From Stegostoma tigrinum (Eukaryota), in the NCBI RefSeq assembly GCF_030684315.1, contig NC_081383.1, positions 16,103,942 to 16,167,941 of the forward strand: 64,000 nt of DNA, given 5' to 3'. Made by a program: the position numbers and the translations under genes. Below, in pieces: positions 1 to 64,000 of the stretch (position 1 is the stretch's first letter; every line of letters starts with the position of its first letter). The notes beneath the pieces were generated by a model. It worked only from the letters and a program-made list of their open reading frames with translations, searched no databases and had not been told where the DNA came from.

Positions 1-399
1 TGTCACTGTATCCCTAGACACACATGCACACAACAAACACATGACACCCCATCCCATTGCTTGAATTAGGGAACCTTGTTAATACAAAGCAAAATGAATC
101 TCAATAGTTTTTTTGCTTTTTTAAAGCTTCCACATCTTCTTCCACAATCTCTCAGTTTAATGCAGTAAATTTTATCCTTTTGTTGTCCACAGTCCAGGAA
201 ATAAAAATGGTTTTAAATGCGTCCACCATGAGGAGATATGAAATGAGATTTTATAAATGCATTTCATTACAAAGTATATGCTACGTCGACAACAAAATAT
301 GAAATTTACATCTATTGATCCTCATTCTTCCTGTATACAGGTATTACACAATAATTTTTATAGCTCACTTAAATGCTCAACTCATTCCATTACTTTTAC

Positions 400-2195
400 A
401 TTGTGGAATACATCCGTTATCTTTTATGTTTACCAGCAATGCAAAAAAAAAACTTTACGTTGAACCAAAGTAACAGTAACCTCCACCTGAAAACTCTAAC
501 ATTTTTAATTTTAAGTGTTCAATAATGCTGGTAGACTACAGTTAGCGTAGAATAGAATAGAAATTTATTGTCATGTATTCTTTTACATGACAAATACAGT
601 GAAAAGTTTTATAACCCACCCCACCGGGTACCTAAATTTGTGGCAGAACTCATACCTCGTTAGAAAAGAAAGTAAAATTAAGACAAAGTTCTTCACAGTT
701 CAGTTAAAAACTCCTGGGATCTGGTAAAGCCGATGAATGAACAACGGAATACCCTGAAGATTCAGCTGTGACAATACCGCCATTCAGGGATGAGACCACC
801 ATGCTGGGTCACTGGAACACAGGGCCAGAAGCCTCCAGTGAAGAACACTGGGCTGAGACCATCACTCTTGGACAAAACCACCTGAAAGGCCATTGGAACA
901 CCTGGAAGCCGAAGATGAAGAAGACCTCCACACAGGGAAGAGACCTCCGGGGTGGGCAAGACCGCCACACCAGAAGATGGCCATACCATGCCAAGAGTAC
1001 CACTTCTCCTCCTTGAAATCACCAGTCCCAATCCAGGAAATTCTGGGGAGTCAATAACAGTTCCAAAGTCTCCTTTTCTACCTTATATTACTTCCCTTGA
1101 GATTGGTTTACTTTCTTAGAAAAGTACTACACCAGCTTGTCTATTCCCGACTCATCATTCACATCAATTGCCATTTTAAATGGTTTAATAAAGTCAGGAG
1201 TGACTAACACTAGTGGTTCACTTACTAAGGTTGACTTCTTCTTCTTGGTACTTTGACCAGATAATATTTGCCTGTTTCCAAAATAAATTTATTAAGCTAG
1301 GCACATTTTTCTGATAAATCCCGAGTCATGAGATTTCTTTAAAAAAAAACTCGTAATGTCTTTGTTAGATTTAGGAATTGGGAATTCGATCAAAGCCTTC
1401 ACTTTTGCCATTCTTGACAGTACTTGCGTTGCCCTAAGATATGTCCTAGGTACATTACCCTTGCTTTTGCAAGTTCATTTTTGTCTAGATTTATTATGAA
1501 ACCAATTACCTGCAATTCTTCAAGCAGACCCTGTAATTGTCTTACATGCTTTCCCTAATTATTACTGTATATTACAATACTGTCAAAATAAACTACACAG
1601 TCAGGTACTTCAATTACTACTTGATGCATAGGACTTTGGAATGTAGCTAGGGAACTTCATAAATTCAGTGCCATCACCAACATTAATATAACACGTTTGA
1701 TATATTTTCTAATACTCATTCACGCAATCAGTTTTGGAAATATATGAGGCACTGCCATCCTGTTGATATAATCTTCTATCCAAATATATGGACAGGAATC
1801 TGTTTTCATGACTGCATTTAATTGTTTACAGTCTATGTAAAATCAAGATGATCCATAAGGCTTAGAAGCTAACATCACAGTGAACTTCAGATGCAGTGGC
1901 TAGGTTCAATCAAGTGATTTTCTAATGTATTCTGAATCTCTTTTTCCACACGTGCTTGTTTTTCTTGGCTCAACTGAGTTGTTTTATTAGCACTAAATCT
2001 CCTATACTTACATCATGTCTCAATAACATAGTACACCAAGGTGTGCCATTATATATTTCCTTATTCTCCCCAAGTAACATCATCAGATTCTCCCATAGTC
2101 TTTCCTCAGCTTACGAGAACACAGTGTATAATTATTCCAGTATTTACATATTAGCTAGTCAAGTCAGATGAGATTTGTGAACTGTCTATCTCTCA
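400..2195 (-). mobile_element. Decayed Ty3/Gypsy (Gmr1-like) pol, RT and RNase H part; interrupted at ~549-1038 and at 2196
   Basis: Manual minus-strand translation gives degenerate Gypsy motifs: VMLASKPYGSS*FYIDCKQLNAVMKTDSCP (~1790-1880); ATFQSPMHQVVIEVPDCVVYFDSIVIYS...LDKNELAKARVMYLGH (~1440-1680, decayed YLDD); EPLVLVTPDFIKPFKMAIDV...YFSKKVNQ...VEKETLELLL (RNase H, ~1050-1230); KNVRVFRWRLLL (~470-510). Many stops. Confidence 0.8.
549..1038 (-). mobile_element. Non-autonomous retroposon with Rex1/Babar-type 3' tail, inserted in the Gypsy RNase H
   Basis: Minus-strand end reads AAAACTTTTCACTGTA...ACATGACAATAAA(TTCTA)n, matching the tail of the Rex1-like LINE at ~30880-30925. The Gypsy reading resumes on both sides. 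Confidence 0.55.
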
Positions 2196-2528
2196 GGATG
2201 TGAGTTTGCTCGCTGAGCTGGAAGGTTAGTTTTCAGACATTTCGTCACCTATTTTATATTTGAAAAAATATACTTTATTCATAAGATGTACAAAAAATAA
2301 AACATTTATACACCTACCCAGTCATGCAAGCCGCTCCGGGTTACCCAGGGGGTACGTATGCCAACTAGAGGAAAAAAACAAAACAAAGAAGAAAAAAAAC
2401 GAAGCAAAGAAAACACCCCGGCAGTCGTCACCCCACACAGTCTCCGTTGGCCCCCGACCAGTTGGGGAAGGTGCCAGCTGGGCCCCGTTACCAGATAGGG
2501 CCCTTTTTTCTATTCTGGACGAGGGGTT

Positions 2529-5500
2529 TCATACTGTGGTCTTTCCCCACCGCGCCTTGGCAGCGGCTGCCCCAAGCTTTAGCGCATCCCTCAGCACGTA
2601 GTCCTGGACCTTGGAGTGCGCCAGTCTGCAACATTCGGTCGGGGTCAATTCTTTCAGCTGGCAGACCAGCAAGTTGCGGGCAGACCAAAGAGCGTCCTTC
2701 ACCGCATTGATGGTCCTCCAGGCGCAGTTGATGTTGGTCTCGGTGTGCGTCCCGGGAAACAGCCCATAGAGCATGGAGTCCCGCGTCACGGAGCTGCTCG
2801 GGACGAACCTCGACAAATACCACTGCATCCCCCTCCAGACCTCCTGCGCATAGGCACACTCCAGAAGGAGGTGATCGAAAGTCTTGTCCCCCCTGCAGCC
2901 GCCTCGAGGGCAGCGTGCAGTGGCTCAGAGATTCCGGGCGTGCATAAAAGATCTCACTGGCAGAGCCCCTCTCACCGCCAGCCAAGCAATGGCCTTGTGC
3001 TTGTTTGAAAGTTCTGGCGATGAGGCATTCTGCCAAACGACTTTGGCAGTCTGCATGGGGAACCACACGAGGGGACCCACCCTCTCCTTTTCCCGAAGGG
3101 TCTCGAGGATACTACGTGCTGACCACTGCCTGATGGCCTTGTGGTCAAAGGTGTTTCCCTTCAAAAATTTCTCCACGAAGGACAGGTAGTACGGGACGGT
3201 CCAACTACTCGGAGCGTTCCGCGGCAACGAGGCCAGGCCCATCCTTCGCAACACCGAGGACAGGTAGAACCTCAGTAAGTAGTGACACTTGGTGTTTGCG
3301 TACTGAGGATCTACGCACAGCTTGATGCAGCCGCACACAAAGGTAGCCATCAGGGCGAGGGTGGGGTTCGGTATGCCCTTTCCCCCATTTTCCAGGTCTT
3401 TGTACATGGTGTCCCTGCGGACCCGGTCCATCCTTGACCCCCAAATGAAGTGGAAGATGGCCCGGGTGACCGCAGCGGCGCAGGTCCAGAGAACAGGCCA
3501 GGCCTGCGCCACATACAACAGTGCCGAAAGCCCCTCGTACCTGACAACCAGGTTCTTACCCGCGATGGAGAGGGACCGGAGCGTTCACCTGCCCAGGTTC
3601 TGCTTCAGTTTGGTGATACGCTCTCCCTAGTCTTAGTGCACACCCCAGCTCCACCAAACCAAACACCCAGCACCTTCAGGTAGTCTGTCCTGACGGTGAA
3701 GGGGATGAAGGAGCGGTCATCCCAGTTCCCGAGGAACATGACCTCACTCTTACCCCTATTGACTTTGGCACCCGAGGCCAGTTCAAACTGGCTGCAGATG
3801 TCCAACAGCCTACTCACCGACCGACGATCGGTGCAGAAGACGGCGACGTCGTTCATGTACAGGGAGGTCTTGACCTGAAGGCCTCCGCTGCCTGGGATAT
3901 TCACGCCCTTCAGGCTCACATCCTTCCTGACGGATGCGGCGAAGGGCTCCACACACACACGAACAAGGCAGGAGAGAGCGGGCAGCCCTGCCTGACTCCA
4001 GATCTAACAGGAAAACTGTCCGATTCCCACCCATTGATCGGGACTGCGCTAACGATGTTGGTGTAGAGCAGCCGATCCCGAACCCCAATTTGGAGAGGAC
4101 GTCCCTCATGTAAGCATGAGAGACCCTGTCGAAGGCCTTCTCCTGGTCCAGGCTGATGAGGCAGGTCTCCACCCACCTGTCCTGTACGTAGGCGATCGTA
4201 TCCCTGATGAGCGCGAGGCTCTCAGCGATCTTCCTGCCTGGCACAGCACAGGTTTGGTCAGGGTGAATCACTGACTCCAGGACAGACCTGACCCGGTTGG
4301 CTATGACCTTGGCCAGGATTTTGTAGTCCACGTTCAATAGTGAAATGGGACGCCAATTCTTAATTTCTTCCCTCTCCCCCTTCCTCTTGTAAATGAGGGT
4401 GATGATGCCCTTCCTCATGGACTTGCACATTTCCCCTGCCCGAAGTGCACTATCGTACACCTCCAGCAGGTCCTGGCCGACCAGGTCCCACAGAGCGGAA
4501 TACAGTTCGACCAGTAAGCCGTCGCTCCAGGGAGTCCTATTCCTCTCCAAGGACTTGAGGGCCCCGGTCAGCTCGTCCAGGGATATCGGCCAGTCTAGCC
4601 ACTCCCTCGTGCCGTCGTCTAAGACCTCCGTGATAGACGACAGGAACGACTCGGAGGCCGTGCTGTCCGTGGGCTTCGTGTTGTACAGTCCGGCATAGAA
4701 GGATCTGCTGATCCTCAAAATGTCGGGCCGAGACGACGTCACCGAGCCGTCATCCTCCTCCTGCCGGCTAAGCACAGAGCTCTCTTTGTGCACCTTCTGA
4801 AAGAAGAAATGCGAGCACGTCTCGTCCTGCTCCATGGAGTGTACCCTGGACCGGAAGATTATCCTGGAGGCCTCCGCGGCGAAGAGCGAGGCTAGCTGGC
4901 CCCTCACCTCGTGGAGGTCCTCCGTGACATCGACCCCCATCAACTGCAGAAGGATAAGGTTCTGCACCCTTTTCTGGAGTCGCGACAGCTTTCCCTGCCT
5001 CTCTCTCGCCTTCCGAACACCCTTGAGGGCAAAGAACCTCTTCATGTTCTCCTTCACCGTCTCCCACCAGTCGCCCGGAGACTCAAAGACGGGTTTCACG
5101 GTTCTCCAACCGGCGTACTCCCTCTTAAGCTCCTCGACGTTCTCTGGGGTCAACAGAGTCGTGTTGAGCTTCCACGTCCCCTTGCCGGCCAGCTGGTCGT
5201 CCTGTAAGTGACAGTCGGCCAGCAGGAGGCAGTGGTCAGAGAAGAACACCGGCTCGACGCCGGTGGACCTGACCGAGAACGCCTGTGACACAAACAGGAA
5301 GTCTATCCTTGAGCAAATAGACCCGTCTGGCCGCAACCAGGTGTACCTCTGCTGCACTCCGTCTGCAGGGCTGCTGAAGACGTTGAGCAGCTTGGCATCC
5401 TTCACCGTGCCCATCAGGAATCTGGACGTGACGTCCAGTTGACTTCCCCCACCCGCTGTCCCCACGCCGGATCTTCCATCTGCATTGATGATGCAGTTGA

Positions 5501-5927
5501 AGTCTCCGCCCAGGATGACTGGCCTGGACGTAGCCAGCAGGGGTGGAAGCCGCTGCAGGACGGCCAACCGCTCACTCCGTACCGCTGGGGCGTACACGTT
5601 GATCAGCCTCAGGGGAGCGTTCCTGTAGGTGACGTCAGCCACTAGGAGGCGCCCCCCCACCACCTCCTGAACTTGAGAGATGGTGAAGTCGCGCCCCCGC
5701 AGCAGAATAGCCAGGCCCGAGGAGCGACAGTCGTTACCCCCCGACCAGATCGAAGGTCCACAGGTCCAGGCGCCGGACCATTTCCCGCACCTGCTGAGGT
5801 GCGGTATCCCGCACTCCTGCAGAAACAGGAGGTCCGCCTTGACGGTGGTCAGGTAGGCCAACATGGATACACATCTTGCAGTGGACTTGACGCTGCGCAC
5901 ATTAATGCTCGCAACGCATACCCCCAT
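2529..5927 (-). pseudogene. Tx1 ORF2: AP endonuclease + reverse transcriptase + C-terminal Zn motif, disrupted
   Basis: MGVCVASINVRS, LFLQE, LINVYAP, LGGDFN, SRIDFLF, SDH (APE); NWRPISLLNVDYKILAK, LDQEKAFDRVSH, GVRQGCPLSP, YMND (decayed YMDD), YLKVLGV; CPRGGC...HLLLEC. Deletion/frameshifts near 4075, 3955 and 3600; in-frame stop at 2925. Confidence 0.9.
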
Positions 5928-7365
5928 TGTGGGCATGACCGCAGTACCCTCCCCAAGTCCAAGGTCCAGCCCCTCCATCTGTCCCTTCTTGTCCATTGCC
6001 CGGGTTAACTGCTGGGCGCTCTCCGGGCTGAGGAAACCGTCCGTGCTGCCTTCTGGGTGGCATCCCCCCGTTGGGGGTACAGAGGCAGGAGAGTCCGGCT
6101 CTGGGTCATGCTGGGGACGTGCTGTTCCCTCCTTCCTGCCTGGAAGTTCCGGGGGGCCCTCCAGTGCCCCAGCGGCAAGTGACTGGGTGTCGGAGGGGGC
6201 CTCAGGACGCCTCCCGTCACCTGGAAGCATGGTGCTGCTTCCCTTCTCCCTTGAGATCTTTAACTTCTGCTTCGGGCGTGCCCTCTCCGAATCCCCCTCG
6301 TCAGAGGAGCTCTTATAGCCCCCCTGTAGCTGCCTCTTCCCGCCTGATGGTTGCGGTTCCTGGGCCCGTCGACGCACCTTCCTCCTCGCTTTCCGGACCG
6401 TCGTCCACTCCCCTGGGTCGCCTGTCGCCGCCTCCATCGACTCCGGGTTGTCGGGGGGGGGGCGGAGCCTGCAGGGGCGCTTTGCTGGCCTCGGGTCCGT
6501 CCTGCGGGGCTGGGCCCTCCTGCGCGACCTGGCCCTCGTGCACATTAGTGGGGTCCTTGCTGGGCCCTGGTGCCTTCCTCTCCTCAGGGGGGGCCGGCCC
6601 CGCATTGCCCCTGCCGGCGACCTGGGCATAGGTGGTCCCCCGCTGCGGGCATGCCCTATAGAGGTGGCCCGCTTCCCCGCAAAGGTTGCAGCTTTTCTCC
6701 TGTGGGCAATCCTTTGCAAGGTGTCCCTCCTCCCTGCAGTTCCTGCAGATGGTGGCTTTGCAGTCGGCCGCCACGCGACCTGACCTACCACAGGCATGGC
6801 AGACTTTAGGTTGCCTTGCATAGGTCTGGTAGCCCTTGCTCCCGCCGATGGCAAAGCTGGACGGTGGGTGTACGACGTTCCCGTCCGCGCCCATCCTCAG
6901 CGTCACCTTGACCTGCCTCTTACTGGTCCAGATGCCGAAGGGGTCCATGATGTTGGTTAGGTCCCCTTCCACCTTCACGTACCTTCCGAGGAAGGTCAGG
7001 ACATCAACTGCCGGCACATGCGGGTTGTACATGTGTACAGTCACCATACGGCTCCTCTGCGCTGGCATCACAAACAGCGGGATGGCAGTCAATGCAGAGA
7101 GGGGGCCCTCACCTCCTTTCTCCTTGAAAACCTCCAGGAAGCGCTCGCAAAGCTTGGCACTCCTGAAGGTCACATCATAAAAACCTCCTCCAGGGAAATC
7201 CTGCAGGCAGTAAATGTCCGCAGCAGCGAACCCGCAACAGTCCAACAGGACCCTCTTAATGAAGAAGGTGCGGTCCACAGGTGCACCTTCATCCACCTTC
7301 TTTACGGAAACACGGATGGTGTTCCGGATGCCCTGACACGGGGCACGAGCACTCGCCGCAGCCAT
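5928..7365 (-). pseudogene. Tx1 ORF1: ZCCHC3-like nucleic-acid-binding protein with three zinc knuckles; probable 1-nt frameshift in the G10 run at 6453-6462
   Basis: Likely start ATG at 7365 (MAAASAR...). Knuckles CHACGRSGRVAADC (H>R), CRNCREEGHLAKDC and CNLCGEAGHLYRAC; upstream DPFGIWTSKRQV...PPSSFAIGG..G...Y..QPK. An ORF1-like low-complexity tail (EWTTVRKARRK...SSSDEGDSE) continues in the 3810..6854 frame. Confidence 0.85.
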
Positions 7366-7689
7366 CGTTGCAGGTTGGCTGCTCCCCTGAACCAGCGTTA
7401 GGCCAAAGCCAGCATTAAGGGCCACTGGTTGCAAGGGTGCACAGCCAACCCGACGTCTTCCTTTCACCTCCAACACAGCACTCTCCTCCCCTCGGTCCAC
7501 AAGAGAGTGGGTCTTTATTTTGTTCCAGATGTAAGCTGGTTCACTGAGCTTGAAGGTTTGTTCCCAGATGTTTTGTCACCATTCTAGGTAACCTCAACAG
7601 TGAGCCTCTGGTGAAGCGATGGTGTTATGTCCCGCTTTCTATTTATCTGTTTAGCTTTCCTTGGGTTGGTGATGTCATTTCCTGCATTG

Positions 7690-9110
7690 GTGATGTCATT
7701 TCCTGTTCTTTTTCTCAGAGGATGGAAGATTGGCTCCAAATCAATGTGTTTGTTGATGGAGTTTCGGTTGGAATGCCATGCTTCTAGGAATTCTCGTGCA
7801 TGTCTCTGTTTGCCTTGTCCTAGGATGGATGTGTTGTCCCAATCAAAGTGGTGTCCTTCCTCATCTGTATGTAAGGATACGAGTGATAGTGGGTCATGTC
7901 ATTTTGTGGCTAGTTGATGTTCATGTATCCTGGTGGCTAGCTTCCTGCCAGTTTGTCCAATGTAGTGTTTGTCACAGTTCTTGCAAGGTATTTTGTAGAT
8001 GACGTTTGTTTTGCTTGTTGTCTGTATAGGGTCTTTTAAGTTCATTAGCTGCTGTTTTAGTGTGTTGGTGGGTTTGTGGGCTACCCTGATGCCAAGGGGT
8101 CCGAGTAGTCTGGCAGTCATTTCGGAAATGTCTTTGATGTAGGGGAGAGTGGTTATGGTTTCTGAGCCTGTTTTGTCTGTTTGTTTGGGTTTATTGCTGA
8201 GGAATCGGCGGACTGTGTTCATAGGGTACCCATTCTTTTTGAATACGCTGTATAGGTGATTTTCTTCTGCTCTTCATAGTTCCTCTGTGCTGCAGTGTGT
8301 GGTGGCTCGTTGGAATAATGTTCTAATGCAGCTTCGTTTGTGGGTGTTGGGATGGTTGCTCCTGTAGCTCAGTATTTGGTCCGTATGTGTTGTTTTCCTG
8401 TAGACGCTGGTTTGAAGTTCCCCATTGACTGTTCGCTCTACTGTGACATCTAGGAATGGCAGTTTGTTGTTGTTTTCCTCCTCTTTTGTGAATGTTATGC
8501 CAGTAAAGGGTATTATTGATGGTCTGGAAGGTTTCCACCGACTTGTTTTGCTTAGTGATGACAAAGGTGTCATCCACATAGCGGACCCAAAGTTTGGGTT
8601 GGATGATTAGCAGAGCTGTTTGTTCGAGTCTCTGCATTACTGCCTCTGCTAAGACCCCTGATATCGGAGATCCCATGGGTGTACCATTGGTTTGTCTGTA
8701 GGTTTTGTTATTGAAAGTGAAGTGGGTGGTGAGGCATAGGTCCACTAGCTTGATGATGTTGTCCTTGCTGATGAGGTTGGTGGTGTCTGGTGTATGTGTC
8801 TTCGGTTCTTCTAATAGTGTAGTCAGTGTTTCTTCGGCCAGGTTGATGTTGATGGATGTGAACAGGGTTGTTACGTCAAAGGAGACCATTATTTCATCCT
8901 CTTCTATCTTGGTGTCTTTGATGGTGTTCAGGAATTCTTGGGTGGAGCGAATGGAGCGGCGGCAGTCTTCTACTAGGTGCTTTAGTCTTTGGTGTAGTTC
9001 CTTGGCTAATCTGTAGGTTGGTGTTCCAGGTAGCGACACTATGGGTCTGAGGGGGGCTCCTGGTTTGTGAATTTTTGGTAGTCCATAGAAGCGTGGTGTG
9101 TTGGATCCAT
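7690..9110 (-). pseudogene. Penelope RT + GIY-YIG endonuclease ORF, 5'-truncated and frameshifted
   Basis: ORF pieces 8323..9363, 8274..8579 and 7899..8222 contain PRFYGLPKIHKPGAPLRPIVS, SFDVTTLFTSI, GTPMGSPISG, WVRYVDD, LPFLDVTV, YRKTTHTDQIL and NVIYKIPCKNCDKHYIGQTGRKLATRIHEH. Confidence 0.9.
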
Positions 9111-9502
9111 CTGGTTCACATCCAATTGAGGAAGGACACCACTTTGATTGGGACAACACATCCTTCCTTGGACAAGCCAAACAGAGACACGCACAAGAAT
9201 TCCTAGAAGCATGGCATTCCAACTGGAACTCCATCAACAAACACATTGATTTGGAGCCAATCTTCCATCCTCTGAGAAAAAGAACAGGAAATGACATCAC
9301 CAGTGCCGGAAATGACATCACCAACCCAAGGAAAGCTAAACAGATAAATAGAAAGCAGGACATAACACCAACACTTCATTGGAGGCTCACTGATGGTGTT
9401 ACGCAACGTCTGAAAACTAACCTTCCAGCTCAGCGAGCAAACTCACATCCCGAACGTCAACCTGAGCTACAAATCTTCTCAAAACTCGCTGTCTATCTCT
9501 CA

Positions 9503-10050
9503 ATCTGTCATCTCTCTGTCACCCACCACTACCTTTACCAATTGATGGACTTGCTCTTTCTGATCTTCTTCCTTATGTGGATATCGCTTTAAAATATTCA
9601 CATGACATAAGAGATTTTTATTCTTGATTCGAGGTAACCTCCAGATAAATCACTTTACTAACCTTTCTAACTATCTTAGAGGGATGACAGAAGTTTGCTC
9701 TCAGAAGTTGACCTTGTAAAGGCAATAATATTGATACTCCATCTCCTATTTGAAATGTTCTAGCCATAGCATGTTTGTTTAAATATCTTTGTGAAGTTTT
9801 TAAATGCCCCTGCGCAACTTTACATGGCCTGATTCTCTTAAAAACATGGAAACATGGTATTTCTTTGAGGGTTCATTGTTTTGTTTTTGAGGCTTTTACT
9901 TAATCAATTTTAATGGCTCTCTTATCTCATGACTAGAGAACAGTTCAAGTAGACTAAAACCAATACATTAATTTAGGGACTCTCTGGGTGTAAATAGTAA
10001 GAAATCGAATCCTATTTGACAAAAGTCCTTTATATCTCTCACGTACTCTA
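9503..10050 (-). mobile_element. Continuation of the Gypsy element: integrase core end and GPY/F-like region
   Basis: Minus-strand translation GFDFLLFTPRESLN*CIGFSLLELFSSHEIREPLKLIK (~9900-10015) and ARTFQIGDGVSILLPLQGQLLRANFCHPSKIVRKVSKVIY...CHVNILKRY (~9580-9765) resemble the Gypsy integrase C-terminus. Confidence 0.7.
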
Positions 10051-10648
10051 TTTACCTCACTTGTGCTCATAGCAGTTTTTCACCTTCATGCTTTCTGCTT
10101 CTAATTCAGTCATTCTCATTTTGAAGAGATCACCTAGTTTCTGCTGGGTGGGTCAGGGAAAAATGGGTTTTATCCTGTCCATCATTGTTTGCAGATTGAA
10201 TGAAGAGGTCTTGCTATTCTCCCCAGTACAAAAACAGTTGTAGCTCGCTGACCCACTTTAACTTGATACAATATGTGCTGGAAAAAATCAATTTAACATG
10301 AAAAATATACCTTTGGTTAGAAGTGACACACTTAATTGGTCATCTGGGATGCAACAGGAAACTTCTGTAAGGTTAATAATGTGCTTTTTAAAATATTTGT
10401 CCCAGTTCTTCCAATGAACATTTCAATCAATTGAAAGTAAATATTAGATACTGAGAATTTATAGGCAGAGATCCAATAGCAAATAGATTCATGCAACAAA
10501 AATGTAAATACATGAAGTGATGAGCACAAAGGCAGTTCTGAGCCTCAAATGCAGCAAAATATGTTGTGGGAGCACTGCTACTCTTGAGTTAACTGAAGTG
10601 ATTGTCTCAAATGGATTTTTACCACACAATTGAAAAGCTTTCATGTCT

Positions 10649-11000
10649 TCATAGAATCCTTATAGTGTGGAAGCAGGCATTTGAGTCATCAAGTCCACAC
10701 AGGCCCTCCAAACAGCATCCCATACAGACCCAACCCCCACTCTATCCCTGAAAAGCTGTATTTCCCATGGCTAACCCACTCAGCCCACACATCACTTGAC
10801 ACAAGGGGCAATTTAGTATGGCCTGTCCACCTAACCTGCATGTCTTTGGAAAGTGGGAGGAAACCAGAGCAACTAGAGGAAACCCACGCAGACATGGAAA
10901 GAATGTGCAAATTCCACAAGGATAGTCACCTGAGGGCGGAATTAAACCCAGGTCCCTGCCAATGTGAGGCAACAGTGCTATTCACTGAGTGACCATGCCC
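10649..11000 (-). mobile_element. HE1/V-SINE-like tRNA-derived shark SINE
   Basis: tRNA-like head at the right end (minus strand), central core GGAGGAAACC...GAAACCCACGCAGAC, CR1-type tail at the left. Similar copies at 42431, 45737 and 58315. Confidence 0.8.
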
Positions 11001-13050
11001 TTTCTCTTTTGGTGAGGCAGAAAGTAAGCAGATATAACTTCAAAAGTAATGCTGCGGTCATCAAAATAAAAACCTTCTCACCGCTTGTGGAGCTTCTTAC
11101 AGACTCCAACAAAGATCCATTTAAAAATAAAAAGCAAGAAGAAAAGCAATACTATGGGTATAATGGCTGCTGACTGTATATCTTTGAATTGGTTCTTTGA
11201 TATAGGACTTTTTCACTTTATAGAAGTCTTTTTTGAGGTTTTGATCGATCACCCAACCCAACAGGAAAAGATTTGTATTTATATAAAACCTTTCATGACC
11301 ACTGGATGTCTGAAAGTGTTTTCCAACCAATTAAATACATTTGTAGTTTTTTATTGCTGTAACAAGAAACATAGCAGCTAACTTGCACATAGTTAACTTC
11401 CAGAAACAAAAATAAGGTTATAACCAGATAATCATCCTCTGGTGAAACGGTGATCCAGTCTCGCCAAGGTTTCAATGCTGGTCTTGACAGCCCTTTTGTT
11501 TCCCCTATCACCACTAGCCATCCAACTGGTCAAGCCAACTGAGCTAATCAGTGCACTATAATCCCACCATTTGAATCATCTGGGACTTGGAAACCAAGGG
11601 ATATATTAGAGAACAAAAGGTACCTCCCCAGAAAGAGAATGCAAGAGGGCTGAGTCCCTTGGCCCACATTTCATTTAGTTGTTAAATAACAGAAGAAAGG
11701 GGTCTGGAACCACAATGCTTGTCTGACTAGCTGCCTACTCTGTCTAGTGTCTACCTACCTCTCTGGATGTTTTCCAGTCTTTCAATTTGCTTTCCTGTCT
11801 CTCTGTAAATCTCAAACAGATATTTTCATGTCATTATCATTATTCATTTAATATTGTCATAAAAATAAACTTATTTAAATTTAAAATGTCTATTTCTCTT
11901 TCCTGTTCATGTTATCATCTCCTAATTTATTCTTGAATTTATTTGTATAATGTATATCATTTTCTTTCTCTCTGCTTTTTAATGCATAAGGGCCCTATTC
12001 CAGAAACCTACTGCATTTTAACATTTTGCTAAATCTTTTTTCTCCTATTGAGGCAGAATAGAATTTATAAACATTTGGCTCCACAGGCTGTGCTATGGGA
12101 AAGTCATAAATACGGCACTAAAATAGGCTAAATTAGAGAATGTTACAAAAGGTTTTTTTTTTCAGATAGTTCCAGCATGATTAAGGGAATCTTTAATGCA
12201 CCGTGTGAAATAGAAATGAAGTAAAGCTATGAGCAGACAAATTCCCATTGAATCACTGCAAGAATCCAGACCACTAAATCTCAGTTTCGCTTGAAACTTT
12301 ATAGCAGAGTAAAATGTAGTGGAGTTGGCATTTTCTGTATTTCAGTTGTGGAGTATGAGAGAGAGGAATCACAAGTGAATCTATGCTCAAGTGAAGCGAA
12401 AAGAAAATGCTAGCCCTTGCTCTAATAAACTGGACAACCTCAAATAAAATTGGATTTTGGGCCCAACTTACTACTTGTCTCATTTATTCTGAGTGAAATC
12501 CCAAAACAGGTCTGCGATTAATACTTTAAAAAATGAACAAAGTTCATGCACAAAAATCCAAGGAAATGTAATCAGATATTCAAGGCAAATTAGGGTAGTG
12601 TGAAAGAAATGTTGACAAATTGAGCTCACAGAGGGTTGTAAAGGAGATAGACGTAAAAGACATTAGAATGACACCTTCCTGAAAGTGAAGATACTTGAAT
12701 AATCCAGAAGTCAATGTTGTATTATGGCATCGATTCCAGACTAGATAGTATTGTGACATGTGACATTCTGATATAAAGGTATCTTCCCATCCTGCATCGA
12801 CTTTGTCAATGTAATGGAGTCAATATAGTCGGTCAGCTGTGTGTGCCATGTACAGTAACATTAGAAAGCATTAAATCTGTGATATTATAGCCATCTAAAT
12901 TGTCAATGTTGCAAATAAACTTCAAGACATCCTTCTCAATAAGAACACAACTGCCTGTGGTACATGTAACATGAGCTGGTATATAGAAAACCACGAAGTA
13001 TATCAGTCAATGATTTTGGCCAAAGGGTGAAAACAGAACAAGTACTAATA

Positions 13051-13266
13051 GAGACAGTACGAACTGCTCTTGCTGGAGAATCTGAGATAACAAGGTGTAG
13101 AGCTGGATGAACACAGCGGGCCAAGCAGCATCAAAGGAGCAGGAAAGCAGATGTTTTGGGTCTGGACCTGTTTCTGAAGAAGAGTCCAGACCCAAAACAT
13201 TAGCTTTCCTGCTCTTCTGATGCTGGTCGGCCTGCTGTGCTCATCCAGCTCTACACCTTGTTATCT
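13051..13266. mobile_element. Short fold-back Penelope (Neptune-family) terminal-repeat insertion
   Basis: Inverted arms ~13085-13167 / 13184-13266; 11-bp TSD AAGTACTAATA (13040-13050, 13267-13277); matches the element end at 51010-51133. Confidence 0.8.
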
Positions 13267-14737
13267 AAGTACTAATACACCAGTTTGAAAAGCTGAATTT
13301 AGGTCAAAATTTTGTTCCACAGTGCTAATCATTATAATTTGAATTTACCTGAATGTGCTAAAGAATTACCAGGCGAAGAAAAAATTACGTGTCCCTTATA
13401 AACAGATGCAGAAATTCGGATATAAGATTAAATGGATCTGTTACGTAAAGGAGGCAATATGGTATCTTTGTGATGCTGGCTCAATAACATAAACTCTGCT
13501 AGTACTAATTGTGCTGCCAATTGGTTGATCAGAATCCCTAAATTGATATTTGCTAACATTGCTGAAAGCTAGCTGCTGAAAGGAAAGATACATTGAGGCT
13601 GCAGTAGCTGAGAAGATGCCCATAATCTGAATCCGACATGGGAAAGACAGAAGAATGTATGAAACTGCAAAAGGTGGGCCACCCACACTTTTCAATGCTG
13701 GCCCAGGTGAAGAAAGTGGAACGGGGACAGATGTCCAATATACTGTCCCAAGTGGGCTGTCCAGACACAAACTGAAATAACAATGGGAACAGTAAGCCAG
13801 CCTGATAATGTCACAATCCTGGCCCCAACGGCTGGATATAGTGTCATAAGAAGTTTAATTACCTCACATGAGTAGTTAGGTCAGTAAGTGCATCTTCAAA
13901 TTCTACCAACTGTGTCATGAGTTTCAGCTGTGACTGAAATTGCCACATTCTTATTACTCACTTAGCAAACATTTGTACCAATCAGAGCTCACATCGAACA
14001 TAGAAGTGGTGCAAAATACAAAGTTTAACACAGCTGTGGACCTCATGCATACACACACAGAAACACACATACAGCCAGCTATGCCACCCAAACCATTTGC
14101 AGAATTCTCACTGACACACATTGCTCTCTTTAGCAGGGAGGAGATAGTGCAGGACTAGAGGCATGAAGAACTAACCAGAGGAGGAAAGGCACATCTGCAT
14201 ATTTAAATGGTCATGAAGCAGATGGTCCTGCTGATTATTATCAAAAGTGCAACTGCAAGCTCAGAGGCTGAAACAACTGAAGGTCACACCTTTTTCCTTA
14301 GTCCTCCTTGGCACATACAATCTACCGCGTCCTCAACCCACAAGCTCTTCCGATTTACAAAGCTGTGGATTGTATATGTACATGATCACCTTACTCTTCC
14401 ATTCCTTCAGGTCAGTCCCCTGTGCCCCACAACTTTATCCTTGTACCTTTGAGCTTTCAGAATGAACAAGTGCAAACTGGTCAGGCAGTGGAGTATGGGG
14501 AGAGTGGTCATGAGAACACACTGCCATTTGATTGCTATCTTTCCTCTCATGGATTGTTAACATTGTTTTGTGGATACTCCAAAAAAAGTGGAGGTGGATA
14601 ACAAGCTGTAGGGAGCACAGGATTGCTGATGTCTGTCAAAGTGACAGCAGTCGTCCCCACAAGCCTACTACTGCTCTGGATGGTCCTTATCCACCAGCTC
14701 AGAGATCATGTTGATGCTCTGTTTGACAGGTCCAAGT

Positions 14738-15705
14738 GCTCCTTTCGGAGAGGTGAGGTGGCCATCTAAGGGTGCACAGATAACGAACTTAAATGTTTCT
14801 TTTTAATTCTGCTTTTAAGTTGAGTTGAGCTAGATTGGCATAAGGGAAAGGTTACAGGGCAGTCCATCAATAAATACAAGCTGCCTACAACCAACAAATT
14901 AAACCCAAATATGACCCTCATGAAGCTTCTTACTTGCAACGTGGCCATCAATAAACAAAGTAGATTTGCGGAAGTTTAAAGAATCCAGATATATCCAGGG
15001 TTGCCTTTTGAGGGAAATTGCAGTCTCTCCAGAGAAGGTCAGCAGCTTTCCAGCAGTCATGCTGCACCCACTGGGTTTGCAATATAAGAAACACTGGCAC
15101 AGCAGGCATACAGATCTGAATTTTTCACAATGAGTGAGATGATCTCCCATTAAGCCAAAAACTACTAGAATACTAATTTTACATGTTCTACCCCTACTAT
15201 TTTGACGATTGAGTGAGAGGGATGGTGGGGAGCTAGCAACAGTTGTAGTTCTCACATCTCCAGCCCACAGAGACACAGTGTCAATGTAAAAGTGCAGATG
15301 CTGCATTCATTCAAACACCACCTTCATCAGTGGGATATCCAAAATACAACTTGCAGGACTTACACTTTGCAGAAAAAGGTATAAATATATCAGACATCTT
15401 TCGAGACATAGAGTACTATTTTGGAGAGGTAACATATTCTTTTGGACATTTTCAGCGGCTCCTTTCGGTGACGTAAGGGGGTCATCTAAGATTGCACTGA
15501 TAATGAACTTAGATGCTTCATTTTAATTTTGCTTTTAAGTTTAGTTGATCTGGATTGACATAAGGAGAAGGTTACAGATCAGTCCATCAATAAATACAAG
15601 CTGTTTACAACAAACAATTTAAACCCAATATGACCCTATCATGAAGCTTCTTATTCGCAATATGGCCATCAATAAACAAAGTGGATTTGTGGAAGTTTAA
15701 AGAAT
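14738..15705 (+). repeat. Two diverged ~247-bp direct repeats (14738-14984, 15458-15705), 720 bp apart
   Basis: Shared blocks GCTCCTTTCGG, CAGTCCATCAATAAATACAAGCTG, ATGAAGCTTCTTA, GGCCATCAATAAACAAAGT and GGAAGTTTAAAGAAT. Confidence 0.85.
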
Positions 15706-16684
15706 GTAACAATGTTGCCCTGTTAAAAATTTAATGAGACAATATTAGATATAGTTAAAATCCATGTAAGGTCAACATTGCTGTTTTAATTATTCATATT
15801 CAGATTTTGCTCTCATTTACACATTATCCTCAGGTACTTGGATGCAATGATTTATCGACGTGTTCATTAATAATGTATTGCTGTGGATTCCATTAAAGAC
15901 ACAGGGTGTGATTTTATTACTGTTGTGCTAGTTCAAAATACATTCAGAATCAGTTGTGGAGCCCAAATAGGTATTCGCCTCATGGTTTGTGAGTTGAATC
16001 TTTGTTTGCATGAAAACTTACAAAGAAAAGGAAAGTTGAGGCCAAACATATTGATTGACGCATTTACTGATATATTGGATGAATTGGAAAATACAAGCCT
16101 TTATTAATTCTGCTACTTGTAAAAAATTGCATATTGTTAGCACTGAAAGTATCATGTCACTTACAATATCACGGAGATGTGCTGTTGCAGGATCTATGAT
16201 TGAATCTGCTGCACCATCCTTTCAGATGATGCAATCCAGATCTAAGCAGTCCTCTAAGTGAAATAAACTTATCAAGTGCTTTTTTCGCTGGCAAATTTAA
16301 ATATCTATCAGCATGGGACCTCAAGAAAGAATCATTTCAGGGTTTATATATCAAATCCACTTTTTAAATTTGAGAATGTGAATTTTAAAGAATTGATGGT
16401 AAATGCATGTAATCTTGATTTAAAAAGTAGGGCGAAAACCATTCCTAAAACAATTGATCATTCCTTCAATAATTAAATTTAAATCCTCCCTTCCTCCCTT
16501 CTCTAGTCCCCAGCATGTAGAACATGAACAACTTGAAAGGACGTGGGATATTGCTACTTGAAATGCCTGACAGCACCCACTGAACTGGTTTCAACTAAAA
16601 TTCCCTGAAACAGTACCAAGTTTTTGGGAATAATTTCAGTCCTAATGTTGAATTCAAGCTCAATTTCAAACTTTCATATATCTA

Positions 16685-17107
16685 ATGTTTTGGAGCAGAT
16701 CTGTAACTTGGGTTGTGGGTTTTGATGTTGGTTGGCTCGCCAAGGTGGCTTGTTGTTCCCCTGACGTTTCGTTACCGTGCCTAGTAACATCCTCAGTGCA
16801 GCCTCTGATGAAGTGTCAGTGTGTTTTCCTCGCCTGGTTTTTAAGCTGTGGTGTCTGTTGCGATCGATTGCCTCACTTCCGGGTTTCCTCCGTAGTGGAA
16901 TGTACATTGAACTCGACCCCATATACATTCCACTACGGAGGAAAGCCGGAAGTGAGGCAATCGATCGCAACGGACCCCAGAGTTTAAAAATCAGGCGGGA
17001 AAATACACCAACGCTTCATCAGAGGCTGCACTGAGGATGTTACCAAGCACAGTAATAAAACATCTGCAGATCAACAAACCAGCTCAGTGAGCCAACCAAC
17101 ATCAACA
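16685..17107. mobile_element. Palindromic Penelope pLTR-derived insertion (~185-bp arms)
   Basis: ~16722-16906 is the reverse complement of ~16922-17105. The right arm translates to IELDPIYIPLRRKAG, like the Penelope ORF end IDLEPIFHPLRKRTG. Degenerate TSD TTTCATATATCTA (16672-16684) / TTTCACAAATCTA (17108-17120). Confidence 0.85.
16763..16796 (-). ncRNA. Minimal type I hammerhead ribozyme motif (Penelope type), intact core
   Basis: Minus strand reads CUGAGGA-U-GUUACU-AGGCAC-GGUAAC-GAAA-CGUC: core boxes, 6-bp stem II, palindromic ACGU and GUC cleavage triplet. Stem I pairing is poor in this copy. Confidence 0.7.
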
Positions 17108-18834
17108 TTTCACAAATCTACTCTGTTCGCTGATGGTCATAATCAAGTAAGGAACTTCATAGTAAGGTCGTAAGTATTGATACTCAACCTATTCAGCCAT
17201 GTTAGGGTATACCTCTGGAGCAGGTGAAAATTGAACCTGGGACTTCTGACTCAGGGGTGGGGACATTACCACTATGACATATGAGCACTCAAAACTTTGC
17301 TACGGTCTTATTCAGATTTAAAGTGTCAATGGTAAACAACTTGTATTAATTGACGAATCGCTCTGTAACCTTTTTCCTGATATCAACACAGGGCAATTAA
17401 AACTAAAATCAAAATGAAATAGAGTGACTAAATTCACCATCTTTGCACCCTTGGATTACTTTTCAGATTCTGCGTTGGTCTCAGATCAACCATGATAATG
17501 TAGTGAGGTTAGTTGTTTGCCAACGCTGGCGTTGTTCAACAATTGGTGAAATAGGTACCATCTAAGGAGCATGCAATGACATGTTAACAAATTGACCTTA
17601 GAACGGAGGCCCAAACAAGGAAGTGGTGAATAGCAAGGACCAGGTGGATTTTCTAGTCTGGAACATTGCCATCTAGTTTCTCAGGAGAGGAGGGAAGAAT
17701 CAATGGGCTGCATAGAAAGAGGCAATGTTTGCTAATAATGAGATGAAAATGCACGCAAATGAGGCAGTCACTGCTTATTAACAAGATCACTACTCGTGGC
17801 TGAAATGGTAAGGGGAAATTTGGAACTATTTTCTCAATGTCAAGATTCATATTTTTTCAATCTCAACATATTTTCCACACATTTCTCACTGTTGCCCACC
17901 ATTTAACTGCCAATTAGAAAAGCCTTTAAGAAGTATATGCAAATTTAAAACAAGGCATTTTGAAATTATTGGAAGTCAATGGCCGGGAAATCTGGGACAG
18001 ATACATAAAGAATAGCTGATTCCAGTATCTCCTAAAGCCAATATTATTGTCACTAAGCAAGCTGAAATATGAAATTTTACGACATACCAAATGATTTCCC
18101 AAGCAATTTTCTGCCACAATAGCTGTGTCCCTACCTCTAAGCCTGGAGGCACAGGTTAAATTCCCACATGCTCCAAAAGTATGCAAAAAACTAAGCAGGT
18201 TGAATGGACAATGCACAGAAGGTTGATGGGGAATGGTAAGCAAACAAGGATCTACAAATAAGCAGGCATATTGATATCAAGTTCTTTGGACTATTACTTA
18301 CTTTAATTCATGAGGTTAATGCCTTTATTGGAAAAGTAATAAAAAAATTACAATAATTTATTTATTTTTATTAATGCCAAACAAAACATGGCTTCAACTG
18401 AGATATCCTTGACAATTGTAGATAATTCAAATGTAAAACTAAATTAAAGCAATAGCTCGGAATGTCCTGGGTCACACTTCAGCTCTGCCAATGCAACTGT
18501 GCTTCAATGGGCTTCTGGCCCGGTCCAGCAAAATCACAGAGGTGAGGTGGGAATATCTCTGAGGAAATACCTGGACACTTTTTATTTGAAACATAAAACA
18601 TCACAAACCCTCCAGCTTCACCATCCCCTTCCCTGACCCCACCATCACTGATGTTGCAAGTTGCCCTTGTCCCATACAACCCCCATTGTATCATGATCTC
18701 TTTTTAACTTTGGTTGAAAGTGGTGTTAAAAGATGGTATTCATTTTTAGCCCAGCATGTAGATTTTCTGAACAAATGTGGAGCAGTTTTGAATCCTGTTA
18801 AACAAAGGTATTAAGGGATATGGGCCAGAGGCAG

Positions 18835-19130
18835 GTCATGGACTTACAGATATATACAGCACAGAAATAGACCCTTCCAAACAACTCATCCTTGCCAACT
18901 AGATGTTCAATATTAATCTAGTCCCTTTGGCCAGTATTTGGCCCATATCTCTCTAAATCCTTCATATTCATATACTCCTCTAGATGCTTTTTAAATGTTG
19001 TAATAGTACCAGCCTCCACCACTTCCTCTGGCAGCTCATTCCATACATGCACCACCTTTTGCGTGAAAATAATGCCCCTTAGGTCCCTTTTAAACCTTTC
19101 CCTTCTCCCCTCAAACCTACACACACTAGT
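18835..19130 (-). mobile_element. CR1/HER1 LINE 3' fragment
   Basis: ORF 18918..19124 FTQKVVHVWNELPEEVVEAGTITTFKKHL is a CR1 ORF2 C-terminus. Confidence 0.8.
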
Positions 19131-19989
19131 TTTGGATTCTCCAATCTACGGGCTTAGACCATAGATCAGCCATGAAGTCATTGAATGACAGAAAAGACTC
19201 AAGTGGCTTGAAAGGCCTATTCCTGTTCCAGTGTTCCATTGCTCCTATGTTGTGTTCCAACAAACAAGGCTCCCCCAGAAGCTCATCTTGTAAATCCAGC
19301 TTCATGGTGGACAATGCAGTGATGATTTGAAGATCCTAGTGGGAAGCAGCACTTAATAGGAGGAATGTCTTAGGAGAATCGCTGACATACAATTTTTATC
19401 CACTACAATAAAGACGTGTCAGACTATGGACTATCCGCCTGAGATTTCTTGAGATATACCATCTGTATTCATTAAATTCCAGAAACACCATTCTCCAATA
19501 GAACAGGACCTATATTCACCTCCAGATCATCAACATTCCCTCTGGCCTGGTCTTGTTACTTCCCATCTAATATCAATCTAAAGTAATTGGTAATGGAAAC
19601 AAAGCAGACAGAAGGAAAAACATTTTCACGTGGCAAGTAATTAAAATCTGGAACACACTGCCTGAGTGCATGGTGGAAGTTGGTTCAAATGAAGCATTCA
19701 AAAGGGAAATGAACTCTTAATTAGAATGGAATAATGTACAGGGGCGAGATTGTCCTAATGAGCAATTCACAGGAGCCATACAACCTCCTTCAGCACCAAA
19801 GCAATTCTGTGAAGTCCTGGATTTACTTAAAATTCAATAGACACTTTTTGGACTTAACTGATATGAGGGAATGGATACACACTCTCTGCCCTGCCAATAC
19901 TCAAGCAGTCGGTCAAATTTAATTCTTAAATAAACACATGAAAGCAAACTGGATTGAATTTAACTGAATGGTGGACGGTGAAAGTTACA

Positions 19990-21690
19990 TTGATGATTTT
20001 GATTTGATCCTTTCTCTCAATAGAAATATAAACCCAATTTTCTCTCTCAATTGCTGGTGGACCTCCAATTGCATTTCAAGTTGGCAATGTTTGTGCAGTA
20101 TTTTGAACTCGATTTCTCTGCCCTTGACGGGTGGGTGACAGAGGTGGTTTTTCACAGAGGAACACATGCGTCAGTGACTATCGAATCCAAGTGAACGGGC
20201 TGTTTTTTTTAATCTTCATCCAGCACGTGGTGTTTGCCTCCCAACAACGTGTAACAAATGGTTTTTATTTTACATTGCACTTTGAGCCATTTGACGAGCG
20301 CAAGGCGCGCGGAAAATGTATTTATTGTTAAGTTCAGGGGCAGTGTGTAACAGTCAATGAATTTGAAGACATGAAATCAACATTTATGAAAATCCACGGT
20401 TATTTCAAATACTCTTGTAACAATGCCCCACTAATCGAGAATGTGTCCACGGCTTTAATGTCGACCTTGATCAGAATACATCGGATCAGAGTTACACACA
20501 ATGGATAGATTTACAATATAGGACAAAAATAAATATGTGAGCGTATTAGACTAAAGAATTAATGGGCAATATGGGCAATTTGAACTCCTCACAGCTCCCA
20601 GGGGAACTTTTGAGGGTTCTCAGCCAGAAAAAAAGCAGTAAAGTCAGCCAATGTAAGCGAATAAACACCTCCTGCCTTTCTGGATTGAATGCTGAATCTT
20701 GAGTTTAACGGAGCCTCTGTTTTGTTTCTTTTAAAGCATAGTCCGATTAAGACAAAGAGAGTTTACAACACTATACCCTCAGCTAACCTCTCCCCGCCAC
20801 TGATCTCAACTATTGCAAATTTGCATACGTTGTATTGTGAAAACCTACTTAATAATTACTTCTACAGGACAAATGTAATCATGGATATGTTTCACAGATG
20901 GCTGCTGGAAAACACAGGGAAGAGAATGCATGTCCGCCCGCAGGCGAACAGACAAGACTCCGGTCCACCCACGACAGCAGCTCGCCTTTGTCTAATCTTG
21001 CACCATAGAATATGCTTCATAGGCAAGTTTAAATTCAAGATGTTACAGCCCTGAATTTCTGCCGTTGTTCAACCTGATTTCAATTAATTATCTTGCTGAC
21101 GATAATGCAGTATTTAATACAATGTAAAGTGATTGGCTCAAATTGCTCCTCAGATCTATCGGCTACCTCGTGTAATTTTTTTTGTAACTGCCTTTTTTAT
21201 ATTCGTTTTCTTTATGTGTTACAACCACGAAGACAAAACTTTTAAATGAATAATTAAGTCAGAAGCTTTAGTTGCCATTTGTTTTTACTTGCAGCTTCTC
21301 TCTCTCTCCTGAGCCGCTAAATACAATGAATTGTTCTGTACATTTGTCTCCCTGTGCCTCTGGATTGGTGCTGTTATTGTCCTCTCCCTGCATTGTTTCC
21401 TGGGAGTTGTGCCACATGAACAGAATGTGAATACAGCAACATAATCCAGTCGCCCAGGCCCTAAGGCTGACAGATTCCAGGGAGCAGGATTTTTGTTTAC
21501 ACTACATGCATGTACAAAATCTGATCAAATGAAAACAGAGAGATTTATTGGAACGATTCTAAATCGGACGTGAGAGGGCTTATGCCTATTATGTTAAGGA
21601 TTAAAAGTGCTTGCTTTTTTTTGCTTCTTACAATTATACAAGTTACAGCTGTGGCTCCCTTCTAATGGTTTGACCTAATTCGACCTTTTG
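19990..21690. promoter_or_regulatory. Repeat-poor, CpG-retaining region; possible enhancer/promoter
   Basis: No recognisable TE. More CpGs than the flanks (e.g. GACGAGCGCAAGGCGCGCGG at ~20293-20312), CCAAT at ~20648, SOX- and homeobox-like words. Function is inferred only. Confidence 0.3.
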
Positions 21691-22019
21691 CACATTATTA
21701 TTTTCAGGAGCTTGCTGTGTAGAAACTGATTGGTGTATTTCCTACGTTACTACAGTGGCTACATTTCAAAACTGCTTCAATGTCTGTTAAGTACTTTGCA
21801 ATGTTCTGAATATAAATTCAGTGTTTTATTTCATCATTCTATACCACATACCTCATACATTGCAAGGCACTCATTACTACCAGTGGCTAAACTGCAGTAA
21901 GAACCCATTCCTCATATGTATTCTAAAGCCTTTCGATTCCTTTTCCATTTCTTTAAATTGTGAAGTTTCTCTCTTGCTATCTTTCTATTCCTGTAAGTAT
22001 TGACTTTTCTTGGAAAAGT

Positions 22020-22850
22020 TTCCAACTTGTAAGTAGCCATCAGTGATAACTGGATTTTGCATACCTACACTCTCGGTGTGTCCTGTGGCGGATGATGCGA
22101 TCAGCATGACATGGACAACATTCATGCCTCATGCCACAACAGTGCCAGGCAATATCATCTCTTAAACAAAGAGAAGCTCATCATCTTACCTCATGGCATT
22201 GCAACCACCAAATACCCCACCATCAACAGCACTGAACAAAGATTTGCCTAGACCCGCCATATAAATACTGTGACTACAAGAGAGAATCACGCACTGAGAA
22301 TTCTATGGTAACTGACCTCTTGATTATTTAAAGCCTGTCCACCATCTACAAGTCAAGAGTGTGATGGAATACTCTTCACTTGCCTGTATGTGTGCAGCTC
22401 CAACAAAAAAAGCTTGTCATCCCCCATGACAATGCTGCCTGTTTAACTAGAACTCTACCCTAAACATTCACTTTCTCCAGCTCCCCAATGCACAGTGGCA
22501 GCATCAACTAAATGGATTGCAGCAACTCATCAGGTCTCTTTCAGAAGAATCTTCCAAACTTATGGTCTTCTCCCAGGTAGAAGGCTAAAAGCAGGAGATC
22601 CAAGGGAACACCATCACCCGCGAATTCCCCTTCAAAGCAAACACCATCCTGACTTGGAACTGTATCTCCATTCCTTCACTGGGTTAAAGTCCTGGAATTC
22701 CATTCGTAACAGCTTTGAGAGTGTATGTGTATCATATACCACACTGACTGTGGTAGATCAATAACTAGCTCATCAGCACTTATAAATTAGAGATTGATCA
22801 TCAATGCTGACTTTGCCAGCTTCACAAATAAACCTATGAGCAAATAAAAG
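22020..22850 (+). mobile_element. Decayed CR1/L2-group LINE 3' region
   Basis: CCTGTCCACCATCTACAAG...GTGTGATGGAATACTCT, TCCTTCACTGGGTTAAAGTCCTGGAATTCC, and a tail related to the SINE tails at ~36200 and ~47200. Confidence 0.6.
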
Positions 22851-23549
22851 ACCTGTTATAGAAATGAAACAGACTTGATGGACCTGTTGGCCTTTATTTC
22901 TGCATCAATTTTAGATGTTTGTTCGACATACAATAATACACCTTTTAACAGAAAACTGGTAATAATTCAAAGGAGAAAACTTTTAATGAATGTGTGCAAG
23001 GAATAGCCAGAAGAATGGGACTAAGTGGATTGCTGTGTTGGGCAATTGGCACATGAGTGGTCCCCTTTCAGATTGTAAAATCATAGGGCTTATTAAAGGT
23101 AGAAACACAAATCTAGAAAATTATTATCCAGCTTGCTTCAAGAGAAAATGATGTACATTGCTGATAAAGCTCCTAGAGTAAATATTTCCAACTGGTTTGC
23201 ACAGTTCTCCTGTCTGTCCTCCAAAATCAGGCTCACTAAAGCTGATGGACCAATCTGAGCAGTGAATGTTCTATGCAACAGCTAACAGGAAGTAGAGAGT
23301 AAAACAAATAGCCCATTTGCAGGTTGGTGAGTTGTTACTAGCAGAGTGCCACAGGGATTAGTCAATTACTTGCAGTTCATATCAATTACTTGAATGAAGG
23401 AACTGAATAGTTGCTAAATTCATTGACAACACAAGCATAGATAGAAAAATGAGTTGTCAAGTGGACATAAAGATCTGAACTTTTGGAAGCATGGAGATGA
23501 TCTCCAGCTTAGCCAAAACAGTACCAGAGTCCCAATTCCAAATACTACA

Positions 23550-23680
23550 ACAGCAACAAAAACAAAATTGCTGGAAAAGCTCAGCAGCATGTGAAGGAAA
23601 AAACAGAGTTAACGTTTCGGGTCCAGTGGCCCTTCCTTAGAACCTTAGTTTTTGTTCCTAATTTACAGCATCCATAGTTC
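23550..23680 (-). mobile_element. Penelope terminal-repeat fragment with decayed hammerhead (23611-23640)
   Basis: Minus strand CUAAGGA-A-GGGCC-ACU-GGACCC-GAAACGUU, with flanks similar to 35490-35695. Confidence 0.55.
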
Positions 23681-25149
23681 TTTTGTATTTTTATTCCCAA
23701 TTCCAAATGTTTACACTCAGATATAGCAGCCCCCATTTTGGCTTGCAGGGGAATGGGGCACATTGTACTTTTCACATGTTGAAGTGCCTGCACATTGATC
23801 CATATTATACCAGTGGGATGCCCCAAACATAACTTGTGAGCTTCACGTTTTTCAGAAATGTTTTAAAGGTGCCGCAGATATTTGCAGAGGAAGGTTATAA
23901 ATTTTGGATAGGTCCAGAGACACATTTGGGAGAGGTAGGATGTCCTTTAGGACTATACCCATACGGTGCCCTTTCAAAGAACCACATGCGCATTGCGATT
24001 ATTAAAGGTATACATGAATGCCTGTAAATCGCATAAACCCATGATTGGAACTGTGAAACTGTCAAGATATCTAAATCACCAAGCTGACTGTTTTACAGTC
24101 TGCTGTTTCAAAAAACATAGTCCTTGCTATTTTACTCTCCCTCTTGATATAAGCCAGAGGGCTATCATTAAAAGATTTGAACTGCGTGACTGATTTTACA
24201 ACCTATCATTATCACTGCGGGGAACCAGTGATTTCAAGAAATCATTGGCAGCTCCAAGTGATTTCAAAATCTTTTAAGTGGGGCTATAATTACAACGGCT
24301 TGTTTTCATAAGGGAATAAGTTGTTGAAGGAAATAAAATGTCATAAATAGTTTTTACTGATGAAAATGTTAATATTTAAAATAGTTTTTTATTATTTGAC
24401 ACTGGGAGTTTATTTTTACTATCAGCACAGATACTGAAGTTTGCCAATGGCTAAGATAGCGTGATGGATGTATTGGCAAAGTGTAGTTGGTGGGGTTAAT
24501 GAATAGGCTTGAGTTAACACTACATTGTCATAGGGAATGTAAAATGTTGGGGTGTTGGAGAGGCATAGATTGAAATTGAGGGAAAGAGTCTATGGGTGTC
24601 TTGGAGGTTGTGTGAGGTGATAAGGGATGGAATAATAGGGCATGGAGGGTATGTGGAGGATGATGGAGCAGGAGGGGTAAGGGCTGGAGATTTATTTTTG
24701 TATTCTTTCATAGTTGTAGCAAAATCATAGAGCACAGGCCTTTGACACAGCATGCCTTCGCACCCCTGTATCTGCCTAGAAACTCTTTCCCTAGCAGATG
24801 GGCTCAATTCCCATTGACACCTCCGCTACCATCAACATACACCTCCTCCCCCTACCCCAGCCATGTTTTGCTTGCAAGGGAAACTAAGTTTAAAAGCAGG
24901 GATGGCTTATTACAGTTCTGCAGACCTCCTTTAGACCACGTATGGAACATTTCGAGTTGGTTGGTTAGGTGATAAGGTATGTGATGCACTGTAAACCCAA
25001 CAATGCAGGTTCAATCCCTGTACAGTAGTGATAGTTTATGGAGGCACTCCCTCCTCAAATTGCTCTATATTTGTTAAATACTGCCCCTCAAGTGATAGAC
25101 AATCAATTGACTCTGACTAATGGAGATGACTATGTTTTTTTGTGGACAA

Positions 25150-26030
25150 TAGCCAGCTATCTTACGGAATGCTATGTTCAGTTTTGGTTTCCTTAGTTAA
25201 TAAGAGATATTAATGGAATTTGAAGCAGCTTACATAGGGTTCACTCAACTGATTCTTGCACAAAGGAATTATGATGAAAGAGAGGCAAGTTTGAGCAGGC
25301 CTGGCCTAAACCCATTTGACTTTAGAAGAAAGAGAAATGATCTTATTGAAACATGCAAGGTCCTGAGAGGACATGGATGCTGGGAAGATATTTCACTTTG
25401 TCGAGAAACACAGTTTGAAAATTTAGAATTTTCCACTTAAGACCAAGATGAGGAGAATTCCTTTTCTCTCAGAAGGTTGTTCGTCTGTGTGATTTCCTTT
25501 TGCAGAAAGCACTAGAGGCTGGATTGAAGGCAAAGTTAGGTACATTTTGATCTGCAAGACAACCAAGAATTATGGTGAAATTATAGGAATGTAGTGTTGA
25601 GGCTTCTGAGGGAGATCGTGGCTTAGTGTTAATGTCACCGGACATGTATTCTGGCTATCCAATGGTTTTGAATCCCAATGTGGTATAATTTTGAATTTTA
25701 AATTCTATAAAAAGTCTCAAATATAAAACTAGACTAATGGCAACTGTGTAACCACTGTAAGTTTTCATAAAAACCAATTTGATTCCCTAAATGTCCTTTA
25801 GAGAAGGAAATCTGCCATCTTTACCTGATCTGGCTTCCTGTGACTCCACACCACAGAAATAGGGGTGACCTTTAACTGCATCTGAGTAAGTAGGGATAGG
25901 CAACAAATGTCAGCCATTGATGCTTATATCGCCTGAACAAATAAAACCAAACCATATCTACAGTGATGTTATCAAACACTGGAGTAGGCTCGAGGAGCCA
26001 AATAGCCTCCTCCTGCTCCTAGCTCTTCTG
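25150..26030 (+). mobile_element. Old CR1 3' fragment with a tRNA-derived SINE inserted at ~25610-25950
   Basis: RRKRNDLIETCKVLRG (ORF 25213..25440); the CR1 tail resumes at ~25950-26030; SINE core GGAAATCTGCCATCTTTACC...TGTGACTCCA. Confidence 0.65.
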
Positions 26031-27109
26031 TTATAGTGTTCTTGCAACTATGTAGGACTCTAGAACAGAGTTTAATTCTATTTTCTCTCGTATTGATGAG
26101 CTATATTTACAGAGATTATTGGATAGAAGAAGAGCAAGATACGCTCCTTAGTCTAGTTTTGCAGAGGTAAATTTCATTCGTCTCACTTATTAACTTGATG
26201 TCAAATCTCTATGTATTCATAATGATCCCAAAGCTGGAAGCTGTCAGAAAATAGCCATTGAGTCTTGGTGAATATGAAAGTTGCCAGGCGAGAAATGTGC
26301 TGAGCGAAGCAGAGTCGTGCCTGCAGCATCATTCTGATTAATTACATTGAGGATAGAAAGATAAGTTGACAATGTATGTGTGTCTTAACACTACTTATCA
26401 AGACCTCATCGCAATTTTACAAACATGAAGTATACATTGTGGAGGTATGGGCTCTTGTGGTGCCATGACAGTATCCATACCATTGAGCTAGAAAACCTGA
26501 TTTCAAGTCTAACCTGCTGCTGAGTTGTGTCATAACATATCTGGATAGCTTAATTAAAAATAAGGAGTTTATTTTGTCAGTTTTGTTTACTCTTCTCCTG
26601 AGTGTGCTGCCTTTCTCCTGGAATGTGAAGAGATGGTGACCTAGGAAGTCTTTGCATCTGAAATGAATAGGATGGGAATTTCACTCTGGACTTCAAGACT
26701 TGGATCAGGAAGAGCTTGTATGTTTATCTGCAATTGAGTATGCTACAATTGCAAGTCTTCAGCAAATTAACAAAATGCTTAAAACATTGCTATATATATG
26801 CTGCTGAAATTGTGCTAGAGTTTTGTGTACAGTGGTGCTTCGATAGGTTAACTCCCAGCGTGTAAAAGTCTGATTTTAATATGGGTTTATTGCATAGAGC
26901 TGAAGTAGAAAAATACTAAGTTGTCACACTTTTGAGACATATGTATATGAAGAATGAGCTAAATAAGAGCTATAACAAAACCCAATGGAATGTTCCTCCC
27001 TGTGAGAGTAAAAGATAATGATTATCAAGCATAACAGCTGATAATTTTGTACATTTCTGCTTGATTAATGTTCATACAGAGTACCTTATCCTGTGTGCAA
27101 AGCTCGTCA

Positions 27110-27820
27110 CATAGTGACAATGTCAGTGGATTAATAATCTAGAGACTCAGGCTAATACAATGACAGCTGGTGAAATTAAAATCCAATTAATAAGATCGCT
27201 GGAACTGAAAGCTGGTGTCATGGTGGCCATGAAGCTATCATCGATTGCTATAATAAAGCTATCGGATCATTAAAGCTCTTCAAAGGTAAGAAATCTACTA
27301 TCCTTATCTAGCCTGGTTTACATGTGATTCCAGACCCACTGAGATGTGCTTGTCTGTGTTGTGTGAAGTAATTGTTCCGAAAGGTCTAATGTTTGAGGGA
27401 GCACTGAGCTCCACTCAATCTGATGGCATTGTAAGGACTAGGATGCAGTAGGATAGACTATCTCAGTCGGTCCAATGTCTGTATCCACAGATCTCTCAAT
27501 ACTCTTACTAACAATGCCTAACTTGCCACTCTAACTTATGCCTGATTGCCAACATGTAATAAGTTACATCTCATTTAAGACAAGAGCCTTCATATTAATG
27601 ATCGCTAGTGGTTTTCCTCTGCCACTGTAAATTTCCGAGGCTTTTTGCTAGTCAAAGAAAGAGGATTGGGGCAACAAACTATCTCAACCAAAAGATGGTC
27701 GTAGTTGGCAGCACAGCACGTAGAAGTCTCTTGGACATCCTCTGAAGTGGCCTTGCAAGCCATTCAGTTAAGGCTATGCAATAAATTCAGGCCTTGCCCA
27801 CACATCATGAAAGAATTTTT
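27110..27820 (+). mobile_element. tRNA-derived SINE split by an unidentified ~375-bp insertion (~27352-27727)
   Basis: Same family as 35905-36260; the SINE stops at ~27351 and resumes at ~27728 (CCTCTGAAGTGGCC...GCAATAAAT). Confidence 0.55.
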
Positions 27821-28334
27821 TTTAAAATTCAAGTAGCGGCAAGGGGTCATACTGAATTCCATAAGCTTTCAACCCACAACTTATCGTAAAACCATTGCTC
27901 TTAAAGGAATGAGAAAACTTTGAAAATTGGGAGTAATGTTTTAATTCTTAGCAAAACGCTTTAAAGAATGTTAACTTAAAAAAATCTCCCAGATGGCTAA
28001 GAAAGAGTTCAAGAAATTTTAAGAATAAGTTGAAGAGAAAACATTGGGAATTAACTGAGTAAAAAAAGACTAGGAAATCTCAGTTTTTACACGTAATAGT
28101 CCAGCACATATTTTCCTGATGGAAGTTGTATGACTCTAGGTGCACGTTTAAAATCTGATGAAATGAGGTTGATGCTGGTAGAAATTCAGTGCATAAATTC
28201 CATATCCAGATTCCCACTGCTGCCGTCATGTAAACTACTATATCAAGAGTGCCAACTCATGGGGTCAGAATTTACTATTAAAATAATGATGCGTCTAACA
28301 TCACTATTATTATGTTTAAATTAGGCAATTCACA

Positions 28335-28470
28335 TGCCAGCACCTCCGACAATGCCACATTTGCTCAGTACTGCTCCAGAATTCCAGCCTTCTTTTTTGT
28401 GCTCAAGTTCTTCAGTAAGAGCTGAACCACAACTACCTGAGAGGTAGAAGACTATCAACTTCGGCACAGT
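28335..28470 (-). mobile_element. Deu-domain SINE (SacSINE/AmnSINE-like) fragment
   Basis: CAGCACCTCCGACAATGC...CTCAGTACTGC...GTGCTCAAG resembles, in reverse, the conserved head of Deu SINEs. Related pieces at ~21700-21810, 32490-33030, 45390-45500 and 56670-56830. Confidence 0.5.
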
Positions 28471-29189
28471 TCATGTGGCAACTGGCTTTGGTTCACAAAA
28501 CACATAATTCATTTCTTGAAATGTTGTTTTGCAGAGAGAAGCAAGTACTCTGCTAAATGTATCCATTGCCAGTAGATTTACAATGTAAAATACCTATCTG
28601 GCTGAACATGGAAAAGCATAATGTTAACATTTATTACTTTTTGTGTGAGTGTTTTTGTTAGCAACTGCCAGTAAATTGGTATTATCCCACTATAATAGTC
28701 TAGAAGTAATCTTATAGAAAGATACTGACGAAATTCAGGTTCACAATAATGTCATATAAACTATGGGAAACATATGACTCATACTTTCAAACTACTTGGT
28801 TGGATATCTCCACTAATGCAAGATAATTGGCATTTGTCTCAATATGTAGCAGTGTTATATTTTGTAATGTATAAAAAATACATATATATACTTAGACTGA
28901 AAGCAATAAAAGTGAGAACTATGCTCTTTCATTTTCAGCTAGCAAGGTATTTTTCAAATTAAATATACCTGTGGATACATTTTGCAAAGTCCTTGCTTCT
29001 TTCTGCAACATAACGTCAAGAAACGTCTTATGCATTTTGTGAATTTCGAAGAGAGCACTGCAACATAATTAACAGTAATCCTTACTGTTTATAGTAGCAA
29101 TTCTGTACTAATGACAAGTGCATCAAAGATGGTGACAGGATAGAACTTTCCAGCCAGAGCTGCTGTGTTCTGCCCTTTATATTTCCTGT

Positions 29190-30200
29190 CCTTTTTCTTC
29201 TTTTTCTGACAAACTTGGTGGCAGAGTGTGGCTCCCATACTGAAGCTTATCCATTCTGTCTGTGTTTTTTCTTCTCCTTTTTAGAGTTCTTTTTCTCAAA
29301 CCTTTTAAACTTACTTGGAGGAAAATGGGGGAGGTGACTCCTGGACGGGAGGCCAGAGCAAGGAGGGGAGTCCCAGACCGGCACAAAGAGTCAAGGTCCA
29401 GACCAGACACCAGCACGGGGAGGCGAGTCCCAGGCCAGAGAACAGTGCAGGGAGGCGAGTCCCAGACCAGAGACCTCCGCGGGGAGGGGAGTCCCAGACC
29501 AGAGACTGGCACAGGGAGAAGAGTTCAAGACAGGAGACTGGCGCAGAAACGGGAGTCCCAGACTGGAGACAGGCGTGGGGAGGTGAGCCCCAGACCGGAG
29601 AACAGTCTGGGGAGGCAAGTCCCAGACCAGAGACTGACATGGGGAGGGGAGTCCCAGACCAGAGAACGGTGTGGAGAGGGGAGTCCCAGACCGGAGACCG
29701 ACACAGGTAGGAAAGTCACAGACTGGAGACCAGCACGGGGAGGGGAGTCTCAGACCGGAGACTGACGTGGGGATGGGAGTCCCAGCCCGGAGACCAGCGC
29801 GAGGAGGGGAGTCCCAGACCAGAGACCAGCACAGGGAGGGGAGTCTCAGATCGGACAGGGCTGCAAGGAGTGGGGGGTCCCAGATGGGAAGCCATTTCTG
29901 GGAGGTGAGGACCAGAGGTGAGGCCTTGAATTTTGAAGCCTGGTACGGTCTGGAGACTTGGCACTGTGCCACTTGGAGGCTAGGTGCTGGCACGGATTTA
30001 GGTGTAAAAATAGTGAATTGAGTACTTTAGTTTCCTCTTTATTCTTATGCTGGACTTTTATGTATTATTCTTTCAATTTTGTGCCAAATACTTAAGTATC
30101 TTGTATCTAAGATGGCACCATAAGCAGCAACATTGCAAACTTTTCGCTGCGCTCATTTGAGTGCACATGACAATAAAGCTAATTCAAAACTAATTCATTC
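29190..30200 (+). mobile_element. Non-autonomous Rex1/Babar-tailed retroposon containing a 32-bp minisatellite
   Basis: GC-rich body, then a T-rich tract, then AAGATGGC...AAACTTTTCGCTG...CACATGACAATAAA-CTAATTC tail shared with 54410-54530 and, inverted, 549-620. Confidence 0.6.
29365..29885 (+). repeat. Minisatellite, 32-bp period, ~16 copies, consensus ~GGGGAGGGGAGTCCCAGACCRGAGAC(N6)
   Basis: CCCAGAC-like anchors recur at 29397, 29429, 29461, 29493, 29525, 29557, 29589, 29621, 29653, 29685 ... 29845. Confidence 0.95.
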
Positions 30201-30334
30201 ATAGAGGATAGATATAGATACAAAATAAGTGTTAATGTTTGATGGGAATCATCTAAAATACGTCAGTTTCCCATGCAAACAAAGCATGGGCGGATGAGGG
30301 TGGCGATCAAAGCGGAGGACAGTGTTCATGCTTT

Positions 30335-30432
30335 AAAGTATTGAACTCATCGTTGAGCCCTGAAGACTGTAAAGTGCTTAGTTGGAAAATGAGATGCTTT
30401 TCTTCTAGCTTGTGTTGAGTTTCACTGGAAAT
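30335..30432 (-). mobile_element. Neptune-type Penelope ORF C-terminal fragment
   Basis: Minus translation SSETQHKLEEKHLIFQLSTLQSSGLNDEFN matches RRLQEQQLIFRLGTLQPNGINVDF at ~50560-50630. Confidence 0.65.
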
Positions 30433-30439
30433 TCAGTAG

Positions 30440-30930
30440 CCACACAATGTCTCTTACCAATTTTTATCAATGCACCAAATAAAGCATCCTATCTCGATGC
30501 ACAGCTGTGTGGTATGACAACTGCTCTGCCCAAGACCAGAAGAAATTATAGAGAGTTGTGAACGCAGCCCAGTCCATCACACAAACCAGCCTTCCTTCCA
30601 TTGACTCCATCACTACTTCCCGCTGCCTCAGTAAAGCAGCCAACATAATCAAACAGTCTTCTCACTCTGGTTATACTTCCCTCCGCCCTTTCCAATTGGG
30701 CAGAAGATACGTAAGTTTGAAAACGCGTACCAACTGTAGTTATCAGACTTATGAATGGACCTCTCATATACTAGAGTTGATCTTTCCCTTCACCTTTTCT
30801 CTAGCTGTATTAATATATTCTGCATTTTGTTCTATCACCCTGATGTAAGATATGATTTGTTTGAATAGCATGCAAAACAATACTTTTCACTGTATGCCGG
30901 TACATGTGACAATAATAAATCCAATGAGAA
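30440..30930 (+). mobile_element. Rex1/Babar LINE 3' fragment
   Basis: FYQCTK*SILSRCTAVWYDNCSAQDQKKL*RVVNAAQSITQTSLPSIDSITTSRCLSKAANIIK...GRRYVSLKTRTN, then tail CTTTTCACTGTATGCCGGTACATGTGACAATAATAAA. Confidence 0.85.
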
Positions 30931-33139
30931 AAAAAACCCTTTGTCTTGTGCTCTGGCACATTCACCATTTGTTTCATTAACACCTCCTCCCATTTTGTCA
31001 ACAGTATAGAAACCATAATTTTCAAGTCCTCTTTCATTCCAAACAAGAGAGTTATTTTGGACTTGAAACTTTAACTCTATTTCTTGCAACACAGATACTG
31101 TTAGATCTGTTGAGTTTCTCCAGCACTTTCAGGTTTAATTTCAGATTTCTGGCATCAGCATACTTTACTTTTATTTCAGGGACAAAAATCAGGGCACCAG
31201 TGATGCTCCCGCTGGCCCAGATGCTCGACACAGAGAGCCGCTGAGAGCCCCATTCCCTGGTTACTGAACTGGGAATCCAGGATTTTGATTGTGACAATAT
31301 GTATATTAAGTGGGTTAGTCGGTCACTTAGTGTTATATCTGAATTATGGTGGTCAGTGCCGGTTGGCTGCTCACCAAGGTAGGTATTATTTTTGAGTCAG
31401 GCTCTGGCCTCCCTTGGATCAAGTGTGGTAACCCTGTCCATTCTTTGCCCTTTCTAATGCAATTCTGACATTCATTATAAAATCCTTTCTACAGCTCAGA
31501 CTGAAATTGTCTGACTAATATCACTGTACAGATGAAATTTGGAACTACCTAGACTGTATGGTATAGGTGTTTATGAGATAAACTTACTGTGCTGTCAGGC
31601 TGTCTTAAAGATATCTTACTGAATAATTTATGGTTACATCAGAAAACAGAATTGGCTGTTCTCTCTACCAGCTCTTATGAATAATGTCTTTTTTTGTATA
31701 GGAATTACAACACAGACAAAGAATATTTGGTCTGTCACCCTCCGTGATGGTAGACTTCAGATGAAGTGAACTACTACAGTCTTACCTCTCTGCCTTTTGC
31801 CGTTGTCCTTTTTAATTCTTACATTTTCAAATAATTTCCACTCCAACACATTTCGGAAGATTAAAGCTCATTGATACCAATGCGTGTAAAAACTGTAGAG
31901 CAAAGCTTTAGTATACTGACATCTGCTCAGAGTTGGCAAGGTGCTAAGCTACTCAAAATTTGCTCAACATTTCTGTACCTCGGTAGCTAGTTATGCGAAA
32001 GCATTCCTTATCCTAAAAACCCTCTCTGCAAGAATATTATCTCCAACATTTTTCCTTCATTCTAATCATAATCCTAACGATCCATTTACAGGACAAGGTC
32101 ATCAAGATTTGGAACTACATTGGACTTTTCTAGTCCCTGCCTTGGGACTGTTTGATAACATCTCTATGCAGAAAGAGTAAATGACAAATGCTGCAGTATT
32201 ATCGACTTTCCTCGCAGGAGCCACACAAGATGGGAGTAACCAAGCTAGATGCTGAATGTGAATTAATAGTTGATATCATTGAGACAGCTTTTAATGGGTC
32301 ATCTGTTGCAAACAGTTGGTTGACCATTCACTTCTACAACCTTGCGTACAATAAAATGACATCCAGTTTCTATCAGTTCTTTTAATAGATCTATACATAG
32401 CCCATGGATAATTGTACATCATCATTAATTTTCCTCTCTAAATTATAAATGACCTGATTTGTTTTATTTGTACATCATGTCAGTATTAATCTGACTCAGT
32501 GGGTAATCAACTCCTGTATCAGAAGGGTACATGTTTGTTTCCAAAATATGTTATGATAACACAATGGCGGGTGGGATATAGGGATCTGCGGTGATAATGT
32601 CAGTGTCACCCTTCACTAGATAAATGATTAAGCTGAAGTCTCATCTATTCATTCAGGTAATCAAATAATATTGACGATCTCATTGCTGTATTCAAAGAAC
32701 TGTCAGTTCTGCTGGGAAGAAAAGTAACTTTCAGCCTTTATACCAACATCAGAATTAGTTCTGAAGAAGTGTCATATTGGACTTGGAATGTTAATTCTGT
32801 TTCACTGTCTGCAGTGCTGCCACACATAGTGAGTTTCCCTGGCATTTTCAATTTCAATTTCAGAAACAGATCCAACCTGGTCAATTACCTCCTTGTGAAT
32901 TGTGGGATTCCTCTTTTGAAATGGTTTCCGATCTCACCTGCCAAATAGTCACTTCACTGGAATGTAAGTGTGTGGACATGGTTCTGTGGCATGTGATATG
33001 ACACTACAAGATAGGGAAAATTTTCTTGACTCCTGTACCCTGGAGAATGTCATATTTCTCTGGGTACAAACCCCAGGTTGCCAGCTCTTTTTATATACCC
33101 TCTGATTTGTAGAGTTTTCTGGCACAAGTTATGAACCGA

Positions 33140-33960
33140 GCTTCACAGAATCATAGAATGGTTGCAGCACAGCAGAATATCATTTGGCAGCCAATTGTGT
33201 CTGCAAATGAACAACTTAGTGTCAGTCCCCTTTTCCCGCTATTACTTTTCCTGCTTTCCCTTCATAACCCTGTGCATTTTCCCTTTTCAGATGATAATTT
33301 AAATTCCTCTTGAATGCCTTGAATTAACATACATGCCTCACAATCACTGATAGCACACTCTGATCACTGTATGAAGGGGTTTCTCCTCAGACTGCCATTC
33401 CTTCTTTTGCCAATTTCTTTAAATTAATTACATTAAACAAATTATCTCCTGTTTCCAATTCTTCTGAAAATGGGATCAGTTCCCTCCTCATCAACTCTGT
33501 CCAGAGTCTTCATGAATTTGAATATCTCTAAAAAATGTCAACCTTCTCTTCTCCAAGGAAAGCAAACCGAATTTATCTAATCTTCCTGCAAAACTGAAGC
33601 TCCTCATCCTTGAAACCATATTTTTTCTGACCCCGCTCTAGTGCTTCACATCTTGTCTTAAGGATGACATTCAGATGAGAAACTTACCTGTTGCCATACT
33701 ACGGTTCAAGTTGAATTCGTGCTGTGTACACCACTCTTGCTTCTGTACTCTTTGCTGCATTAGCAGTCTATGCTTTATCAACCACTCTCCCAACCTGTCC
33801 TATAACCTTCAATGAATTACTTATCATTGACAATAGAAGTTATACACCAAGTCTTCTATACCAAGTCTCTATCCCCCCTTCAGAATTGTATCCTTTTATA
33901 TGATATTGTCTCATTGTATCCTTTCTCCCAAAATGCATCACTTCATATCACATACCAGCT
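33140..33960 (-). mobile_element. Highly decayed CR1 LINE 3' fragment
   Basis: CACAGAATCATAGAAT terminal microsatellite followed by CR1-like ACCTTCTCTTCTCCAAGGAAA. Confidence 0.55.
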
Positions 33961-35483
33961 GATCATTAAACCTCACCTGATTTCTGGTGACCAGGCCAAA
34001 ATTACAAGGCCTAGTGGTTTTCCAGTTGATTTAAACCAGAGCTGAGGGATGTCCATGTGCTTTGAATGCTTTCTCTTTCACTATTATTTGACTCAGTTTG
34101 GCTTGGCATTGAAAGTTGATTTCCATTTGTATTTTTATTCCTGTGAAATGTTTTGATGAGTGCAAGATGAAAAGCTTTGACAAATCCATGTATGTTTTCA
34201 CCAATATTCAAGTCTGTGCCAGCAAATAATTATGTTATCATTTTACTTCATTATTTTTTAAAAAATCTTTGTATATGTGCCTCTTGTTTTTTTTAATGTT
34301 TAGTGAGCTAGTAAACTCATTTTTTCTTTACCTCAGGAAAGCCTGGTTGCTTTGGACTTTTTAAAAACTTAAACATGATTGGATTTTGAAAAAATAATCA
34401 ACAAAGAGAGGAATCACTTTAAATTAACCTTGTTGCAACTGAAAATGGATTGAAATAGGAAGGACAGCTAATTAATCCCTCTTTTCCCAGGTGTGTCGCC
34501 ATTTTGAGTCTATCCTGGAATCATAACTAATTGGTGACCCTCCTATGGGAACTGGTCATAACAGTTTGTGTGACACAATTGTGCACTGGACAGCTCTACA
34601 CCGAGTCAGTGTCTGAGGAAAATCGTGGAGAAGGAGATATCAATGGAAATTCTTGTTTAACTAGCAGATACAGTGAAATTAGAGACAGAAATGTTCAGAC
34701 AATTTGGTGGCATCTGTGAATCAAGAAACACATTAATGCTTCAGGTCAAGAACCTATAATCAGACTTCAAATGCCCGACCAGATTTTCACTTGCTGGTAG
34801 AACCAGGATTGGGAGAAGGAGATTCAGAGACAGTTTTTGGATACTAATCTGGGACACCCCATAACTTTCAAAGACGGAGATCAGGAGGTGGCGGAATGGA
34901 AATCTGCCGACCTCCAGTTAATACATCCCTAAGTCCATGTCAATGGGCCAAGAAGGCAAAAGGACAGTTTTCAATGCAGAATTCCATCGACTTGCACGTT
35001 AGTGAACAGCCGTTGTGTTCAAGGTGGCGCAATCTGAAAGTTTGTTTGTATCCAGCCTAACCTGTTGAGACATGCAGGGAAACTTCCGCTGGGTTGTATG
35101 AATTATCTTTATTCTGGCTGCTTGGCCACTTCCTTGGCATTATTGCTGCTACTGGTGTGGAACTACCTGTCCTTCTCACATTGGCCCCGTTATGGCTGCC
35201 ATTTCCCTTTAGCTTTGGCACACTGCAGGCAGCCTCTACCTCTTAGAGATGCTTAATACCATATCAGGTCCGCTGTTTTCCTCTTAGTAAACTACAGCTT
35301 TAAAAAATGATATCTTTTTCAGTACGTAATGAATTAATTAGATATGTTTACTGCTTTCCTGCTCTGTTGGGAAAAATATTATCAACGCTTAAAGAAGTGT
35401 TTTTAAATACATTCTGCAAAATAAATTGATCCTTTTCTCTTCAGTGACTCTGTCATGTGCATTGCCAACACTCCACAATATGA

Positions 35484-35698
35484 AAAGAAAAGACAAAGAA
35501 CTGCAGATGCTGTAAATCAGAAACAAAAATGGAAATTGCTGGAAAAAACTCAGCAGGTCTGACAACATCTGTGGACAGAAAGTAGACTGAGTGTTTCAGG
35601 TCCAGATCAGAAGAAGTGTCACTGGACCAGAAACATTAATTCTGCTTTCTCTCCTCACCTGCTGCCAGGACTGCTGGGACTTTCCAGCAATTTCTCTC
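35484..35698. mobile_element. Older fold-back Penelope terminal-repeat insertion
   Basis: Imperfect inverted arms (GAAATTGCTGGAAA ... TTTCCAGCAATTTC); decayed hammerhead at 35608-35637; flanking CAATATGA duplication (35476-35483, 35699-35706). Confidence 0.6.
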
Positions 35699-35904
35699 CA
35701 ATATGATGTTAGTCTTCCTTTAGTGGAAGGCTAGTAGTGATCAGCTAGAATGTGAATTCAAGATTTTAATCATATCTTCTGTGACCTTGTTGAATGGTAC
35801 AGCGGGCTCAAAAGACTGAAAGGTTGACCGCTATTCATATAATCCAAACATGAATGTCACATAATTTTTATTCATCACAAAAGTGAGTGTGGTGGGGGAG
35901 GATG

Positions 35905-36262
35905 GTGGGCAATGGCATAGTGGTATTATTGCTAGACTATTAATCAAGAGTCTCTGGTAATGTTCTGGGGATCTTGGTCTGAATCCCACCATAGCAGATG
36001 GTGTAATGTGAATTCAATAACAAAATCTGGAAATAACAGTCAAACAGAGTGAGCAAGAAACTGTTGCCAATTGTTGGAAAACCCATCTGGTTCACTGATG
36101 TACTTTAGGGAGAGAAACTGCCATCCTTACCTTGCCTGCCCCAAATGTGACTCCAGATCCACTGCAATGTGAGTGATTCTTAACTGCCCTCTGGGCAATC
36201 AGGGGTGGGTTATAAATGCTAGCCTAGTCAGCAATGCCCACATCCAACAAATGAAAAATAAA
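35905..36262 (+). mobile_element. tRNA-derived SINE with LINE-like tail
   Basis: A/B-box-like head (TGGCATAGTGG...GGTCTGAATCCC), core ACCCATCTGGTTCACT...CTGCCATCCTTACC, tail GGGCAATCAGGGGTGGG..ATAAATGCT...GCCCACATCC. Copies at 25610, 27110, 46995 and 57150. Confidence 0.75.
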
Positions 36263-36539
36263 ATCTGGCCAACATATTTATAGTTGCTGATGAATGCCTG
36301 TTTAATAATTTTGCAGTGTAAGTTCCATTTAGAATGAGTGTTTATTGTGATGTTTGGGAGAAGGGATTACTCTGGAATCAACAAGACTGTGGTGATCAAC
36401 AAGAAGTTTCAAAGTATTCAAAATCTGTATAGTTGAATGTCATATGATGAGATTTTGGATGGTAGAGGTTTTGACTTGATAGGACAAATAGTATTTTTCG
36501 CATGTTGGGAAGTTTATTGGGTAGACGTTCATCTATGGT

Positions 36540-37910
36540 AATGGGAAGAAGTTAGTAGCTTCATACTGGACTTGCAAAAGGCAATTGGTACAGTGCTATA
36601 CCACAGACTAGTGAGCAAAATTATATCTTGTGGAATAAAAGGGGCAGTAGCAACATGGGTATTGAACTGGCCAAGTGAAAGGAATCAGAGAAATTGTTCA
36701 TGGATTTTTCTTGGACTGAAATGAATCTTGTATTGGAGTTTACCAAAATCCAGTAATGGTGCCATTAATTTTCCTGATATACAGTAATGATTGAGACCTT
36801 AATGTACAGGGCACAATTTCAAAGTTTGAGACTGGTAGAAAAATTGGAGAATTGTAACACATTAGAAGGATAATGTAGAACTTCAAAAGCAAATAAGTAA
36901 GTGGATGAAATGTGTGGACAAGATGTAGATGACATCCAATGTGGAAAAATGAGGAGTGATTCATTGTGGTAGTAACAGCTGGAAATACAATAGAAAATAA
37001 AGAATGTAATTCCAAATGGGGTACAGAAGCAGAGGGACCTGGATGTATATATACATAAATCATTGAAGGTGGTGAGATGAGTTGAGAAGGTGCTTAACAC
37101 ATGATACAGTATCTTAGCCTTTGTTAATAGAGACATGGAGTACCAGAGTAAATGGGTTATAATAAACTTGTACAGGACTCCAGTTCTGCCTCAGCTGAAG
37201 TATGCGCATCCATTCTCCAAGCTGCACTTTACACATTAAGAGAGTGTAGGAAAGCTTCATAAGAAAAATTCCAGCTTTGAGAATCTTCAGTTATTTAGAT
37301 AGATTGGAGGAGTTAGGACAATGTCTCTTGGAGAAAAGAAAGCTGAGAGAAGATTTGGTAGAGATATTGAAAATCACTACAGTTCTTGACAGAGCAGATT
37401 GGGAGAAATTGGTCCAACTTGTGGAATGATCAAGAATGAAAAGACACAGGATTAAAGTAATTGATCAAAGAAGCAAGAGTGACATGAGGAAGAATGTATT
37501 CATGTAGCCAAAGTTATCATTGTCCCAGGCAACCACAGTCTGCTCTCTCTCATAGGGAGAGATGGCAGGAAATGAGTTGTACACCTTTGGCAAGGTTGAG
37601 AAATCAGTGCCTTTCTGGTGACCTCACATGCACATGTACTGAACCTGCACTTATATCTGCAGTTATTCCACATTACAAATCAGGAGCCAAGTCAATTGAG
37701 CTGGCTGACCCCATTGCTAAGACCTAGAATGAGGGAGGTCCAATTGAAGCATTCAAAAGGGATTTCAACTGTTACCTGAGAAAAGAAGGATGTGCAGGGT
37801 TACAGGGAGAAGGCAGGGGAATTACACTAACTAAATTGTTATCTCAGAGAGCTGATACAGACATGATGAGCTGAAAAGCTTCCTTTCGCTCTGACAACAT
37901 TCTATAATTC
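36540..37910 (+). mobile_element. Decayed CR1 LINE RT/3' region with a small SINE inserted (~37510-37720)
   Basis: Decayed LDLQKA, GVQKQRDLDVYIHKSLKV and LEKRKLRRDLVEILKI motifs. Confidence 0.65.
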
Positions 37911-39454
37911 TGGCAGGCTATTAGAGCCTACACCTGATGTTTGATTCCAATGTCTGCAATAAAACTGAATGTCAGGCATTGTATAGTATGGGCCATCAAT
38001 CAAATAACACCTGTTTTACACCACCACCAGCAAAGACTTTCAACCTTCACACACTTGAGTTCTTCTAAACTCTAAAGGACCTTTGATATAAAGTTGAAGA
38101 CAATGAAGTATACACTGTTCTCCTATTATTTATAAACATCATTTGACCCACTCTTTTGGGCTAACCAGTATTTACTCTAAGGATAAGCAAACTAATTTCT
38201 AAACCTACCCAAACTAAACAAAACCGAACCATTGTAATCCTCACTATGCCTGTTTACAGAGGACAAACAGACATTTTAAGGTTTTGTTTGACTTAAGGAA
38301 GCCAAATAATGTGCGGCATGTGGCAGAAAACTTCTGTATTATGGTTATCCTTATAATGTCCAGTTTCAGTCCATCTGGCAGTTTTTGGAAATTTAATATT
38401 TGTCCTTACATGTCTACATTACTACAATTTTGCATTAGTTACTTCAAATTTATAATTCGCTTGATAATTATGCCACCATTTTGAAAATACTGAAACCTGC
38501 ATCAACTATGCAGCATCCTTTTAGTTATGAGGTCATGAATAACTCATAGAGGTTACTAGACCTTTGTGTGTAAAGCATCTTTTTTTAATTTTTGTGCTTG
38601 AATTAAGTATTTAATTTTACTCTTCAATATGTAATTATATTAATGGGGTCAAGTAAACTAGATTGTTTAATTGGCAAACAATTTTGTACATTAATTGAAC
38701 AGGAAACCAATAGGTATTTAAACTTGAGTGTAGCCTCTAGAAAAACCATTCTTCTGGTAAATATATTTGGTGATTGAGCGCTGTGAAATGGACTAAAACC
38801 AAGACTGTGACCTGAAAGACAAGTAAGAAACTCCTTGTGCGAATATTACAGTCAATAGCAGAATCTCATGAGAGAAATATTCCATGTTTCTGAACATTTT
38901 TCTTTTAAATGTAGATTTTGTTACTTCTACTGACTCAATTCAAAGTACTGTTAAACTGGAAGATTTCTATGCATCACACTAAGACCCTCTTTCCTTTTTG
39001 TCCACAACAATGCAAATCTATTGGGTAACCTAGTAAGGTACCAGCAGTCAGAATGTAATGGAAGTGAGGGGGATCTTGGCCAACAGAGCTTCCAACAGCG
39101 AGAGGTTTGATTGACTGGGGTAGCTTCAGGCATCCTTGCCCTACCCCACGTGAAAATTATAGCGCTGTGAGTCAGATTGGTAGAGAACTGAAGAGGAAAA
39201 AATGTATTAATGTCAAATCGTAGAATTACAAATGCAACTTGTTTAAAGAACAGATCGGTCCTAATTTAAAGTCACTTCAATACATCTTCAGAACATCAAA
39301 TTTTTCCAAAAGCCATAAATTCCCAAATATTTTGCTATTATGACTTCACTTAATGTTAACAACTTTAGATTTTGCACAAAAAATAACTGTGAGTTATTGT
39401 TGTGAATTATTGCACGTGCTGAAAAGTAATATGGAAGTTTTAGGTTGTGAGTCA

Positions 39455-40740
39455 GAGTCAAAGAGTCATAGAGACACTTAGCATGGAAATGAGACAATTC
39501 GGTCCAACTCATCTATACCAACCAGATATCCTAAATAAATCCAGTCTTATTTGCCGGCATTTGACCCATATCCCTCTAAATCCTTTCTATTCATGTACCC
39601 AGCCCGATGTCTTTTAAATGTTGCAATTGTACCAGCCTCCACCACTTCCTCTGGCAGTTCATTTCCATACATGCACCACACTCTGCGTTAAAAAAAAATG
39701 TCCCTTAGATCCCTACTAAATCTTATTCCTCTTACCTTAAAATTATGACTTCAGGTTTTGGATTCCACCACCCCAGGGAAAAGACCCTGTCTATTCACCC
39801 TGTCCATGCCCCTCATGATTGTATAAATCTCTATAAGGTCACCCCTTCACCTCTGACACTCCAGAGAAAATAGCCCAGTCTATTCAACTCTCCCTATAGC
39901 TCAAACCCTCTAACCCTGGTGATACCTTGTAAATCTTTTCTGACCACTTTCGAGTTTCACAACATCCTTCCTGTGGCAGGGAGACTAGAATTGCATGCAG
40001 TATCCCAATAGTGGCCTAACCAATGTCCTGTGTAGCCACAACATGGCCTCTTGACTCCAATACTCAATGCACTGACCAATAAAGGCAGTATATCAAATGC
40101 CTACTTCACTATCCTATCCAGCTGTGATTCCACTTTTGAGGAGCTAAGAACCTGTACTCCAAGCTCTCTTTGCTCACCAACATTCTGCAAGACCTTGCCC
40201 TTGAGTGTATAAATCCTATCCTGATCTGCTTTCCAAAATGCAGCACCTTACCTTTAATAAATTGAAGTCCATCAGCCACTCCTCAGCCCATTGGCCCAGC
40301 TGATCAAGATCTTGTGATACTCTTGAGATAACCTTCTTCACTGTCCACTGCACCTCCAATTTTGGTGTCATCTGAAAACTCACTAACCATACCTCCTACG
40401 TTCACATCAAAATCATTTATATATATATGACAAAAAGCAGTGGACCCAGCACCAAACCTTGTGGCAAACTGCAGATCAGAGGCCTCCAGTCTGTGCAACC
40501 CTCCACCACCACCCTCTATCTTCTACCTTTGAGCTAGTTTTGTATCCAAATACCTAGTTCTCCCTGCATACCATGTGATCTAACCTTGCTAACCAGTCTA
40601 CCATGAGGAATCTTGTCGAGCGCCTGACTGAAGTGCATATAGATCACGCCCACTGCTCTCCCCTCACCAGTCCTCTTTGCTACTTCTTCAAAAAACTCAA
40701 TCAAAATAGTGAGACATGATTTCCCATGCACAAAGTAATG
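39455..40740 (-). mobile_element. CR1/HER1 LINE 3' ~1.3 kb
   Basis: ORFs 40534..40830 (GKSCLTILIEFFEEV...ALDKIPHGRLVSKVRSHG) and 40304..40498 (YINDFD...FSDDTKIGG); (AGAGTCA)n terminus at ~39450-39470. Confidence 0.85.
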
Positions 40741-41099
40741 GGTGTGTAGAAAAGTGGAAACAATGAAGCCCAATAACATACTGCCCATCAGCTCACTGAT
40801 AATTAGTTTTTGTTTATTTATAAATTTCAATTAATATCTCACATACTTTCTCAATACACCACCCACACCAAACAACATTACCACTGCATCTATCTTGCTC
40901 CTTCTTCACATGACCTTTAATCCATTGTGAATCAGGACAGTGAGTGTCAGCAAGACTTTGAGTTCTGTTCGTCAGTCTAAAAGCACAAGAGATCATAGTG
41001 GAAAACAAATCACAAGGTTCTGGGGGAAATCAAGGAATTGAACAGGACTTTCAAAGAGATGCAATTGACTGAATTACCTCCTTCCCTACAATGTTGTTT

Positions 41100-41425
41100 T
41101 TTGATGGTCATTAATTATGCCAGCAAAAGGCAAGACAGTCTGTGTCAATAGCCCCTGATTTGTGAGAGGCAAGGGGCAAAAGAATCAAGTCGGCCTTCCA
41201 GTTTTGCTCTACAAAACACTATTCGTGATTGTCAACAGTGTTGAGTGCACAGAGAACTGGGATTATCTGCAATGGTCTCCATGGCTCACTAGTTAACAAG
41301 CCTAATAATTCTCACTGTCTCTGTACATTCATGAAGGATGCTTACTACCAAAGTAACGGATGGTTATTGGTGCCAGTGGTATACACTAACAAGGAATGGG
41401 AACTGTGAGCAGAGAAAGAAGGAAA
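41100..41425 (+). mobile_element. Possible ancient LF-SINE-like fragment
   Basis: CATGAAGGATG...GGTGCCAGTGG...AAGGAAAA loosely resembles the LF-SINE 3' part as recalled; heavily diverged. Confidence 0.3.
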
Positions 41426-42430
41426 ACACAATAGTAATTAAGTCTTAATAGTTATCATACAAGCTGGGTTTGATTTATATCTTCTAGTTAATTGCTTTTT
41501 TAATGTTTTTATTTGCTTGTTAGAAAAGAAAGTAATTTACAGTCATACACTATTAAGGATTCTCACATTTCAGGGTGGACTATGTTCTAAAAATTCCCGA
41601 GCGGCATTGAAAAATATATTGTTTTATCCTATGGAGGTTGGTAACACCTCCAACTGAAAGAATTGAGCAGCCAAGTTCTGAGGACATTCCAAAATTGACA
41701 GTGTTCTAATGACACCCATGAAACCAAGCTGGTGAAGAAATTTATGATGCTGGAGGCTCTCTATCACACTTTGAAACACTTGTACATTCAAATGATTGCA
41801 TTTAAATACCAGCATGTCTCAGCTGTTTCATAATTGCTCAGCTTGGGCCTACATTTATCATCATCGAGCACATCTGTCAAATAGGCATGTATATTTTCTT
41901 CTGTGAATTAAGCAGCATTCTGAGGGGTTAACTCTTAGGTGTGAGGATAGTTACTTTCGTAAAGTAATACAAAGAAGGTTTGTCTGCTGCAAGAGGAGAC
42001 ATTCCACTGTTAGAATTTTACTTACAGTTTGGTTTGAGCACAATGCGAAATATGTCAGAAACAATCTGATGCCTTCTGCTTGCCAATTGTTAGAGATGTT
42101 TTCCTCTGATCAGTATGTGCTGACAATAATATTAATGGATCACGAGATAAACACAGATGTGGGAGCCCATTTGGTTCATCTTAATTTATGTATCCATAAA
42201 AAAACCTTTAATGATCCTCACTACAGCCCCACCCTGCCAAGAATCACATTGTTAAAGTGACTTTCATGAATCTAATATTTACAAACTTGTCACTTGGTAG
42301 AATTTGAATATAACTGATAAGCTATATATATGGCCAATATTTATCATATTTCACTCAAAAGGACAAATGGAAGAATGCCAAATTTCCAGCAGTCGTAGTA
42401 ATTTACAATATTGGGTGCTGATTCTTTTTC

Positions 42431-42743
42431 TATAGAATCCCTACAGTGTGGAAACAGGCCCTTCAGCCCAACAAGTCGACACGACCCTCAGTGCATCCCA
42501 CCTAGACACATTCCCCAAACCCATCTAACCTACACATCTCTGAACACCATGAGGCAATTTAGCGTGGCCAATCCACCTAGACTACACATCTTTGGACTGT
42601 CAGAGAAAAGCAGAATTTCAGAGGGGACAAACTCTGACACAGGGAGAACATGCAAACTCCACACAGACAATTGCCCAAGGGGGAATAGAACCTAGGCCCG
42701 TGGTGATGTGAGGCAGCAGTGCTAGCCACTGGGCCACTGTGCC
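42431..42743 (-). mobile_element. HE1/V-SINE-like SINE
   Basis: Homologous to 10649-11000. Confidence 0.8.
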
Positions 42744-44819
42744 ACCTGTTAACATGCTGTCTGCAAGTGGCTGAGGTACTGCCATGGAGAAAGCAGGCTT
42801 TCCGTGCTTCTGGGTTATTCAAAACATAGTGGAAATTTTGGATATATTAATTGTATTTGCAGAAATTAGGCAGAAATTGTTAGTGCCACTTTAGCACAAA
42901 TGGGATTGTTCAGCAATGCATAATTACAGTTAACAGTAGACTTCTTTTTTTGAGTTCAGCAAACAGAGACTAGTTCAAAGCACTCTGTACTCTACCCATT
43001 ATGAAAAGTGCCAGAAATGTTCAATTTAATCAACAAATTTCTGGGCTATCTGGTGCACAACATTAGCATCAAATTAGCACTGAAATGCCTACTTCTTGAA
43101 GTGACCACCGCAAATATGAAAGCAAGATTAAGTTAATCCCATTCTATTGGTCTTCTCTATCATGGCTGATGTGCAACACTATCTATCCATCTTGGATTCA
43201 TAACCCTTAATATATTTACTGAATTAAAAAAACTCTCAGTTTTGAGAATTTAATTGATGCACCATCCATATCCATTTAGGGAGAATTTCAGAATTCCACT
43301 TCCCTATAAAAGGAAAAAAAATGTTTGTTGATTTCAGCCCAGAATGGTCATACTTTAATTTTAAGATTGCTTTCCCTTGTTCTGTATTTCCACCAGAGAA
43401 TATAATTTCTTTCTATTTGCTCTATCAAACTCCTCTGAAATTTTAAATGAATTAATTAGATCTTCCTTCAACCATTCAACCTGAAGTGAATATAAATTGA
43501 CTCTGTACCATGGATTCCCATAACCTAACTTAGCCGAAAACAGGAAGCTGTGTGTATCATCCCCATTTTTCACTGAGATTTATTCCAAAGGCCAGGAAAA
43601 CCTGAACTGATGACAGGACTGGCATGGATGCCAGGCAAGGCTTTTGGCAGGTAAAGGAGGCTTTGAAGGTTAACCTTAAGTGTCTGACCACTTATATTGT
43701 GATAGTAATTCCAGGGCTGTCTGGATTTACATTTATGAACATTCATTTGTTTTCTACGAAACAAAGTTCAGGTTGCGCTTTGTGTCTTTTGGAAGGAGTC
43801 CTCTCACAGCCATTAGAAGAAGTTAATCTCAAAGAGAAGCATCTTAACCTCTAACTGATATTTGTCATGCATTGCAAATGGTAACAGTCTTGTAGAAATT
43901 GAGAACATACCTCACAGTGGTAGGAAATCTAACTCTTCACATGCTCAAGTTCTGTGCTTGAAAGAATGTTAACACTTGTTACACAAAACAATCTGACAGA
44001 TCAGCAAATGGACAATTTTGTCCAAAAATGAAATGGCAGTGAACAATATTTCCTACATGTGGTAATCCCTGTTTAAGTCATAAATATTTGTATAATTTGC
44101 CCAACAGAAGGAGTGAAACTAATAAAGATTAAATGTTTCTGTTTTCTCTAAACTTTGTTCTAAAACCCAGAGCTATTTGTAACCTTATTATTGAAGGAAA
44201 CAACAGTAAATGCTGAATATCATTGCTTATAAAACAGCATATTTAGTCTACTATCATCTTTGTGATCCATATTGCTTCTGTCCTAAAAGAGGAGTTTTTG
44301 TTTCTGATTCTGGCAAGACTCTTCCACTGCAACCATCTAAACCAATGGTACTTCTGTCAATGCCCAATTAGTTTTCCTCTTCCTAAGCTGTTCAGGGAAA
44401 GCCACAAGTACGCTAGTTCATCATTCTTCTGCAAGCTTAGAGCATGGGCAAATTCAGTTGTGCTCTATAATAACTTAGATCTTCATAAAGCCCTCCTTAT
44501 AAACTGTCTATAAGGAGGACAGTTTTGCTTGTCTGTTTCCTTTCTTTGTTAACTCCCGTGATGGCAAATTTGCTCCCATCATGAGTTTCACTGTGAAGCC
44601 AATGCCAACACAGGACAGAATTTGGAAGATTTGGATTCAGACTAACAACTCTGTTCCGTGGGTCCATTCTTTTGGTATGTTCTGGGCTAAATCTTAATTT
44701 TTGTGCTTTTATTTTCAGACTGAGCTATTCAGTATTCTGCCAGACACACTGTCATAACCATGTAAAAATATAGACTATTGATCTTTGAATTCCATAAGCC
44801 AATTTTGTGTTTAGGATTT

Positions 44820-45055
44820 TAAGGGACCAAAGCAGTTTTCAAAAGGGACTGAAACACTCTACCACAAATGGCAGTTGTTGCTCGATCAGTTGTTAGTTTT
44901 AAATCTGGCATAGATATATTTTGGTTAAGTGAGGGTATTGAGGGCATGAGCCATAGGCAGCTGTATGGAGTTAGGCTACAGATCAGCCATGATCTTATTG
45001 AATGATAGAACAGACTCATTGGACTGAATAGCCAACTCTTGTTCCTATGTTCCTA
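44820..45055 (+). mobile_element. CR1 3' end fragment
   Basis: ...CAGATCAGCCATGATCTTATTGAATG...CTCTTGTTCCTATGTTCCT CR1 3' UTR and terminal repeat. Confidence 0.6.
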
Positions 45056-45736
45056 ACCATTGGCCATGTTTGGAATGCATTGCCTAAAAGGGTAGTAGAA
45101 GCTGATTCAAATAAGATTTGAATATCCATTGGAAAGGAAATGTGGGGCATAGCACTCCGAAAGAACTGTCACCAGTATGATGGGACAAATGATTTCATGC
45201 AGTGCTGAATGGTTCAGTACTGTCACTTGTGGCAGCGAACCAGTCAGTTTAGCTGAAAGTGTGTGCTGAATGTGGAGAAGTTCCAACTTGGAGCTCAGAT
45301 ACCTACTCGCACCACCATAATTCCAGTGAATAGTAGCCATTTGGATAAGTTAGTGGCAACAACTGGCAAGCATTGTATTGTATGGAAAGAATGAATGAAA
45401 GAACTTGCATTTATGTAGTGTTGTTTACAACCTAAGGACATTCCAAAGCACTTTAAAGCCAATAAAGTATTTTTGAAGTCAATTCAATGTTGCCATGTTG
45501 GAAGCAAGACCCTTCAGCATCGATTTGTTGTAATGGTAACTTTTTAACATTCCTATTATGTTATGAGGATTATTTCATCAACAATTTATTTAATCAAGCT
45601 TCGCTTAAATAAGTGGCATTGTCAAGGCTGCATCACATGTAAACTAATCTTGTGCAAAGTTTCTGATACAGCCTGTCTTATGGTTAATATCTAGCCTTGT
45701 ATTACTTAGGGAGACCACCCATATCATTGCCAAGAT

Positions 45737-46080
45737 CATAGAATCTACAGTGTGGAAGCAGGCCATTCAACCCATCGAGTCCACACCAACCCTCTGAAGA
45801 GCATCTTACTCAGACCCACCCCCTATCTTATCCCTGTGATCCTGCATTTCCCATGGCTAATCCACCTAGCCGGCACATCCCTGGATACTATGGGCAATTT
45901 AGCATGGTGAATCTACCCTAACCTACTCATCTTTGGACTGTGGGAGGAAAGCAGAGAAACCCACACAGACACAAGGTGAATGTGTAAGCACCACACAAAC
46001 AGTTGCCCAAAGGCAGGATCAAACCCGGATCCCTGGTGTTTTGAGACAGCAGAGCTGACCAACGAGCCACCTTGTCACCC
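45737..46080 (-). mobile_element. HE1/V-SINE-like SINE
   Basis: Homologous to 10649-11000. Confidence 0.8.
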
Positions 46081-46779
46081 AATTTAACGAAAGAGTTAAG
46101 TCCTTAAGTCCTTAATATTTTTACAAATCCTTAAACTGGAACTTTGAAATGTCTTTATGCAGTGTGTCCCTTAGCCGACATAAATAGTGACGTACCTGGG
46201 CCATGTCACTATTGAAAACTTATTTGAAATCAAAAGAGGCCTTTTAAGAAAACCCAACTAATTTCTGCAATAAACCAGAAGTACCTTGGTTTCCTACAGA
46301 GATAATAAGTAAATCTTTTAATCATTTAGTGGCATATTATTTTTATAATAGTTGGAATGCTGCTACCCCTTTGAGAAAGTGGATCAGCAAAGCCTTGTAT
46401 GTTTATGAAATACCTCACAGACTGGAAATAATTTCTGACCATTAAAAAGCAATGTCTCCAGAAAGAATTGGAAATATGTCCCACCCACTGTCTCTCAAAA
46501 CAAATTTTTGTAACCATGGGTCCAATTTCAAGAATCACTGTGCACTAATATAGCTAAATTTCTTTTGGGAAGCTACAACAGACATGTTCTCTTACATGAC
46601 CCAGGAGACACACATATTCATAATCTGCACCAATGAATGACACATAAACAAAATAAACTGTGTCACATTGAGATCTAATGTGTAATGCTCGATTTAAATG
46701 GAGGATACAGGAGAGTGAGTGGCACTATCAATCACCTCAACAGCGCTAAAGAAGAGAAAATCATCAAGATATTGATTGT

Positions 46780-47765
46780 TACTCAACATGCCATCCTGAA
46801 AAATATAGATACCAGCTAAGGAGACTGAGGTTCAAAGTAGAATCTGCACAGCCCAGTCCCCAGTGCAGAGGAAGGTGCTGTGTCTTTGGAGGTCAATCAT
46901 TTCAGTCCAAGGACTGCAGGTTTGCCTCAGAACAATGCCCTATGCCCAACTATCTTCAGTTGCTTCATTATCTTCCTTCTAACATAAGATCACCCCCATG
47001 GCAGATGGTGGAATTTGAATTCAATAAATATCTGGAATTAAGAGTCTAACAGTGACCATGAATCCATTGTCAATTATTGGAAAAGCCCATCTGGTTCACT
47101 AACATCCTTTTATGGAAGGAAATTGCCATCCTTACCTGGTCTGGCCTACATGTGACTCCAGACCCACAGCAATGTGGCTGACTCTTAACTGCCCTCTGGG
47201 CAATTAAGGATGGACAATAAATTCTGCCTAGCCAGCAACACCCTCATCCCAGAAATGAGTAGAGGATCAGAAGAGTGAATGTTTGCCAATGTTGCATAAT
47301 ATTCAGTGATTCCTCAGACCTTGAAACAATTCATGTTCAAGTACAGGAAGATTTGGACAACCTTCAGGATCTGGTGGCTAAATATTAAGTAATACGCATG
47401 TACCAGACAATGAACATCTCCAGAAAGATAAACTTGAACCATCTCCCATTTAAATTCAATGTTATTCTCGCACTATCAATGTCAACATCCTGGGTACTAA
47501 TATTGACCAGAAACTGAAACTGACCAACTATATCAGTACTGTGGCTACAAAAGTGGATCAGAGGCTAGGAATGTAGCAGGAATAACTCATGTCTTAACTA
47601 CCCAAAGAACGTGGAAGGTAAAGTTCAGGTGTGGAATCGTATCCACTTCCTGGAAGAATGTAACTCTAACAACACTCAGGATGCTTGATACCATCCAGGA
47701 CAAAGCAATCTACTTGAATGGCACTTCATCTAGCTGCTTCAACATTCACAGCCTCCACCATGGGC
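46780..47765 (+). mobile_element. Decayed CR1/L2-group LINE fragment split by a tRNA-derived SINE (~46995-47260)
   Basis: CCAACTATCTTCAGTTGCTTCAT (RT region) and ATTGACCAGAAACTGAA; the SINE matches 35905-36262. Confidence 0.6.
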
Positions 47766-49606
47766 ACTTCAATGTGTAACGTTTACAGGACATAATTGTA
47801 AATAGTGTAACTTTACATTTCTTCTGTATTTTGATTGTGGACTGAAATGGGAAAAGGACTGCTTTAAAAACCAAGAATTGTGGAAAAGAGTTGTTCCTCA
47901 TTTCAAAAGCCAATGACCAACACTTGTTATTGTAATAACAGCCCATGAATTAATATTTTTCTTTAAAAATTGGAGACAGAAAAGAAAAATAGCCAATTAG
48001 ATTGAACACGAATGTAGCGCCTGTACTCATGGAATCACAGCCTCACATCAGAGGGGAGCATCAGGAGAAAAAACGTGGTCTATTGCAAATAAGGTACAAA
48101 TTTGTTAGCATATACACACAACTGGTGTTCTACCCACCCGAGGTACGCAAACCATGAGACCATAAGACCATAAGACATAGGAGTGGAAGTAAGGCCATTT
48201 GGCCCATCGGGTCCACTCCGCCATTTACCATGGCTGATGGGCATTTCAACTCCACTTCCCTGCACTCTGCCCGCAGCCCTTGATTCCTTGTGCGATAAAG
48301 AATTTATCAATCTCTGCCTTGAAGACATTTAACGTCCCGGCCTCCACTGCACTCCGTGGCAATGAATTCCACAGGCCCACCACTCTCTGGCTGAAGAAAT
48401 ATCTCCTCATTTCCATTTTAAATTTACCCCCTCTAATTCTAAGGCTGTGCCCACAGGTCCTTGTCTCCCCGCCTAACGGAAACAACTTCTCAGCGTCCAC
48501 CCTTTCTAAGCCATACATTATCTTGTAAGTTTCTATTAGATCTCTCCTCAACCTTCTAAACTCTAATGAATACTATCCCAGGATCCTCAGCCGTTCATCA
48601 TACGTTAAACTTACCATTCCAGGGATTATCCGTGTGAATCTCCGCTGGACACGCTCCAGCGTCAGTATGTCCTTTCTGAGGTGTGAGGCCCAAAACTGGA
48701 CATAGTATTCTAAATGGGGCCTCTCTAGAGCTTTATAAAGTCTCAGAAGTACATCGCTGCTTTTATATTCCAACCGTCTTGAGATAAACGACAACATTAC
48801 ATTCGCTTTCTTAATCACAGACGCAACCTGCAAGTTAACCTTTAGAGAATCCTGGACCAACACTCCCAGATCCCTTTGTACTTCTGCTTTATGACTTTTC
48901 TCACTGTTTAGAAAATAGTCCATGCCTGTTTTCTTTTTACCAAAGTGCAAGACCTTGCATTTGCTCACGTTGAATTTCATCCGCCATTTCCTGGACCACT
49001 TTCCTAAACTGTCTAAATCTTTCTGCAGCCTCCCTACCTCCTCAGTACTACCTGCCTGTCCACCTATCTTCATATCATCAGCAAACTTCGCCAGAATGCC
49101 CCCAGTCCCTTCATCCAGATCATTAATATATAAAGTGAACAGCTGCGGCCCCAACACTGAACCCTGTGGACACCAATTGTCACTGGTTGCCATTCCGAAA
49201 AAGAGCCTTTTATCCCAACTCTCTGCTTTCTGTCAGACAGCCAATCCTCAATCCAAGCCAGTAGCTCACCTCGAACACCATGGGCCCTCACCTTACTCAG
49301 CAGCCTCCCGTGAGGCACCTTATCAAAAGCCTTTTGAAAGTCTAGGTAGATAACATCCATTGGGTTTCCCTGGTCTAACCTACTTGCTACCTCTTCAAAG
49401 AATTCTAACAGGTTGGCCAGGCACAACCTCCCCTTACTAAATCCATGCTGACTTGTTCTAATCCGACCCTGCACTTGCAAGAATTTAGAAATCTCATCCT
49501 TAACAATGGATTCTAGAATTTTACCAACTACCAAGGTTAGGCTAATCGGTCTATAATTTTTCATCTTTTGTCTTGATCCTTTCTTAAACAAGGGGGTTAC
49601 AACAGC

Positions 49607-51135
49607 TGACATGTCATCTGAGGAATGGGAGGGGGAGTTGAAATGGCTTGTGACTGGGAGGTGCAGTTGTTTGTTGCGAACCGAGCGGAGGTGTTCTGCA
49701 AAGTGGACTTCACAAGCTTCAAAATCTCACCTTCCCCCACAGCATCCCAAAACCAGCCCAGTTCGTCCCCTCCCCTCACTGCATCCAAAACCAGCACAGC
49801 CTGTCTCTGCGTCCCTAACCTGTTCTTCCTCTCACCCATCCCTTCCTCCCACCTCAAGCCGCACCTCCCTTTCCTACCTACCACCTCATCCCGCCTCCTT
49901 GACATCCCAGATGTCCACGTTCTTCAAGGACCGCAACTTTCCCCTTGCAGTGGTCGAGAACGCCCTTGACCGCGTCTCCTGCATTTCCTGCAACACATCC
50001 CTCACACCCCACCCCCTCCACAACCGCCCCCAGAGGATCCCCTCGTTCTCACATACCACCCCACTAACTTCCGGATGCAACGTATCATCCTCTGACACTT
50101 CCGCCATCTACAATCCAACCCCACCACCCAAGACATTTTTCCATCCCCACCCTTGTCTGCCTTCTGGAGAGACCACTCTCTCCACGACTCCCTTGTCCGC
50201 TCCACACTCCCCTCCAACCCCACCACACTCGGCACCTTCCCCTGCAACCACAGGAAGTGCTACACTTGCCCCCACACCTCCTCCCTCACCCCCATCGCAG
50301 GCCCCAAGATGACCTTCCATATTAAGCACAGGTTCACCTGCACATCTGCTATTGTGGTATATTGTATCCATTGTACCCGGTGTGGCTTCCTCTACATTGG
50401 GGAAACCAAGCAGAAGCTTGGGGACCGCTTTGCAGAACACCTCCTCTCGGTTCGCAACAAACAACTGCACCTCCCAGTCGCAAACCATTTTAACTCCCCC
50501 TCCCCTTCTTTAGACAACATGTCCAACATGGGCCTCCTCTAGTGCCACAATGATGCCACCCGAAGGTTGCAAGAACAGCAACTCATTTTCCGCTTGGGAA
50601 CCCTGCAGCCCAATGGTATCAATGTGGATTTCACAAGCTTCAATATCTCCCCTTCCCCCACTGCATCCCAAAACCAGCCCAGTTCTTCCCCTCCCCCCAC
50701 TGCATCACAAAACTAGCCCAGCTTGTCCCCTCCCCCCACTGCATCCCAAAACCAGTCCAGCCTGTCTCTGCTTCCCTAACCTGTTCTTCCTCTCACCTAT
50801 CCCTTCCTCCCACCTCAAGCCGCACCTCCATTTCCTACTTACCATCTCATCCCACCTCCTTGACCTGTCCATCTTCCCTGGACTGACCTATCCCCTCCCT
50901 ACCTCCCCACCTATACTCCCCTCTCTACCTATCTTCTTTTCTCTCCATCTTCGGTCCGCCTCCCCCTCTCTCCCTATTTATTTCAGTTCCCTCTCCCCAT
51001 CCCCCTCTCTGATGAAGGGTCTAGGCCCGAAACATCAGCTTTTGTGCTCCTGAGATGCTGCTTGGCCTGTTGTGTTCATCCAGCTCCACACTTTGTTACC
51101 TTGGATTCTCCAGCATCTGCAATTCCCATTATCAT
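49607..51135 (+). mobile_element. Neptune-type Penelope-like element, 5'-truncated and rearranged
   Basis: 12-bp TSD GGTTACAACAGC (49595-49606, 51136-51147). ORF 50153..50542 has the CNHRKCYTC linker and the GIY-YIG motif VVYCIHCTRCGFLYIGETKQKLGDRFAEH. Short inverted 5' piece and partial duplicated pLTR. Confidence 0.9.
51009..51036 (+). ncRNA. Minimal hammerhead ribozyme motif in the Neptune pLTR
   Basis: CUGAUGA-A-GGGU-CUAG-GCCC-GAAA-CAUC (CpG-decayed form of CGUC). Confidence 0.65.
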
Positions 51136-53129
51136 GGTTACAACAGCAATTTTCCAATCATCAGGGACTTTCCCAGACTCCAGTGACTTTTGAAAGATCA
51201 CAACCAAAGCGTCCGCTATTTCCTCAGCCACCTCCCTCAAAACTCTAGGATGTAGCCCATCCAGGCCAGGAGATTTATCAATTTTTAAACCTTTTAGCTT
51301 TTCTAGCACTTTCTCTTTTGTTCTGCCTACCATACTCAACTCTGCCCCCCACTCTTCTTAATTGTTGGGATACTACTCATGTCTTCCACTGTGAAGACTG
51401 ATGCAAAGTACTTATTAAGTTCTTCAGTTATTTCCTTATCTCCCATCAATAGCCTTTCAGCATCAATTTGGAGCTGGCCAATGTCTGCTTTTGCCTCTCG
51501 TTTGTTTCTTGTGTATTGAAAGAAACTTTAACTATCATTTCTAATATTACTAGCTAGCCTACCTTCATAATTGATCCTCTCCTTCCTTATTTCTCTCTGT
51601 GTTATCCTCTGTTTGTTTTTGTAGCCTTCCCAGTATTCTGATTTCCCAGTCCTCTTGGCTACTTTATAGGCTGTCTCTTTTTCTTTGATACATTTCCTGA
51701 CTTCCTTTGTCAGCCATGGCTGTCTAAAGGTACAAACTGCACTATTTTTCTTCAAGAATTAACATTTTAAAAAACTAAAATTAAACTTATTACAGGAGGC
51801 ATTAACAAAAATAAGAACATATGGAATTCTGAGATTTTGCCTCCAGCTGAGTATTTACTAGTATTGCTTACGTTCTGTCCTGTAACAGAAGAAACTGGAT
51901 GTGAAATTGTTAACAAAGACTCCAACTGATGTATAACATAACACAGTATTGTAATGAAAAATTACCTACGTAGGCACACAAGTTTCAATAAACTATTAGA
52001 TTATCACGGAGGAGCAAGCTTTCACTAGCATGCCATGCTTCAAGTAATCATGGCATAACATGGAGCATGAGAACTGTATATCCTCAGGTCACATTCTGTG
52101 ATGCAGTGGTGATAGCATGAGCATGTTTCATAAAGGAATATAGACATATTGAACTTGAGACATAACACAACTTGGAATGGAGGCTAGCCTTAACAGCCCA
52201 GTGAGACTGCTCTGCCATCTATTAAAATCATGGCTGAACTTTACATTTATTTCATTTTCCTGCCTTATCCTTATAGTCTTTGATTTCCTTAGTGTCCAAT
52301 ATTCTTAAACCTTCACAGTTAAATTCCAGTTGGTATATTGTTTCAGGCTTCAGTCAATGCTGCTTCAGGAACTGTTAAGCTTAAGATGCAGAAAAGATTC
52401 TTCAAGAAAATACCAGAGACTTTGGTTATAAAGAGAATACAAATGAACATCACCTCATATCGAAACACATAAAATTCTGAGGGAACTGAGGGCACAAAAT
52501 TTAAAATGATTACCAAAATAAACACTTAAGTTTGTCACAGAGGTTGTTACTGTATGGAATGGCACACCATGAACAGTGTGGCAAACAGATAACAAAGATT
52601 ACCTTTTGAAAGGTGACTGAAGAAGTAAATGGAAAATCAAAAGTCAAAATGGTGTGGGGAAGAGTTGAAGAATGGGCCAATACAAACAAAATGAATTGAA
52701 TAGCCTTCTCCTGGGACTCTATGGTGGCAATTTGGGAAGAATGGTATTTTGGAAAATGGTCACTATAGTTTATGAAAATGAGTGTAAGATTTGTGTTCAT
52801 AAAAAATGTCCCAACACTTGCGAAGGTTATTGAGGTATTTTTCCATATTTCATTGTGACATATGTTTAAGCTTTATTTGCCCTGTTGAATCATATATTAT
52901 GATATTACTCACTAAAATAAAGCTAGTATATAAGACAAGGTCATCCAGTTTATACATTAATGTGGTCTTTCTAACTTTGTTCGAATTTCAAAATTAAATT
53001 CTCTGCCTCTGTCACCAGGCATGATCTCTATGTACATATAAACTGTGAAATGTCATGTAGACTGGATTTTACTGCTATAACTAATCTTTGGTGATTTATT
53101 TTTGATATAATTTCCTGATATGAACTCAC

Positions 53130-53213
53130 ATCTGTGGACTCCAGACTCAGGGGGCAGCTGTAATAAAAGGCAGGCTGGCAGAAATAGTTTTTCATGCACT
53201 CCTTGTCAATTTC
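53130..53213 (-). CDS. Candidate isolated 84-nt internal exon (EIDKECMKNYFCQPAFYYSCPLSLESTD), gene unknown
   Basis: Strong acceptor (TGTTGTTGCA, T-run, GGCAG|) and donor |GTGAGT; length divisible by 3; only phase 0 is open; non-repetitive context. Confidence 0.35.
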
Positions 53214-54199
53214 CTGCCAAAAAAAAATGCAACAACAAAAACACATTGAACAAGCAGAATAAAACCAACCCCCAGCAGAGCAAATGAATTACTGCAGAGG
53301 GCTATGCAAGTACTGCAAAATCTTACTCTGTGTTCATTTGGTATAAATAGGATTTGGGTTAGACAAAGCCAAACATAAAGCTGGACTAGTGGGAAAAAGG
53401 AAATCTTCTGAACTGTCCAGTATCTGTGTGCAAATTTTGCATCTGTATAGCTCTGATATATGAACTGCAGATCATCTTGACTGTTCATCCTTGCTGTAGC
53501 TGGGGAACCGTGATGTGGGTTTATTTCTGCTCACTGGGTCAGTGTTCATGCAAACTGGAAATTCTGTTGAGTCTGACTGTGCTGGGACTGATAAACAGCT
53601 TTGCGCACTGAGTGATTTCAAGAATAGCCTCGTTCAGAGATAGCCTTGAAATCAGATAGCAAAAATAAGGAACAATGGGTACCCGCATGGGTTACTGGTA
53701 ATAACATGGCAAACAGCCAGCTGCACAGTTAAACATATACCCTTGTAAGATTTCAAAGACAATGCTAATGTAACTGCTTGGTTTTGAAAACTCTCACTAT
53801 AACTGCAAATCTGTTTGGTCTTTTGGTGATTTATATTCCCCCTATCTGCCCAGGAATGTGCTTGTTGGCCTGTCAAAGGAATGATGATGATCAGGAATGA
53901 CAACAGCAAGTCTGTTGAAAAAAAGCTGTTTAGTTCTGTAGATGATCTCTGACCTCATGCTCCTCTAGTGTCCCATTAGTACTGAAGTATAGCTATATTT
54001 AAAGATGATTCATTTTCTCATCAATGTCTCTGATCAAACTAAAAATGGCTTGAAACACATCTAAGCAGAATGTGAGATTCTAAGGTTTTGTGAATTCATT
54101 GCTCTACCCCTTCTGACAATAACAACGTCTTTCAAGTTATTAATAAACATCCCATCCCGTTTGCAACACTTCTTGGGTGACAAGCTGCCCTGATGAGAT

Positions 54200-54530
54200 G
54201 TGTGCTGTTGTGACTCTTGTGATGTGAACCAGTGCAGAGGGAGACATTATGCCTTCATGGGGAAAGCCCAGCATGGAGCAATTACAGGCCCATGGTTAAA
54301 GAAGAATTGCAATTTGGAACTTTTAACTTTATTTCTTATTTACTTTTTATACCAGTGAGTGCTGGAATCTTGAGCTTTTAACTTATTTCTCTATTTTAAG
54401 ATTTTGTACCGCGGTATCTTGTACTTTAGATGGCATGTGAATGGTGACGTTATAAACTTTTCACTGTACTCCTGTATTTCTGTATATCTGTATGTGAGTA
54501 CACATGACAATAAAACCTAATTCTAAACTT
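54200..54530 (+). mobile_element. Rex1/Babar-tailed non-autonomous retroposon (3' part)
   Basis: TATCTTGTAC.TTAGATGGC...AAACTTTTCACTGTACTC...GAGTACACATGACAATAAAACCTAATTC, like 30095-30197. Confidence 0.55.
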
Positions 54531-55699
54531 TTACGTGAGATCCAGTAGCAAGTAAACAATGCAGAGAGTGTTATTTTTGCACTTTTTTTTGCACTTTCTG
54601 CTTACTCCATATAGGTTTTGAATATGTTCTCCTTGGTTATATTTTCACACGTCAGAGGATCCCAAAGCACCTTACTACCACAGAAATATTTTTGGAATGT
54701 AGCAAAGTGTATGGATGATTGCAGTTGTAATGTTGACTTAATTGACAGCTGGACATTATGTACCAACCCTCAAACATGCTCAATACAATTATAACAATTT
54801 GTTGGACATTATGGACTGTTATATTCTGTATTCAGATGTAACAATTCTATCTTCAATTTCCTCTTGTATTTTCAATTCACACTCTCAGAAGGCAAATCTT
54901 ACATTCCACATTCAATCCTAGGCATCTAACTCCTAGAAAGAGTATCTGTTCTTGTAAAACTTAAAAATCAAATTGACATTTTGTTATGAGAAACACTTCT
55001 GTTAATGGGTAATCGAAGTATTACTTGCAGAGTAAAATAAAACTCAGCAATAAAAGATGTGATCAACTTTCCCATCATCCCTTCTAGTTTGGCTTGGGTT
55101 GCAACTAACATTTGCAAAATGGAAGAAACCTAGTGGAGTTATTGAACCCAGTAGTGTGAGGGAATGACTGAAAATGCAAGCTTAAAATGGTGGCACTCCC
55201 TTAATGGATGACATTAGGGGGAAGGGTTCTTTAGTTAGCCATTTATAACTAAATTCGAAACAGGACTGTTAAAAAGAGTGCTCATAATTTCACCACAAAT
55301 AATGAATAGAGGCAACCTCCATATCCTTGTTAACATTAATTCAGCCATGTCAGCTGTTTTGGTTCAGTAACTATTCTCTAAGCCATTTCCCATAATCATG
55401 TAAAGGAGTAATTTCTGCTCAAATATTCCAAAACATTACTAGACCAAATCATGTGGAAGGTCTTTATAGTTATTACTAATTATGTCAGTTTATTTGTTTA
55501 AAAGGATTAATGAGTGTTGAACTCCCTCTTTAAGCAGATGCATAGATAAATGAACTTTCAGTCAGTCAAAAAGATGACTGACAATAAAGGTGCCCCATGA
55601 ATAGTTAATAACTGCAAAAAGTTTTGAGGGAGCACCCAAGGATGAAGTCTTATGCTGTATGGTTTTCACTATGATATTCACTTAGCCATACATCAACAA

Positions 55700-56010
55700 A
55701 AATAGAATTTAGTGCCTTTAGTCTAATGAAATATTCCAAGGTGCTTTGTAGGAGCATTATTAAACAAAGTATACTAAGCCATGTAAGGAGACATTAGATG
55801 AGATGATCAAAGGCTTTTCAAAAAAGGTAGGCTTTTAAAAATGCCTTAAAGGAAAGAAAGTGTCGTAGGAAGGCAGAGAGGCATGGGGAGGAAATCCCTA
55901 AGTTTGGGTTCTAGGAAGAACGACCACCCATAGTGGAGTGCTTATAATTTGGACCACACAAGAGGTCAGAATTTGAGGAGTACAAACATCTTGGAGGGTT
56001 GTGGAATTGG
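55700..56010 (-). mobile_element. L2 LINE 3' fragment
   Basis: CCAAGGTGCTTT...AAAGGTAGGCTTTTAAAAATGCCTTAAAGGA...GGGGAGGAAATCCC is a typical reverse L2 end. Confidence 0.55.
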
Positions 56011-57149
56011 AGGAGCTTACACATGTAAAGTAATACACTGTGAAAACTTCAAAGGGTTTAATGCATGTGGGCTAGGGAGGCACTTTTCAACTGATGACCA
56101 TCTATTTCTCTCTTGCACAGAGGCCAATACAGGAAACTCTGGTGGACTCTTAGATACTAGTTTCACATCTGTATCTCTGTGCTAAAGGGAGGATGTCACA
56201 ATTACAGCAGTGGGTTAGGGACGTTAAAAAACATTTCTGACAGTTATTTTACTCTGGCCAGGATTATCAACAATGTAGAACCTATGAGTTGGCAGCAATG
56301 TAACAGACCATTGATGATTAATTAATGCATTTGGGTCAAATTCCTGCATTTATACTTCAACAAAGTAATCAAGCCCATTTAAAAACAGCACACAGTGGAA
56401 TTTCAAACATCACGGGTCAAAACCTTCATGGAGTAGAAGAGGGTGGCAAGTTGTTAATGAGTATATAAAAAGGACAAAATAGATGAGAGAAAAAACACAT
56501 AATTGGATAAATGTTTCTGTGCTGCTACTGGCACAGTATTATTTATCACAGTGCAACATTTGTTTTATATCAGCACAGTAAGAGATCAGTTTCTCTGCCA
56601 ATGCTGTGCAGCATTATTCCAATTGGATCAGGATGAGAGAAAGAATAGAGAAGGGGAGAAAGGAAAATAAGGACTTGCATTTATATAGCACCCTTCAAAA
56701 ATTCCAAAACACTTTACAACCATCAAAGTGCTTTCGAAGAAGTGTAGTCTCTATTCTATTCTAGAAAATGCCATAGCCAATTTATGCTTTAGCAAGCCCT
56801 CACATAAAACAATATGATCAGATAAGGGGGAAGAAATTGGATAGCAACTGGAAATGAGCATGAGCATCATGGTGTGGAATTCCCCTGTGCCGGTTCAATT
56901 TAATGGAGATACAATCGCTATACATGCTGTTCACTGAATTAACACATCTGCAGGGGTGTCCATATTATTACTTGCTAGCACATCTTAAACTTAAACTTCA
57001 TCTTTTAAAGGGAAGGCACATAGTAGCTGGAGATACAATGGGACAGAGTCAGCACCAAGGTTTTCCAATACTGCACAGGCAGTCTTGCTGAGGGTGTTGA
57101 ACAGGAGCAGAAATGTGCTGCATCTGTATTTGTAGGAAGATAGTGCTAC

Positions 57150-57465
57150 AATGGTATGTCACTGGACTAATAGCCAGACTCCCAGGCTAGTTCTCTAAGG
57201 ACACAGTTTCCATATGATGGAATTTAATTTCAATAATACGTATGGAATATAAAGCCAGATGGGAAGGAAAGTATCCTGATGTGGAACTGCATTGCTGTTC
57301 CTTTCATATCACTGGGTTAAATCCTGTAATTCTCTTCCTAAAAGCAATGCAAGTGGACTGCAGTGGTTTAAGATGCGATTCACCATCACGTTCTGAAGGA
57401 CAATTAGAAATCAGCTATAAATGCTGGCCCAACCAGTGAGGCCAGATCCTGTAAACAAATTTCAA
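57150..57465 (+). mobile_element. tRNA-derived SINE head joined to a LINE-like tail
   Basis: GGTATGTCACTGGACTAATAGCCAGA head and GGACAATTAG...ATAAATGCTGGCCCAACCAGTGA tail. Confidence 0.55.
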
Positions 57466-57815
57466 AATTGAAAATTTTCAGGTCAATGCATTCTAATATT
57501 TAAAGAAATCTGTAGCTTGGTTTGGTAAGTCTGCTTTAGGCCAATTTGAAATTTGTGGAATCATGTTTGGCATAGCAAAGCTTTGAACCCAGAAATGTGT
57601 AATGCAGAGGCAGGAGTACTGTCAACTTAGCTACAACTCTGTATTGTTGAATATGGGTTTTGGGATCCTGGAATAAACTTGTGATGATGTCATAGAGCTG
57701 CATATCACTGAGTATAAATAGCACTGTGCGGGTGGAGTTAGATCAGTCCACGCCCAGATACTCTGGAATGAGAGAGAGTTATGAGGGCAATTGGACACAA
57801 ACACACAAAAAGAAA

Positions 57816-57886
57816 CCTTCCAGCTCAGCGAGCAAACTCACATCCAGAACCTCAACCTGAGCTACAAATCTTCTCAAAGCTCGCTA
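57816..57886 (+). mobile_element. ~70-bp extreme 3' end of the Penelope/Poseidon family seen at 9421-9490
   Basis: Near-identical to 9421-9490; 13-bp TSD ACACAAAAAGAAA (57803-57815, 57887-57899). Confidence 0.85.
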
Positions 57887-58314
57887 ACACAAAAAGAAAT
57901 ATTAGCCTTAACATAAGTCAGAGTTTGGTATATCTGTAGTTACTATTAATGCATAATAAATATGTTACTAAAGTCTAAAGCTGAAGTCAGTTCTTGACTT
58001 TACCTTCTCCTCAATCACTCTGCCTCAAACCCAAATCTATGGTGTGACACCAAACCACACAATATAAAAACCCCCAGACATCAATCCTAAATTAACTTTA
58101 AGAATCAGAAAACAAAAAAAGCCTCTGATCCACCTCTCTTGTCAACTGAGCTGCTTGCAGAAGCATTTCACAGACATCCTGTTGTGATTTTGGCAGATTT
58201 AGAGCTTGACAGGCAAAACATGACATTCATGTAAGCATTGAATTACTGCACCCATGCCAAGTGGCCAATAGGTTCTTCAGGATTAGTGGATGTTCCTTAG
58301 GGACATGCATCCTC

Positions 58315-58890
58315 TAAGAATCACAACAACATGGAAGCAGGCCATTAAGCTCACACCAATCCTCCAAAGGGCATCCCTCCCAGACACACACTATCCCTGT
58401 AACCCTGCATTTCTCATGGCTATTCCACCTAGCTTGCACATTCCTGGGCACAATGGGGCAATTTAGCATGACCAATCCACCTAGCCTGCACATCTCTGGG
58501 CACAATGGGGCAATTTAGCATGACCAATTCACCTAACGTGCACATCCCTGGGCACAATGGGGTAATTTAGCATGACCAATCCGCCTAATGTGCACATCCC
58601 TGGGCACAATGGGGTAATTTAGCAAGACCAATCCACCTAACATGCACATCCCTGGGCACTATGGGACAATTTAGCATGACTAATCGACCTAACCTGCACA
58701 TCCCTGGTCACTATGGGGCAATTTAGCATGACCAATCCACCTAACCTGCACACATTTGGACTGTGGTAGGAAAGCCACATAAACACAGGGAGAACATGCA
58801 AACTCCACACAGATGATCACCCAAGGTTGGAGTTGAACCCAGGTCCCTGGTATCGTGAGGCAGCAGCACTAACCACTGAGCCACCATGCC
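58315..58890 (-). mobile_element. HE1/V-SINE-like SINE with internal 52-bp tandem expansion
   Basis: SINE homologous to 45737-46080; unit starts at 58425, 58477, 58529, 58581, 58633, 58685 and 58737. Confidence 0.85.
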
Positions 58891-59369
58891 ACTCACACAG
58901 AGTGCTTGCAAAATAAATAGTAGTTCCCTGTCAATCAGACTTGGTATTTTCAATTGATGTAGTCCAAACCTATTGTCATGCAATTTTTACCCTCCCTAGG
59001 CTACTTCATTGACCAAGTACGCTTTGTAATTGCAAACTCATTGCTGATTTATTGCTCTTCCCCATAACACCTTGCTCAGTGTATGTGAGATGGCCACATT
59101 TTAGCCTAGAGTGAAAATATTGGTATCTTATATAAATCGACAGGCAAAGATTTTCCCTGAAATAATTACTTCAGAACTCCCTGCAATCCATAGATGGGCA
59201 GCAAAGTTCATGCAATTGCCACAAAAGTTTAAAAGCTATTTAGCATTGCTGCTTTACAAAGGTAGTGATAATAGAATAAAAATGGAATAAGTTCTGTTAA
59301 ACATTCACCAGAATGACTGACACCATTTGAACCATCGTTGGTAAACTGGCCAAGTCTTTGAGAGAGAAA

Positions 59370-59605
59370 GATAATGGGAACTGCAGGTGCTGGAGTATCC
59401 AAGATAACAAAGTGTGGAGCTGGATGAACACAGCAGGCCAAGCAACATCTTAGGAGCACAAAATCTGATGTTTCAGGCCTAGACCCTTCATCAGACCAGG
59501 GGGATGGGGAGGGAGGAAGGTAACGTCTTCAGGTTAGGCATCCCTGGAAGGTGCTTCGCAGTGAGGTTAAAATTGTATCAGAGATAATGGGAACTGCAGA
59601 TGCTG
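59370..59605 (-). mobile_element. Neptune pLTR fragment in partial tandem arrangement, hammerhead motif at 59467-59494
   Basis: GATAATGGGAACTGCAGRTGCTG occurs at both ends (59370, 59582); minus-strand CUGAUGA-A-GGGUCUAGGCCU-GAAACAUC. Confidence 0.75.
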
Positions 59606-62569
59606 TCTTTTGTTTGTTTTCTTCAAGTGTTGCCACTTTCTTTGATTTTTGTACCATGAAAGTTTTTATCACTTGACCCCTCTTTCTCTCTAAACTATTG
59701 TATAACTTTTCTTTCATTCTTCCTCCCTTCTAGCTTTCAAAACCTCCCACCTCACCCAGTATCTTTTTCTCAGATTTGATGTAGTTTCAGTGTACTGAAA
59801 CATTGTACAGTATTGAACATAGGCAAATGGAGCCTTGCTCACCAGCAGAAGCCAGTGAGACCTCCACCTCATCTCCTCTGCAGAGTGCCCACTGATATTA
59901 AGGGCTTCTCTGGCACTTAACTGGACAGCAAAAGGTCTTCCCGAGGGAGTGCTGGCCAATAACAGACCAATGGCCGTCCATGGCAAGATGCATCTCTGGG
60001 GAATCATTGGCAGCTTTTGGAAATGTGTTACATGGTACTTCCTTTAGAAACAGGAATAATGCACAGATAAATAAGTAGTAAATCTAAACAGGAATACTTT
60101 ACTGGTGATGCGCACATATCCACAGCCAGTTCTATACTCCTCCCAAGCTCTGACCATCCAGGTCACCAGCTCTTTTGAAGGGGCAGCACCCCCAACTACA
60201 TGCATAACATAATGCATCCACCACTGGGCCCAGGATCAGTGAGGGATTTGACCCTCAGGTGTTTGAGGGTGGGAAGGGGTTGTCATAGGTGATATATTGG
60301 GGACAGGGGAGGGAGATTAACAGCAAGGGCAGGGGTGAATCTCACCAGACACCCCTCCTCTTCCTGATGTTGGGTCACTTGACCAAATACTAAGTTAACT
60401 GAGAGACAGCTAGCCAGTGGAGATAAGCTATAATCAGAAGGTTGGAGGTGTGAGGAAATTGTGTAGGACATCAGGTGTATAGAAAATGAGAGACCAGCAG
60501 GTGGACTCCTGAGCACTCAGGTCTGGAAATATTATAAATTCAACCTGCGACTTTTATATCCAAAAATAATTCAAAATTAAATTAGCTTTAACAAAACAAA
60601 ACTGACATCAAATGCAAAACATTTGTGCCCTAAATAAAAGCTGAGATTTACCTTACAAAATTCACCAGGAAATTGGTGAGCCACCCAGGTCAGATAGGTT
60701 GATGTGCAAACATTGGCCACTTAAACAATGTCACAAAGATGCCTGAAGCTGCAAAGACCATAACCCTTCAAGGACTCAATGTATTCTGCATGCGAGAAAA
60801 TTGTCTGAAGATAACGATTACCTTGTGGTCTCAGGCATGATTTATGCAGCAGGATTATCACATCACCAATTGCATCAGTATGCCTTGCTCAAGAGACAGG
60901 AAAGTGTGTTTCAAGAGATGCTGTTGTGGTGAACGAGCCCATTTAACTGATCCAGCTATTAATAGTTCTACACTAACCTTGCCAGTGCTTTTTCAATCAT
61001 TATTTTGCAATACTTTTATCAAGCTGTCCAGCACAGCATAAACTGCAAGAAGGATATCAGAGCTCACTCAAAATATGCAAGTATAAATGATCAAGTAGGA
61101 ATCTGACCATTCTAAACAGTGACCCTGAAGTTAGCCATTTATGAACTATGCAATGGCTTCAAGGAGGTTATATTTCAAAAACAGACAACTGCAAATGACC
61201 ATGGACTTACTGTGACTGATGTAGTGTGCCAGGCAAGCTCAGCATGAGAATGCTGATCACTAATCACAATCTGTTTGTTATTGATAGAAAGAATCTGTTC
61301 TTCTATGGAAGAAAAAGAATGCAGAGCCCAAAATATGCTGTCCTGTTTTCTACTGCATTGAAAACAAGCAGTGTGAATCTTTAGTTAAGCTTTGGGGGAC
61401 AAGAGCAGCATTTCTAAAATGCACTTCCAGCTACCTAGTTTCACAATAAAGAAGAAACATACATTCTTCCGCTCAGTTAATAAACTCGTAAATGAGGTTC
61501 CAAAGCTGTGTGGTGGTGAAAGATGTCAATTAGAGTAATCTTGGTGCATTTGTATCAATAAATGCTTGAACACTCTGTAAGCAACTAACAAGCCACTCAA
61601 CAAAGCTTGCATTTACATAACTATTGGAAATGCTTATAGTTTGGTTCATTCAGTTGTGATGTAGTAGACCTGAGAAGAATATTCACTGGTAACTTTCAAA
61701 AGGGAATTGGGTAAATGCTTGAACGGGAACCATTAAAAAGCCATGGAGAGAGAACAGGGAAGACGGACTAATTGGATAGTTCTTTCAGAGAAACAAAACA
61801 ATCAATGATGAACCTCATTCTGTGTTGTGTCATTCTATGTGCCGCTTTTAGTGGAAACAACTGAATATCTAATGAAAATCAAAGGCAACTTTAACAATAC
61901 TCAATAATGAAGAGAAAGGAGAACAGGGCAAGTATGGTTCTCAAATAAGCAAAGGACGTGATAATATGTTTTTAATAGAATGAATTCTTTCCCAATGATA
62001 ATTCAGAGGCAGTGAGAAGACCAGAAGAGAGTATGATGTGAGTATGGCAACGAAAGGGCAGTAATCACCGACTCTAAATGCAAAAGATAGTTGGAGTTGT
62101 TAGAAGCTGCAAGCAAACACCATTAACAAGAGAAATATTAGCTGGAAAATAGCAGATATACAGCAACTTGAAATTATGTTATGGGGAAAGAGGGAATAAA
62201 CTGCATGAGGCAATTTATATGTACCAATTCACTAAGCAGCTCAGTCTGCATTCCTAATCAGCTTAAAGCAAATCTGCTTTATAAAAAGCAAGTACAATAT
62301 AAACCGGGTGTTGTTTCCCATCACGTGTAGCAGCATAATCTATGTGAGAAAGCTGTTATTGATTTTCTTTCTCTACAGGTTTAGTTTGTGATATGTTGGT
62401 TTGACAGAGTTTGGGAGGAGTGGAAAATCTGTTGATTTATATAGCAATCAGGTTTCTTATCATTTTGTTCCTTACCAAGTATGTCCTGAAAGCTTTTAGA
62501 TCCTTGATAACAAAGTGTGGAGCTAGATGAACACAGCAGGCCAAGCAGCATCTCAGGAGCACAAAAGCT

Positions 62570-62597
62570 GACGTTTCGGGCCCAGACCCTTCATCAG
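62570..62597 (-). ncRNA. Minimal hammerhead ribozyme motif, intact core, in Neptune pLTR fragment (~62506-62597)
   Basis: Minus strand CUGAUGA-A-GGGU-CUGG-GCCC-GAAA-CGUC. The element is truncated just upstream, so stem I is weak. Confidence 0.7.
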
Positions 62598-62779
62598 GGA
62601 GCCTTTCTGAGTTTGGGTTTCAAAGACACTAGATGGTTTCTAGTGCCTCATAGTGACTCGTAGTGAGACAGAGGCTTGATAGTGAGATGGGGCAGAGCAT
62701 TAAGCTTGTGGGGCCACCAACATCTAGTCTGGACCTTTCTCCACCTGAGGTAGGCATAAACAGACTTGTAGAGGGAGGT

Positions 62780-62916
62780 TAAAATAGTATCAGAGATAAT
62801 GGGAACTGCAGATGCTGGAGAATTCCAAGATAATAAAATGTGAGGCTGGATGAACACAGCAGGCCCAGCAGCTGCTGCTGGGCCTGCTGTGTTCATCCAG
62901 CCTCACATTTTATTAT
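62780..62916. mobile_element. Young fold-back Neptune pLTR insertion containing a perfect 47-bp inverted repeat
   Basis: 62826-62872 is the exact reverse complement of 62874-62920; TSD CTTGTAGAGGGAGGT (62765-62779, 62917-62931). Confidence 0.9.
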
Positions 62917-64000
62917 CTTGTAGAGGGAGGTACTGTATCTCAATTGTGGATATTGTACCTGGCTGATGTGCATTGTATCTTTCTATATGCTAGCCCACAT
63001 TACATATGTCACAGAGAGCCATGTTCTTATTGAGTCAGATATCTGGAAGTTTATTAACTACTAATTATGATCATAAGACTTCTCAGTCTTGCACATAAAG
63101 TCTGGTTTATATACCTACTAAGATTACTGTTTTATTACATACTAAATTTATAGGGAGTAAGATGGAAGCCTCTTACATGAGAGTGTCATGTATTACAATC
63201 TCATCAAGCTAATATAAAGGGATAAGTCCTTTGTCAGATTTGTTAATAATACAACACTCACCACCATCAAAAATGAGATCTAAGCTACAGAGGTAATAAA
63301 GTCAGTGAAGAATCTAACACTATCCCAAGGTCTTACAATTCTTCTTTTTTTGCAGAACATATGTGACCAGTACTCGTTGAACCAACTGCACAGTTTATTA
63401 TTGAGTTCGTAACTAAGATAATGACTGTACCAGGTTATATGAATCTTAGTCCTGCTGTGGCAGATGTGACTTTAAACTTTGCTAATGGGGAGTTGATTTA
63501 ATGAAATGGCACTGGGAAATACTATTCATTTTATTAAATACATAAAAATTACAATTAACTCACTGAAGCTCAATCCTCTTCTCAAATCAATAAGCCAGAA
63601 ACTTTAAATAAGTATATTATGAAAATCCTGCCAATCTCGTTTATATATGAAGGCTGATTTTCATTTGGAATTAAAATCAGGTTGCAATCCCTGGTGCAAA
63701 TACACTAATCCCTTCTAGGTACCTGAACACTTACGATTCCATTTATTTCTCCGGAGGGAACCCAAGAAAATTCCTTTCTCAAAAGTACCAGTTGGCAGCC
63801 CCAGTGCTTGCATGCCATGAGACATGCTGTGACTTGTAGACTGAAGCTCTTTAAACCCATCGCATGCCAAGAAAACAGAAGGCCTCTGTATCTTTGAACA
63901 GGGTCAGCAGCTCACCCACACACTCAGTACACAAATCTTATGTCTGGAAAAGCCTTGACCTTGGCATAACTCCTGCATTATTTCATTCACAAATTTTAAG

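What the first reader, a model, noticed from the sequence alone, without database searches (positions are those of the whole stretch)
7567..62597. Dispersed set of ~10 minimal hammerhead ribozyme motifs from several Penelope families
Seen: CUGANGA-[stem II]-GAAAC(G/A)UH cores at 16763-16796(-), 62570-62597(-), 51009-51036(+) and 59467-59494(-); decayed copies at 7567-7600(-), ~9390-9410(+), 13174-13201(+), 17031-17064(+), 23611-23640(-), 32761-32792(+) and 35608-35637(+). Stem II differs completely between families (GUUACY/GGUAAC vs GGGU/GCCC) but keeps its pairing. Established: Penelope-like elements encode minimal type I hammerheads whose palindromic helix III (here ACGU) allows dimeric cleavage. 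Inference: at roughly one motif per 6 kb, mostly in ORF-less pieces, this genome may hold a very large retrozyme-like pool able to cut host pre-mRNAs or pair in trans. This is the best candidate for an under-described system in the window.
Basis: partly seen in the sequence, partly recalled or inferred. Interest (0 to 1): 0.7.

Follow-up and report, generated by a model that had tools for sequence, protein, structure and literature searches.

The report
Penelope hammerheads: mostly dead, rarely cut
These motifs are the known minimal self-cutting "hammerhead" RNAs at the ends of Penelope jumping genes, present here in over 100,000 dispersed and steadily decaying copies with no sign of being purged from host introns, while a small excess of copies that begin exactly at the predicted cut site likely records occasional real cutting of the element's own RNA.

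Summary
The motifs are real (4 strict hits versus 0.03 in shuffles), but none of the 11 listed copies is intact, and 7567-7600 is a Tx1-LINE junction chimera. They are the known minimal type I hammerheads of Neptune- and Poseidon-type Penelope-like elements. One family has 109,495 exact core copies in 3.2 Gb, likely because reverse transcription starts about 65-105 nt downstream of the ribozyme, so even the shortest insertions carry it. Against host pre-mRNA cutting: intact copies in introns of eight genes lie 27 sense to 35 antisense (p=0.37). Catalytic positions decay at 0.98% per site versus 1.35% in flanks. 137 of 241 copies sit in head-to-head pairs. Retrozyme-like mini-elements exist, about 2% of copies. 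98 of 99 sampled young copies read through the cut site, and 5' ends pile up at the ribozyme's 5' edge. A small cut-site excess is real: 40 of 50 listed foldbacks centre there versus 2 at a matched control. This scan reported that cut-site signal before on other DNA of this genome. No RNA data were available.

The parts
16763..16796 (-). Family B2 minimal hammerhead; core, 6-bp stem II and ACGU palindrome intact, helix I broken (0 bp)
17031..17064 (+). Family B2 hammerhead, inverted partner of 16763; 5-bp helix I, G12 and palindrome lost
16722..17105 (.). Head-to-head (tail-out) Penelope insertion holding both B2 motifs; transcript predicted 85% paired
62570..62597 (-). Family A (Neptune-type) hammerhead; core intact, helix I 0 bp because the insertion starts about 4 nt upstream
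62500..62601 (-). About 100-bp family A insertion: ribozyme plus tail to the first 3' end site; typical shortest product
51009..51036 (+). Family A hammerhead at the 3' end of a Neptune-type remnant; palindrome lost (ACAU), 2-bp helix I
49931..51133 (+). 5'-truncated family A element: GIY-YIG frame 50096-50542 with a Cx4CxxC linker, pLTR, ribozyme and tail to the second 3' end site (left limit is that of my query, not mapped)
59467..59494 (-). Family A hammerhead, palindrome lost, helix I 1 bp
59370..59605 (-). Internal-deletion mini-element of family A (tail and ORF start joined back to the pLTR; tail repeated at both ends): the only retrozyme-like unit in the window, a monomer
7567..7600 (-). 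Chimeric motif: 5' half of a family B ribozyme plus the diverged leader of a Tx1-type LINE
2193..2248 (-). Displaced 3' half and tail of the same family B ribozyme, behind the LINE's A-rich 3' end
2250..7580 (-). Tx1-type LINE (zinc-knuckle ORF1, endonuclease-RT ORF2) inserted in the family B ribozyme; ends approximate
7581..9490 (.). Poseidon-type Penelope remnant: broken RT (8323-9123) and GIY-YIG (7899-8273) on minus, inverted short arm 9118-9490 on plus
9377..9410 (+). Family B1 hammerhead with an internal deletion of about 13 nt; cannot form the core
13174..13201 (+). Older family A hammerhead, G12 and palindrome lost, inside palindrome 13082-13269 (source of the weak MIR6457 match)
23611..23640 (-). 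Family C motif, G5 mutated, 4-bp helix I; Penelope origin inferred from tail likeness
32761..32792 (+). Strongly decayed motif, likely family C-related; no BLAST partner in the window
35608..35637 (+). Decayed family C motif within inverted insertion 35482-35694
62794..62920 (.). Family A tail-only palindrome without ribozyme
57808..57885 (+). Family B tail-only fragment, starting about 8 nt after the cut site

Best explanation
The motifs are the minimal type I hammerheads of Neptune- and Poseidon-type Penelope-like retroelements, copied into more than 100,000 dispersed, mostly short or back-to-back insertions that decay after insertion and are likely inert, while the ribozyme likely cuts only a small share of the element's own germ-line RNA. 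Shown: family A copies end at two fixed 3' sites (+88-100 and +124-135 from C3), so any insertion over about 100 bp carries the motif; a third of young copies begin within 10 nt of the ribozyme's 5' edge; over half are head-to-head; almost all read through the cut site; a small excess begins exactly at it. Inferred: the two 3' sites are the internal reverse-transcription starts known from the anole element; the 5'-edge pile-up marks the RNA's 5' end; head-to-head pairs come from priming on both strands of one DNA cut; cutting needs the element's protein and a partner RNA; template jumps create mini-elements that are re-mobilised in trans.
For: Linked RT and GIY-YIG remnants. Full-length anatomy pLTR-ribozyme-tail-ORF in loci L226, L229. 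3' ends: 51 at site 1 and 59 at site 2 of 115 young copies. 172,964 matches to the ribozyme 3' half, 3,570 to the ORF start, 62 to a segment 60 nt further in. 137 of 241 copies head-to-head. 5' ends: 39 of 115 at -10..+10, 0.022-0.024 per nt against about 0.003 on both sides; 1 of 99 at the cut. Decay: 11/539 core versus 62/4263 flank changes, p=0.27; genome-wide +4.9% versus +6.8% when five catalytic or five flank positions are relaxed. Introns: 27 sense, 35 antisense. Cut-site excess: 40 of the first 50 of 992 foldbacks centre on the four bases after the cut, 2 on the equally long palindrome 5 nt upstream; 8 clean junctions at +29 against a mean of 1.2 at +20..+36, p=3e-5. Cross-family compensation in helices I and II. 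Anole element: ribozyme protein-assisted, uncut RNA the main substrate (PMC11167929).
Against: Catalytic positions are 28% less mutated than the chosen flank positions, which fits selection on source elements but also some selection on copies or site-specific rates. The intron test only excludes a strong purge (95% interval for the sense share 0.31-0.57). The +29 peak comes mainly from loci picked for the ORF start (5 of 8); the unbiased 1.46 Mb has 1 of 156, and family B has 0 of 38. Positions +18, +37 and +38 reach 7-9 calls; about half of those are older-subfamily mismatches, the rest true junctions. Family B shows no pile-up at its ribozyme's 5' edge. No RNA or cleavage data.
Confidence: 0.8

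Rival explanations
1. One reading: the dispersed motifs are a large retrozyme-like pool that cuts host pre-mRNAs or pairs in trans.
For: Sheer number; 62 of 103 descriptor hits in 1.2 Mb of introns are intact; sense share is slightly under half (27:35; solo 13:19); mini-elements with two or three direct ribozymes exist.
Against: No significant orientation bias; 0 of 11 window copies intact; monomers predicted to fold into an inactive hairpin, -11.4 versus -3.6 kcal/mol for the catalytic-like fold; head-to-head copies predicted 75-97% self-paired; 3 direct pairs under 3 kb among 55 core-intact copies; single min-HHRs showed no cleavage in vitro (PMC4209133) and 8 of 9 Xenopus dimers none (bioRxiv 2026.07.22.740005).
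Confidence: 0.07
2. The ribozymes never cut in vivo; the +29 excess comes from joining at the AGCT microhomology or from pausing of reverse transcriptase at stem II.
For: AGCT is self-complementary; family A helix I is only 2 bp in 56 of 64 copies; no peak in the unbiased sample or in family B; no read ends at the cut site in anole.
Against: The matched ACGT palindrome is used 20 times less; several +29 junctions join unrelated sequence bluntly or with added A's (L132, L219, L265); core invariant across families with compensating helices.
Confidence: 0.25
3. The pile-up of 5' ends at the ribozyme's 5' edge reflects stalling or strand switching at the C-rich tract upstream (G-rich cDNA), not a transcription start.
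For: The tract begins directly upstream of C3 in family A; family B, which lacks it, has no such pile-up; 25 of the 39 junctions are inversions.
Against: No junction at -30..-11 (0 of 54) inside the tract, and 14 non-inverted junctions also fall in the window.
Confidence: 0.35

Closest known systems
Minimal hammerheads (min-HHR) of metazoan Penelope-like elements (Cervera and de la Pena 2014, PMC4209133; parts 1-2 of 4 and passages of supplement file 2 read)
   Same: CUGANGAH core with an extra nucleotide, G10.1-C11.1 or G-U pair, palindromic 15.2-16.2, location in pLTRs, several families per genome, mostly dispersed single motifs, opposite-strand pairs.
   Different: Family A has a 2-bp helix I and so fails their descriptor (minimum 3 bp), though 2-bp cases are noted for Drosophila virilis. 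109,495 copies of one family against about 4,000 (coelacanth) and 9,000 (Xenopus). No shark term in supplement file 2; file 1 could not be searched.
Poseidon element PAc of Anolis carolinensis (Frangieh et al. 2024, PMC11167929; parts 1-2 of 4 read)
   Same: Two internal 3' end sites defining a tail, ribozyme near the ORF start, uncut RNA as the main template.
   Different: In family A the ORF starts about 170 nt after C3, not in stem II. They found no read ends at the cut site; here a small excess of genomic junctions lies there.
Metazoan non-LTR retrozymes (Cervera and de la Pena 2020, PMC7229834, passages; Li, Clavereau, Pollet 2026, bioRxiv 10.64898/2026.07.22.740005, parts 1-3 of 5)
   Same: Non-coding 200-700-nt units derived from Penelope ends, sometimes dimers or trimers with a ribozyme per unit (331-nt L146/L217, 422-nt L238); Li et al. 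include one chondrichthyan with 363-bp average units.
   Different: The window has no tandem array; the ribozymes are minimal, not canonical; such units are about 2% of family A; no circular RNA shown. Axolotl has 126,247 motifs in a 28-Gb genome, about 8 times lower density.
Inverted-pLTR insertions of endonuclease-positive Penelope-like elements (Craig et al. 2021, PMC8557442, passages)
   Same: 5'-truncated copies with an inverted copy at the 5' end, 30-40-bp tail, Neptune Cx2-5CxxC linker.
   Different: Here the inversion points concentrate at the ribozyme's 5' edge in family A, which the passages read do not mention.

Membership tests
Penelope min-HHR | CUGANGA ... GAAANNUH core | tested here: met
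   Family majorities A, B1, B2, C; only 4 of 11 window copies keep it
Penelope min-HHR | Helix II of 3-7 bp with an extra 5' nucleotide, compensated between families | tested here: met
   4 bp (A), 5 bp (C), 6 bp (B) with different pairs
Penelope min-HHR | Palindromic 15.1-16.1 | tested here: met
   ACGU in all family majorities; kept in 3 of 10 scored window copies
Penelope min-HHR | Helix I of at least 3 bp (2014 descriptor) | tested here: inconclusive
   Met for B1 (3 bp), B2 (up to 5), C (4); not met for A: 2 bp in 56 of 64, 3 or more in 2 of 64
Penelope min-HHR | Location in the pLTR of an RT/GIY-YIG element | tested here: met
   Families A and B; family C not linked to an ORF here
Penelope min-HHR | Self-cleavage as a dimer or with protein help | not testable with these tools
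   Only indirect junction evidence
Penelope-like elements (EN+) | Tail with two 3' end sites and inverted 5'-truncated partner | tested here: met
   110 of 115 young copies end at two sites; 137 of 241 head-to-head
Non-LTR retrozymes | Tandem repeats with a complete ribozyme in two or more consecutive units | tested here: not met
   No such array in the window; met at a few loci elsewhere (L146, L238)
Non-LTR retrozymes | Non-coding 150-450-nt unit that spreads to new loci | tested here: inconclusive
   One 331-nt junction at 8 places on 5 contigs; the window's 59370-59605 is a monomeric unit whose spread was not counted
Non-LTR retrozymes | Abundant linear and circular RNA monomers | not testable with these tools
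   No RNA holder listed

The most novel reading that the evidence does not exclude
The genome is a fossil record of the Penelope RNA life cycle at nucleotide resolution: a third of insertions mark the RNA's 5' end at the ribozyme's edge, hundreds mark true hammerhead cleavage in the germ line by a ribozyme with only a 2-bp helix I, and cut RNAs are rejoined or jumped onto to give birth to thousands of retrozyme-like mini-elements.
Probability: 0.4. Interest if true: 0.65.

Novelty: new member of a known kind. Interest (0 to 1): 0.42.

Why it matters
Whether Penelope hammerheads cut in living cells is open: the 2014 paper saw weak activity in vitro, the 2024 anole study found no RNA ends at the cut site, and Craig et al. 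suggest the ribozymes may only parasitise the elements. A family with over 100,000 copies makes rare events countable, and names a substrate for a direct assay. It also shows that about 34 intact-looking cores per Mb can sit in a vertebrate genome without strong purging from introns, and that descriptor searches needing a 3-bp helix I would miss this family. The motif class itself is known.

Tried and rejected
Strand runs in the listing (23 plus-strand hits in a row) looked like intron purging; rejected as a listing artefact, since one search lists 100 plus-strand places while genome counts are balanced. Rfam scan: no hammerhead model hit; MIR6457 and mir-448 matches are the palindromic insertions. 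Sequencing runs: no RNA holder listed; no reads were laid. Splicing as the source of the 331-nt junction or of the 5' pile-up: rejected, the junction has microhomology rather than GT-AG ends and no junction lies at the candidate acceptor at -22. My first reading, 'no signal at the cut site', was revised after the earlier notes prompted. Control repeats in introns were also unbiased (43:46 and 20:20), so the test has no positive control. Foldback counts at other palindromes, a family C count and a larger intron sample were not obtained. Whether the window lies in a gene was not determined (T/A skew near 0). Literature searches found no paper on shark Penelope hammerheads or on genomic junctions at the cut site beyond those cited; the library lacks most subscription journals, and the bioRxiv supplement with the chondrichthyan counts and figure S2 of PMC11167929 could not be seen.
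Full report
Observation. The listed stretches are present. A strict descriptor (CUGANGA, stem II of 4 bp or more, GAAANNUH) finds 4 motifs in the window against 0.03 in shuffles, and 101 in 1.2 Mb elsewhere against 1 shuffled and 0 reversed. None of the 11 copies is complete (for the copy at 9377). 16763 and 62570 lack helix I, 51009 and 59467 have lost the ACGU palindrome by a CpG change, six have a core mismatch, and 9377 has a deletion. The 7567-7600 motif is a chimera: a Tx1-type LINE sits inside a family B ribozyme. Four other fetched loci share its 5' junction and three its 3' junction; this lead came from earlier notes.

What carries the motifs. Family A follows a GIY-YIG frame with a Cx4CxxC linker, the Neptune signature given in PMC8557442 (passages). 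Family B follows an RT and GIY-YIG without that linker, which I read as Poseidon type; no tree was built. Family C is older and was not linked to an ORF. Family majorities keep the core and ACGU while helices I and II change in compensating pairs, so the structure was selected in the source elements. Family A has only a 2-bp helix I (56 of 64 core-intact copies), below the 3-bp minimum of the 2014 descriptor.

Numbers. Exact cores: 109,495 for family A and 8,556 for family B in 3.2 Gb, reversed controls 0. In 1.264 Mb, 241 tail-bearing family A copies were found, 146 spanning the ribozyme, 56 with core intact, 46 also with helix I. The ribozyme's 3' half has 172,964 matches, the ORF start 3,570, and a segment 60 nt further in 62. 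Published counts: about 4,000 in coelacanth and 9,000 in Xenopus (PMC4209133), 126,247 canonical motifs in axolotl (PMC7229834, passages).

Why so many. Of 115 young copies (edge-touching and older-subfamily hits dropped from 267), 51 end at +88-100 and 59 at +124-135 from C3. This matches the two internal reverse-transcription starts shown for the anole element (PMC11167929), so the motif rides on almost every insertion. 137 of 241 copies are in head-to-head pairs, a known Penelope arrangement. 39 of 115 5' ends fall at -10..+10, seven to eight times the rate on either side, and 25 of these are inversions. I infer that this marks the RNA's 5' end; stalling at the C-rich tract is a live rival, and family B shows no such pile-up.

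Are the copies kept functional? In 49 long young copies, non-CpG core positions differ at 11 of 539 and flanks at 62 of 4263 (p=0.27). Genome-wide, relaxing five catalytic positions adds 8,465 copies (0.98% per site) and relaxing five flank positions adds 11,688 (1.35%). The core is therefore not protected; the 28% gap may reflect selection on source elements, site-specific rates or weak selection on copies. Folding predicts an inactive hairpin in which CUGA pairs with UCAG (-11.4 against -3.6 kcal/mol), and 75-97% self-pairing for the window's four palindromes.

Do they cut host pre-mRNA? I sampled 1.2 Mb inside eight genes found by Pfam glypican and vinculin/alpha-catenin searches (the gene labels are mine, from recall). 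All eight show the T-over-A skew expected on the assumed sense strand. Intact motifs lie 27 sense to 35 antisense (p=0.37, sense share 0.31-0.57), solo ones 13 to 19; control repeats are also balanced. A strong purge is excluded, a mild one is not, and the test lacks a positive control. Penelope elements are reported as common in whale shark introns (bioRxiv 443036, passages).

Retrozyme-like units. No tandem ribozyme array lies in the window. Of 30 loci holding the ORF start, 24 jump back to the pLTR or tail, 3 continue as long copies and 3 are unresolved, giving about 2,900 mini-elements, or 2% of family A; 6 of the 30 have two direct ribozymes. One 331-nt junction recurs at 8 places on 5 contigs, with dimers, and L238 is a 422-nt trimer. 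The window's 59370-59605 is a monomer of this kind. Li et al. 2026 already derive animal retrozymes from Penelope ends and include one chondrichthyan.

Does the ribozyme ever cut? 98 of 99 young copies read through the cut site, so uncut RNA is the main template, as in anole. Earlier notes of this scan claimed a pile-up at the cut, so I tested it. Of 992 symmetric foldbacks with a centre of up to 14 nt, 40 of the first 50 listed centre on AGCT, the four bases after the cut, and 2 on ACGT five bases upstream: about 790, under 1% of copies. Leaving out those loci, 8 clean junctions lie at +29 against a mean of 1.2 at +20..+36 (p=3e-5); some are blunt or carry added A's. Against: 5 of the 8 come from ORF-start loci, the unbiased 1.46 Mb has 1 of 156, family B has 0 of 38, and +18, +37 and +38 reach 7-9 calls, partly through older-subfamily mismatches. 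I put real but rare cutting at about 0.65.

Verdict. A new, very large member of a known class. What remains of interest is the junction record of the RNA's ends, part of which this scan reported before on other DNA. Papers were read only as stated under Closest known systems; supplements not seen may hold shark counts.

Noticed in passing
window 2250-7580 (-): Tx1-type LINE inserted in a family B ribozyme, with a diverged copy of the target's downstream half as its leader; same junctions at L111, L294, L302, L311 (5') and L110, L294, L301 (3').
   Followed up: partly
L146:1230-1895 (-); L211-L218: 331-nt family A mini-element with one shared junction at 8 places on 5 contigs, including two dimers; candidate for a cleavage assay.
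   Followed up: partly
L238; G000:C1:49657966-49658718; L274 and L275: 422-nt and 362-nt trimers of mini-elements; two loci 54 kb apart share one junction. Many jumps land at about -87, a microhomology hot spot.
   Followed up: partly
L219, L264, L265 (centre): Mini-elements whose ORF-start segment is joined exactly to the first base after the cut site, one with added A's; would fit circularised or template-jumped cut RNA.
   Followed up: partly
window 58424-58752 (+): 52-bp tandem (6.3 copies) inside a SINE/LINE-type repeat also at 10650-11000, 42518-42746 and 45736-46081; recalled as the shark HE1/HER1 3' end, not tested.
   Followed up: no
window 29328-29918 (+): 32-bp minisatellite, about 14 copies, with long open frames on both strands.
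   Followed up: no
window 48246-49726 (-): CR1-type RT remnant abutting an inverted piece of the family A element (49608-49720 against 50413-50523).
   Followed up: no
window 14718-15705, 17298-17459, 28492-29043: Unclassified direct and inverted repeats without a hammerhead core.
   Followed up: no
window 16797-16812 and 7601-7616: Family B carries CUUCRUCRG about 8-16 nt upstream of the core, complementary to CUGAUGAAG-like sequence; a possible off-switch hairpin, not tested.
   Followed up: no
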